DNA of 64,000 bases from Basidiobolus meristosporus CBS 931.73 (Eukaryota > Fungi > Basidiobolomycota): positions 1-64,000 of the forward strand of contig MCFE01000036.1 in NCBI GenBank assembly GCA_002104905.1, read 5' to 3'. Under the pieces are notes generated by a model that had not been told where the DNA came from, did not search any database, and saw only the letters and a list, made by a program, of their open reading frames with translations. Of this stretch, positions 1 to 64,000 are shown one piece after another. The stretch's first letter is position 1. Every line of letters begins with the position of its first letter. The position numbers and the translations under genes are program-made.

Positions 1-1050
1 CTTCCAAAGGATAGAGAACATGCCAATCACATGCTGGAATGTCTTAGTGTTTGGTGCCACAACAATGGTATGCAGGTGAATGTTGCAAAATCTGCTTATG
101 TTGGTCCCTCAGCACAATGGAGTCATTGCTTAGATGGAGTGGCACTTCCTGCTCCCAGTTATTACAGCTATCTAGGCCTACCTGTATGTAGCACTGGTGT
201 TGATTGGCAACTTTATGTTGACAAATGTATATCAAAAGCTCTTGCACTACTGAGAACTTTGCAGGCAAAAGGTTCAAGATGGCCCCCCCTTGTTAGACTG
301 CAATTGTTCAAATCCTTCCTAAGATCTTGCTGGGAGTACTCTGCCCCAATGATGCACTTCACTCTCAGCCCTGATATCTTGCACAGAATTGAACTAGTAC
401 AAAGGGAAAGCTTAGGCTAGGTAGTAAGTTCTTCTCTATATAATACTAAAGAGTACCATAGATTGATTCAAAGCTTGACTGGCATTGAATCAGTATCCCA
501 GAGATTTGAGACTTTAAGTATCAAGTTTGGCCAGCACTTTGCAAAGTCTAGCCCTGACAACCCATTGAGGGCTTTGGTAGATGCCATTGTAGGAAGAAGA
601 ATAGACACTACTCCAAACTCTTTAATCAAAAAAGGAGTACATTGCCCAGATGGCTACAAACAATATGTACTAGCCAACAGCAGTGCACCTCCTGGTGGAC
701 AGATTCCCCTTTGGGTTGCAATGCATCAAAGGAGACTTCAGAATATATCACAAGTTACTACATCAAGGGATAGAATTAAGCTTATCAGAAAAGACAGTAG
801 ACACACACATAGTGGTGCTGATGTGTCATTGTACCTGAAGAGCACCTTCTATTCCCTCCAGGCTATAAGATGGAGGATGAATACCATATGTCTGGGCTCC
901 AAGTGCCCAATCTGCAAGCAGCCCTTCTATTATACTCATGCTGAAAGATGCTTTGAATTCAAGGATACTGATGCACTCTTCTAGTTTCATACTCAGAGAG
1001 CTTTGGTCAGAAGATTAATTGCATAATAGCTGCAATTAGACCTGAGCTTC
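1..1050 (+). mobile_element. Degenerate non-LTR (LINE-like) retrotransposon relic 1: reverse transcriptase C-terminal region and downstream domain
   Basis: ORF 31-420 has the late RT motifs 'MQVNVAKS...YSYLGLP...RLQLFKSFLRSCWEY'. It continues after several stops as ORF 463-984, ending in a Cys/His motif (CPICKQPFYYTHAERC). The region is almost devoid of CpG. Confidence 0.75.
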
Positions 1051-1239
1051 TGCCTTGAAATATCTGTACCACTAACACAAATGATTACCGGCTACTATGA
1101 GATCACCTTAGCCCTTTCATGTTCAAACCACTTTGACATAATTTTCACACTCTGAACACTCCCAGCTATCCCTCTTGCTTACACAGGCTTCACATCAGCT
1201 AGCATTGGCTCCTTTAGCATGTATGTTCCATTACAATAC

Positions 1240-2740
1240 TCCTTATCCCAATAAAGCACCAGAACCCGAACCCTAAGCAAAGCACCTGGATCCTAGCTCC
1301 TACAGGCCAATATCTCTGCTGCCCACCTGCAGAAAGGTGTTTGAGCTTCTGCTTTCTTAGGAGCTCTACTCTGACTCCCTCAAGTTTCATCCTGCACAGT
1401 TTGGCTTTGTTCCTGGCCTCTCCTTGGAATATGCAGTCATACTTAGCCAAGATCACTCTCTCCAGTGCAAGTATCCCTCTGTTCTGTTTGATATTACTAA
1501 GGCCTTTGTTTCAGTTGACAGAAATCTGCTTTGGTCCAAGTTGCAATGCTTCTCCAATACCGCTCTCACCCTCCTTGTCAGGTCTCTGTTTCTGGATCCA
1601 CAAGCAAAAATTCTGCACCCAAGTGAGCAATCAGCTGTGTTCTCAGTTCCTAATGGAGTGGTTCAAGGCTCTGTGCTTAGTCATATACTGTTTGCCATCT
1701 TCCTGAATGATTTCCCAAGATTCTCAGCTGACTGCCTGGTTACTCTCTTTGCTGATGACTTCAGAATATCCTCCTCCAATGTGCAACAAGACTCCCAGAC
1801 CATCCACCAGTATCTGCAGAAGAATAATCTCCAGCTTTCCATTGCAAAGACAGTACCTTTGGGCTCTCCCATCAACTTGGAGAACTCCACTCTACCTGCT
1901 CAGGTTTCTGCTACATATCTTGGCTTTCCTTTCCTTCCTACTGACTAGACTCTGGAGCACACCTGAAGAAGAGAATTATCCTGGCAAGACAGGCACTCCA
2001 CAAGCTACTGGCTGTTACTCCTCCTACAACTTCAGCTCCCAGCTGCCTTCTTCTACTCAAGCAGTTTGTCTTCCCTGTCCTGGAATTTGGCTTACCACTT
2101 CTCTCTCTTACTTCTAGAGACTGCACTAAGCTTGACAAGTTTGCAGTATGGTGCATTGCCTCCTTGGTGCCTCATTTGCCTGAATGCCACTACAGACATG
2201 CTATTCTTGGTGCTTTTGGGTTTATGCCCTATTGGATCAGACTTCTCTACCTTAGAACCAGATTATACCTCAGACTTCACAACTGCAACAACCCACTGAT
2301 TAAGGCCTGGAAGAGAACACACCACACAACACCTGGCTCCTGCTGGAGAACTATACTTGGAGATCCTGAAGTCAAGAAGTTTGCTCACTATATTCTGCAG
2401 TCAGAAAAACCCAAGCTGGCCTACCTGAAGTACTTGACAGACCTTTGGCAGCAATATCTGCAGCAGCACACTCCCTTTATGATGAATATCAATCCTTATC
2501 ACATTCCCCTCATTAATGTTGTTCACAAGTCATTCTTACCTCTCTTGCTACCCCCCTTCCCACTGAACAGTATCTTGAGCACTGAAGAACTATCATCACT
2601 TCTTATTAACTTACTTACAAACTCCCCTCAGCTACACACTCTTGTATCAAACTACAACAGTAGTGCTGGCTTCTTTGTTTCAACTGAAATAAAGATTTCA
2701 CCTGTTGATGACTGTCTCCCCCCTAAGAGACTGGACTAAT
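1240..2740 (+). mobile_element. Degenerate non-LTR retrotransposon relic 2 (reverse transcriptase domain)
   Basis: ORF 1424-1948 has RT motifs 'LFDITKAFVSVDRNLLW', 'NGVVQGSVLSHILFAIFLND', 'LFADD' and 'TYLGFPF'. It is broken by stops and frameshifts, continues in 2164-2739, and is CpG-depleted. Confidence 0.85.
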
Positions 2741-3049
2741 TGAAACTTATTGGGGTGTTGATAGGTGCATAAGATAAATGAAAATTTGTACCATCAATCA
2801 GCTGATGTTGTAGTAACCACTAAGTTGCTAGATAGATCTCAGATGACTAATCACCTGGGAAGGCTTGGCAGACAAGCTGATAACAAAATGGCCACATGAG
2901 AATTGATCAGGTGTGAGAACTCAAGATAGATTCTGAGATGAGATGAATTACACCACAACTGGGATTCGTTATGTTTAGTTTAGGGAAAATCAGTTAGGAT
3001 ACTATATATTCTAATGGAGTAAAATGGGCCAAGTTTTAAATGTTGTTGC

Positions 3050-4190
3050 ACAACAAGTAGTAGACATTACAGAGAGTGAAGGCTTGGGGCTCTTGATCTG
3101 TTCTAAGTGTCTTGGAGATATTGGAAGTGATTGGGAGAACAAGTAAATCATATTGTATTCACATAATGATTTATTGGATGTAAAGTAGTATTTATACTTT
3201 TACATGGTCTTGGCATACCAAGCACATATAATAAGCTTAAAAAGGTCTCAAGAGCATGTGTACAAAGTTTGGAGCTCTTTGGGCAACTTTGAAAATTTTC
3301 ATGTTCTGAGTACTTGATATTTTGGTGAAAATATTCCAAGTAAATCCTGACAAGGAATTTGGTCAGTATTCTCTAGGATTTGAAAATAATGATCTAAGTG
3401 ACTAAGTTAGGTGAATATTTAGATGGAATTATGAGCTTTTACAACAGTACTTTAAGGCTTTCTCTCCCACATTTTCAAGAGGGCATTCTTCTCCCATAAC
3501 AATATCCCAAAGGCCTCTTTCCTGTGGCAGCATCTTCATCTTCACTTTCTACACTTGCTAGCTGGATTCATCTAACTTTTCAGCAGAGAGAAAAGTTTCA
3601 GTAATAGCAGTAGTAGACATTACAGAGAGTGACAGCTTGGAGCTCATAACCTGTTGTAAGAGTTTTGGAGATATTGGAAGTGACTGGGAGAGCAAGTAGG
3701 GTATGTGGCTTTCACTTGATAATTCCTTGAATGTGAAAATGGTGTCTATACTTTTATATGGGCTTGGCATAGCAAGCATGTAGAATAGGCTTAGAAAAGT
3801 CCCAAGAACATGTGTGCAAAGCTTGGGGCTGTTTAGACAACTTTGAGAATTCTCATGTTCTGGGTACCTAATATTATGGTGAAAATATCACAAGTAAATC
3901 CCAACAGGGAATTTGGTTAGTATTTTCTAGAATTTGTAGGTAAAGATCTAAGTGACTTTGTTAGGTGAATACTTAGGTGGAATTACAAATTTTTACAACA
4001 CTTTTATCTCTCCAAGTTAATGCATCTTGGGTGTAATTCTGAAATTTATGCTATTTCATGGTCTTGGAAAATCAGGCACACCTTGTTTGCTTAGTATAGT
4101 CCCAAGCAGCATTCTGCAAAGCTTTGGGGCTTATGTACTATGATAGTTGGTGAAAACAAAGTAAATCCCACCAAGGAACTTCATCAGAGA
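3050..4190. repeat. Three degenerate direct repeats (about 3056-3445, 3609-4000, partial 4050-4190)
   Basis: 'gtagtagacattacagagagtga...ttggagatattggaagtga.tgggaga' recurs at ~3057 and ~3609. 'gtaaatcc..ac.aggaa' recurs at ~3339, ~3893 and ~4161. Confidence 0.8.
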
Positions 4191-4704
4191 GTGGTTAAGT
4201 ACATGAGCTAAGACTTAAGTGGCTACAATATGGAACTTCTGGGTGCAAAACACAAAAATCACACCATGGCTATCTTGAAAACAAGCAGTTATTCACCTAC
4301 AAGGACTTGAGTCACAGTAGCTCCCATGCCAAATTTTGCATTAATCAGCTCACCAATTATAGAGTCACAAACATACAAAAACGTGAATGAAAACATCAGC
4401 AGAGTACTGTATGAAAACCATATTAGAAACTTTCCCCGAGGAGAATTAATTTGGCTTATATCTAAGCTACCCCAAGCGCAGATATCCATATCTAGGATAC
4501 ATGTATAATCCAATTAGGCTGTAGTCAGAAATGGCTGGACCATCCTTCCATTTTTGATTAGCATCATTGGCCAATTGGGTGTGATTGAGCATAGCACCAG
4601 TTGTTTGGGATTGCGGACGCCCAGGGGATTGCGGATAGGACAGCACTTGAAATATATAAAATTCAAAGCGAGTAACTGGCATGTATACAAACACATTTTT
4701 CAGT

Positions 4705-6451
4705 ATGTCGTCCGGCGTAAAGGAGACTCCTTTGCCCAAGGCTCAGTTCTTCGTCTTGACTTGTGTGCTCCTGGCTGAGCCAATCACGTTCACAGTTATA
4801 TTTCCGTTCATGTACTATGTAAGACTCCAAGTTGTCGGGGCTACTGCTCCTGCATTGTGCTAACCTTGATTGCTTTTCAGATGGTACTGTGACTACTAGA
4901 CCTTCATTTACACCCCCTCTGTTCTAAGCTTCGTTGGTAGGTGCGTGATTTCGGAATTGCTCGAGAGGAAAAAGATATAGGATACTATGTTGGCTTGTTG
5001 GCAGCAGTATTCTCGGTGTCTCAGATGTTATCTGGTCTATTTTGGGGAGTGCTATCGGATCGCATTGGTCGTCGACCAATCATCCTTTTTGGGATGCTTG
5101 GAAACTTGGTTGGCTGTATTTTACTTGGTCTCAGCAAGTCCTACCCCTTTGCCATTTTTGCTCGTTGTCTAAGCGGGCTCCTCAACGGAAATGCTGGGGT
5201 TGTCAAGACTGTCATTGGAGAGCTGACTGATCGTACCAATCAATGTGAGAGCTTATGCTTATTGTTTGCGACATCAATTAGCGGAAATGTAACTGACATT
5301 TGTTTGCTTCAGCTAAAGGTTTTAGTCTTCTCTCATTGACGTGGGGCGTGGGTGTTATCGGTGAGTATACTATGATGTCCTATTCTTTACCAACTTGGAA
5401 GCGGCTAACACTGTGGCGTCGTTAGTCGGCCCTTCAATTGCAGGCTTACTGTCCAATCCGGCCGAGCAATTTCCATCTTTGTTCGGCTCTGTGGCCTTAT
5501 TCAAGGAGTATCCTTATCTACTTCCTTGTACCGCTGCCGCGTCGATTACAGTTCCTGCCTTTGTAGTAGGTGTTTTCGTGTTGCAGGAGACCTTGAAGCC
5601 TAAGAGAACAATTAATGTTGATCCGTCAGCATCCACCCCAACCGAGAGTTCACCTCTTCTAAGTGATCAAAATAGCTTACATTCAACTATGGTGACTGGT
5701 TCTTCCAGTCCATTCACCTTCCCCGTCATCATGGTCATCTCAAGCTATTGCTTTTTGGCTTTTCAAACTACGCTTTTTGATGAGTTATTCCCCGTTTGGG
5801 CTTCGACACCCGTCCGTCTTGGCGGTCTTTCCTTTACAGTATCTAACATTGGTCTTGCACTCTCTTCAGGAGGCATTACTCTCATTATCGGGCAGCTGGT
5901 TGTATACCCGCTATTCCAACGTTATCTTGGAACCCTAGCTTACTACAGGTGGAGTCTTGTTGCATACGTGGTCACCTTCTTTTCCTTCCAGCTTGGCTCG
6001 GTGGTCGCAAAGAAAGTGGAGTTTGAGGGCTGGAATGATGGCTGGGTGTGGGCCTTTGTTGTGTTCAACTTGACATCCAAAGCATTGTGCGGGGCGGGCG
6101 CTTTCACCAATATATTTATTTTGGTATGTAACTCCCACAATTGAATCCTCAATCTCCAGATAACTAACCACTCACTGCATTTAGCTAAATAACAACGTTC
6201 CCAGCGAGAAGCTGGGTACTGTTAATGGAGTGGCACAATGTGTAGCTGCTTTTACCAGAGCCACCTCGCCCGCTCTTGGTGGATTCTTGTGGAGTTGGTC
6301 GCTCAAGTCAGGGTTATCCTATCCACTGAATCACCAATTCTCGTGGATACTGCTCACGTTGTTCAGCTTTATTTCACTAATTCAAAGCTTTTGGATTACC
6401 GATTCCAAACCAAAGGCAGATGAAGTTGTTACTGTAGAGCAGTCGGCATAG
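4705..6451 (+). CDS. Major facilitator superfamily transporter (ZIFL/DHA1-like), multi-exon, including a 3-nt micro-exon at 4881-4883
   Basis: Begins MSSGVKETPLPKAQ. Carries MFS motif A 'GVLSDRIGRRP', 'RCLSGLLNGNAGVVKTVIGELTD' and multiple TM segments. GT-AG introns include 4819-4880 and 4884-4940. Stop TAG at 6449-6451. Confidence 0.92.
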
Positions 6452-7167
6452 AAACCGAACAAGTCAATCTGCCAAAATGTACTTTGAATGTTATAACTTT
6501 CGGAATTGACATAAACAGCTGGGTTCTCAATGCTTGTTGTCTATCCTCAGATGACCAATGTATGGAAGGGAATTCTTACAGGTTATGAAGGGTCTGGGCA
6601 TCAATGAAATACTAGGTTAGTTTCACCCAGTTGCTACTGTGCACTGGAATGTCCATGTGTAGCATATTAACGGAGTCATATTTGTGTATTTCGTATTAGC
6701 CATTATATCGAACATCCTTATTGCTGGAGAATCTGGACCAGGCCCCAATTAGTTAAATCATCATTAGGGCTCTTTGTATCTAGATCCATTCCAGGAAAAA
6801 GCAATATCCATTATTTCGGGACGATATTGCTTCCGCAGTGGAATGTTTTAAAATGGAAAATCCGATCCCGAAACAGCATATCGACTAGCATTGAACTTGC
6901 CAAAATAGATACACCCCATTAGATGCTACATACTGGGTTGATGATATGGAATGCTGCCTTGAGTGTCATTTATGAGGTTAGAATGAAAGGATGTGTAACT
7001 AAGAGAATCGCAGCGGGGCAACTAATGATGTGCTTCACATGGTTCGACACCTTTTTTCCGCATCACGATGTAACCAGAAGGGTACTGTGGCTCACAAATA
7101 CTGGGTAAGACAAAATAGATGCTTATGGCGCAAATACACACTACTTGGTGACTAATTTGAACGGGTT

Positions 7168-9015
7168 TTGTTGAAAGCCGGCACTCACTACGGCCTTATC
7201 GGGCGGAATGGTATTGGGAAATCAACCTTACTCAAAAGCCTGGGCTGCGGTAAGCTTATTGGATTCCCCAAGAACATTACCGCATTGTACATAGAGCAGT
7301 TGCAGGAATCAGAGTGCCAAGCCTTTAACAGAACCGTGTTCGAAACTGTTTTGAGTGTTAACGTTCAACGTTGCAAGTTGATGGATAATATATCTGAGCT
7401 AGAGGGTGCACTTGAAGTCAATACACCGGCTGCATTGAACAGGGCAGCCTACTATGTCATGGCGCAAAAAGCAAATGAGCAAGCCGAATTGGACAATTAG
7501 GACGCTACCAAGCGCAGTGGCAAGCGAGGCTTGGAGGCCCGAACCAAAGCACGTCAATCTGAAGCGAACGCAGCAGCGAACAGTTAGCAAATGCTGAAGA
7601 TTTACCAAAAATAGAAACCTCGGCCATTTACGAGATGCTTTCTGAATTCTACGACAAGCTATCCCTGCTAGAGGATGACGATGAGGATGAAATGATCCGA
7701 GACATTTTGAAAGGACTTGGATTCAGCCAGAAACAACAGGATGCACCTGTTGCGGAGTTGAGCGGTGGTTGGCGTATGCGAGTGGCTTTAGCACAGGCAC
7801 TGTACATGAAACCCGACATTCTATTGCTGGACGAGCCCACAAACCATCTGGATTTGCCGGCCATTGTCTCGCTTAGAACTTACCTGTCATCAATCACCGA
7901 CCAAACTCTTGTAATTATATCTCATGATAGACATTTTTTGAATTCAGTGGTGGATGAGATTATCTGTTTCAAAAACAAGACTCTGTCGTACCACCCTGGC
8001 AACTATGATGACTACAAAATAACACTGAAGACGTAGCCAAGAAGAAACAGAATCTGCATGACAACATTGAGAGAAAAAGATGCACATCCAGAAGTCGATC
8101 GAGAAAGCCGTTCAGCATGCGAAATCTAGTGGCGACGATAAACGATTGGGATTAGTTGCGTCGCGAAAGAAGAAATTGGAGCGAATGGGGATGGACAAAA
8201 CAGAGGATGGTAAGCGCTTCAAGGTGTCCTACCGAGAAGGTTGGTATGAAACGGCCAGGGTTTAGGTTGTGTTGAGATAGCTGAGCCGTCTGTAACCTTC
8301 ACTTTCCCTCGGCCCGATCCTCTTCGAAGCAATGCACCAATGCTGCAGCTACGTAACATATTCTTCAGATACCCGGGTGCTAAAGCTGATGTAGTGACAT
8401 CTATCTCCATAAGTATTGAGCCTGGGTCACGAATCGGTCTTGTTGGGGCAAATGGAAGTGGCAAATCCACATTAGTGGATCTAACCAATGGTACCTTACG
8501 CCCAACCAAGGGAACCATTGAAAGGAATCCAAGTTTACGTGTTGGATACTTCTCACAACATTAGCAACGAATCAGCTGCTACATTTATCAAGAAGAAAGT
8601 GGATGAATGCAGCACCATTCCACTAAGGGATACTCAAGAAATCAGGAGGTATCTTGGGAATTTCGGATTATCGGGCAATGTTCCTTTGCAGCCTCTCAAT
8701 ACCTTGTCTGGGGGACAGAAATCCCGGGTCGTCCTAGCAACAACGATGTTAACAAATCCTCACCTACTTCTGTTGGATGAAATCACCAATCACTTGGATC
8801 TAGAATTCATCGAGGGGTTGAGAAAGGCTATTGCAACATTTGAAGGTGCAGTTGTTTTGGTATCTCACGATCAGTGCTTCGTGCAAGAGACCGGTGGCAT
8901 GAATGAGGATGCAGAGACGGAGGATTGTGAAGCATTCGACTCTCGCATATATATTGTCCGAAATCACGAGGCTCGCCCAATCGAAGATGTTCAAGAATAC
9001 GTTGATTCCTTGTAA
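7168..9015 (+). pseudogene. ABC-F family (twin ATPase, no TM domain) pseudogene
   Basis: Two Walker A motifs (GRNGIGKS, GANGSGKS), signatures LSGGWRMR and LSGGQKSR, and Walker B LLLDEPTNHLD and LLLDEITNHLD. In-frame stops (7498, 8034, 8562) and frameshifts (~7560, ~8070) are not explained by introns. Confidence 0.8.
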
Positions 9016-10391
9016 TGCGAGCCAAGAAAGGATTCTTACCTTGAATTAAAACCCACTCTTATTCTCAATCTTTTCCGAGTGTACATATATATGTATATGA
9101 TTGTTAGTTATGGTTCGGTTTAAAATAGCATATTTTTAGTGTATCGGTGTCTAATCTCCCATACCAGCCCAGCATGCATAGATCGAATATTCAACAAACT
9201 TTTGACACTTCGAAAGATATAATTGCTCTGTTATGTCTTTTCAGGGTCGTCCGTGTCGAGGGCCCCAATTTAATAACCGAAATTATCATATTAAGGTATC
9301 TAACGGAACCTTTAGCATTCTCGGAGAAGTAGCAGGCGAACCATTTCCTATAGCCCAACTGAGCTTTCATTAGTGATATTTTACCTTCACGGGCATCTTG
9401 TTTCGAAATATAGTTCGTGAAATGTATGCCGAGTGTATGTTCGCGCTATTATGGAACCAAACAAGTTGATCGGAGCAATCATAGAGTAGTTGGTAATACG
9501 TTGCAAGGTTGCTTATATTTGCATTCGGTGTCATTTTCTAGATACATAGTACAAACTGGTTGACCTTTGCTACACTTTGGTTTCTGTCAGCAGAATTCTT
9601 AACAAGATAACATAGAGCGTGTGGCCATTTCCAAGGTCTCAGCAATACTCGCTGTATCACCCCGAACCCTAGTCTACTGGCACAACGAGCCAGAATCAGC
9701 TACTACAAGCCAGATTTGATTATTTACGGAGTTACTCAGATTCTCACTTCTCCGGCATAGCTAACTAGGAATTAGCTCAACATTGCTCAATTTCTCCCAC
9801 CTCAGACCTAGGAATTGTACACATTGCCTTAGCTTCTAGATAAAGATTACAACAACTTCTTGCTATTCTCCCCAGCTATCTGTGGATAATAAGCAATTCG
9901 TCCCTCAATATCGACAGGAAATCAGCGCTACTCATTACTGTAGTATTATTGATAACTCCTTGTTGGTTAAAGCAAGCAGCCGAAGCAGATGTTATATTCC
10001 AACAATGAGTATCGGGATGTACGTTCGCCTTGGGGTTAGTGAATCCAGATGTGTCCGTAGCAAATTATGAATTAGGGATAGTTACATGGAGACATATATT
10101 GAGAGGAGTCTAGATGGGTCAGACTCAACCAATACCTTAAATAATATTTGGTCAATCTAGGCTCTACGCCATTACCATAGGGAGGAGCATTTACCTATAT
10201 CCCCAACTACCTGGTTCGATTTAACTGTATTCTGTTTGTAAGCTTGATTTTTCGGCATTTCCCTATAGCGCCTTGTCAATCTCTGTATGCTTGGATGAAA
10301 ACCGCAGCAGTCGTCACCAATCACAGCCCCGCCATAATCCGCAGCCACCAAGCCTTTTTAAAGGCTCTGTCGAACAATCAACCAGTGCAAG

Positions 10392-11768
10392 ATGCAATCT
10401 AATACTGCAATCATTACACTTGCTAGCATTGCCGCGGGGGCTGTATTATACTCAGCCCTTCTTCCGCAAATTTCCAGGCGTTACCTCAAAGCAAAATGTC
10501 AATTCATTGCCCACACCACTGAGTTTTTTAACAAATGGTTTCGCTTCGGGCATCTCCCTTACCCTGGGGATGACTCCATGTCCCCGCAATGGATTACTCG
10601 TGCACTTAGGGACAGTGGAATATTAAATTCGAAGAACGAAGTGGAGTCGGTTGTTGTCGAAGATCTTGTGGGTAATAGAGGGCTTGGTGGCTCACTTAGT
10701 CGACTTCGACTGACATATGCCAATAACGAAGCGGGTACTTCGCCTCTTCCCCAAACTCTTATCTTGAAGATGTCTATTGCTGGAGTCGACAGTCGCAGCT
10801 GTGCTATATCAGCTGGCCACTTCCGAGAAGCAGTGGTGTACAAAAAGCTGGGTACCCATTACGCCAAATATTTACCAAAAGTTTACTTCACATACGACTC
10901 TTCCTTAACTGGGACGTTCATTATTTTGATGGAAGATCTAATGGAAGGTAAAGAAGCAATAGGGGTGAATCACCTATTTGGCAACCAAATCTGGGGAGCA
11001 AACAACACACTATCGAACCCACCTGACCAGGTGGAAGTACTGCAGAAGATGTTTGGATTTGCGGCTGAGCTTCATGCTAAATATTGGAATGATCGATCAC
11101 TATTGAATCAAGATTGGGTCAAAGGAGCAGGCTGGTACCAAGGCAGAGATCGAGCAAGATGGGAACTTGCTATTGATCGAGCCCGAACTTCATGGGAGCT
11201 GTGTAAGCAGCGCATAGCCTCAGGGGAATCTGAACTCCAGCTGGCCCCCAAGTTCATCAAGATATTGGATAAGTCGTTTGCATCCGCTTCTTGGGATAAT
11301 CTACAGAAGCACTTGCGGGATCAGAAGGTTCCCTTCACACTCACTCATGGAGATTATCATGCAGCAAATATGATATGGGTGCATTCCGACTCTGAACAGC
11401 AGCTACGTGTGCACGACTGGTCAGAGGTCGGTGTATGGGAACCCACTGCGGATCTGGGACAAACAATCATCTCAGATGTAAAACCAGAGATATGGCGCGA
11501 TAGTCAAATGGACATCAAGCTGTTGCGAGAGTACTGGGAAAAACTCGTCAGCCTGGGAGTGTCTGCAGAGGAGTATCCGTTTGATTTGTGCCTGGAGAGA
11601 TATGAACGGGCAGCTGTCGAGAGATGGATCTGGTTGTTTGGCTTAATGTCAGTATTTGAGCTGCCAGTGGCGGCAATTCAGTACTTCCACGACCAAATCC
11701 TAACATTTATCGAGGCACATGGTGATCATGAAGTTTATATCTTAAAACCAGTGGTGTGCTTCATTTGA
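10392..11768 (+). CDS. EcKL/APH/choline-kinase-like small-molecule phosphotransferase, copy 1 (458 aa, intronless, N-terminal hydrophobic anchor)
   Basis: Brenner-type motif 'LTHGDYHAAN' and metal-binding 'HDWSE'. Lys in 'LILKMS'. Hydrophobic N-terminus 'AIITLASIAAGAVLYSALL'. Confidence 0.85.
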   Translation: MQSNTAIITLASIAAGAVLYSALLPQISRRYLKAKCQFIAHTTEFFNKWFRFGHLPYPGDDSMSPQWITRALRDSGILNSKNEVESVVVEDLVGNRGLGGSLSRLRLTYANNEAGTSPLPQTLILKMSIAGVDSRSCAISAGHFREAVVYKKLGTHYAKYLPKVYFTYDSSLTGTFIILMEDLMEGKEAIGVNHLFGNQIWGANNTLSNPPDQVEVLQKMFGFAAELHAKYWNDRSLLNQDWVKGAGWYQGRDRARWELAIDRARTSWELCKQRIASGESELQLAPKFIKILDKSFASASWDNLQKHLRDQKVPFTLTHGDYHAANMIWVHSDSEQQLRVHDWSEVGVWEPTADLGQTIISDVKPEIWRDSQMDIKLLREYWEKLVSLGVSAEEYPFDLCLERYERAAVERWIWLFGLMSVFELPVAAIQYFHDQILTFIEAHGDHEVYILKPVVCFI

Positions 11769-12842
11769 TAGCTGCAATAAATCCAAACATATGCATCAGG
11801 AAATACAAAGCTGGAGATTCCCAATTCAATACATATACATCCATTACAATACAACTCCGATGAAGAATTCTGGAAGCTCAGGTCGAATGTCTGGAGAGAC
11901 TGCAGGTCCATTCAACCAGATTGACATTCACTTTTGCGAGGTTCTCCGGGATGGCATGCCATTCACCACCCGGCCGACTACATAACTCATGATTTCTCTT
12001 TAGATGAGTTTGTTACACTTTCGTGGGCACTCATTGAAGCAAGTCTCACCCTCTTTTATACTTGATTTCACATTGCATGTTTGCTTGATACGTGGAGAGA
12101 ATGCTACTCTGTGGTCGAGAAACATGTTCCAGGCAGCTTAGTGGAGATTTTTAGAATACCACCCGACTATTAGCAGAACTGGAACTTGGATTAAACAACA
12201 TTAAAAAACCAGGCCTAATGGACGTATTAGAGCGTGGCTCATCATGTCATATCACTCCCTAACATCCTCTTAAGTTTTGAGCGATACAAAATTTATGGTT
12301 GTAAGTGGTAAGAAACAGGAAGAGAGTAGGAACATCAGTGTGCTCCTGTCAGAAATTCTTGATGGACCACCATAGGAATACCATATGAAAACTGACACCT
12401 AACTAGGATTTCCTAAAAAGCTATAACTTCAGCTGCGTGGAATACCATAACAAGACCATGTTGAAACGGCATAAATATCCTCAAAAAATTCCGAAAAATC
12501 CAAGTTGGAAGTCTCTATTGAAGTGGTCTATCTTCTGCTGTTAAGGAACCCGTATTTCTGGCTCTAGCCCTGCTTACCCTCCATCAAACTGGATTTCTGT
12601 ACAACCTCGGTGAGAATCTCACTCAAAGAGTGGACCTTTGTGAAATGAGTATGGTCGACTCAGTTTTGCGTCTCTGTGAGTCACTTAGTAACATAGGTGT
12701 ATGTGCAATACAAGCAGTTACATACGTACCTTGCAATGATAGAAATGAACAGGACTGAAGTTTGTAGCACAAATAGCTCACTGCCCTATAAATATGATTA
12801 GGCTTACTACAGTGACAGCAAGTCAGATCTAATTTACTCAAC

Positions 12843-15171
12843 ATGGCCGCTGCAATTAAACAGGTTTTTAAGAGATGTCGCCATGAAGGTATGCTTAAGC
12901 TGTCACTAGATGAGTGGTCATTTCTTTATCCTGAACCATTCTAGGCCGTCCAGCCTTCGTTGCGTTCGTAACTGCCGGCTTCCCAGAAGCATCCGAAACC
13001 CTCAGATTATGCTATCATTAGAGAAAGGAGGGGCTGATATCATTGAGCTAGGTAAGCAGCACACACATATTTTATTGCACCCAGTACCCCTGATCTCCAG
13101 TCAATTAACACATCAATTGTAACAGGCGTTCCCTTTACTGATCCTTTGGCGGATGGACCTACCATTCAAGAAGCGAATCAGGTACGCACTTCCTATTAGC
13201 TCTACATTGGTTTTGATTATTTACTGGCGATTTTAGATCGCGTTGAAAAATGGGGCGGATATTGAAAAATGTCTGGATTATGTCAAGCAAGCCAGAGAGT
13301 TGGGATTGAAGGTTCCGGTGATTTTCATGGGATACTACAATCCTATTCTTAGCTATGGAGAGGAGAGGATCGTCGCTGAATGTGCTGAGGTCGGCGTGAA
13401 TGGGTTCATCTTAGTAGATTTACCTCCGGAGGAAGCCCATGATTTCAGAAAGATCTGCTCCGCAAGGAATCTTAGCTATATTCCGTTGATCGCGCCTAGC
13501 ACTTCCGAGTCTAGAATTCGCCATCTGACACAGGTTGCGGATAGTTTTATCTATGTCGTCAGTAGACTGGGTGTCACTGGACAAACAGATGAGATCAACG
13601 TTGAACTTCCTCAAATGATCGAGCGAATTCGTAGATATACCGAGCTACCACTGGCCGTTGGCTTTGGTGTTTCCAATCGAGACCATTTCCAAAGTGTGGG
13701 GGAGCATGCCGACGGTGTGGTCATTGGAAGCAAGTTCATTCATATTTTAAAGAGCGCCGCTCCTGAAGACAGGCTTCATGCGGTAGAGCAATTTGGACTG
13801 GAAGTCACCGGCCGCACCTCAATTTCAGATAACACCCACTGCGGAGTCGATCAACCAGCTGACACACGTTCGGAAAGGGTCTTTGAGAAGCCTGAAGGGG
13901 AATCAGAGGAAGAGGAGGTAGCCAAAAACCATCGGTTTGGCGAATTTGGTGGGCGATATGTTCCTGAGGCCCTGGTTGATTGCCTAGTGGAATTTGAGAA
14001 CGCCTTTTTGCAGGCGAAAGAAGACCCCAAGTTCTGGGAGGAGTTCCGGTCTCTCTATCCATATATTGGGCGTCCCTCCGAATTGCAGTTTGCTGATAGG
14101 CTCACTGAGCATGCAGGTGGTGCACGGATCTGGCTCAAGCGCGAGGACCTTAATCACACAGGGTCTCACAAGATCAACAATGCCATTGGCCAGATTCTTG
14201 TGGCTAAACGTCTAGGAAAGAAACGGATTATAGCTGAGACTGGTGCAGGTCAACATGGCGTGGCGACTGCTACAGCATGTGCCAAATTTGGGCTGGAATG
14301 CATTGTATACATGGGCTCTGAGGATATTCGACGACAAGCATTGAATGTTTTCCGGATGCGAATGCTGGGTGCTACGGTCCATGCTGTCGAATCAGGCAGC
14401 AGAACACTCAAAGATGCTGTCAACGAGGCCATGCGTGACTGGGTTACCAACGTTTCCACCACTCACTACGTGGTAGGATCCCCCATTGGCCCCCATCCAT
14501 TCCCCACTGTTGTTCGGGAGTTCCAATCGGTGATCGGCAGAGAAGCTCGAGAACAAATGCTTGAACGCGCTGGAAAACTTCCTGATGCCCTTGTTGCGTG
14601 CGTTGGCGGTGGTAGCAATGCTATAGGCCTCTTCCATCCCTTCATTAACGACAAAAGCGTGAACTTTGTGGGAGTAGAAGCGGGTGGCGATGGTATCGAC
14701 ACTGAATTCCATTCGGCCACATTAGCTGCTGGAACACCGGGTGTGTTCCACGGTGCTCGCACCTACTTGCTTCAGGATAAGAAGGGGCAAATCTTAGAAA
14801 CTCACAGTATCAGTGCTGGGCTCGATTACCCAGCAGTGGGCCCTGAACATGCTTGGTTAAAGGACAGCGGCCGTGCCAAGTACATTGCGGTGAATGATAG
14901 AGAGACCATGATTGGATTCCGTATGATGACCCAGTTGGAGGGAATCATCCCCGCGCTGGAATCCTCTCATGCCATTTATGCCGCTCTCAACTTAGCCTCC
15001 ACCATGCCCAAAGATAGTGATGTGCTAATCTGTGTTAGCGGTCGTGGAGACAAAGATGTCCACACCGTAGCTGAAACACTACCCAAATTCGGACCACAGA
15101 TTGGATGGGATTTGCTATTTGACCCTCAAAACCCTGCTCATTCAGCCAGTATATCCACCATTGGACAATAG
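12843..15171 (+). CDS. TRP5: Tryptophan synthase, fused alpha-beta (4 exons: 12843-12888, 12945-13051, 13126-13181, 13237-15171); apparent 1-nt deletion at ~13000
   Basis: Alpha motifs '[13 protein letters not shown]', '[22 protein letters not shown]'. Beta motifs '[15 protein letters not shown]' (PLP Lys), 'ETGAGQHG', 'CVGGGSN', 'SGRGDKD'. GT-AG introns fit in frame except for one frameshift in exon 2. Confidence 0.95.
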
Positions 15172-15492
15172 TAATTCTCGATTGCTGTCTCGATTGTTGT
15201 TCTAATAAAGCAATGTCTCATCAAAATAAGCTACCTTTGATATCGACAATATGTGGTATTCTGCTTTTCATATCAAGCTTGTCACACTACTTGTTTCTAA
15301 ATGCTCGATACTTGGAAGATGGGGATTTTATTGTATCTACTTCCAAGCCAGGTAAGTTGGACTTTACATATTGATATGCATGCATGCATGTAGGGGCTCT
15401 CAGAATCAATTATACACCACCGTTAGCACGGCCAATTTAAATTATGTAGTATCAGTATTCCTATATTACAAGCTGTCGTCAGCCACTTTTCT

Positions 15493-15933
15493 TTAACGTA
15501 CATAAGTTGGCGGTGGTGGAGATATCGACGATGAGTCTTCCGGATTGCTATCCCCCATAGTGATCTCACTTAACCGACTGGTGATGGTATCAACAACCGG
15601 AAGTGGAAGCTTTTCCTGAGAGCTATGAACTGAATAGAATGGCAATTCCTCCAGCGGATGATTTCCCGAGTTGAGATTCCTCAAGGTAAGCTTCACTCGA
15701 CGACTCAGCTCGCGTGAATGTTGGATCCGGCGCACCAGACGACGACCTAGCACGAATGCCAGCAACAAAACAACGAGAGCAACGGTCACAAGGATAAGGG
15801 ACAATGTTGTGGTGGACAATGAGTGTTTCAAGGAGTCCTGGGAGTTACGGGTTGGTGGAGAATCACCCAGGTTCACCGCTTCCAGCAGGTTGACTCTGCT
15901 CAGTAATATTGACAGAATAACAGCGTTACGCAT
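15493..15933 (-). CDS. Small orphan type-I membrane protein (signal peptide plus one TM helix), 146 aa
   Basis: ATG at 15933 gives 'MRNAVILSILLSRVNLLEA'. TM 'LSLILVTVALVVLLLAFVLG' is followed by basic RRLVRR, and the tail ends PPPPTY. Confidence 0.6.
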   Translation of the reverse strand: MRNAVILSILLSRVNLLEAVNLGDSPPTRNSQDSLKHSLSTTTLSLILVTVALVVLLLAFVLGRRLVRRIQHSRELSRRVKLTLRNLNSGNHPLEELPFYSVHSSQEKLPLPVVDTITSRLSEITMGDSNPEDSSSISPPPPTYVR

Positions 15934-16531
15934 TACGATTGTGTTGTGGCTAAATTCTTGATTGTTCAAGCGAGCGGTTGACGCGGATTTTATATTCCAC
16001 CGATGAGTAAGGCCTACGTGAGTGATATACGACAGCTCAGAGTATGTCATCTCTTACCTTGGGGTTGGAGACCCTCATTCAACCGCAGCAAGGATTTGCC
16101 ATTAATTAGATTGGTAAACAGCAGCAATTAGAGTTTGCCAACCGCAATACAGATTGGTTTGCATAATGATGCGGAGACACAGCTCACAACTCCGAGATGC
16201 ATGATCATTACTTTTCATCCCACACAAGGAATGCCCGCCTCAAATGATCATCCCCATTACCATAGTAAGTGACACACAAGCTTAAACTAAGAAGTTCGTT
16301 TTAAGGGATTCTAATTGTTTGGTGTCTTACCATATCTCCCTCCTCAGCTTCTATATGTCTTCTGGATGAATGAAAACCGCAATGGCAACCTTAAAACGAG
16401 ATTTCCACCAATCACGGCTACATTACCATCCGCAGTTACCTAAAATCGAGATTTTGAGCAGATGCGTTGAAATTCCAAAAAAAAATCTGCCCGACCTATT
16501 TAAAGGCTCCGCTCCAAACACCCAACACGAA

Positions 16532-17908
16532 ATGAATTCCAAGTCCGCAGTTATTTCGCTCGCTGGCGTTGCCGCTGGTGCTGTACTATATTCGTCCTTT
16601 CATCCACAAATATCCAAGATTTGTGCCAAATCAAAATACAACCTTGTTGCCTACATCACCGAGTTTGTGAATAAATGGTTCCGCTCTGGGCTAGTCCCTT
16701 ACCCCGGGGACGAGTCCATTTCCCCACAGTGGATTACTCAACTTTTCCGCGACAAGGGAGTATTAAATGAGGAGAACGAAGTGGAGTCGGTTATTGTCGA
16801 GGATCTTCAAGGGAATAGAGGCCTTACTGGTTCACTATGCCGACTTCGACTGACATACGCGAACAGCAAGGCGGTAGCCCCATCTCTTCCACAAACTCTC
16901 ATCTTGAAGCTGACGATACTTGGAGTCAACAACCGCCGTTCTGCTATATCTGCCGGCCAATTTCGAGAGGCGGTGGCGTATGAGAAGCTTGATACCCACT
17001 ACGCCAAATATTTGCCCAAGATTTATTTCACATACGGCTCCTCTTTGACCGGCACCCAGATTATCTTGATGGAAGACCTAATGGGGATCAAGGAAGCAAT
17101 AGGGGTGAATCACCTATTTGGCAACCAAATCTGGGGAGCGAACAACACGCTATCGAACCCACCTGACCAGGTGGAAGTACTGCAGAAGATGTTTGGATTT
17201 GCGGCCGAGCTTCATGCTAAACATTGGAATGATCGATCACTATTGAATCAAGATTGGGTCAAAGGAGCAGGCTGGTACCAAGGCAGAGATCGAGCAAGAT
17301 GGGAACTTGCTATTGATCGAGCCAGATCCTCATGGACTCTGTATAAGCAACACATGGCCTCAGGTGACTCCGGAGCCCAGCTAGCCCCCAAATTCATCGA
17401 TATAGTGGATAAATCGTTTGCATCAACCTCTTGGGACAATCTTCAGAAACATCTGCGGGATCCAACGATCCCTTTCACACTGTGTCATGGGGATTTTCAT
17501 GCAGGAAATATGATATGGGTGCAATCCGATTCTGAGCAGCAGCTGCGTGTGGTCGACTGGTCAGAGGTCGGTGTATGGGAACCCACTGCGGATCTGGGAC
17601 AAACAATCATCTCAGATGTAAAACCAGAGATATGGCGCGATAACCAAACGGATATCAAGCTGTTGCGAGAGTACTGGGAAAAGCTCGTCAGCCTGGGAGT
17701 GTCTGCCGAGGAGTATCCGTTTGATTTGTGTCTGGAGAGATACGAGCGGGCGCCTGTCGAGAGATGGATTTGGGTGTTCAGTGTGATGTCAATGTTTGGA
17801 CTGCCAGCAGCGGCAATTCAGTACTTCCACGATCAAATCTTATCGTTCATCGAGGCACATGGTGACCATGAAGCTTACATTCTAAAACCAGTGGTGTGCT
17901 TAATTTGA
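16532..17908 (+). CDS. EcKL/APH-like phosphotransferase, copy 2 (458 aa, intronless)
   Basis: Paralogue of 10392-11768 with identical length from ATG 16532. Motifs 'LCHGDFHAGN' and 'VDWSE'. Confidence 0.85.
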   Translation: MNSKSAVISLAGVAAGAVLYSSFHPQISKICAKSKYNLVAYITEFVNKWFRSGLVPYPGDESISPQWITQLFRDKGVLNEENEVESVIVEDLQGNRGLTGSLCRLRLTYANSKAVAPSLPQTLILKLTILGVNNRRSAISAGQFREAVAYEKLDTHYAKYLPKIYFTYGSSLTGTQIILMEDLMGIKEAIGVNHLFGNQIWGANNTLSNPPDQVEVLQKMFGFAAELHAKHWNDRSLLNQDWVKGAGWYQGRDRARWELAIDRARSSWTLYKQHMASGDSGAQLAPKFIDIVDKSFASTSWDNLQKHLRDPTIPFTLCHGDFHAGNMIWVQSDSEQQLRVVDWSEVGVWEPTADLGQTIISDVKPEIWRDNQTDIKLLREYWEKLVSLGVSAEEYPFDLCLERYERAPVERWIWVFSVMSMFGLPAAAIQYFHDQILSFIEAHGDHEAYILKPVVCLI

Positions 17909-18541
17909 TTGCTGTTTGGTGTGCTTAATTTGATAATGGCAATAAACCGATGAATCATACACCTTACACTTACGTCGTTGATCAGGATGGCCCTATGAGC
18001 TCTGTCATATCAGGATCGCAATTTCTAGATAAGAAATGAAATGGCTTGAAGCGACGCCTCTGATTCGATGATCTCGTACATTACATTAACATTAACATCA
18101 TTAGAGATGTGCCGATAGCTGGGCAGATAGTTCAGCGCACTCGCAATGTTCCAAAACCATATCTTATCTTTATCTGGGATATACAGGCGATGATATCAGC
18201 TCGGTGGACGTTCATTTTCAATAAAGATCCTTTTTTTATTTTACAGGTGAGTGAAGCAATTTTGGCGAGGTTACGATTATTTTGTCCAAGTACCGCTGGC
18301 TATGGAGAAAAGGCTATCGTACAATTTTGCTGGCGGATGTCGAGAACTCGGTAGATCGAACCACGATGTCGCGGCTTCGTGAGTTCGAAGGGCGACCAAG
18401 GATAAATAATAATTAGGAGTATTGTGTACAAAATCGTTATCAGAGTACAAGGCATGGTAACGACAAAATGGGGGGTTGTGTGGGATAAGTGGGAGAGGCT
18501 GACTTGAAAGAACCCATAAACCTCGTATCAATCGATGCTCT

Positions 18542-19424
18542 TCACATACTCATAGGATCGTTGGATAACGGAAGACTGTGGTCGATGTTTTCAAACAAAA
18601 TGAAGGGATCACGGTCGCCCATGGTTATGTTTTGGAATGAGAGCGATATCTGAGTGTTGCTTGTGTATGGCTCGTTAGGTCCTAGCGGCTTAACTCTGAT
18701 TGACATGTCGACGAACAGCGGGTACTCTTGGAAGAATTCCTCGACACCAAGTTGAACCACAGTTGCGTCGTCACAGCATTTCGGTAGTGAAAATACGTGA
18801 CCTGCACGAACCTCGATAAACACCTTCGAAAGTTTGGAGAAAGAGCGGAGCTCGGATCGCGTGACTGACGAGAATAACTCCCCCTTCAGGCGTTGTAGTA
18901 TGCTTTGTGCCAGTTTGTCTACCTTCTCCTCAAGAACCGGGACAAAATTCTCGGCGTCAGCGGAACCTGATAGCTTGTCTCCGAGCCAGTGCTCGACGAC
19001 TCGAGCTATGAATGAAGTAGCAACCGAGCCGTGACTGCCGATGTGTGGGATAGACAAGAAACCCCCGCCGCGCCCGATATCAAAGAAGTATGTTAGGCGC
19101 ACGGTAGAGACCGGAGAGAAGCATTCAGAGTCCAGCTCTTTGTTGAAAACATCATAGAGCATTTTCGAGTGAGGGTCGGTGGACATCTTGAAGGGACCAA
19201 TTTGTGGCACCAAGGCGTCGTTTCGAATGTTGTTTTCGATGAACATCCGGTCGGCCGAGTGAGTGGCGGTAAGGCTTGGGCGTATAGTAGACTCTTTCAT
19301 GGTGATATTATTGCGAATTACTGGTCACAAACATTAGTATGGGAATTTATGACTGGAGAAATAGAAAATACTCACCAGAAACGTTCGACTCGGTGTTTTG
19401 AAAGGTGGAAGGAGCAGTAAGCAT
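18542..19424 (-). CDS. Hypothetical protein, 2 exons (19424-19376, 19320-18542)
   Basis: ATG at 19424 and a GTGAGT...CAG intron (19375-19321) join in frame to the 252-aa ORF. No recognisable domain. Confidence 0.55.
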
Positions 19425-21580
19425 GGTATTCAAGAGGTGCGAAGACAATACGGCGCTGGCTTAGGCTCCAAAAATTGATACAGAATGTGGGAAAATAAGC
19501 AGGATACAGGGAGAGAATAATGGCTCGCTGGCTGGTCAGTGGAGATTGGATCACTATATTCCAGTTAGGATAGGGGTTTGCGAACTTTATATACTTCCTT
19601 TTATCAGCAATCACATTATCAGTGAAGAATAAGAGCGATATAAAAGCGTCATTGACCAGCCTATCATCGTCGTTCTCTATCAACCCCTGCTGCATATATC
19701 AAGACTAACCAAATAATGATTTCATCATGAATTGATAGAGAATTGAGATTGTGCTCAAAAGATAACGTCTCCATATGTATTTTTGATGCTTCATCACCAC
19801 CTTGAATCCCCATCTTACGGAGCATATCGATTGATTGATTGATTGATTCCGGCACAAGCAGTGATTCGGATTTCCTAAAACGGCCACCTTCCAAATTTGA
19901 GAATATTCTCATCAGTGTGGTTGAAAGTAGTCTACTTGGCCTTCTGCATCACGTTTATGGAGCAGAATTAAGCTACAATAGACGAGCACCGCTTAAGGCG
20001 CAATGAATTCATATGGTGTGGTGGGCGAGTGTGTGAAGCTGATGATAGAAACTTCCACTGATTAATCGCATCGGCCATTTCTCACTAATCGTCCATATGT
20101 AACATCTCTTTCCAAGTGAATCATTCAGTCAACATGGCCAACAACTCTGATAACCCCTAAAAATTACATCATTGCCGGTTTATCCCACTGCGCATCTCCC
20201 CTGTCTCTTCACTAGTCTTTACAATGAAGTCATTTCTGTTGACCCAACTTTAAGACCGTCACGAGTGAATCGCATCACGGTTGATGGTTGATTGAAGCAA
20301 CGTTCAAAAAATGGGCTTTTCAATAGTGGCCATCTAGATTAAGAGATATTGCCAGCGGTTGACTGTTCAATCTCACTGATGACTAGGACATTCTAATTGT
20401 CAGCAGGATTCATGAAGCCAGAAGGAGAAAAGGCAAATGCAAATCAGCCAAATAATTCCCCGAATCGCTCTTACCGCTATAGAGCCTCATGGAGCGTAAT
20501 TCTTTACCAAGAATAGACACCCACTAAAGGTGGCTTTATCCATGTTTTCCTTTTTCATCGCTCCTATAACTTTGCAGTTTACGAGTCATGACCTCACTCA
20601 TCATTCTTGATCGATACCATATCAAATGCGCAAGCAAGAGCTGGGGCTTTGAAATGTATGTCCCCTAAATAAGAATCGGATTGATTCCAATTGCAGATAT
20701 TCCGATTCCCATATCGATGGATCTCGACTCCGATAATATACACAAAATTGGATAATATCTGTTCTCTAATAGTATAGCTATCTCCACAATCAACTTACAA
20801 ATATGGAGGCTCGGTGATTCCTGATAGTCGTCTTGTAAAACACCAACTAGTGCCATGCAGTTTAGGATGGTTGACGTACTCTTGAATAGACTGAATCAAA
20901 CCTCTCTCTCTTTCTGTGTTTCTAGAAAAATCCGCCGGTGGAACCTTGTGGATGGACATTTACGTACAAAAGAGAAATGTCTAGAAAAGGCTTTAACCCA
21001 TCTCCATGCCCAACTCCACCAAATCAGGAAAATCAAGTAACCACGAAAACGCCACATACCAAGACACAACTAAGAGAAGTGTTTGCGGTTTATTGACCAG
21101 CGACTGTCACACGACCTTCTTAGTAATTAACATTAACACAGACCCGTTCATTGTGGCATATCCGTCAAACAAAGGCATATGTTTTACTGGATTTGTTGGC
21201 CGGTTCCCATCCATTATTCCCTCTACACTGATGTTCTGAATTGCCGCAAATGTAGAGAATCTGTACTGAGTTAGGTACAACTATTATGAATCACAATAAG
21301 TCTTAGTCTTAGTGTAATCCAAGATCTCCGGAAAGCAACATAATTTATTCAAATTTGAGTATTTTGATTCCTGAATACCCAGATGCCTGTACCTATATTA
21401 ATGACTCTATATACAACATATAAATTATCATTGATTGAAAATTTTGGCAAAATTGAGTGATGTTTGAGATTAGTGCACGAGTGGAAGCGAATGTAAATGA
21501 CAACCCTACCTAAACAAAAGTATGCAAAAATGTATAAACTAATTACGAAATTATTAAAAATCGATATCAACAGATTCACC

Positions 21581-22012
21581 TCAATGTCGGGCTACATTAG
21601 GGGTGAGTGAGAAACGTAGGGTCTCTTCATACTGTCCATTGGATTCGTTATAGAACCCATTGTATAGCATATCATCGAAGTTTTTCGTCTTCTGGATCCT
21701 TTTTCTCGCTGTTTCTGCATCATACTTTTGAGTGTAGCCAGGCGGCTGAGTACGGTACTTCATGGACCCCAGTAGTACAGGTGACTTCAGCGATTCCATA
21801 AATTTTAAAGACAGCGGAGAGAGTTGGCTTCTTGAGAGATACTTCTCTAAGGCATGTTTGTCGTCCGTGTAGTTCATTGAAGCGCTGATCCAACATTTAC
21901 CATCATTATGAAAATTATGTGCGGTGGGGGAGGAAACTGGCGAAATGCCTGAACGATCTCTCAATGGTATCAATTTGAGTTTAGGGAGGGCCTTGAAGAA
22001 TTTGCGCACCAT
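21581..22012 (-). CDS. Small hypothetical protein (143 aa) with C-terminal F-D-D-x-L-x-x-G...FSLTP motif
   Basis: Open ORF. Its C-terminus aligns with that of the divergent ORF at 22828-23130. Confidence 0.6.
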   Translation of the reverse strand: MVRKFFKALPKLKLIPLRDRSGISPVSSPTAHNFHNDGKCWISASMNYTDDKHALEKYLSRSQLSPLSLKFMESLKSPVLLGSMKYRTQPPGYTQKYDAETARKRIQKTKNFDDMLYNGFYNESNGQYEETLRFSLTPNVARH

Positions 22013-22827
22013 AATTTGATGTAGATTTGGTCAAGAAAGTAGGAAGAAACAACGTGAGCTAAAATACAATCATACCGAAAACCACCATCTATATATAACT
22101 TTCCTAAAAGCCTTACTAATATGCGTTGTATTAACCATTAATTATGAATTTCCTAAAAGATTTTCTTTCTATACTTGAATAGTAAGGCTCGTCGCCAGAC
22201 ACCCATCATAAATGATAATCACAAGCATAGTCAAGTCAAATTATTGCATGCCTGTTTCACTTTCATATAACCGCGGACTATATTTGGTAATCACTTCCAG
22301 TTATTGACTAATGAGAAAAGTTGGCAACTATTGAATGTCAACCTTGGACGAAAATAACCAAAACGTGATCAACATGGTAACTATGAGCCATCACATCATT
22401 CGTGTTGTACCTTACACAACCACTAAAATCAATTTTTTAGGTTTAAAATTTCCATCAGTTTTGGAATGGGCCAAGCGTGTTCATGGAGGATTGTTTATGA
22501 GACGCGTTTTGTGATTAAATATTCCTGCGTAGACCTGAATGTATGGGTAATACGGGTATTGAGATCAATCACTGTTTATGGAAATAATGATTTTGCAGGA
22601 GGTTCTAGGTTTTGAAATCTCAACGCGTATCACGGAGACGCGTCTATATTCTGACACCACGGCTGAGATTATCCTGGTGAATACTTGTTTGGTGCGGTAT
22701 ATAATAGGCCATACTGCATGGCCAACAGTTTCCGTATTGACTCTTACCTTACATTCTTTGCTTCTCAACACATTTCTCACTTTATAGTACCAATTAATCA
22801 TTTCCCCACTGAGCCTACATCTACGTG

Positions 22828-23130
22828 ATGGACACCTACTCACCACCAATGACTCCTTTCAAAATGCCATCTCGAAAACCTCGCGTATCACCTGGAATAC
22901 CCAGTATTTGGATTGATGACGAGGACGTTAGACCTTCAATGGAGTCTAACACCAAGGCTCGCTTTTCAGAGTCGAAGCCGATCAGACACCCTGACCATAT
23001 GAACACCGCACGTAGAAAATTACGTATGGCCATTAGTTTCGAGGACGTCTTGCAGAACGGATTTCTCGTAGATGGGAAATACCAGCCCACCGTACAGTTT
23101 TCATTAACTCCATCTGTTGCTAGACAATAA
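22828..23130 (+). CDS. Small hypothetical protein (100 aa) with the same C-terminal motif
   Basis: 'TARRKLRMAISFEDVLQNGF...TVQFSLTPSVARQ' versus 'TARKRIQKTKNFDDMLYNGF...TLRFSLTPNVARH'. Confidence 0.6.
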   Translation: MDTYSPPMTPFKMPSRKPRVSPGIPSIWIDDEDVRPSMESNTKARFSESKPIRHPDHMNTARRKLRMAISFEDVLQNGFLVDGKYQPTVQFSLTPSVARQ

Positions 23131-24992
23131 GAGTAGGATTGGATCTGAACGACCGCCATACCCATACCCATATGCATATATATATCATTATACCAGTTGA
23201 GCAACTGATCATCACTGTACAAAACAATAAACCACTTCTCTCTTAATACAAAGTGTTCCGGTTTTTTTTACGGCGGGGTAGTGATCAAGCCATACGTTCT
23301 ACGCATCCGTTATCAGGCACAGGCGTTAATGGGAATGTAAATTCGGGATGATGTATGCACTTGCACATTGTTATCAACACTGTTAACTACTGCAAGTCGG
23401 GAATTGGCTGTTCATGTGGGACACACCGATTTGTTGAACCTAAGTAGTTGCGTCGATGATCCAGAGTTTGTCGACTTGGGCGTGTACGTATGGACGCCTA
23501 ATGCAGCCCAGCTTCGGTTACGATTTAGGATTGATGATCTTGATTCAGTCCATTATTGAAGTCAGGCAAAGCTGATCTTTCCAAGCCCGTTTTTGCCAAC
23601 CCATTGCCAAAGAATTGATTTCTCGATACTCGTGATACAGAGTAGGAAAGAAGAGGGAAGAAATCCCGACTGTAGCATCTTTTCGTTATCAAGGATGGTC
23701 CAGGTTTCTATTTGTGTCTGTGAAATGATTACATCGATCTGGCTATTATAACTCCTAATCCCTTTACCATCAACATAGGGATCTGTACCAACAGGCTTCA
23801 GAGCAGGTTTCCTGATATGAAAGGTTGGCCCCAAGTATGCTTTGGGTAACCATCACCGTAGTAGCGATCCGAAATTCTATTCCCACCGTCAACACAACCA
23901 CAAATGGTATCATATAACGGCTAGCAATTGAGTACAGCCGCCAGCAAGTGGCTTCCGTTTGAGTTACAAAAAATGCGGTGACATAAAGGGGAAGTAAAAC
24001 CGACATACATATGAGGGTTTCGGCTCTTGTTCTCAACAGCAACAAACAATATTGGCGACACTATGGACAGCCGTTGAGGTGGTCATAAAAGCTAACACGT
24101 ATCAATGCTTCGGTAAGGCCAATGTTGAATGTTATGGGGTGGTGTGGAACTGACTCGAAAAAGGATCCAAAATCAACAATCAATCTTGGTACCAGAAGAA
24201 CGATTTGGGAAACACAGGTTATTTCAATACTTTCTAACCATATCATACAAAGGAAGCTGTGCATCGCAGAGATGGGGAAAAATCTACCTCCAACTATGAT
24301 GGACAGAATATTTCGTCATCATACAGTCCTCCTAGTCTAACTAGTTTAATATCAATCTTCAATGAAATCTCGGTTCAATCATGGTAGTAATGACCAGGAT
24401 ACGATGAGATTATCTGGATTTATCGGCATTGGGACATCAAATTCCAATTATATACATCGATCATAAAAATAGTTCATTAATACCCATATTAGCCTTGCGG
24501 CTATTATAGCTCCACATACGCTTTCACTACAGAAGGTGCTGGGACTAAAGTTATTTCCGGTTCCACCTTGGCCACCGCACTTGCCCATCACATATATCGT
24601 GTTGTGGCCAGTAAATCGAGATGATAAGCAATTTCACTAGGGTCATTTTACGTATAGAAGACCCATAGAAAATTAAGTAGATTCGACCATTGATAAAAGA
24701 CCTGCAATGGAATACTACCAAAGAGATTCCGCCTACACTTACTCACAAGTCCACATAAGGTAGCTTGTAAGTACGGTTCTACGGCATTAGAGAATAAAGC
24801 CCAATTTATTGGCCGAAGTTTACATAATCCGGTTACATTCACAATTCAGCCTATTTTGGTCATCAAACAAAAACGAAGAAATGAATGGATCGAAATTTCA
24901 TTGATGCCAACACACAAATCGAACTCATTTGCAATACGGTATTGGTGAGAATATCCCTCACCCCTTTTGAGCTTGACCGCCGTGGTAAAGAC

Positions 24993-26180
24993 CTAGATGG
25001 TTATCTTTGCCTTGAGACAGGCGTTCAGATTCACGTTGGCAATCCCTATAAGCTTGGCATTGGCTATCAATGTGGAACATCCGGACTTGTTCGACAACGG
25101 TGGCGAATATGGGCCGGAATTCCTAGCACCAATGCAAATGTTGGCGCTGACCTTGATACCTATTAATTTGACTTTGGCAACGACGTCTTGACAAGTAGGG
25201 TTGGTACCACTACCACCGCCACTATCGTAGCTAGAGCCTCCGGTAGAACCACCACTGCCACTGTGGTAACCAGAACTTCCAGTAGAGCCACCACTGCCAT
25301 TGTCGCAGCCTGTGCTACCACTATTGCCGCGATCGTAGCCAGAGCCTCCAGTAGAGCCACCACTACCACTGTCGTAGTCTGTGCTGCCGTCACTGCCGCT
25401 GTCATAATTAGAACCTACAGTAGAGCCACCACTACCACTGTCGTAGCCTGCGCTACCACTACTACCGCTGTCATAACCAGAACCTCCAGTAGAGCCACCA
25501 CTACCACTGTCGTAGCCGTCACTGCCGCTGTCATAATTAGAACCTTCCGTAGAGCCACCACTACCATTGTCATAGCTAGAATTTCCACTAGAACCGCTGC
25601 TGCCATTATCATAACTGGTACTGTTGCCACTAACACTAACACTGCCATAGCCAGTGCTTCCAATAGAGCCACCACTGCCGCTGTCGTAGCCAGAACCTCC
25701 AGTAGAGCCACTGCTACCGCTGTCATAGCCAGAGCCACCGATAGAGCCACCACTGCCGCTGTCGTAACTAGAGCCTCCGCTAGAGCTACTGCTACCAATA
25801 TTATAGCTTGTACCGCTGTCATATCCGCCACTATTATCAAAGCTAGTATTGCTGCTGCTTCCACCTCCTGTAGAGGTACTATTATATTGACTTCCAGTTC
25901 CAGCTGTAGTGCATATTTCGGGATTTACTTCGATACATATTGCTTTTGCTGCTCGCACCAGATCATTGCAGCTTAATTTGTTAACATCCTTGTACTTGGA
26001 TGGTACCGATTTGGAATTCCCAGTGCATACGTTTGATTGGAGACCAGCACCCAATGTGTTCAATTTGGCTACCAGGCAATCACAATAATCGGTAGATCCA
26101 CTTCCACCTGAGCCATACATAGGAGCGGCAGCCACCTGGGAGATGATAGTAAGACAGAGAAGCGAGAATGAGAGCTTCAT
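24993..26180 (-). CDS. Secreted Cys-module repeat protein A1 (395 aa): 2 modules + Gly/Ser/Tyr/Asp 13-aa repeats + 2 modules
   Basis: Signal peptide MKLSFSLLCLTIISQVAAA from ATG 26180. Core repeats of 'YDSGSGGSTGGSG'. C-x18-C modules at both ends. Confidence 0.85.
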   Translation of the reverse strand: MKLSFSLLCLTIISQVAAAPMYGSGGSGSTDYCDCLVAKLNTLGAGLQSNVCTGNSKSVPSKYKDVNKLSCNDLVRAAKAICIEVNPEICTTAGTGSQYNSTSTGGGSSSNTSFDNSGGYDSGTSYNIGSSSSSGGSSYDSGSGGSIGGSGYDSGSSGSTGGSGYDSGSGGSIGSTGYGSVSVSGNSTSYDNGSSGSSGNSSYDNGSGGSTEGSNYDSGSDGYDSGSGGSTGGSGYDSGSSGSAGYDSGSGGSTVGSNYDSGSDGSTDYDSGSGGSTGGSGYDRGNSGSTGCDNGSGGSTGSSGYHSGSGGSTGGSSYDSGGGSGTNPTCQDVVAKVKLIGIKVSANICIGARNSGPYSPPLSNKSGCSTLIANAKLIGIANVNLNACLKAKITI

Positions 26181-27312
26181 ATTTTGGATGAACATCAATG
26201 CAAGTAAGTGAGAGAGGATGTGGATAACAGTCAGTGTTGTGTTGTCTTTTATATCCATTTCAACTGAAATGCGGTCTAGCAGCAATGTATTCCCCATAGA
26301 AGCGGGAAATTAAACGGTGTACTTGGGGTGCAGTTAGTGATGATTTACTCTACGGCGAGAATCTTTAGCCTAAGCTAAGTCAGAACTGAATAACGGGACC
26401 ACGGGCCGGATCAAGTGCCGTTGAGTCCATGTTTATATTCGGCCACTGGACTAGCCAATAGGAAACTAGTTATAAGGGGTTGTGTGAAAGGAATAGGTCT
26501 AAAATATAATTAGAATGTCGCTCGTGAAATATTGTTTGGGAGTAGCATGTTCATTCAGTTGAATACAAATCGTATTTTATCTCGAAAAGTGTCAAATGAA
26601 CTTCCTGGTGAATCGCTAAGAATATGATTTTAGTTGGCTTGGTATTTTACGCTAACCAAATGCATGCTATAAATCATTATTTGTATGGGCTCATTTATCA
26701 CAATTGACCTGGGTTCAGGATAGTGGAGCATTCACATTTATTTGCCGATCCAATTTCCAGGAGTACCTAATCTTTGATACCCCATTGCGGCTTTAATTAT
26801 AGCTCGCATTAGACCACTAGCTGATTTTCAAAGATCTATTTGTATTTATTCCTAGCAGATTGGCTTGCTGGGATTCAAATCTAACTAAACACATGACAGG
26901 AGGAGGGTAGATGGTACATAGCAGTTTTAACCATCCCAGATACTTCTTGTATTGCTGGTGCTGCACTCAAGTATGAAACGGAGTAATACAAACCATCCGG
27001 TAAGTGCATCTTGCCTCAGTCCTATGACTTGTATGTCACAAAATGCACCTAGAGGAAAGCCTGATTAGCATTCTTGAACTTGACCATCGTAGGGTGGACT
27101 CATATTAATTACCGGGCAAAGAATAGTTTATTTGCCAAAGTATATATAATCCAGTTACATGATGCTTTGGTCACCACGGGTCTCCAAAAAATATAGAAAA
27201 GAATAGACCGGATGGCTAGTGTCGATCCATGTATCGACCTATTAGAATATGGCGGTAATGGGATTGTTCTTCACTTACATCAAGCATTGTCTCCGCTATG
27301 CAATACGAAGGT

Positions 27313-28245
27313 TTAAATGGTGATATTTGCCTTGAGGCAGACCGTCAAACTAACATTGGTGATCCCTATTAGCTTGGCATTGGCAATCAAAGTGGGACAT
27401 CCAGGCTTGTTCGACAACACTGCTGCATGTGGGTCAGAATTTTTAGCTTTTGTACAAAGACCAGCGTTGACCTTTACGCCTAGTGATTTGATTTTAGCAA
27501 GAACATCCTGACAGGTAGGGTTGCCGTTACTACTGTTTTGACCGTCGTTGCTTCCATTATAGCTGCCATTTCCCGAAGAACCTCCAGATGTGCCATCTGT
27601 TGTATTGCCATTGTAGGGGTTAACTGTGGGCGAAGGTCTAGCATATGAGTCGTCGAGAGGTGTAGGGCTGATGTAAGAATCCGCTGGTGGTGTAGGACTA
27701 GTGTATGAGTCTACTGGGGGTGTGGGGTTGTCGTGCAAATCTGCCTGAGATGTGGGACTATTGTGGGAGTCAACTGGGGTTGTAAGGCTATGATGTGAAT
27801 CAGCTGATGGTGTAGGATTGACGTATGAGTCATCCGGAGTTGTAGGGCTTGGGTATGAGTCTAAAGAAGGTGTAGGGCTGGCATAGGAGTCAACTGGGGT
27901 TGTAGGGCTAGCGTAAGAGTCTTCGGGAGATGTGGAACCTGGGTGCGTATCTTCGTGACCTCCACCATTGTGAGTGCATAATCCAGCCTTTACTTTGATG
28001 TCCAATGCCGTTGCAGCTAACACTAAGTCATTGCAACTAAGTTTGGTAACATCCTTGTACTTGGGTGGTGCCGGTTTGGAATTCTTGGCGCACACCTTTA
28101 TGTTCAGACCTGCCCCCAATGCGTTCAGTTGGGTTACCAACCCATCACAATAGCTGGTCGTTCCACTTCTGCCTGGCTCATAGATAGGAGCAGCAACTAC
28201 CTGAGAGATGACGGCAAGAGAAAGCAGCGATGTTGAAAGCTTCAT
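27313..28245 (-). CDS. Secreted Cys-module repeat protein A2 (310 aa): Ser/Thr/Pro 10-aa repeats (DSYxSPTxPx)
   Basis: Signal peptide MKLSTSLLSLAVISQVVAA, four C-x18/19-C modules and a 30-bp repeat core. Confidence 0.85.
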   Translation of the reverse strand: MKLSTSLLSLAVISQVVAAPIYEPGRSGTTSYCDGLVTQLNALGAGLNIKVCAKNSKPAPPKYKDVTKLSCNDLVLAATALDIKVKAGLCTHNGGGHEDTHPGSTSPEDSYASPTTPVDSYASPTPSLDSYPSPTTPDDSYVNPTPSADSHHSLTTPVDSHNSPTSQADLHDNPTPPVDSYTSPTPPADSYISPTPLDDSYARPSPTVNPYNGNTTDGTSGGSSGNGSYNGSNDGQNSSNGNPTCQDVLAKIKSLGVKVNAGLCTKAKNSDPHAAVLSNKPGCPTLIANAKLIGITNVSLTVCLKANITI

Positions 28246-29058
28246 ATTGAAGATGGGCAGATCAGTAAGTGAATAACTTGATTTAATGTGATAAGATTTG
28301 TTGATAACTAATAGACTTAAATATTGCTAGGCCACCCAAAGCTTGTCTTGGTCTAATATTTCACCCATTCCAAGGCTATATTAGAAGGGAGGATGGGGTG
28401 GTTGGAATCACTCCTATATAATTAAGCTGATTGGATATACTAAGACAAGTGACTCGTTAATCACCCATGAATCTTTGTTTACAGTGAGCGTAGGGAGATC
28501 CCAGGGCTATAAATGATAATTGTACCTGGATTAGAACGTAACACGAACCTGCCAATTCAGTAAGGATTAGAGTTGCACTTTTTCGCCTGAATCATACTGA
28601 ATTCAACAGCCCTTAGATAGAAATGCTAAAATGGAGACCAATAGACTCGATGTATAATAGGCGTTTATTTTGAGTAACGAGCCTCCTTTGCAAACATACT
28701 ATCTTTTTTGTGAACTCTCCCGGTAGCTTACAATTCAGTAGCTCGAGGAAATTACCGGGCAGATTAGCATTCATTTCAGTTGACGAAAATAATTATATAT
28801 TTGCGAAGGCATTGTTGATAAAGTAGACTGCTTAGAGAGCAGCAATGGTACAAATAGTATGATTATTCAATAAGCGTGGTACGGTGTTTATTAGCATAGC
28901 AAAATAAAATATGAGCGATCTCGCTGAGTTCTTATAGGAATGTCGCCAGGACATTGCACTCTTGAAAAGCATGCTGTTGGGGTTGAAGTACGCATAATCG
29001 TGTATCATGACAAATCCAATAGGATAAACTAGCAAGCGATGGATGCGCAGGCCACTCC

Positions 29059-29754
29059 TTATACATTGACCTTTGCCTTGAGACAGGCAGCCAAGTCCAC
29101 ATTGACAATTCCCAGAAGCTTGGCATTGGCCACCAAAGTTGGGCATCCACTTTTGCCTGATAACACTGGAGCATGGGAGCCATGTTTATTGGCACTCGTA
29201 CATACACCGGCATCAACCTTGATACCAAGCAGCTTGACTTTGGCAAGAATGTCTTGACAAGTAGGGCTTGACCCAGTTCCACCTTAGCCACCATTGCTGT
29301 CGTATGGCTCGGCTGGAGGGGAAGGGCCGGAGTAAGGATCTCTCGGAGGCGGAGGATTGGCGTATGGATCCTGTGGCGGTGTAGGGTCGGCATACGGATC
29401 ATTTGGTGGTGCAGGGTTGCCGTATGGATCTTCTGGCGGTGTAGGATTTGTATGGGAGCTTCCTTGGCCTCTATCATCAGCTGTACACAGTCCAGCCTTT
29501 ACTTTGATGCCCAATGCTTGCGCAGCTACTACCAGATCATTGCAGCTCAACTTGGCAATGTCTTTGTACTTGGGTGGTGCTGGCTCGGACTTCCCAGTGC
29601 ACACCTTTGCATTGAGTCCAGCACCCAGTGCATTCAGTTGGACTACCAGCCCATCGCAATAGCTAGCGGATCCGCTTCCGCCTGACCCATAGATAGGAGC
29701 CGCAGCCACCTGAGAGACGATGGCAAGAGAAAGCAGCGATGTTGAAAGCTTCAT
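29059..29754 (-). pseudogene. Cys-module protein A3 with premature TAA (29284-29286); the frame continues to the normal stop at 29059
   Basis: Reads GGC TAA GGT where paralogues have GGC CAA GGT (Gln). The 75 downstream codons remain in frame and intact. Confidence 0.85.
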
Positions 29755-30484
29755 ATTGAGGATGTGTAGGTCAGCAAGTGAATAGCCTGAATAAGGATGA
29801 TAAGATTTGTTGGTAACTAATGGGCTTAAATAGCTAGACTACCCAAAGCTTGTCTCGGTCTAATATTTCACCCATAACACGGCTAAATTAGAAGGGAGGA
29901 AGAGATGGATAAATCATTTGGTTTAGTTAAGCTAGTCAGATCTGTAGTAGTAGATGGCTTATCAAATGTGAATGAATCTTTGTTTTTAGCGAATACAAGG
30001 ACAGTAATCATAACAAGTCCCTGGATTTAATCGATAGCATACCAATTCAGGGCCCTGGAAGCTTATTTATTGAGTTGTTTAGTATTGGATTCAAGTCTGC
30101 GCTTCTAACAAATAGGAATGTAGTAGCATATATAATGGAATGATTCACACACAGTTGGCCTGCCCATAGGTAGAGTTGCACCATGTTGATGATAGGGTAT
30201 TTCCAAAATCTCACTATTTTCATCAATTAACACGTTAATTGTGACCTAAGCATAGTTCGTATATTGGACTTAGCACACGTGGTCTATTTATAAGCATGGA
30301 AGAATGTTTATTGATCAGGTGTGACAAGTAGAAGGCTCTTGCGTTGTCAAATTAAGGATATCACCAGGACATCTGTATACAAAGAAAATGTGCATTTGGA
30401 ATTGGCGTACATATTGTCATACAGCAAGAAATTTCGCTTAGAATGAAGAAGTATATGTCATGGCTTAACACAAGGGCGTCATTT

Positions 30485-31210
30485 CTATACATTTACCTTT
30501 GCTTTGAGGCAGGCAGCCAAGCTCACATTGACAATTCCCAGCAGCTTGGCATTGGCCACCAAAGTTGGGCATCCACTTTTGCCTGATAACACTGGAGCAT
30601 GGGAGCCATGTTTATTGGCACTCGTACATACACCGGCATCAACCTTGATACCAAGCAGCTTGACTTTGGCAAGAATGTCTTGACAAGTAGGACTTGACCC
30701 AGTTCCACCTTGGCCGCCATTGCTGTCGTATGGGTCGACAGGAGTCTCGGGGCTAGTGTATGGTTCAACTGGAGGGGAAGGGTTGGAGTAAGGATCTCTC
30801 GGAGGCGGAGGATTGACGTATGGATCCTTTGGCGGTGTGGGGTCGGCATACGGATCATTTGGTGGTGCAGGGTTGCCGTATGGATCCTTTGGCGGTGTAG
30901 GATTTGTATGGGAGCTTCCTTGGCCTCTATCATCAGCTGTACACAGTCCAGCCTTTACTTTGATGCCCAATGCTTGCGCAGCTACTACCAGATCATTGCA
31001 GCTCAACTTGGCAATGTCTTTGTACTTGGGTGGTGCTGGCTCGGACTTCCCAGTGCACACCTTTGCATCGAGTCCAGCACCCAGTGCATTCAGTTGGACT
31101 ACCAGCCCATCGCAATAGCTAGCGGATCCACTTCCGCCTGACCCATAGGTAGGAGCCGCAGCCACCTGAGAGGCGATGGAAAGAAAAAGCAGTGATGTTG
31201 AAAGCTTCAT
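30485..31210 (-). CDS. Secreted Cys-module repeat protein A4 (241 aa): Pro-rich DPYxNPxPP repeats
   Basis: ATG 31210 gives a signal peptide, 8 Cys in four modules, and a 10-aa repeat core. Confidence 0.85.
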   Translation of the reverse strand: MKLSTSLLFLSIASQVAAAPTYGSGGSGSASYCDGLVVQLNALGAGLDAKVCTGKSEPAPPKYKDIAKLSCNDLVVAAQALGIKVKAGLCTADDRGQGSSHTNPTPPKDPYGNPAPPNDPYADPTPPKDPYVNPPPPRDPYSNPSPPVEPYTSPETPVDPYDSNGGQGGTGSSPTCQDILAKVKLLGIKVDAGVCTSANKHGSHAPVLSGKSGCPTLVANAKLLGIVNVSLAACLKAKVNV

Positions 31211-32019
31211 ATTGAGGATGTGCAGGCCAGTAAGTGAATAGCTTGAATAAGGATGATAAGATTTGCTGGCAACTAATGAACTTATATAGCTAGACCTCCC
31301 CACACTTGTCTCAGTCTAATATTTCACCCATACCACGACTATATTAGAAGGGAGGATGGGATGGCCAGAATCATTTGGTATAATTGAGATCGGATATACT
31401 AAGGCAAGTGACTCGGTAATTATCTGTGGATCTTTGTTTACAGTGAACCTAAGGGGATCCCAGGGCTATTAACGATAATTTCCCCCAGATTAGAACGTTA
31501 TACGCATCAACCAGCGCTATATGTTCAACAAGTATTGCAGATACGCTTTTTCGCCACAAATCATGCGTGGCTTAGCAGCTCCGAGTTAGAATAGCTAAAA
31601 TGTAAGCCTAAAGGCTGAACATAGACTTTGCGTTTATTTAGCAAGCAAAGTATTTTTTTCGTGAACTTTTCCATTAGACCACCATATGGTGACTGCAGAG
31701 AATGACCAACAAAAATGGTACTCATTTTAGCCCATGGTGATGGTCAATTATTTACGAATACACTGCCGATAAGGTAGACTGTTCAGAAAACCGCAATGAT
31801 GTAAATGGTGTGATTATTCAAAAAGCGTGGTGCAGTATTTATTGGCTAAGTGGAATAAATATCCGAATGTTCCCGCTGTACTCTTACAGGAATGTCACCA
31901 GGACATTGCACTCTTGAAAAGCATGCTGTTGGGGTTGAAGTACACATAATCGTGTATTATGACAAATCGAAATAATAAACTAACAAGCGATGGATGCGCA
32001 GGCCACAACCGGCCCCTCC

Positions 32020-32715
32020 CTATACATTGACCTTTGCCTTGAGACAGGCAGCCAAGTCCACATTGACAATTCCCAGAAGCTTGGCATTGGCCACCAAAGT
32101 TGGGCATCCACTTTTGCCTGATAACACTGGAGCATGGGAGCCATGTTTATTGGCACTCGCACATACACCGGCATCAACCTTGATACCAAGCAGCTTGACT
32201 TTGGCAAGAACGTCTTGACAAGTAGGACTTGACCCAGTTCCACCTTGGCCGCCATTGCTGTCGTATGGGCCGACAGGAGTCTTGGGGCTAGTGTATGGCT
32301 CGACTGGAGGGGAAGAGCCGGAGTAAGGATCTTTCGGAGGCGGAGGATTGGCGTATGGATCCTGTGGCGGTGTAGGGTCGGCATACGGATCATTTGGTGG
32401 TGTGGGATCTGTATAGGAGCTTCCTTGACCTCTATCATCAGTTGTACACAGTCCAGCCTTTACTTTGATGCCCAATGCCTGCACAGCTACTACCATTTCG
32501 TTACAGCTCAACTTGGCAACGTCTCTGTACTTGGGTGGTGCCGGCTCAGACTTTCCAGTGCACACCTTTGCATTGAGTCCAGCACCCAATGCATTCAGTT
32601 GGACTACCAGCCCATCGCAATAGCTAGCGGATCCACTTCCGCCTGAAGCGTAGATAGGAGCCGCAGTCGCCTGAGAAATGATCGCGAGTGAGAGTGCTGA
32701 GAATGAAAGCTTCAT
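32020..32715 (-). CDS. Secreted Cys-module repeat protein A5 (231 aa)
   Basis: Same layout as A4. TATATAA at 32793-32787 on the minus strand. Confidence 0.85.
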   Translation of the reverse strand: MKLSFSALSLAIISQATAAPIYASGGSGSASYCDGLVVQLNALGAGLNAKVCTGKSEPAPPKYRDVAKLSCNEMVVAVQALGIKVKAGLCTTDDRGQGSSYTDPTPPNDPYADPTPPQDPYANPPPPKDPYSGSSPPVEPYTSPKTPVGPYDSNGGQGGTGSSPTCQDVLAKVKLLGIKVDAGVCASANKHGSHAPVLSGKSGCPTLVANAKLLGIVNVDLAACLKAKVNV

Positions 32716-32786
32716 ATTGTGAATGGGCAGGCCAGCAAGTGAGCAACTTGATTAAGGATGAGAGTAGTTGCTGGTGACCAATGAGC

Positions 32787-32793
32787 TTATATA
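32787..32793 (-). promoter_or_regulatory. TATA box ~75 nt upstream of A5; equivalent elements lie upstream of A2, A3, A4, A6 and A7
   Basis: Minus strand reads gcagcTATATAAgctc. A4 and A7 also have TATATAA, while A2, A3 and A6 have TATTTAA at the homologous position. Confidence 0.5.
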
Positions 32794-34522
32794 GCTGCGC
32801 AACTCGATGTCTGTCTCGCTCTAATTTTTAGCTCATGCTGAGGTGAACCCGCATGGCAAATGTCGAGCACGGATGACAGTTTCAAATGACCGGATACATT
32901 ATGTTAGATTGCTCAGTGATCCCCTAGCAATTAAACAGCTATCCCCCATGCATCATTGTTTGTATTGTACCCAAGAAGTAATGATTAGGACTTGATTAAT
33001 CTAGATCTGATCTGCACGGATTCATTGCCATTTCACTAACCCAAATAGAGTGAGCGGCATCTGCACACCAGTAAACTAGTGTTCACAATCATTCATTACG
33101 ATCGGGGAAAGAGCTATTACGCTAATGCATCTACGTAGAGTTCTTCAATCCTAACGTGTACACTCATACCCACCCCTTGAACACAATTTGGAAGAAGTTT
33201 GCCAGGGGGCTATGAGCTAGTGAGCCCACAATGCAACGAATTATGACCACACACCGAGTGCTTTGCTATCCCTGATATACCTACCGAGTGTTTTCGTTAC
33301 AATACTAACTCCATAAATCTTGTCACTTGCTTCCACTATGTCAAGGTCAATGTTTCATCAAACCTTGAGATATCCATTGAAGAGGTAGATTTGTTTTCTT
33401 GTGATTAGCTCTCGAGATGTCAGCAAACAAATAGCATTGCCTTGACTTCTGTGATGATAGTTGAGGCGTATTACTTGACCCACTGTGGAGATGACACATT
33501 CGGATATTCAAGCCACAGAGATCACTTTGAAATTGATGATAATTTGCGAAATATTTGAATCGCGGTTATTTCTCAACTATACAATTATAGTGTTATTGTG
33601 GCCTGCTATCATATACCAGCCAGATTAGTAAATAAACGTGGTATGTAACATCCTGTGACTCTGGATTAGATTGCGATCTTGACTTGAATTAGATAGCAAA
33701 TCTTTTCAAAAGATATATTCAGCTTTGCCGTGATTACAATAGACCCCATTATTGGGATTATTATCACTGCTCTTAAATGTTAAAACGATTCTTCGAAACC
33801 ACCCATCGACGCATACATAGCACCATTAAACATGAATGTCAATAGGACACTAATCAAAATGACCAAAATAAAATTCAATTTATTGGTCGAAGCATATATA
33901 ATTCTGCTATATGCTACTACGGCCTTCACAAATCATTCATTTATAAGCAGCAAAGATTAGATCCAACTAATTCGAGATTTGCAATATGCAAGCACTCGGA
34001 ATCGCCGAGTGATGGTAACGGACTTTACCCTACTTGATTTTTTCTTTTCGCCTGAATCATACTGAATTCAACAGCCCTTAGATAGAAATGCTAAAATAGA
34101 GGCCAATAGACTCAATGTATACTAGGCGTTTATTTTGAGTGACGAGCCTGCTTTGCAAACATACTATCTTTTTTGTGAACCCTCCCGGTAGTTTACAACT
34201 CGGCAACTTGAAGAAATTATCGAGCAGATTAGCATTCATTTTATTTGACCAAAATAATTAGATATTTGCGAAGGCATTGTTGATAAAGTAGACTGCTTAG
34301 AGAGCAGCAATGGTACAAATAGTATGATTATTCAATAAGCGTGGTGCGGTGTTTACTAGCCAAGTGTAATAAAATCCGAATGTTTTCGCTGAGTTCCTAT
34401 AGGAATGTCACCAGGACATTGAATTCTAGGAAAGTATGCTGTTGGGGTTGAAGTACGCATAATCGGGTATCATGACAAATCGAAAGGATAAACTTGCAAG
34501 AGATGAATGAACCGGCCCCTCC

Positions 34523-35242
34523 CTATACATTGACCTTTGCCTTAAGGCAGGCAGCCAAGTCCACATTGACAATTCCCAGAAGCTTGGCATTGGCCACCAG
34601 AGTTGGACATCCACTTTTGCCTGATAACACTGGAGCATGGGAGCCATGTTTATTGGCACTCGCACATACACCGGCATCAACCTTGATACCAAGCAGCTTG
34701 ACTTTGGCAAGAACGTCTTGACAAGTAGGACTTGACCCAGTTCCACCTTGGCCGCCATTGCTGTCGTATGGGTCGACAGGAGTCTCGGGGCTAGTGTATG
34801 GTTCAACTGGAGGGGAAGGGCCGGAGTAAGGATCCTTCGGAGGCGGAGCATTGGCATACGGATCCTTTGGCGGTGTAGGGTTGGCATACGAATCATTTGG
34901 TGGTGCAGGGCTGGCATGTGGATCCTCAGGTTGTGTGGGATTTGTATAGGAGCCTTCTTTATCATTAGCTTTGCACAGCCCAGCATTTACGTTGATGCCC
35001 AATGCCTGTACGGCTACTACCAGATTATTGCAGCTCAACTTGTCAGCATCTTTATATTTGGATGGTGCCGATTCGGACTTTCCAGTGCACACCTTTGCAT
35101 TGAGTCCAGCTCCCAGTGCATTCAGTTGGACTACTAGCCCATCACAATAGCTGATCGATCCATTTCCGCCTGATCCATAGATAGGAGCGGCAGCCACCTG
35201 AGAAATAACGGCAAGTAAGAGCACTGGGAATGAAATTTTCAT
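34523..35242 (-). CDS. Secreted Cys-module repeat protein A6 (239 aa)
   Basis: Signal peptide MKISFPVLLLAVISQVAAA, four modules and a Pro/Tyr core. Confidence 0.85.
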   Translation of the reverse strand: MKISFPVLLLAVISQVAAAPIYGSGGNGSISYCDGLVVQLNALGAGLNAKVCTGKSESAPSKYKDADKLSCNNLVVAVQALGINVNAGLCKANDKEGSYTNPTQPEDPHASPAPPNDSYANPTPPKDPYANAPPPKDPYSGPSPPVEPYTSPETPVDPYDSNGGQGGTGSSPTCQDVLAKVKLLGIKVDAGVCASANKHGSHAPVLSGKSGCPTLVANAKLLGIVNVDLAACLKAKVNV

Positions 35243-35968
35243 ATCGTAGTTAGGCAGACCAGCAAGTGAATAGCTTGAATAAGGATGATAAGATTTGTTG
35301 GTAACTAATGGGCTTAAATAGCTAGACTACCCAAAGCTTGTCTCGGTCTAATATTTCACCCATAACACGGCTACATTACAAGGGAAGAAGAGATGGGTAA
35401 AGCATTTGGTATAGTTAAGCTAGTCAGATATGCAGTAGTGGATGGCTTATCAAATGTGAATGAATCTTTGTTTGTAGCTAATATAAGGATAGTAGTGGTA
35501 ATGAATCCCTGGATTTAATCGATAGCATATCAATTCAGGGCCCTAGAAACTTATTGATAGAGTGGTTTAGTGTTGGATTCAAACCTGTGCTTTTATCAAG
35601 TATGACTATAGTAGCATATATAATGGAATGATTCGCACACAGTTGGCCTGCCCATAGGTAGAGTTGCACTATGATGATGATAGGATATTCCCAAATTGTT
35701 ACTATTTTCGTCAGGTAATCCGTTAGTCGTGTCCTAAGCATAGTATATTGGGCTTTGCACACATGGTCAACTTATAAGCATGGAAGACTGTTTATTGATC
35801 AGGTGTGACAAGTAGAAGGCTCTTGCGTTGTCAAATTAAGGATATCACCAGGACATCTGTATACAAAGAAAATGTGCATTTGGAATTGGCGTACATATTG
35901 TCATACAGCAAGAAATTTCGCTTAGAATGAAGAAGTATATGTCATGGCTTAACACAAGGGCGTCATTC

Positions 35969-36664
35969 CTATATATTTACCTTTGCTTTGAGGCAGGCAG
36001 CCAAGCTCACATTGACAATTCCCAGAAGCTTGGCATTGGCCACCAGAGTTGGACATCCACTTTTGCCTGATAACACTGGAGCATGGGAGCCATGTTTATT
36101 GGCACTCGCACATACACCGGCATCAACCTTGATACCAAGCAGCTTGACTTTGGCAAGAACGTCTTGACAAGTAGGACTTGACCCGGTTCCACCTTGGCCG
36201 CCATTGCTGTCGTATGGGTCGACAGGAGTCTCGGGGCTAGTGTATGGTTCAACTGGAGGGGAAGGGCCGGAGTAAGGATCTTTCGGAGGCGGCGGATTGG
36301 CGTATGGATCTTTTGGTGGTGCGGGGTCGGCATACGGATCATTTGGTGGTGTGGGATCTGTATAGGAGCTTCCTTGACCTCTATCATCAGTTGTACACAG
36401 TCCAGCCTTTACTTTGATGCCCAATGCCTGCGCAGCTACTACCAGATCATTGCAGCTCAACTTTCCAACATCCTTGTACTTGGGCGGTGCCGGTTCAGAC
36501 TTTCCAGTGCACACCTTTGCATTGAGTCCAGCACCCAATGCATTCAGTTGGACTACCAGCCCATCGCAATAGCTAGCGGATCCACTTCCGCCTGAAGCGT
36601 AGATAGGAGCCGCAGTCGCCTGAGAAATGATCGCGAGTGAGAGTACTGAGAATGAAAGCTTCAT
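35969..36664 (-). CDS. Secreted Cys-module repeat protein A7 (231 aa)
   Basis: ATG 36664. Near-identical to A5. Confidence 0.85.
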   Translation of the reverse strand: MKLSFSVLSLAIISQATAAPIYASGGSGSASYCDGLVVQLNALGAGLNAKVCTGKSEPAPPKYKDVGKLSCNDLVVAAQALGIKVKAGLCTTDDRGQGSSYTDPTPPNDPYADPAPPKDPYANPPPPKDPYSGPSPPVEPYTSPETPVDPYDSNGGQGGTGSSPTCQDVLAKVKLLGIKVDAGVCASANKHGSHAPVLSGKSGCPTLVANAKLLGIVNVSLAACLKAKVNI

Positions 36665-38695
36665 ATTGTGAATGGGCAGGCCAGCAAGTGAGCAACTTGA
36701 TTGAGGATGAGAGTAGTTGCTGGTGACCAATGAGCTTATATAGCTGCGCAACTCGATGTCTGTCTCGCTCTAATTTTTAGCTCATGCTGAGGTGAACCCG
36801 CATGGCAAATGTCGAGCACGGATGACAGTTTCAAATGACCGGATACATTATGTTAGATTGCTCAGTGGTCCCCTAGCAATTAAACAGTTATCCCCCATGG
36901 ATCATTGTTTGTATTGTACCCAAGAAGTAATGATTAGGACTTGATTAATCTAGATCTGATCTGCACGGATTCATTGCCATTTCACTAACTCAGATAGGGC
37001 GTGCGGGACGAGTACCGGTCAATTGGGGTTACTTCGATTAGCACATGCACTTCATTTTGTATGGTTGATTTTACTAGTGTAGGTCTTGGTACCCTCTGAC
37101 ACTTGGTAAATTTCAAACTATTTACAAAGGTGTATAAACATTTAGACATTGTCTTGAATCGCATCGGGTTAAATGAAGTTCAATCACAATTCGTGCTTTG
37201 TAATGTGCTATATGGATGAGTGAAAGCCATTCGAAACCATGGTACTGAAATACATGATGTAGCCTTTTAAGCTTACCACTCTATCGCGATAGCCAAAGTA
37301 TTTGTCCAATATAAGGTGTCAATTCAGTTATTTCGTGTGACATGGTATGATATAGTAGTGACTGCTTCGAAGCGAGCGCCAAGATGAACCAAACCGAATT
37401 TGCAGGGGGTCTTTGCTTTGAAGTTCTGATTAGCCGCGATGTTTACCAGTTTCTATTGATATTTTTATGACTTGTACAGGGCCTAACAATACTGGTAATC
37501 GTCATTGTGAAACTATTCAACCATTCTAGACGTCATTATAGTAAAGCAAGTAACCTACTCTGGTAGCGACGAGAATGATAATGTAACTATGAACGTAGGA
37601 AAATGTTGTTCGAAAAAAATATCATCATCATCGTTTTCTGATTCATGATCATGTTCAGGAGATAGGATATAGTGAATGTATTGGAAGAACAAGTAGAGCG
37701 GTAGATCGTAATCTTACCATATGTTACTAAGCTGCTTGCCACAAGGTTTACAACTAACTTCGGGTTGAGAATCACTGGAAGCCGATGACTAACTAATAAC
37801 ATGAAGCAGCCAACTTTACAGAATAGCAGCGGAGTGTTTGTATAGTAATATAAATCGCGCGATAGCAAGTGTGTAGCATATTGGCTCTGTCTTAACCTCA
37901 ATGAAATGTACCATCAGACCAGTGAATAAAGCACTATATACTGGCTAAAGGTCATCCAACCCAGTTACGTGCCACTTCGACTTCCGCAAATCCGCCTTCT
38001 TTAATCTTGCACAATCAAAAACTGAGAAAAGAAGAAACAGTAGCTGCATTTCAGCACGGTGTCAGATCATAATGATTAGACCATATTACTCCCAACATTC
38101 TAATTTTCCAGCATATGGCGCACCGTGGCCTCTGAAACACATAGAAATAGCATTAATCGTTCATTGCCATTGAGGTCTATCATTGGAGGCTGATTAAGAC
38201 TTGACTGTAGGTAGTCAATTTACCCAATTTCAAGATACGCATTCTGATAGCTACTTGGTGTGGCTGCTGGTATCATTAATGTAAGAAGTGAAACGATTGT
38301 AATACATTCATTACTAGTTATCTTAGGATGCTCAAGTGCTATATGTGTGAGTGTGTGAGTGTGTACTTTACTATTGACATCCCCCAGGAGATCTTTACTC
38401 ACCGAGCTTTGGATGCTATATCCTATAATTATATCACAACGTTATCATAGTGCCACCCATGATAAAAATTCTTGTTACTTTTGTCTGCACTTTCCGTATG
38501 TTGGATAATTAATCAAGTAAATGGCTCAATGCGGTTCATTGATGAAGTCAAATAAAACATGTGAATGTCTCTAGAACATCACTAATTCAGGGAAATCATG
38601 CTATCTGAATATGAATATTCGACACACAAGTGATCAACCCCCCCAAAGAGAATGAACAACACAATGACCTAGTATTTGACACAACAATGGCATTC

Positions 38696-39939
38696 TTAGA
38701 TATCGATCTTTGCCTTGAGACAGGCTGCCAAATCCTGAACTGTGGGCGATTTGGTGCTATCTCATTTGTAAGTAACCACTGAGTCTATAAATAAAATGGA
38801 TTGACAAGCTACACGGCCAATATCTCAAATGCTGCTGTGGTGTGATTCACCTCGCTCTTGATATGTAATGAATATCTTCTCTAATTGTTGCACAATGAAC
38901 CTCGTCTAACCCATTTCACTTTTTATGATTTAGTAAAATATTCAACAGCATTTTCTTATCAAGAATTGGGATATTTCCAAATAAGAGAACGGCTGTAAAT
39001 AGAGATCTGCGCACATTACAGAGTACGTCAAGAGAATTACTGGTCAGACAACGATAGCAGTTGTTCCTATTGGTGCTCTATAGACCAACAATGTGCTGTC
39101 ATTTTGCTTGTTCCCGAACGCTAGAGCATCTAGACTTGTATAAGAGTGTCGGAGCGTGCGAAGCTTTGTACATGGCACTAATACATAGGCTGGCATCGGC
39201 CTCGACCCCGCGTAATTTGCCCTTTGATTGAACATTTTGACAGAGCGAGCTCCCGTCACTTCCGGTTTGGCCTCCACCACCGCCACCATAATCACAATTT
39301 GTCGAGGCACCGCCTGATGAACCATCATTGTTATCATGATATCGAGTATTGCTACCAGAACCATCACCACCCTCATCTCCGGTGTGACTTGGGCCGGTGC
39401 TGCTCCCGTAATCTGATGAGCCATTTTTGCAACTATCCTCAGGAGGTGTAGGAGCTTTCTGGGGGTGAAAAGTTGGTCTGTGAACTTTACCTATTAACTC
39501 CAGCCTTTACTTTTATCTCGATATCCCATAAGGCCATTACAGCCCAACTTTGAAACATCCTTATACTTTGTACACATATCCTCATTTCCACTTTGGCCTC
39601 TAGTATTACCGTTGTGATCGCTATCTCCTGGAGTACCATCGGATATACCACCATTTGATACACCATTAATGTAACCATTTGCTGAAGGCCTAGGATTGGT
39701 ATATGAAGCTGTTGATGAAGGTTTGATTTTCGCGTAACGCTGTTCTTAGCTATCAAATGGACATCGCTGAAAATTCAATTCAACACCCAGTGCTCGTGTA
39801 GCTACTAAAAGGTGTAATAGTTCAACTTTGCAGCATCATTGTATATGCGGATAGGAGATTTGTTTCCATCTGAATCACAGATAAGAGCGGCAGCTATCAT
39901 TGCAATAATGTTAAGCAAGTGCACTGAGAATAGAAACAT
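38696..39939 (-). pseudogene. Decayed Cys-module family member A8, with its last module split by a ~350-bp insertion
   Basis: Fragments 'KYKDVSKLGCNGL..IKVKAG' and 'LCQNVQSKGKLRGVEADASLC...HAPTL', plus a detached 'DLAACLKAKIDI*' at 38735-38696. Contains frameshifts. Confidence 0.7.
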
Positions 39940-40673
39940 CACATTGGAATGAATTAGATGATGCGGATCTTTCGTTCGCTCATTAATTTCTGCTTTACCT
40001 CTATTTTAATTGCAATCTGCCAACTTATAACATTATACTCCCTGGACATTCAGCGTTTCATTGGCAAGTGGATACATAGTTCAAATAGGTTCGATAAAGC
40101 AATGTGGTCTCTACCAATCCACCATTGGAAGTCAATAGATCAACACTGGCGCTCTCATTGTATGTTTCTATATTCATTGAAGCTTAGCCTATATTGTATT
40201 TTCAATCATATTCTCCATGTGGGATTCAGTGGCTATCTCCGATCCATTCTTCCTGGCTTCTTACTAACTCTGCAATGTCACTTACGAGTGTAGTCACCTA
40301 TTGAGTCTGTTGTCGAATACTTGTCCATAACTTTAGTGCCCAGTTCCAAGTACTGGGCTTACTGGTGCTCTTACCGCGATATCCACCACATCAACAACCA
40401 TCCATCCAACTATACTACGCATTGTGAAGTTTGACATGGTTGTTGTACTTGACCGTGTGGGTGAAAAGTGAGGATGAGTTTATTCAGATTAAATATCCAT
40501 AAATTACTAGACTGTGCGGTGGTTTGTATCCTGCATACTCGCTCAAAATCTGGAAAGAGTGGGTGAATGACGTGGGGTGTGCTGAACATTCGTATTAGTC
40601 GCCGTTTGGAGCAGTAGGAATAGTCGGAATTGTGATAGCAGTAATAGTGGCAGTAGTAGTAATAGTGGGGTAG

Positions 40674-42095
40674 TTAGAGTGCCAGTGCTGCTCTCCTGGC
40701 AATGCTACGTCCACCAACTCCCAGGTTTACTCGAGCTTTCAAGCAAAGCTCCACATTGACATCAGCGATGCCCAGCAGCTTGGCATTCGCAACCAGTGTG
40801 GGACATCCTGGGGCATTCGATAACACAGGAGCCCTAGGGCCAGCATTTGGGCCTCTGAGACAGATGTTGGCATCCACCTTGATTCCGAGAAGTCGGACTT
40901 TGGCACTGATGTCCTGGCATGTTGGGCGGGATCCGTTGCCATTGTTTCCTGCATTGCCACCCCCATTTCCACCGCCGTGGTGACCACTACCACCGCCACC
41001 ACCGCCAACGCAAACATCCACTCCGATAAGTCTGGTAACATCGACATTGGCACCAATTGCACAGCCTCCGTTGCCGGAACTTCCATTACCACCACCGCCA
41101 TTGCCACCACCACCACCACCACCGTGACTACTACCTCCACCACCACCACCACCACCTAGACAGATCTCAGCCTTCACAGGGATTCCAAGCAGTTTCAAGT
41201 CGGCTACCAAGTCAGGACAAGTGTTTCCACCTTTGAGTGGAGGATGGGAGTTTCCTCCATTTCCACCGTTGCCGCCACCGCCGCCACCTCCACCACCACC
41301 TCCTAGGCAAATCTTGGCATCAATCTTGATTCCGAGAGCCTGGAGTTTTGCCACAATTCCATCACAAGTGCGTGGTTTCCCGCCTCCACCGCCGCCCCCA
41401 TTACCACTACCACCTGAGCCTCCGTGGGAACCGCCACCACCATTTTGTCCTCCATTTCCTCCACCACCATTATGCCCTCCGTAGCCATCATCTCCGGTGT
41501 GACCTCCTTTACTGCCGCTACCTCCACCACCACTATATCCACCGCCTCCGGTGTGCCCTCCATTACTGCCTTTTCCTGAACCACCATTGTAGCTACCACT
41601 TCCGTTGTGGCCTCCATTACTACCGCTGCCTGAGCCTCCATTGTAGCTGCCACCACCGGTGTGTTCTCCATTTCCTCCTCCACCATTTCGTCCTCCGTAG
41701 CTATCATCTCCGGTGTGACCTCCTTTACCGCCGTTGCTACCACCACCCCCGTTATGTCCTCCATTCCCGCCACCACCATTGTACCCACCTCGCCCTGTGT
41801 GGCCTCCGCCTCTGCTGCTTGCACAAAGTCCGGCCTTCACCTTGATCCCTAGAGCTTCGACTGCCACCACCAACCCATCACAGTCCAGTGACTCCACTGG
41901 TCCATACCTGGAGCGTGAGGGAGCTGACTTGCCCGTGCACACTTTTGCATTTATGTTGGCTCCGAGTGCGTTCAATCGAACAATCAATCCATCACAGTAT
42001 CCGTCAGATCCGCCACCCCCGCTCGAGCCATAGTAAGGCACAGCAGCAATCTGGGAGACCATGGCGAGCGAGAGAAGGGCATATGGAAGCTTCAT
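40674..42095 (-). CDS. Secreted Gly-rich Cys-module protein B1 (473 aa, 7 modules); chimera of B3-like 5' and B2-like 3' halves
   Basis: Signal peptide MKLPYALLSLAMVSQIAA, Gly/His/Asn-rich linkers and 14 Cys. Confidence 0.88.
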   Translation of the reverse strand: MKLPYALLSLAMVSQIAAVPYYGSSGGGGSDGYCDGLIVRLNALGANINAKVCTGKSAPSRSRYGPVESLDCDGLVVAVEALGIKVKAGLCASSRGGGHTGRGGYNGGGGNGGHNGGGGSNGGKGGHTGDDSYGGRNGGGGNGEHTGGGSYNGGSGSGSNGGHNGSGSYNGGSGKGSNGGHTGGGGYSGGGGSGSKGGHTGDDGYGGHNGGGGNGGQNGGGGSHGGSGGSGNGGGGGGGKPRTCDGIVAKLQALGIKIDAKICLGGGGGGGGGGGNGGNGGNSHPPLKGGNTCPDLVADLKLLGIPVKAEICLGGGGGGGGSSHGGGGGGGNGGGGNGSSGNGGCAIGANVDVTRLIGVDVCVGGGGGGSGHHGGGNGGGNAGNNGNGSRPTCQDISAKVRLLGIKVDANICLRGPNAGPRAPVLSNAPGCPTLVANAKLLGIADVNVELCLKARVNLGVGGRSIARRAALAL

Positions 42096-43103
42096 TTTGA
42101 GTAGTTTTCTGACAGCAAGCGAGTGACTAGGCTAGACCTGACTTGACTTGACTTGATTTGCTTTGCTATGATACGGCTTGGCTTGATGTGACTCGGTTTA
42201 GCTTTGCTTTGCTTAGTTCAGCTTGATATATATAGGGTTGGGGATGATGTTGTTGTTGTTGTTGATGACGATGTGTTGGAGAGCGGACAGTAGGCTTTAA
42301 GTACTCTTGCAAGCAAACAGATGGCCGAATTTCAGACGATTCTTTTTGCATCTGTGAAAGTAAGTGTATGAATAGAAAGATGGATATGCGCGAAGAGTAC
42401 GGAGTGCATCATATAAACCGGTTTATCAAAGAGAATGCCATTAACTGAAGATGAATTTATCAATTAGTGGTGAGTTTGGAATCATCAACCATGTAGTAAG
42501 GCCAATTTCACCAGTATTATGATACTGAATGCACGACTGAGGAAGTAACTTAATTCATCACAATGAACTTAGACCCAAGATTGGTTGCACATTGGACAGT
42601 GATATTGGTGAGGCGCCAACTTCCCCTATTTTCCCCTCGACGCTCGATCTATTGGTATGCGGTTTCAATTTTCTATTTCATGTATGTGCTTAGACAATTA
42701 CTGCAGTCTCAGCAATTGAGTTATTCTAGACTTGACCGTTCATTTGAACATCTTTCTTACATTGGTGCATCTTTACAGCGAACCGAAACTTCGATGGACC
42801 AACCTATGCAAATCTCTGACCTCCGCCACGCCAACCTCCATCGAAGTATAGCGGGATGCTCTCCCACCCCGCCCCCCCCCGAAGCACTTAACCTTAATGC
42901 TCGGACAATTCCCAGCCAATCACTCTGACCAATCTCCATGGAAACCAATTTGGTGTACTCCGATGCAGTATGTATTGAGTTAATACATTTTGCATTTCCA
43001 CGCCTCCCTGGATTCATACAAGCTATAAATCGCCCAGCTGGGTCCTCTCGATTGTACAAGTCAATCCGGTGCGAGTACACTCCATATTTCTTAACATCTC
43101 AAG

Positions 43104-44303
43104 ATGAAACTCATTGCCTCAAAAACGCTTCTTCTATTCGCCGCCGTACAGGCCATAGCTGCCTTACCGGGCTACGGGTCGGGTGGAGGCCAACATAACA
43201 GCTATTGCGATGGATTGATCGTCCGACTGAACGCTCTGGGAGCAAATCTGGATGCCAAGGTCTGCTTGGGCAACTCTGGCAAATCGAGATATACTGCCGA
43301 TGAGATCACTCGTTTAAGTTGCGATGGCTTGGTAGTTGCTGCCAAAGCCTTAGGAATCAAAGTGAGAGCTGGCCTTTGCGTGAATGGTGGTCACGATGGT
43401 AGCGGCAACAGTGGCTATAATGGTGGCGGAAATGGTGGGCACAATGGCGGTGGTAATGGCGGTGGTAACGGCGGTCACAATGGCGGTGGTAACGGCGGTC
43501 ACAATGGCGGCGGTAACGGCGGTCACAATGGCGGCGGTAACGGCGGTCACAATGGCGGTGGTAATGGCGGTGGTAACGGCGGTCACAATGGCGGCGGTAA
43601 TGGTGGTGGTAGGCCTGACACTTGTAATGGGATTGTGGCAAAACTCCAGGCTCTCGGAATCAAGATTGATGCCAAGATTTGCCTAGGAGGTGGTGGTGGC
43701 GGTGGCGGCAACGGTGGAAATGGAGGAAACTCCCATCCTCCACTCAAAGGTGGAAACACTTGTCCTGACTTGGTAGCCGACTTGAAACTGCTTGGAATCC
43801 CTGTGAAGGCTGAGATCTGTCTAGGTGGTGGTGGTGGAGGTGGAGGTAGTAGCCACGGTGGTGGTGGTGGTGGCAATGGCGGTGGTGGTAATGGAAGTTC
43901 CGGCAACGGAGGCTGTGCAATTGGTGCCAATGTCGATGTTACCAGACTTATCGGAGTGGATCTTTGCGTTGGCGGTGGTGGCGGTGGTAGTGGTCACCAC
44001 GGCGGTGGAAATGGGGGTGGCAATGCAGGAAACAATGGCAACGGATCCCGCCCAACATGCCAGGACATCAGTGCCAAAGTCCGACTTCTCGGAATCAAGG
44101 TGGATGCCAACATCTGTCTCAGAGGCCCAAATGCTGGCCCTAGGGCTCCTGTGTTGTCAAATGCCCCAGGATGTCCCACACTGGTTGCGAATGCCAAGCT
44201 GCTGGGCATCGCTGATGTCAATGTGGAGCTTTGCTTGAAAGCTCGAGTAAACCTGGGAGTTGGTGGACGTAGCATTGCCAGGAGAGCAGCACTGGCACTC
44301 TAA
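43104..44303 (+). CDS. Secreted Gly-rich Cys-module protein B2 (399 aa, 7 modules; GGHNGGGN repeats)
   Basis: Signal peptide MKLIASKTLLLFAAVQAIAA, a 24-bp tandem repeat at ~43410-43610, and TATAAA at ~43024. Confidence 0.88.
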   Translation: MKLIASKTLLLFAAVQAIAALPGYGSGGGQHNSYCDGLIVRLNALGANLDAKVCLGNSGKSRYTADEITRLSCDGLVVAAKALGIKVRAGLCVNGGHDGSGNSGYNGGGNGGHNGGGNGGGNGGHNGGGNGGHNGGGNGGHNGGGNGGHNGGGNGGGNGGHNGGGNGGGRPDTCNGIVAKLQALGIKIDAKICLGGGGGGGGNGGNGGNSHPPLKGGNTCPDLVADLKLLGIPVKAEICLGGGGGGGGSSHGGGGGGNGGGGNGSSGNGGCAIGANVDVTRLIGVDLCVGGGGGGSGHHGGGNGGGNAGNNGNGSRPTCQDISAKVRLLGIKVDANICLRGPNAGPRAPVLSNAPGCPTLVANAKLLGIADVNVELCLKARVNLGVGGRSIARRAALAL

Positions 44304-45211
44304 CTACCCCACTATTACTGCTATCACAATTCCGACTATTCCTACTGCTCCAAACGGCGACTAATACGAATGTTCAGCACACCCAACGTCATTCACCCAC
44401 TCTTTCCAGATTTTGAGCGAGTATGCAGGATACAAATCACCGCACAGTCTAGTAATTTATGGATATTTAATCTGAATAAACTCATCCTCACTTTTCACCC
44501 ACACGGTCAAGTGCAACAACCATGTCAAACTTCACAATGCGTAGTATGGTTGGATGGATGGTTGTTGATATGGTGGATATCGCGGTAAGAGCACCAGTAA
44601 GCCCAGTACTTGGAACTGGGCACTAAATCTATGGGCAGGCGCTCTACAACAGATGGAACAAGCGGCTAAGAGTGCGCTCAACATGCCAGAGTTAGTAAGA
44701 AGCCAGGGAGAATGGATCGGAGATAACCGCTGAATCCCACATGGAGAATATGATCGAAGACGCAATCCAGGCTAAACCTTGATAGATCCAGAAACACCCA
44801 AAGTGGGCGCGCATAATTCCAATCTGGCCTTAATCAGATCTTAATTGATGCAGTCAGCTAAATCTATCTACACCCAATGCATCCTCATTGATGAACAGGT
44901 TATCCGCTGCACTCCATACTCTCAGTACCTCTCAATCCCTCTGCTCATACACCTACTTGCGCCAAACCAAATATACCACCTTTAATTTGAGCATTTGTTT
45001 GCTCGCAAGAGTACTTAAAGCCTACTGTCCGCTCCCCAACACATCGTCATCAACAACAACAACATCATCCCCAACCCTATATATATCAAGCTTGACTAAG
45101 CCAAGCAAAGCTAAACCGAGTCACATCAAGCCAAGCCGTATCATAGCAAATCAAGTCAAGTCAAGCCAGGTCTAGCCTAGTCACTCGCTTGCTGTCAGAA
45201 AACCACTCAAA

Positions 45212-46432
45212 ATGAAGCTTCCATACGCCCTTCTCTCGCTCGCCATGGTCTCCCAGATTGCTGCTGTGCCTTACTATGGCTCGAGCGGGGGTGGCGGATC
45301 TGACGGATACTGTGATGGATTGATTGTTCGATTGAACGCACTCGGAGCCAACATAAATGCAAAAGTGTGCACGGGCAAGTCAGCTCCCTCACGCTCCAGG
45401 TATGGACCAGTGGAGTCACTGGACTGTGATGGGTTGGTGGTGGCAGTCGAGGCTCTAGGGATCAAGGTGAAGGCCGGACTTTGTGCAAGCAGCGGAGGCG
45501 GAGGCCACACAGGGCGAGGTGGGTACAATGGTGGTGGCGGGAATGGAGGACATAACGGGGGTGGTGGTAGAAACGGCGGTAAAGAAGGTCACACCGGAGA
45601 TGATAGCTACGGAGGACGTAATGGTGGAGGAGGCAATGGAGGACACACCGGTGGCGGCGGCTACAATGGAGGTGGTGGTAAAGGGGGCGGCATGATAGAT
45701 GGTAGCTACGGAGGGCATACCGGTGGGGGAGGAAAAGGAGGACACAATGGTAGTGGAAGTTACAACGGAGGCTCAGGCAGCGATAGTAAAGAAAATGGCT
45801 ACAATGGTGGTGGTGGCAACGGAGGTGGCGGTAACGGAGGTGGTGGCAACGGAGGTGGTGGCAATGGAGGCGGTGGCAATGGAGGCGGTGGCAATGGAGG
45901 CGGTGGCAATGGAGGCGGTGGAGGGAGATCAAGCACTTGCAATGGAATTGTAGCAAAACTCCAGGCTCTTGGCATAGAGATAGATACCAATATATGTTTA
46001 GGCGGTGGTGTCAGCGGAGGTAATGGAGGAAACCCTCACCCTCCACTCAAAGGCGGAAACACTTGTCCAGGATTGGTTGCCGACTTGAAACTGCTTGGAA
46101 TCCCTGTGAAAGCTGAGATCTGTCTTGGTCGTGGCGGAGGTAGTCACAACGGCGGTGGAAATGGAGGAAACAATGGCAATGGGTCCCGCCCAACATGCCA
46201 GGACATCAGTGCCAAAGTCCGACTTCTCGGAATCAAGGTGGATGCCAACATCTGTCTCAGAGGCCCAAATGCTGGCCCTAGGGCTCCTGTGTTGTCGAAT
46301 GCCCCAGGATGTCCCACACTGGTTGCGAATGCCAAGCTACTAGGTATTGCTGATGTGAGTGTAGAGCTTTGCTTGAAAGCTCGAGTAAACCTGGGAGTTG
46401 GTGGACGTAGCATTGCCCGGAGAGGACTATAA
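45212..46432 (+). CDS. Secreted Gly-rich Cys-module protein B3 (406 aa, 6 modules; GGGGN repeats)
   Basis: Signal peptide identical to B1, a 15-bp tandem repeat at ~45800-45920, and TATATATAT at 45078-45086. Confidence 0.88.
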   Translation: MKLPYALLSLAMVSQIAAVPYYGSSGGGGSDGYCDGLIVRLNALGANINAKVCTGKSAPSRSRYGPVESLDCDGLVVAVEALGIKVKAGLCASSGGGGHTGRGGYNGGGGNGGHNGGGGRNGGKEGHTGDDSYGGRNGGGGNGGHTGGGGYNGGGGKGGGMIDGSYGGHTGGGGKGGHNGSGSYNGGSGSDSKENGYNGGGGNGGGGNGGGGNGGGGNGGGGNGGGGNGGGGNGGGGGRSSTCNGIVAKLQALGIEIDTNICLGGGVSGGNGGNPHPPLKGGNTCPGLVADLKLLGIPVKAEICLGRGGGSHNGGGNGGNNGNGSRPTCQDISAKVRLLGIKVDANICLRGPNAGPRAPVLSNAPGCPTLVANAKLLGIADVSVELCLKARVNLGVGGRSIARRGL

Positions 46433-46631
46433 TAATGTTACACCCATCACAATATTCGTGTGATGTGGTATCCTATGAGAAGCAAATTAATAAAGTGAAC
46501 ATAACTTAAGATATCTAAAATCAAAACTTTAATCATGCAATATCGGCATTATACTAGCTGAGATGACTAATTGTATAGCATATGTCCAAGAGAACCAAAT
46601 ATGAGCACCTGTAAACACACACGTGGGTAAC

Positions 46632-48305
46632 TTAAACTTGACCACGTGCAACCTGAACCAAAAGAAATACATTCAATAATACAATAATTATAGCCACGAT
46701 CCAGGTGACTATTTTCATCGGGGTAGATATGGTGAAATCTACATTCAATTTGACAGGCGCCTCATTCTCGAGAGATACCTCATCGTCGCTGTCATTTTTG
46801 ATTTCTTCGCAACTCACTGACTCCATTCTTATATCGGTCTGCTGAGGTGGCAACTGCATGACCGTTTTACTGCTGGTGAACAACACCAACGGTATCACTG
46901 CGAACGGTAATTGCAGACTCAGGATTACCTGGGAGGCAATCAGTACTTCGTTCAGCCCTTTGGATCCAGCTACTATAGCTACAACCATTGCTGGAACGAT
47001 CGCAAATGCTCTAGTAATTAGTCTTCTCAACCATGGACGCATGGTAAGACCGAGAAAACCCTCCATGACAATCTGGCCGGCCATGGTGGCTGTAATGGTG
47101 GAGCTCTGGCCAGCTAATAACAATGCTAAGGCGAAACTGGTTCCAGCTATAGGCCCCAAATAATCGGACAGAAGCTTGTGTGCATCAAACAGATCAGCCA
47201 CTTCAACTTGGGTCGAGTTATTCTCGCGGTAATGAAAAGCAGCTGCAGCCACAATTAGAATTGCTGAGTTGACAAAGAGTGCAAATGTTAGGGCGAAGAC
47301 ACAATCGATCACGGAAAAGCTCAACGCGCTCTTGACCGACAAAACGAGGTCTTCTTGGGTTCTCTCGTTTTTCTTGTCGGAATTTGGTGATCTAAGCTTC
47401 ACGATATGGGAGTGCAGGTACAGGTTGTGCGGCATCACGGTCGCTCCAACAATTCCGATCGCGACATAAAGTACCTCGGAATTGGTGAATAGCGGAGCAG
47501 ATGGGAGATAGCCCGCCATTACCTGTCCAAAGTCTGGCTTGACATAAACCAGCTGGATAACAAAGCAGGCACCAACACCGCCGACCAACAAGATGATGAA
47601 GCATTCGAAGAAACGATTCGCCATCGCAGAATCATTACGGTTGGCGAGAAGGATGAGGAAGACATCCAGAGTGGTGATGAGGACACCGTAAGGCAATGGG
47701 ATCTTGAATAGGATCTCGAGCGCGATAGCCGATCCGATTACCTCGGCCAGATCACACGCCACAATGGCAATTTCACACAGCACGTACAGCGCGAGATTTA
47801 CCGGTCTCGAATAGCACTTCCGGCACATTTGTGCAAGATCTGGAGGGGAGCCGATTCAGAAAAAATGACCCTTTGGCCGAAAGCAAAGTGAGAATGATAT
47901 CTTACCGCACCCGGTGACTACGCCTAACCGAATGCACAGCGACTGTAACAGTACGGCCATAACATTGGACAGAAGAATGACGAATAACAGAGTGTAGCCG
48001 AATTGAGAACCACCTATAAGTTGGAGCAATTTAGGCCGAATACCTTTGAAGTTGAGGGTGTTTACATTGAATAAGAGCAACTTACCAGAGAGATCGGTAG
48101 CCCAATTACCGGGATCCATATATCCAACCGCCACCACTAATTGTCTAAAGTTAGTCGAAGGATAAAGAGGGGAGACAGAGGAGAGCTTCATACTATATCC
48201 GGGGCCTATAAACGAGAACAACTTCTTCAAGAAAATCTTGGCTTTTTGAAGATACCCGACGCACTTGGGCTGTTGTGAGCACGGTAATAAATCACTCTTA
48301 TTCAT
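46632..48305 (-). CDS. SMF1: NRAMP-family divalent metal (Mn/Fe) transporter, multi-exon
   Basis: Motifs '[15 protein letters not shown]', '[14 protein letters not shown]', '[13 protein letters not shown]' and '[21 protein letters not shown]'. Confidence 0.93.
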
Positions 48306-49450
48306 GACGATAGAACGGAAAGTAGGATAAGCGTGGCAGAGGGGATAATGGGTGTGCTGGGAGCTGTGATGACTAGATGAAATAAGGAATTATATACCAC
48401 GCAATGTCTCAGTTGAACTGAGATGATCGTCCCCAAAACGGCCGTCTGTTCGACCAATAATTCCAGGAAAAGGAGGGCCGAGCTATTAATTTAGATGAAT
48501 TCATCCGGTTTAAGTAGACGCCCTTAGTTACCCCATTCAACCTAAATTTAAGTTGTCTTCCACTGCACACCCATGAGATTGGCAGTCACTAAACACGAAC
48601 TAGGCAATCAAGACCGAAAGCCATGCTAAACCCAGAGATAGCCATGAGAGTAAATGTAACATGGATGTTGGATTTCAGTGGAGCAACAGCTAGTTATTGA
48701 CTCAGTTTGTTTCATCCCCTAGATTATCGGTTAATCTTGTTCAGCCCTAACCCTAACCCTTAAGGTGTTCGGAAGCAATAGGGATAATCCGGAAAGCCAA
48801 CCATTGTCATATGCCAATTACCATTTGACAAATGCAAATATTGAAAGAAAACAAGCTACTAGACGAGGGCCTACAATGCCAGGTCAATCAAAATGGTTTG
48901 CAGGAGGCTACATGGTTCGCTCTCTTGACATCAATATTTGGTATGCACCTAGCTGTGTATACTGCGCTTTGTGGTTTAGACAGGTTGTTGCGTGAATAAA
49001 TCAAACAGTGCACACAGCAGTGTATTTAGTACTCAGCATTGACTCTCCAAGAAATTCATTTATTGGCAATTTCTTTATTTCATCTACATTGGCGGTCTCT
49101 TATTGGCGATCGGCCTATAATGGGCTCTCATTCAGATATACGGGTACTCGGAGTATCTGCGTACACAATAGTCGTACTGATACTGGAATCGGTGGAGATA
49201 TTGTAGTCGAGTTTCTATATGTAGAGTGTGCAACATTATGCAGTTGTTCTGTAGCCAGTCATCTTGAAGTCAACCTTGGAATTCTTTGCCTAACCCTATA
49301 TACCAATACGTGCCTAGTATCGATCTCGTATATAAGTTGGATGGGCTATGGACAGGTTGGACTTCGACCTAAATATTTCCTTTAGAGACGCTAGTAACTT
49401 TCCTAAATAGAGAAGGCTGTCGACCTCGTATTTCTAGCTACTACCTTTAG

Positions 49451-50753
<1,303 letters not shown>

Positions 50754-51680
50754 ATCCAATCATATAGCATACAGATAGTTTTCTTTAATTCTTTCTTCAA
50801 TCACCAGCATTGAGCCGACAATTTTCCGGGGGTATTGTGTGTTGTGTGTTGTGTATGTACTATTTATAATATCTAGACCTTGCTTCAATCAAGCATTAGA
50901 TGGTTGATGCGTTTGGTTCACACCATCGAGTTAAGATGATTGCCTTTTTAATCCTACTTCTCTTATTTACTTTAATCCCACTTGTTCGAATCTTCGTTTA
51001 ATAAACCCAAGTGTTTGCAATGAATCTCCCATTCGCCCAACCAATCAAGCCTTGGGGCTTGATTTGTCATGGCCAGCGCAGTTAAATAAACTTCGATTAA
51101 TAATACGGCCCTGATTTGGTGCAGGTTGGGAGCCATGTGCATTGATTGGCCCAATATCCTGCTATTATCAGGTGAAGCTGCCATGGTCAATTGTCCATTC
51201 CCATGCTGCTCCCTCTCCACCTATATGTTTAGAAGATGCTTGGGTCTAGAAATGGACTGATATCGAGAACCAAATGCCATTGTTCCAGGAAAAGAAGTGC
51301 AATGACCCAAAACAGGGAATTCCAGTGGTTGGTCTTTCCAGGGCGGCTCATCGCAAATGGTTAACCAGATCCTATCATCGATTCCCATTTTTGGCGAATC
51401 GACCGCACGAAAAAGGCGAGTCGAGCTAGACCGGTCAGTAGGCCTAGAATGGACCTCTTCTAGTTGGGTGAATTTGGAAATATCCACCCATCCTAATGAT
51501 ATGGAGTAGAGCGGGATTGTATAGAGTTGGGCGAATCATCCATCGTTCCGCTGAGTGGATGCGGGACTGCTCGTTCCCAAATGTCGTATCCACCAGGTAT
51601 AAATAACACCAGATGGCTTACATACACGTACATCCCATTCATTCACATCCCTTTATTGATAGTTCATTAATCCACACCAG

Positions 51681-53249
51681 ATGAACTCAGGTCCTCTAGA
51701 TATACCCAAGCCGCAGGGAGGTGCCTCTCTTGTGGTTGCCTGGAGATGCCAAAAGCGCCAGATTCTGGTGGTCGGCAACAATGCAATTGCAGCAAGCCGG
51801 GTGTATTCCGCTTTGGATGCTGACGCCGAGGTTACCCTTATTTCCCCCAAAGTCGGAATGTGCCACGAGTTACTGGTGCGCATTGAGCGCTCCGAGATAG
51901 CCTGGTGCGATAGAGAATTCCAGGAATCCGACCTAGCAGGCAAAGAGATGGTTTTGGTCACGTTGGAAGATCGTGATCGTTGTGAGGAGATCGCTAGTTT
52001 GGCCAAAAAGAATCGAATCCCAATCAACGTGGCCGATATGAACGACCTTTGCGATTTCTGGTTCATGTCGACCTATCGCGATCAATCTCTGCAGTTAGCC
52101 GTCTCGACAAACGCTCAAGCACCAAAGCTTGCTAATCGTTTGAGAAGACACTTGGTGAGCTCATTGCCAGACGGTGTAGGGGACGCTGTTCAAAGGGTTG
52201 GCCTGTTACGTAAAAAGATTGCCAAGTCCGATCCCTCCATCTTATCGAGATCGAGACGTATGCGTTGGTTGGCGCAGCTTTGCGAATACTGGCCATTAGA
52301 GCGTCTGTCACAATTGTCCGAGCAAGAGATCGAAGAACTACTTGAAAGCTACAAAGCCGATGAGGGCTACAAGAGCGGAAGCAACGATGATGCTGACTGC
52401 TTAGAGGAGAGCGATGATGTGCTTCGCCACCACTCTATTCCAGCCAGCAAAGTTGTCAAAAAGGGCCGTATCAGACTGGTTGGCTCCGGACCAGGAAGTC
52501 CCGAACTTTTAACGCGTGCCGCATACGATGCTATTACCACGGCCGATGTGGTTCTAGCTGACAAAATCGTCTCGGAAGATATCATCCGGCTGATTCCCAG
52601 TGAGGTGAAGATCGCACGTAAATTCCCGGGAAATGCTGATAAGGCCCAGGAGGAGATGAACATGAACGCGGTGGAGCTTCTCAAACAGGGGAAGAACGTT
52701 GTCCGTCTTAAGTGCGGAGATCCTTTCCTTTTCGGACGCGGTGGCGAGGAGGTGCTGTTCTTCCGGAAATACGGATTCGAGGCCGAGGTTATACCTGGTA
52801 TCTCCAGTTGCATGGCTGCTCCGCTCTTTGGCGGGATTCCAGTGACCCATCGTGGGACTGCCAACCAATTCATGGTAGCTACCGGAACCGGGAAAAACTG
52901 CACTCTTCCTGACATCCCACCTTACTCGTCCAACCGAACCACCGTCTTCTTGATGGCTATCCACCGTTTACCAATGATTGTCCAAGATCTCATCAAGCAT
53001 GGGTATCCCGCAGACTGCCCTGTGGCGATCATTGAGAGAGCCAGTTGCCCGGATCAGAGAGTGCTTCGAGGCACCATCAGTACCATCTGCGAAATTATAG
53101 AGCGCGTAGGCACTACACCACCAGGTACTCTAGTGGTTGGCCAAGCCGTCAATGCCCTGGCCAAAAATCCTGATGAAATTATTACTCAGCAGAACCCTAC
53201 CTATCCCCTTCTTGGGCTTCACGAGCCAGAGTCGGTTGGATGCAACTAG
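51681..53249 (+). CDS. MET1: Siroheme synthase-type fusion (Met8-like N-terminus plus uroporphyrinogen-III C-methyltransferase)
   Basis: N-terminal 'LVVGNNAIAASR...INVAD...CDF'. C-terminal 'LVGSGPGSPELLT', 'VVRLKCGDPFLFGRGGEE' and 'VIPGISS'. Confidence 0.9.
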   Translation: MNSGPLDIPKPQGGASLVVAWRCQKRQILVVGNNAIAASRVYSALDADAEVTLISPKVGMCHELLVRIERSEIAWCDREFQESDLAGKEMVLVTLEDRDRCEEIASLAKKNRIPINVADMNDLCDFWFMSTYRDQSLQLAVSTNAQAPKLANRLRRHLVSSLPDGVGDAVQRVGLLRKKIAKSDPSILSRSRRMRWLAQLCEYWPLERLSQLSEQEIEELLESYKADEGYKSGSNDDADCLEESDDVLRHHSIPASKVVKKGRIRLVGSGPGSPELLTRAAYDAITTADVVLADKIVSEDIIRLIPSEVKIARKFPGNADKAQEEMNMNAVELLKQGKNVVRLKCGDPFLFGRGGEEVLFFRKYGFEAEVIPGISSCMAAPLFGGIPVTHRGTANQFMVATGTGKNCTLPDIPPYSSNRTTVFLMAIHRLPMIVQDLIKHGYPADCPVAIIERASCPDQRVLRGTISTICEIIERVGTTPPGTLVVGQAVNALAKNPDEIITQQNPTYPLLGLHEPESVGCN

Positions 53250-53471
53250 ACCTACCCAAACCAAATAGACCTCCATTGTACATATAGAGCTATGATTGTA
53301 AAGTAAAATAAATCCAAATTTAATCGTGGTTTATGCCAAGTAATTAATGCAACGAGGGTGTTTGTATGATGGCCCGATTCACGTGATCAGGTGGGTTCTC
53401 GTATATTCGATCATGACATACCAAGGCAGCTTGAAATAACACTCTACACTAATTTGACCAGCATAACGCTA

Positions 53472-54904
53472 ATGGCTCAAAGTGCGAACTCAAAAGGGAC
53501 CGATAAGGTCATCCTCAAGCTTCAAAAATCGGTGGAAGAGGGCAATTACTATGAAGCCCATCAGATGTATCGCACAGTGTGCAACCGGTATGTCCATTGT
53601 TCAGCTTGATCGCCTTACTGACGTACGATCTATCGGTCGAGACGAAGGCATTTTTGCCCCTTCAATCTGGCACTAAAATTTTGCAGTTATGTAAAGCAGT
53701 CGAAATTTGACAAGGCCATCGAACTTCTCACCTCTGGCGCCTCCACACTGCTCAAGCATGGCCAGAGTGGTAGTGGCACCGACCTTATCCTGTACCTACT
53801 GGAGGTGTACAAGTTGAACCAGGTCCAAGTGTCTGACGAAACTAAAGGTAGCCTAGTGACGTCCTGACCGATTTAGTCCTCGTTCGCCACTGACTTCTTG
53901 GAAATACTCTAGCACGTCTCATCGAGCTACTACAGCAGGTTCCCTCATCTGAGCCCGGTAGAAAATCCTTATACTCGGCCGCCATAAAGTAACCACTCTC
54001 GCACAATTCCTTTGCTGCTGTTCCACCGCCGCCTCAACTAACTTCGAATGCATTTCAGCTGGTCAGCTAAATTCGGAGACAACCCTAACGGTTCACCAGG
54101 CCTTTATCATGCCATTGGTGCCATATTAGCTAAAGGTGAGATATGGTGGGATTTTTCGAACGAGTGAGGCAGTATTGATGATGATCCATTTCTATCAGAG
54201 GGAAGTTTACAGCAAGCAGAAAGTTATCTACTCCACGGCACCGAAGAGAGCGCCAAGCTTCTGGCCGAAATCCTCGTTCAATGGAATGAGCAGGAAGAAT
54301 TCAAGAGCAGCGGTAGCTCTGTGGTCAGGGGAGTGGTTCAGTAAGTACATCACCAAGTTGGAAGCTGTTCGCCTAAAATCCCACTCCCCACTTACGAAGT
54401 TTGTTCCTAGGTACTTGTATTTGCAAAATTTCCGCGACGCCAAGATTTACCTCGAGGAGTTTACCCGAAAGCTCTTGGAGAAGCGTCCGGATCTCAAAGG
54501 AGAAACGGTTCCTTTCCTCCCCCGGCCGGACAGCCAACCTATCGATGTTCTCACTTACAAACTTCCGTTGATCAACTTCGCCCAGTTCCTACTCCTGGCC
54601 GCACAACGGGAGTCCACCGAGGTTTTCTTCGCTTTGAGAAACCAGTACGGAGGTGAACTAAGCAGGGTCGATAAGGGCTATGACCAGGTAAGCGTTCACT
54701 GCAAACTGACCCCCCCCCCTATTGATGCCGAATCACTTATCACCCTCTCGGCAGATCTTGGAGAAACTGGGAGAGATGTATTTCGGAATCCAGCAGAGAA
54801 GACCAAACAACATCCTCCAGGACCTTATGAGTAGCCTGTTCGCCGCACCCACCAACACCCCCACTATCGGCCATTCCTCTGGACCGCAGGCCGATTTGGA
54901 CTGA
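53472..54904 (+). CDS. GET4: Golgi-to-ER traffic protein 4 (GET pathway), multi-exon
   Basis: N-terminal 'EEGNYYEAHQMYRTV' and C-terminal 'GEMYFGIQ...NILQDLMSSLF'. Several GT-AG introns. Confidence 0.88.
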
Positions 54905-55343
54905 TCGGAGGAGGTCGGCATCACTTTTAATACAATCCTCCACCCGAATAAAGTCGATCCAGTCCGATCCAATATACCAAGTGTCCTTTATATTGAAAAG
55001 ATGTTGAGTAGGTGATGGGAGGGTGGGGTGGTAGATGTTGACCAAAAATCCAAAAAATCACTAAATGGAGGTGTGCCACCAGCAATAAGCAACTGTTGCC
55101 CAATCCAAGATTCTAGGTGGGATGTTGATGGATAGTCCTGCTGATATCAAGAGTCATTTATCAATGAATGGGGAGTGGCAGAGGGGACTCCGAGCAGGCC
55201 AGGAGAGGGGAGGAGTGTCGGAGGGGGTAGTAATGTATGGTTAAAGAGTGGATTATACATGATTTGTGCGAATGACTGGGTTGCCACAAACTACCTTAGA
55301 ATGGGATTTTGTTCGTTCATACAATACAAGAACTTGCCTATTT

Positions 55344-57002
55344 TTACATGACTGGCTGAGTATTTTCCGTCGGATTGTTTCCCCCGTCTTCTCTTGAAGA
55401 CTTGGCGCTCGGTTGACTTTCGACCCCAACTCCTCTACATATCGGGCATTTGTTGGCCCCCTCGGTTAACCATTTGTCGATGCACACCTGATGGTATGCG
55501 TGACGACAGTTTAGCACTCTGATCTTGTCCTGGTCCTCGTATTCGCACAAGCACACTTGACAGCTATCCGGGTTCAGGATTTGGTATCCAGGGACTCCAG
55601 GTAGGGAGGAGTCAAAGGTCACCAACGGGAGGTTGGCTTCGATCTCGGTCTGACTGGTGGTTGGTGGACGGGCGGGGCCAATAAACGAGGAAAGTAGAAG
55701 GAGGTCCTCGTACGTGGGGTTGTCGGACAGAGCAGTGGTCAATAGAGGATGATTGGACGGATAGGTTCCTCCAATAACGTATATGATGTAACTTCGGGAT
55801 TGAGCAGGACTCCTTGTACTCGGTTCCTCCCCGTCTTCTTCAGACTCCGCGTTAGGTTGGCTCGAGCCATATTCTGAGTGGCGGGGCGATGTCTCCGCAT
55901 CCTCTTCTGCTGGGTTTGCCATCGGAAAGTTCGAGCCGAAGAGATTCCGAACCGTTTCGGAAGGGGTGTCGCTGGCGCCGACTCCCGCTCCCGCTCGACG
56001 TAGATTCACCGCATTGACACTCCGGATCCCCACGATGATGACTGGGACCATCTGGGGATTCCCGCCTGGTTCGGTGTTTGTCTGTGATTCGGTATGATCG
56101 CTAGGGTTTGAGGACCGACTTTCTCCATCCATTTGCGGTTGCCCGTTGCTCCCCAGACGGAACATGCGGAAGAAAGACGGCGAGTTCAGTAAATCGGAGG
56201 CTTCGTTGCGTTCATTGGAGACGCTCGCGGGTCGGTTCCGCATGTTGGAGCGAAATCCTGAGATAAACGAGTCCAAGAAGGGCGAGGATCCGCTTTGACT
56301 CTCATTGGTCGAAGGCTCTGCACTGGTAGGGGGCTCAGATGGCTCACTATTGTTGCTTAATAGGTGCGAAGCAGCGGCAGAGGCCACTGTAGCCAGGATC
56401 CTACCCAGCATGGAGTCTGATTGGGGATTCTCATCGGCCTCGGGGGGTCTGGATGAGTTCTCTGCTGAATTTGCGATTCGTCGTAGTGTGTATTGCACCA
56501 GTCTGGCCATGGAATCCTGGCTTGAGCCATGATCGGCTGAATCTGCTGAAGGACCCCACCGACTACGTGACTCCGGATATCGCTGACTAGACGGAGACGA
56601 GCCGAAAAGACTAGAGTCTTCATCCATCGCGTCATCCTCCAGCTCCCCAAAAAGGTTGTTCTGGGAGTTGTTTGACGAATAGTATCTGCTTGGGTTTCTA
56701 AGCTGATTTATCGAGGTATGGACTCGTCGTAGGCGGTTGAGAGAGCGTTCGGAAGCTGGGTCCTGCGAACCGAAAGGATACATGCCAAACATTTGCCGGC
56801 GTCTTCGAGCTGGGGTCATTCTCAATACCCTTGGTGAATCGGGTTGGGACATCGGTGAACCGACAGTGAAGCCCTCCCCGCGGGAGCTGCGGGAGGAGCG
56901 ACTTGACGAGGTGGTTTCTGGTGGTACTGTATCATCGCTGTTGTTTGCTTCGGCTCTGGGGTCAGAGGACTGGCTATTCTGAGAGGATAAACTTTGGCCC
57001 AT
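55344..57002 (-). CDS. RING-H2 E3 ubiquitin ligase (552 aa) with long disordered N-terminus and MGxxxS myristoylation consensus
   Basis: 'CQVCLCEYEDQDKIRVLNCRHAYHQVCIDKWLTEGANKCPICR'. Fungal pre-RING block 'YIIYVIGGTYP..HP...PTYEDLLLLSS..GPARP'. Confidence 0.88.
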   Translation of the reverse strand: MGQSLSSQNSQSSDPRAEANNSDDTVPPETTSSSRSSRSSRGEGFTVGSPMSQPDSPRVLRMTPARRRRQMFGMYPFGSQDPASERSLNRLRRVHTSINQLRNPSRYYSSNNSQNNLFGELEDDAMDEDSSLFGSSPSSQRYPESRSRWGPSADSADHGSSQDSMARLVQYTLRRIANSAENSSRPPEADENPQSDSMLGRILATVASAAASHLLSNNSEPSEPPTSAEPSTNESQSGSSPFLDSFISGFRSNMRNRPASVSNERNEASDLLNSPSFFRMFRLGSNGQPQMDGESRSSNPSDHTESQTNTEPGGNPQMVPVIIVGIRSVNAVNLRRAGAGVGASDTPSETVRNLFGSNFPMANPAEEDAETSPRHSEYGSSQPNAESEEDGEEPSTRSPAQSRSYIIYVIGGTYPSNHPLLTTALSDNPTYEDLLLLSSFIGPARPPTTSQTEIEANLPLVTFDSSLPGVPGYQILNPDSCQVCLCEYEDQDKIRVLNCRHAYHQVCIDKWLTEGANKCPICRGVGVESQPSAKSSREDGGNNPTENTQPVM

Positions 57003-58057
57003 ATGACAGTGTCTTCAATTCACAACAAAAGTGTGCGCTGCTTGACGTTTTGGCTGATACTGTAGTATTAGTAGCAGTAGTGGAAGTGAGAATATCGGTT
57101 AGCCTTGGCTACTAGGGTGAGGCGCTCAAACGATTAACCTTAGTTCTAAAGGAAAACGAGTTGGAATCTACGTGTAAACTGGGCTTTGGCTGGGGTATGG
57201 TATCAAAATTGAGGAGAATAAAGAAGCAGGTGAGAGTTATGGGGAGCGGTAAGCAACGTTCAACGGAAAGTAAACTTTGGTCTATTTGAAACGGGAGGAG
57301 GGGGGGTCGAATATCCAATTACTGTAACGTTAAAGGGCTGGGTTAGAGCTTGTTAGTAATTGAGGGTAGAATACTTTTAGGGGCGCTTGAGCTGTAATTT
57401 GAATTGAAAGTAGAAGGAAATTCAAGAATTCAACCAGCAGCCAGTTGACATAAAAACAAAAAGGAACACAAGTTTAAGAAGTCTTAGAGGGGAAAGACCT
57501 TTTCGTCTACAAAACCACCGCAGAGTTAGCTTTTAGGCCATTTGCAGGCTTTAATTGGCCGATTTCACCTTAGCTTGACTTTCTAAAGAGCTGATGGACC
57601 ATTTTGTACTGACCCTAGATTTAAATTATTAGCGGAGAAGCAATATTAATATAAGGAATGATCAGGAGGACAACCACAAAAGCCGAGACAAAAATCATGG
57701 CGATGACGATACAGTGAAGGTGTCGAAATGATCCAGAATTATGGCTTGAAGGGAGATCTCCCTTGCCATAGGCACTGGGGCTTCTACAGCAACATAGTGG
57801 TGCTGAAAGGTGTGGTTATTGCTCTGACGTACGTCTCTCACGTTGTGTTTCATTCATCTTCGAGAAGTTGCAATCTATAAACCTATCTGTGTTGGTTTCA
57901 CTTATTGCGGTTTTTATTCTGGACTATATCAGCTCGATAAATATTGCGTAACAGTTTGTTCTAGAATATCCTCAGATATCTGGATCGCTCGTGACTTGGA
58001 TTTGGCAAGTCCGCTCGTGGCTAATTTTCCTGTCAATTACCTCCGGCAGAAATTGGT

Positions 58058-59129
58058 CTATTGCTTAGAATAGTGAAACCACCAGAAGACCAGCAAGCCT
58101 GATAGCTCAGGCGAGAGTGACTTGGCTAGCTCCATAGCTCCACGTAGTTTCATGTCGAGCAATTCCACCCAGTAATCCACTTCGGTTTTTTCTTTGACTT
58201 GGTTTAGGTATTGATAACACATGTCTTTGGAGCTTGGTCTCCAAATGCTTTGAAGTTGAACCTTCCAGGGGTGGAGTGCATTTTCAGGGGTGTAAATCTC
58301 GTGGTCGGGGTGGAGGTGTTGCCATCTTGTCCACAAACGGTCAGTGTTTGCCTGAACTAGGAGGTAAAGCGGGCTAGTAGAGGGGTTAATCTTCCGAAAT
58401 GACACGAATACGTGAAGAACTCTGGTAATTACTCGTTGGCCATCAATTGGACGTTCCGGATATCGCCGCCCAGTGGAAAGGTCACCATACCAGTGACCCC
58501 TTTTAGTAAAGAGTTGATCTTGGTGAAACTCTCACTGTGGATTATGATGTTCTTCAGCGCGATCTCGTTCATGAATGCTGATATGGCTTCATTCTTGAAG
58601 TACCCGCGCTTCACACACCTTCTCTCGGGGAGTTTCATTTGGAAGTTCTTTAAAGGTCCGTCATTGATACAAGATTTCAAGCGCCCTTGACCGCCGCCAT
58701 AACCCATAAGGGCAAGCGCAGGGCTTAGGTGAGGTGCAGCCCAATCAGCCGTGTAATCCTAGAAAGTACGTAAGTACACGCGGCCACCCCGCAATAGACC
58801 CATCCACTTACCCAATAAGGCAGGTTCACACTAGGATAGTGCTTCTGCATCGTCTGCTCGATCCGCTTCAAAAAGTAGCGATGAAAGGGAAGGTACAGGT
58901 TACCGCCGTGAATGCTCTGGTACACATCCATGTATTCTCTAACTAGTGCATCGTATTCTCCAGTCAGCTTGATTTTTTTGATGGCTTGGAAGAACTCTTG
59001 TTGTTCCCAAAGGCTCAAGTTGAGTATATTCTTGCGTGTACGTGGGACCGGACACCGTTCATATGTCCACCCCCCCTTAGCTATGGAGGATTCAGCCAAC
59101 AATAATAACGCTAATCCCAGTAGTTTCAT
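58058..59129 (-). CDS. Secreted tyrosinase-like (di-copper fold) protein, 3 exons (59129-58812, 58758-58433, 58373-58058; 319 aa), most Cu-binding His residues lost
   Basis: Signal peptide. Tyrosinase landmarks 'RKNI..LS..EQQEFFQAI', 'HGG..YLPFHR.F', 'LPYWDY', 'C..DGP' and 'NDP....ANTDRLW'. The introns restore one open frame. Confidence 0.85.
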
Positions 59130-59308
59130 GGTTTTCTGATCTGCGTGAAATTCCGGCCAAGGCCTTGTATTTGTATTCTGGTTCATACAAAATACAAGCT
59201 GTCTGATACGTACTGTCTGAAATGTGACACATCTCAAATCTCCTACTATGCTTCCGTAAACACCGTTTATTTCGCATGGAGTCTTAAGACATGTGTACAT
59301 ATGGAGAT

Positions 59309-60106
59309 TCAAACCCCGAAAGCCAGGTGGTTCTTAACGTAGCATGATATCTTCTGCATTGTCGAGACGACGTCGTCCACCCCCACTTCCCCTATATCCA
59401 GCCCGCTCAACTTTTCAGACAGGAGAGCCTTGATACGCTGAAGATAAAACTGGGTCTCCTTCAGGGTTTTGTGAGTTGCTTCGATTAGGGCAACCTCTTG
59501 CTGGATCTCGGTCTTCAAGGTTTCTATCTCCTTTTTAAAGGAAGCCCGTTTGTCACATATCGTGGCACGATACTCATTAGCGTCCTTGAAACGGGCAAGC
59601 AAAGCTGGCGAGCTTCCATGCGGGATAGATGGTTTGTCCGCACCTGCAGGCACTCTGGGCGATTCCCCGGCATCCACCGGCTCGCCCTGGCCTGCCCCAG
59701 AAGGTGCTGATTCTTGTTGCTTGGTATCGCCAGTACTGTAGGATGGCTTTTCTTGCCATGTCCTCTTCCTGTTGGAATTTCTAGCGTACGCATGAACAAC
59801 CTCGGATAACATGTTACCTTTCCTAGCTCGATTTCCGCTGTTCGCAGGTCCATGCTTACTGGTGGACTTTGCCGCAAGCATGGGCCTGCGAAGGAAGTCT
59901 TCTTGGGTCATGGTTTTGTAAATTCTTGGAGGTGGTTTGCAGGGGTTAGCACCTGCTTTAGGGAGATTTACCTGAGTGGGTTTATGCATGGCGGGCTTGT
60001 GTATAAGGCAGTGGTCGTATGGATACTCGTGCGGAATCCGGTCAACCTCAAATACGACAAAGCTCTCGTCTTCGAGTGATGAAGGAGTAGATGCATCAGC
60101 AATCAT
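59309..60106 (-). CDS. Hypothetical protein with C-terminal coiled-coil
   Basis: 265-aa ORF with heptad-like 'FKKEIETLKTEIQQEVALIEATHKTLKETQFYLQRIKALL'. The 3' exon structure is uncertain. Confidence 0.55.
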   Translation of the reverse strand: MIADASTPSSLEDESFVVFEVDRIPHEYPYDHCLIHKPAMHKPTQVNLPKAGANPCKPPPRIYKTMTQEDFLRRPMLAAKSTSKHGPANSGNRARKGNMLSEVVHAYARNSNRKRTWQEKPSYSTGDTKQQESAPSGAGQGEPVDAGESPRVPAGADKPSIPHGSSPALLARFKDANEYRATICDKRASFKKEIETLKTEIQQEVALIEATHKTLKETQFYLQRIKALLSEKLSGLDIGEVGVDDVVSTMQKISCYVKNHLAFGV

Positions 60107-60243
60107 GAAAGATATCAGGAATCATTGAGTCATGAGCACGGCAGTGGCGGGTGCTTGATGGCTTCAAATAAGATTTATCAGATCAAACTTTTGATGAGTG
60201 AATGGACAGTTGGGCATGATTAATGATGAATACAAATGCTCGG

Positions 60244-61385
60244 CTACATATTTGTGAGCTCGTAGGAGATCGCAGGGCTCGCCAATCGAGCCTTTGCTGG
60301 GACAAAAGGAAGTTTGGCTTTGTTGGCCGGCCCTTCCATTCTTCCGTTGGTACTCTGAAGTGATGTCACCGGTGGTGCAGGAGAGGAGGTGTGGAGGGTG
60401 AAGCCTGGTAAGGCTGAAAGTGAGCGAGTTCTAAGATACCTTGAGGAAGCACGCGGCGAGGATGGTGCGCTAATGCTACTCTGCAATGGGGTAGGCCGAT
60501 GGCTCAAGGACTCTTCAAGTTCTAGGTTCACGGAGCAAGAGCTCCGGCTAAGTTCAACTTTGGGAAACTCCTCTCCCTCTTCGAGTCGAGGCAAATTTTC
60601 CTTTTGATCAACGACTGGTTCAAGCTGATCGGGGATATCTATCAAGACGGGAGAAAGGCCCGCCTCATAGTCTGAGCCCAACTCGGTCAATATGGAGGAA
60701 GAGGTGTCGGACATTGGAATCTGGACTTGGGGCTTTACATGGGTAGAGCATTCACCTATAACCTCTAGCTCTTGTGATGAGCTAGATATACCTCGCAAAT
60801 ACTGCAACGCATAAAAGGCCTCTGGGTCGTAAGCTAATGGGGGTATAGGTGGCAGCATAGGTGGTGTATCCATGGAATCGTACATTGAGCTACTGAACTC
60901 AGTGCGTGGATACTTTCCTTTCTCTCGGTGGCGTATGTTTCTTCGCATGGCACCTACCATAGCTTGGAGACCAATATCGTCAGAAAACTTGGGATCGCAA
61001 AGGATCCAGCCATGCTCATACTCATACCTTGTCCCTTTTGGTGGTAATGCCAGTATAACAGACCTACAGTGACGGCCGCGAAGACCATACATCCAGTCAC
61101 CATTCCACTGATGGCTAGGGCACTAAACCGTGGCCCCATGGGTGGGGGGTTTGTGGAATCCTCGGGGGTCACCGACCTTGCCAGATCGAATTCCACGAAA
61201 GATGCTATATGGTTCATGGGAGGAGAACTGATAAACATTTATTTCCGCGCTTATCCGCATCGATGAGTGGGAGCCCACCTACCATCGAAGTCACAGCTCG
61301 GGTCTGAACACTCCCACCCCTCCAGTTGGCCCTGTACCAGAATCGCAAGGCTCAAGGCAAGGAATCCATTTACACTGTTCAACAT
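60244..61385 (-). CDS. Orphan type-I membrane protein (signal peptide, short ectodomain, TM helix, Ser/Pro-rich tail), probably 3 exons
   Basis: ATG 61385 gives MLNSVNGFLALSLAILVQG. TM 'ALAISGMVTGCMVFAAVTVGLLYW'. Intron 61027-60963 joins the 94-aa and 282-aa ORFs in frame. Confidence 0.6.
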
Positions 61386-61752
61386 AACCGTGAAGATGAG
61401 GGAAGCAAAAAATCTCTGCTTCGAAAGCGGTTGCTCTGGAACTATATTTTAGTCGCCAACGAGTTTCCAAGTATTCGAATCCTGCAGGGGGCTTGAATTC
61501 GACATCATGTCCAGAGTGATTCTGGTGGCTGGTAGGTAATTGGGCTAACCGGGGCGGATCGTGCAAGGTGCTTTGTATGTTCTTTTCCACTGGGTCCTCA
61601 CATTCACTTGTGGCCCAGATGGGGAACCCCGCGTTGTTCAAAGGGAGATTTGCTGGGAATAGGTGTTTATTCGATGCTAATGTCCGCATTTGATTATGTT
61701 ACATTCTGGGTGGGTGAAGGGCTAGGATATCTAACATTCAATCATGGTGTCT

Positions 61753-63650
61753 TTAATGTATGTGGAAGCAATTGTTGCAACTACTCTGTTTGAATACATT
61801 AGCCTTGTAATCGGTGCACCCACATTCATGGCATGCCGTGGCCCCCCCTGCTTCGAATGGGTTGCCGCCTGCATTGCCACGATCCGAATACGGAACAGGG
61901 GGGCGATGCGCTAGAGTTTGGTTACGTGGAAATGGTGAGTGTTCTGGTGGAAGTGGCGCTAGTCTTCGCCGAGGGTCTCCTTGTATGGAGGGGTCTTCGT
62001 ATTGGTTTGGTAGAGGGTCGGAAAGAGTGGTGGTGTAATGGCCAACTGCTCTCTTGGATGCACCATAGGCGGATGGGGCACCCATCGAGACCTCCTCCAC
62101 ATAGTTGGAAGGGAACATTCCAGCCCGTCTGCCGTACTCGTCCACTATTTCTCCGATCCACCAACCCTCATCAATCTCATCCAATACGGTAATCGTGTCG
62201 CCTTTTCGGATCGGAAGCTCGTCTTTGGAGCCACCATCAAAGTCATATAGCACACGGACTAGCTTCTTCATGCCCCTATCAACACTGGGCTTTTTGGCAG
62301 GAGCAGAGTTGGCATATGTGTAGGGTATCATATCCTCTGAAGTTTCACTATTGGATCTAGGTAAATGCGCGAACGTTGGGTTACGGACAGGCTGTGGAAA
62401 CGATGTGGCTTGGTCTTCGAAATTAGTCGGTAGTGGGGTGCGGTGTGATTTGGAACGAGAGACTGCGTTATCGCCCCGTGCAGATAAGGTGGGGCTTTTG
62501 CGGGTAGATTTGTAGTAATTGGAGTATTCGCTGATAGCAAGACAGGTCAGTGTCCGCTCATGTAGCTTGTTGAATACTATGTACCTTTGATCGAATATGT
62601 CGCGGATCTCAGTCAGGAGCTGGACGTTCTTCTGGAAATACTCCAACTCCAAATCATAGAACCTGGCGAGCTGATCCATGTACATCTCCTACGAGCTGCT
62701 CTTAGCCTGGATGCCTGCTTTTTCTGATACGTGACAACCAACCTCAGCATTACTGATGGCCACCATTTTGCTGTATGTGTCGTCCGCAGATTCGTTGAAC
62801 TTCAGTTCCGCCGCACGCATCTGCTCCTCCAGCTCCGGTTTTTCTTTCTTCGCCTTTTGCACTGCGTTCATCTTGGCGTTGTAATCCAACCGGCGGGATT
62901 CCATCTTCTTTCGCAGTTGCTTCAAAGTTCGTTTCCGTGGTCAGTGAGGTTTTCAGGGCATTTCGAATCGCTGGCGCTCTTTACCTGCAGCTCTTTCAAC
63001 TCATTCAGGGCGTTTCCAAGGCCATTCACATAAGCCTCTCGTAGGTTGTTGGCCTAGAACAATTCGTCAATGAGGGGAATACAACCCACGAAACGGGCTT
63101 CTGTACGAACGTAATCCAGCTGGTTGTTGGCAATCTGCTCCTGTGCTTGACCAAACCTAATCATAGCCTGACCTAGCATTCAACCCCACGAACACTTGGA
63201 TAAATAAGTGGAGACGTGTAGTCAGGAACACGCGAAGAAAAATACCGTATGGGGATTCGTTAGGTAGCAGCTGCCCCTGGGCGACCAAGGAATTAGCTAG
63301 GCTCAGGATGGGGGAGATCTTGTTCTTATCCTCCGGGCCCTTCTTCTTTTTCTCTGGACAAAGTTAGCACTCTTGCCCGCGATAGCCTGCTCAAAGAACC
63401 ACACTACCCAAAGTTCGTAGATACGCTTCCGAAGCGTCATATAGCCGCTCGAAGGTATCCTTACGCTGGTCCGCCTCCTGCTCTAGCCGGAGAAACTCAT
63501 CACTGCACTCGGTCTTGTTCGCTTTACCAAGTTTCTCCCCGGTCCACTATAGCAACCACCAGGTTAGCCAGGAGGACGGCGGGAACTGTTCCGTGACAAC
63601 TGACCCAATACCTGTTTAAACTTCCCCAAATTTTTCCCGATAGCGGTCAT
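61753..63650 (-). CDS. N-BAR plus SH3 domain protein (endophilin-like) with C-terminal Cys/His motif, multi-exon
   Basis: N-terminal 'GKFKQWTGEKLG', BAR 'RKKMESRRLDYNAK', SH3 'VRVLYDF...ELPIRKGD.I.V....EGWW.G...GMFPSNYV'. Confidence 0.88.
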
Positions 63651-64000
63651 ACAATCAAGACGGAGGTTCTCTCAAGGTGTGTTGTAGGTTTTGAAGGGAA
63701 ACCTAAGGCGTATGGAGGTCGCCCTTCCTTAGCCATCCTTGAAATCCGGTGATGTCACTTCACCACCAAATCGGTCCTTCTCATTGAGACTTTGGGCCAA
63801 TCAGGACTGGCTATGGATATCGGTACTGGTAGTGCTTATTACAAATAATGCCAATGCCTTAAATGGAAGATGCACCTAACTATTTCCTCCTGCATATACG
63901 GTGTAGTAGGGTGTAATAGGCTGTAATAGGGTGTAGTAAGGGTGATCACCAAAATCAAGTCATGCATCAACAGGTGGATGTTCATGATGTATGTTATATA

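What the first reader, a model, noticed from the sequence alone, without database searches (positions are those of the whole stretch)
24993..46432. Array of 11 secreted proteins built from a repeated C-x18-C 'LG-turn' module: candidate undescribed fungal structural/adhesive protein system
Every member has a signal peptide and repeats of a ~20-aa module such as CDGLVVQLNALGAGLNAKVC, CNDLVVAAQALGIKVKAGLC, CQDVLAKVKLLGIKVDAGVC or CPTLVANAKLLGIVNVDLAAC. Modules come in pairs separated by 18 aa, so the N- and C-terminal caps are homologous two-module units. A-type proteins have 4 modules (8 Cys); B-types have 6-7. The hydrophobic alternation around (A/L)LG suggests disulfide-stapled amphipathic hairpins. 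Conserved terminal domains around a repetitive core is the layout of self-assembling biomaterials such as spidroins and byssal proteins, and loosely of plant hybrid Pro/Gly-rich wall proteins. There are no CC doublets, so these are not hydrophobins. I cannot assign the module to any family I know. A role in spore or hyphal surface coats or adhesive is inference.
Basis: partly seen in the sequence, partly recalled or inferred. Interest (0 to 1): 0.88.

Follow-up and report, generated by a model that had tools for sequence, protein, structure and literature searches.

The report
Basidiobolus-only secreted cysteine-module protein array
A 21-kb stretch of the fungus Basidiobolus meristosporus holds a tandem array of genes for exported proteins with a previously undescribed, disulfide-stapled 60-residue cap at each end and a fast-changing repetitive middle; the family is real and found only in this genus, but its role as a surface or matrix material is still inference.

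Summary
Window 24993-46432 (B. meristosporus CBS 931.73, contig MCFE01000036.1) carries 11 loci of one family. Nine are intact, one has an in-frame stop (g3), and one is a decayed pseudogene (g8).

Each intact gene is an uninterrupted ORF that encodes:
- a signal-peptide-like N-terminus;
- a two-module cap, C-x18-C-x18-C-x18/19-C, at each end;
- a low-complexity core made of in-frame DNA tandem repeats.

The N- and C-caps are homologous (hhalign 97%, E 1e-10). They are under purifying selection (dN/dS about 0.1-0.3).

No Pfam family, solved-structure sequence or solved fold matches the cap. An HMM search of 1.84 billion proteins found true relatives only in B. meristosporus and B. ranarum. The unit is therefore an undescribed, genus-restricted domain. 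It is not a hydrophobin: there are no CC doublets and no Pfam hit, and the UniProt "Hydrophobin" names on paralogues are unsupported.

My best reading is "sticker-and-spacer" proteins. Basic, hydrophobic caps would act as stickers and disordered acidic Pro/Asp/Tyr or Gly/Asn/His cores as spacers, building a wall, spore-surface or mucilage network. That function is inferred. No expression data could be obtained.

This scan already found the same family on other DNA of this genome (s1-209635), with the same conclusion.

The parts
24993..26180 (-). g1: intact member with a Ser/Gly/Tyr/Asp-rich core (33% S, 32% G, 18 Tyr). It has 12 Cys: the 8 canonical ones plus extras in the signal peptide, the N-cap (2) and the core.
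   Evidence: core is made of tandem repeats of period 39/69/78
27313..28245 (-). g2: intact A-type member, 310 aa, 8 Cys, with a Ser/Pro/Thr/Asp core of roughly 10-residue 'SPTPxxDSY'-like repeats.
29060..29754 (-). g3: A-type copy with an in-frame TAA at 29284-29286 (CAA in the paralogues). As it stands it encodes 156 aa: signal peptide, N-cap and core. The C-cap still reads in frame after the stop.
   Evidence: annotated as a 156-aa product
30485..31210 (-). g4: intact A-type member, 241 aa, 8 Cys, with a Pro/Asp/Tyr decapeptide core.
32020..32715 (-). g5: intact A-type member, 231 aa. N-cap at 32440-32625, C-cap at 32038-32226. The C-cap unit was modelled with AF2.
34523..35242 (-). g6: intact A-type member, 239 aa, 8 Cys.
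35969..36664 (-). g7: intact A-type member, 231 aa, 8 Cys.
38699..39850 (-). g8: decayed pseudogene. Cap and core remnants are spread over several frames, with stops and lost cysteines.
40674..42095 (-). g9: intact B-type member, 473 aa, 14 Cys (7 modules), core 48% Gly with His, Asn and Tyr. It is a chimera: the 5' half resembles g11 and the 3' half resembles g10.
43104..44303 (+). g10: intact B-type member, 399 aa, 14 Cys, with a GGHNGGGNGG-type core and a short basic C-terminal tail.
45212..46432 (+). g11: intact B-type member, 406 aa, 12 Cys (6 modules). It lacks the lone 16-residue module.

Best explanation
The array encodes a Basidiobolus-specific family of exported 'sticker-and-spacer' proteins.

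Shown:
- Each gene has a signal-peptide-like N-terminus.
- Each has 20-residue modules with the consensus C-[PDNQ]-[DG]-[IL]-V-A-[RK]-L-x-[AL]-L-G-[IL]-[KN]-V-[DN]-A-x-V-C.
- The modules are paired into a conserved, basic cap of about 60 residues at each end (pI 8-9.4).
- The core is a rapidly turning-over, repeat-built, low-complexity stretch.

Inferred:
- Each module is closed by its own Cys1-Cys20 disulfide. It would form an amphipathic helix, a Gly turn and an alternating hydrophobic/polar return strand, and two modules would pack into one small domain.
- The caps, and the extra internal modules of the B-types, would associate with each other, with wall polymers or with hydrophobic surfaces.
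- The hydrated acidic Pro/Asp/Tyr cores or the Gly/Asn/His cores would act as flexible spacers, possibly cross-linkable through Tyr.
- Together the proteins would form an extracellular network, coat or mucilage on the hyphal or spore surface.
For: - Architecture and module spacing. Across the family the C-x18-C distance is fixed while linkers vary from 8 to 91 residues. Lone modules carry exactly two Cys (g9, g10, P0028). Both points favour a disulfide within each module.
- Module consensus: built from 73 modules, with G12 in 68 of 73. The second half has a beta-type hydrophobic moment of 0.87 against 0.27 for the alpha type. Module GRAVY is +0.89 against -0.43 for linkers.
- AF2 model of the unit with 54 aligned units: pLDDT 77, pTM 0.66, one helix at the start of each module.
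- The caps are homologous and under purifying selection.
- The caps are basic. The A-type cores are acidic (pI 4.1) with a Tyr about every 10 residues. The B-type cores are 46-48% Gly with 8-13 His.
- The cores are in-frame DNA tandem repeats of differing period and copy number.
- The same cap-plus-spacer design recurs with unrelated cores in other subfamilies and in B. ranarum.
- All-module and single-unit architectures also exist, so the unit is an autonomous domain.
- The nearest named neighbours in language-model feature space are hydrophobins, Eas, chaplins and spidroin. These are leads only.
Against: - I found no evidence of expression, secretion, localisation or assembly. No RNA run was listed, and the runs that hold the locus are DNA.
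- Disulfide connectivity and fold rest on a medium-confidence model built mostly from paralogous units.
- DSSP calls the 'return strand' coil, not strand.
- The feature-space scores of 0.5-0.75 are below the tool's own significance level.
- No cross-linking enzyme or wall gene lies nearby. The neighbours are Trp synthase, sirohaem synthase, Nramp, RING and SH3 proteins.
- There is no GPI-like or other wall-anchoring signal.
Confidence: 0.42

Rival explanations
1. Functional analogue of hydrophobins or chaplins. The amphipathic caps would assemble at air-water or hydrophobic interfaces. They would lower surface tension and coat the aerial conidiophores and conidia of a fungus from a lineage in which classical hydrophobins are rare.
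For: - Language-model neighbours among named families are mainly hydrophobin, Eas and chaplin clusters.
- UniProt auto-names two paralogues 'Hydrophobin'.
- The modules are hydrophobic and amphipathic.
- The A-types have eight single Cys and are 231-310 aa. That resembles the surface-active HFS family in size and Cys count, though not in Cys pattern (PMC8596622).
- The genes sit in tandem arrays, as hydrophobin genes often do (my background knowledge).
Against: - There is no homology to hydrophobins: no Pfam hit even at E 10 and no CC doublets.
- The long, highly hydrophilic cores (75-300 aa) are unlike compact surfactant proteins.
- All similarity scores are below significance.
- I did not test whether Basidiobolus lacks true hydrophobins.
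Confidence: 0.25
2. Secreted interaction proteins: effector-like, antimicrobial or bacteria- or host-directed factors of a gut-dwelling fungus. The stapled module would be a stable binding or membrane-active scaffold.
For: - The family includes small single-unit proteins of 107-125 aa in a seven-gene array.
- It is lineage-restricted, and its copy number and cores evolve fast.
- The caps are cationic and amphipathic.
- The Gly/His-rich cores recall Gly/His-rich antimicrobial peptides (my background knowledge).
Against: - The caps are under purifying selection, not diversifying selection.
- Most window members are large, with long structural-looking repeats.
- There are no processing sites that would release peptides. 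The only dibasic site is in the B-type tail.
Confidence: 0.15
3. Mostly non-functional, recently amplified orphan ORFs with no important product.
For: - Two of the 11 copies are broken.
- g1 has an odd number of Cys.
- No expression data exist.
Against: - dN/dS is 0.1-0.3 even between old paralogues with dS above 1.
- Caps and architecture are conserved between B. meristosporus and B. ranarum.
- All core repeat periods are multiples of three.
Confidence: 0.05

Closest known systems
Hydrophobins (Pfam PF01185 / PF06766)
   Same: Fungal, secreted, eight cysteines in the A-types, hydrophobic/amphipathic, encoded by multigene families. They are the nearest named neighbours in language-model feature space.
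   Different: No sequence or profile match. The Cys pattern is C-x18-C repeated, not C-CC-C-C-CC-C. The proteins are 2-4 times larger and have long hydrophilic repetitive cores. The predicted fold is helical.
Hyphosphere proteins (HFS) of Pezizomycotina (PMC8596622)
   Same: A lineage-restricted family of secreted proteins of 219-280 aa with eight single cysteines. It is a precedent for surface-active cysteine-rich families other than hydrophobins.
   Different: The HFS pattern is C-CxxxC-C-C-C-C-C. HFS proteins have no duplicated caps and no repetitive core, and they occur in a different phylum. I detected no homology, although no HFS sequence or profile was compared directly.
Plant hybrid proline-rich proteins and class II glycine-rich wall proteins
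   Same: Signal peptide, then a Pro-rich or Gly-rich repetitive domain, then a hydrophobic cysteine domain. They are extracellular matrix proteins.
   Different: The plant 8CM domain has CC and CxC and sits at one end only. Here an unrelated 4-Cys unit sits at both ends. The kingdom is also different.
Spidroins and engineered telechelic (triblock) gel-forming proteins
   Same: Conserved associative terminal domains flank a fast-evolving repetitive core.
   Different: No homology: no Spidroin Pfam hit. The proteins here are much shorter, and the caps are disulfide-stapled and homologous to each other.
Streptomyces chaplins (PF03777)
   Same: Short hydrophobic Gly/Val/Asn/Ala-rich domains bracketed by two cysteines. 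Long chaplins carry two such domains. They coat aerial hyphae.
   Different: Chaplins are bacterial and form amyloid. There is no profile match, and the resemblance is only in composition and feature space (score about 0.5).
Ankyrin repeat (local resemblance only)
   Same: The module's 'hh-x-x-L-x-x-L-G-A/I-x-h-[DN]-A-K' stretch resembles ANK helix 2 plus its GADVNAKD loop. An ANK protein (P0027) appeared as a spurious HMM hit.
   Different: No Pfam Ank hit. The modules are 20 residues long rather than 33, they are Cys-bracketed, and they are extracellular.

Membership tests
Hydrophobin (class I/II) | Eight Cys in the pattern C-CC-C-C-CC-C, with two CC doublets | tested here: not met
   No adjacent cysteines occur in any member. 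The spacings are 18/18/18 ... 18/18/19.
Hydrophobin (class I/II) | Match to Pfam PF01185 or PF06766 | tested here: not met
   No hit at E up to 1 for the window proteins. No hit at E up to 10 for the paralogues, including the auto-named 'Hydrophobin' P0017. None for any of the 54 units.
Hydrophobin (class I/II) | Self-assembly into amphipathic films at interfaces | not testable with these tools
   This needs recombinant protein and surface-tension, ThT or AFM assays.
Plant HyPRP / 8CM (LTP-like) domain | Eight-cysteine motif C-C-CC-CxC-C-C and an LTP-type Pfam match | tested here: not met
   There are no CC or CxC motifs and no Pfam hit.
CFEM (PF05730) and other fungal 8-Cys domains | Pfam profile match | tested here: not met
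   Searches returned none.
Spidroin | Spidroin N- or C-terminal domain, or MaSp repeat Pfam match | tested here: not met
   There is no Pfam hit. The only link is a 0.50 feature-space neighbour.
Chaplin (PF03777) | Chaplin domain profile match | tested here: not met
   There is no Pfam hit. The only link is a 0.52 feature-space neighbour.
Kex2-processed repeat proteins (KEPs; PMC7329392) | Repeats separated by dibasic Kex2 sites | tested here: not met
   No KR or RR lies between modules or repeats. The single RR is in the B-type C-terminal tail.
Basidiobolus C-x18-C module family (this family; also s1-209635) | Signal peptide plus one or more units C-x18-C-linker-C-x18/19-C with the helix-LG-alternating consensus | tested here: met

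The most novel reading that the evidence does not exclude
The caps are a new self-associating, disulfide-stapled fold. Basidiobolus would use it, in place of hydrophobins, to build a dedicated spore-surface material. Candidates are the adhesive droplet of capilliconidia or the elastic, Tyr-cross-linked wall of the ballistic conidiophore. The different cores (acidic Pro/Asp/Tyr, resilin-like DSYG/Gly-rich, His-rich) would tune its mechanics. That would make this a natural telechelic protein-gel system unique to one fungal genus.
Probability: 0.2. Interest if true: 0.8.

Novelty: new variant of a known kind. Interest (0 to 1): 0.55.

Why it matters
Cell-surface and spore-surface biology is almost uncharted at the molecular level in early-diverging fungi. 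Classical hydrophobins are largely a Dikarya feature. Basidiobolus is also an opportunistic pathogen, with sticky and ballistic spores.

A genus-specific, expanded family of exported proteins with a new stapled domain and material-like triblock design is a concrete candidate for what those surfaces are made of. It could also be a compact self-assembling module for protein materials.

As it stands it is one more uncharacterised lineage-specific secreted cysteine-rich family, though an unusually well-defined one.

Tried and rejected
- **Pfam.** I scanned full-length window proteins, 10 paralogues and 54 isolated units and found nothing meaningful.
- **PDB sequence and profile searches.** Nothing.
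- **AF2 of full-length g5 without an alignment.** Unusable, pLDDT 43.
- **Fold searches with the unit model.**
  - Foldseek against PDB gave a best E of 3.8.
  - VIA wide gave a best Z of 2.3.
  - The ESM Atlas shape search gave TM up to 0.52 to unrelated bacterial proteins.
  - AFDB clusters returned only a Basidiobolus paralogue.
- **Genome-contig scan.** It found nothing, but that collection holds only bacteria and archaea, so the blank is uninformative.
- **Expression.** No RNA run was listed. The runs that hold the locus cover the intergenic DNA evenly at a depth of about 240, so they are genomic. Exact-protein look-ups found only the genome contig.
- **Hydrophobin identity.** Rejected (see the membership test). 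The UniProt names 'Hydrophobin' and 'Xylose isomerase-like TIM barrel' on paralogues are unsupported auto-annotations.
- **Ankyrin relationship.** Rejected as a local resemblance.
- **GPI anchoring of the B-types.** Rejected by eye. The tail after the last Cys is 19-22 residues (LKARVNLGVGGRSIARR...) and ends in only a short hydrophobic stretch after the RR.
- **Literature.** Six searches found no paper describing the family.
Full report
**Source and context**

Exact-protein look-ups place the window on Basidiobolus meristosporus CBS 931.73, assembly GCA_002104905.1, contig MCFE01000036.1. Window coordinates equal record coordinates.

The flanking genes are ordinary:
- a fused tryptophan synthase;
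- two APH/EcKL-like kinases;
- an Nramp transporter at 46632-47828;
- sirohaem synthase;
- RING, SH3 and GET4 proteins.

None of them suggests a linked pathway.

**Observation**

ORF listing and translation show uninterrupted ORFs for nine intact paralogues:

| Gene | Coordinates | Strand |
|---|---|---|
| g1 | 24993-26180 | - |
| g2 | 27313-28245 | - |
| g4 | 30485-31210 | - |
| g5 | 32020-32715 | - |
| g6 | 34523-35242 | - |
| g7 | 35969-36664 | - |
| g9 | 40674-42095 | - |
| g10 | 43104-44303 | + |
| g11 | 45212-46432 | + |

Two further copies are broken:
- g3 (29060-29754, minus strand) is a full-length copy with one in-frame TAA at 29284-29286, where its paralogues have CAA.
- g8 (about 38699-39850, minus strand) is a decayed pseudogene with frameshifts, stops and lost cysteines.

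A tblastn search with the cap unit finds no copies elsewhere in the window.

Every intact protein starts with MK, a hydrophobic run and AAA/AxA followed by P. This looks like a signal peptide by inspection, but I ran no predictor. The layout then continues as follows:
- a conserved PxYGSGG leader;
- a unit C-x18-C-x18-C-x18-C;
- a low-complexity core;
- a unit C-x18-C-x18-C-x19-C, a few residues before the stop.

Cysteine counts:
- The A-types g2-g7 have 8 Cys (g3 only when read through its stop).
- The B-types g9 and g10 have 14, from an extra internal pair with a 26-residue linker plus a lone C-x16-C module.
- g11 has 12.
- g1 has 12, one of them in the signal peptide.
- There are no CC doublets.

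**Is it real and selected?**

- N- and C-caps are homologous. Profile-profile comparison gives probability 97%, E 1.2e-10, over 60 aligned columns.
- N-caps of A- and B-types are 55-82% identical to each other but only 21-26% identical to C-caps. B. ranarum has orthologues of both caps. The two-cap architecture therefore predates both the A/B split and the divergence of the two species.
- Nei-Gojobori dN/dS on the caps is about 0.1-0.3 for nearly all pairs, including old pairs with dS above 1.
- The cores are DNA-level tandem repeats whose periods are all multiples of three: 15, 21, 24, 27, 30, 36, 39, 48, 54, 60, 69, 78 and 108. They differ in type and copy number between paralogues.
- The array grew by multi-gene segmental duplications. 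For example, 28580-31291 matches 34045-36745 at 88%.

**The module**

Seventy-three distinct modules from the family give this consensus: C-[PDNQ]-[DG]-[IL]-V-A-[RK]-L-x-[AL]-L-G-[IL]-[KN]-V-[DN]-A-x-V-C.
- Gly12 occurs in 68 of 73 modules.
- Residues 13-19 alternate hydrophobic and polar. The hydrophobic moment is 0.87 at 170 degrees against 0.27 at 100 degrees.
- Residues 4, 5, 8 and 11 follow a helical spacing.
- Module GRAVY is +0.89. Linker GRAVY is -0.43.

Across all family members the C-x18-C distance is fixed, while linkers range from 8 to 91 residues. Isolated modules carry exactly two cysteines. The most economical inference is one disulfide per module.

AF2 on the g5 C-cap unit, with an alignment of 54 units, gave pLDDT 77 and pTM 0.66. 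It placed a 10-residue helix at the start of each module and two short helices. The single-sequence model of the whole protein was useless.

**Relatives**

- No Pfam family matches the window proteins, ten paralogues or any of the 54 units.
- There is no PDB sequence or profile hit.
- There is no structural match:
  - Foldseek against PDB gave a best E of 3.8.
  - VIA wide gave a best Z of 2.3, where unrelated models typically reach 7-8.
  - The Atlas shape hits are unrelated.
- The only AFDB cluster hit is a Basidiobolus paralogue.

An HMM of the unit, read against 1.84 billion representative proteins, found 25 hits at E up to 1e-3. Twenty-two are true. I checked the sources of all those not encoded in the window itself, and they are all B. 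meristosporus or B. ranarum. Three are repeat-driven artefacts, including an ankyrin-repeat protein whose helix-2/GADVNAKD loop locally resembles the module. A profile search of the 5.8-billion-cluster database added only B. ranarum fragments.

Other architectures in the family:
- all-module proteins with up to seven units (P0008);
- single-unit proteins of 107-125 aa, in a seven-gene tandem array on another contig (L001);
- cap-core-cap proteins with unrelated cores (P0017, P0023, P0012).

The unit is therefore an autonomous domain, and the cap-plus-spacer design has been reused.

**Function**

Nothing here measures function. These properties are shown:
- The caps are basic (net +1 to +5, pI 7.9-9.4) and rich in hydrophobic residues.
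- The A-type cores are acidic (pI 4.1), 27-29% Pro, with a Tyr roughly every ten residues in DPY/DSY contexts.
- The g1 core is Ser/Gly/Tyr/Asp.
- The B-type cores are 46-48% Gly with Asn, 8-13 His and some DSYGG motifs.
- There are no Kex2-type sites between repeats and no GPI-like tail.

Language-model feature searches put hydrophobins, Eas, chaplins and a spidroin cluster among the nearest named families. This held for the whole protein, for the N-cap alone and for a single-unit paralogue. The scores were only 0.5-0.75, which the tool itself rates as leads.

My committed reading is that these are multivalent sticker-and-spacer proteins forming an extracellular network or coat on the wall, the spore surface or mucilage. 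A hydrophobin-like interfacial role is the main rival, and an interaction or antimicrobial role is a lesser one.

I could get no expression evidence. No RNA run was listed. The two runs that hold the locus cover intergenic DNA evenly and are genomic.

**Comparison and novelty**

The family fails every tested defining feature of these groups (see the membership test):
- hydrophobins;
- plant 8CM/HyPRPs;
- CFEM;
- spidroins;
- chaplins;
- Kex2-processed repeat proteins.

The HFS family of Pezizomycotina is a useful precedent for a lineage-restricted, surface-active '8 single Cys' family, but its Cys pattern differs (PMC8596622). No paper I could find describes this family.

It was followed up with the same conclusion: genus-specific, no known family or fold, probably helical (s1-209635). 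My tests were run before I saw that note, and they agree with it.

**Verdict**

This is a real, well-defined, undescribed and genus-restricted secreted domain family in a large tandem array. The material, adhesive or coat interpretation is reasonable but untested.

Noticed in passing
window 40149-46144: g9 is a chimera. Its 5' half plus upstream region matches g11's 5' half plus upstream region, inverted (41139-42459 vs 44859-46144, 82%). Its 3' half plus downstream region matches g10's (40149-41402 vs 43587-44810, 92%). Cap dS agrees: the g9-g11 N-caps give 0.02 and the g9-g10 C-caps give 0.04. Unequal crossing-over between g10 and g11 followed by an inversion would explain this without a circular intermediate (compare s1-206187).
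   Followed up: partly
L001 2748-11614 (MCFE01000067.1): A second tandem array lies on another contig: seven small genes (107-125 aa), the 107-aa copies of which (P0022 cluster) each encode one two-module unit of the same family. P0031 and P0032 (582 and 509 aa, all-module) sit on the same 122-kb contig and have consecutive accession numbers, so they are probably adjacent.
   Followed up: partly
paralogues P0017, P0009 and AFDB A0A1Y1Y8H1: Public automatic names for family members are 'Hydrophobin' and 'Xylose isomerase-like TIM barrel domain-containing protein'. No Pfam hit or Cys pattern supports them, and they look like mis-annotations.
   Followed up: yes
window 46632-47828 (-): An Nramp metal transporter gene lies directly beside the His/Gly-rich B-type genes. 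This is probably coincidence.
   Followed up: no
window 1-2740 (+): ORFs with reverse-transcriptase-like motifs (for example LFADDF) sit at the window start. They suggest a degraded non-LTR retroelement.
   Followed up: no
window 10392-11768 and 16370-17908 (+): Two closely related APH/EcKL-type kinase-like paralogues flank the fused tryptophan synthase gene (13243-15171).
   Followed up: no
window 24993-26180 (g1): g1 carries four non-canonical cysteines: one in the signal peptide, two in the N-cap where the paralogues have Gly, and one in the core. This leaves an odd number (11) in the mature protein. Its N-cap dN/dS is somewhat higher (0.24-0.40). The cause could be relaxed constraint, or a free thiol for intermolecular bonding.
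   Followed up: no
P0027 (ankyrin-repeat protein, spurious HMM hit): The first 15 residues of the module resemble ankyrin helix 2 plus the GADVNAKD loop. That is enough to pull an ANK protein into the HMM results through 11 weak stretches.
   Followed up: partly
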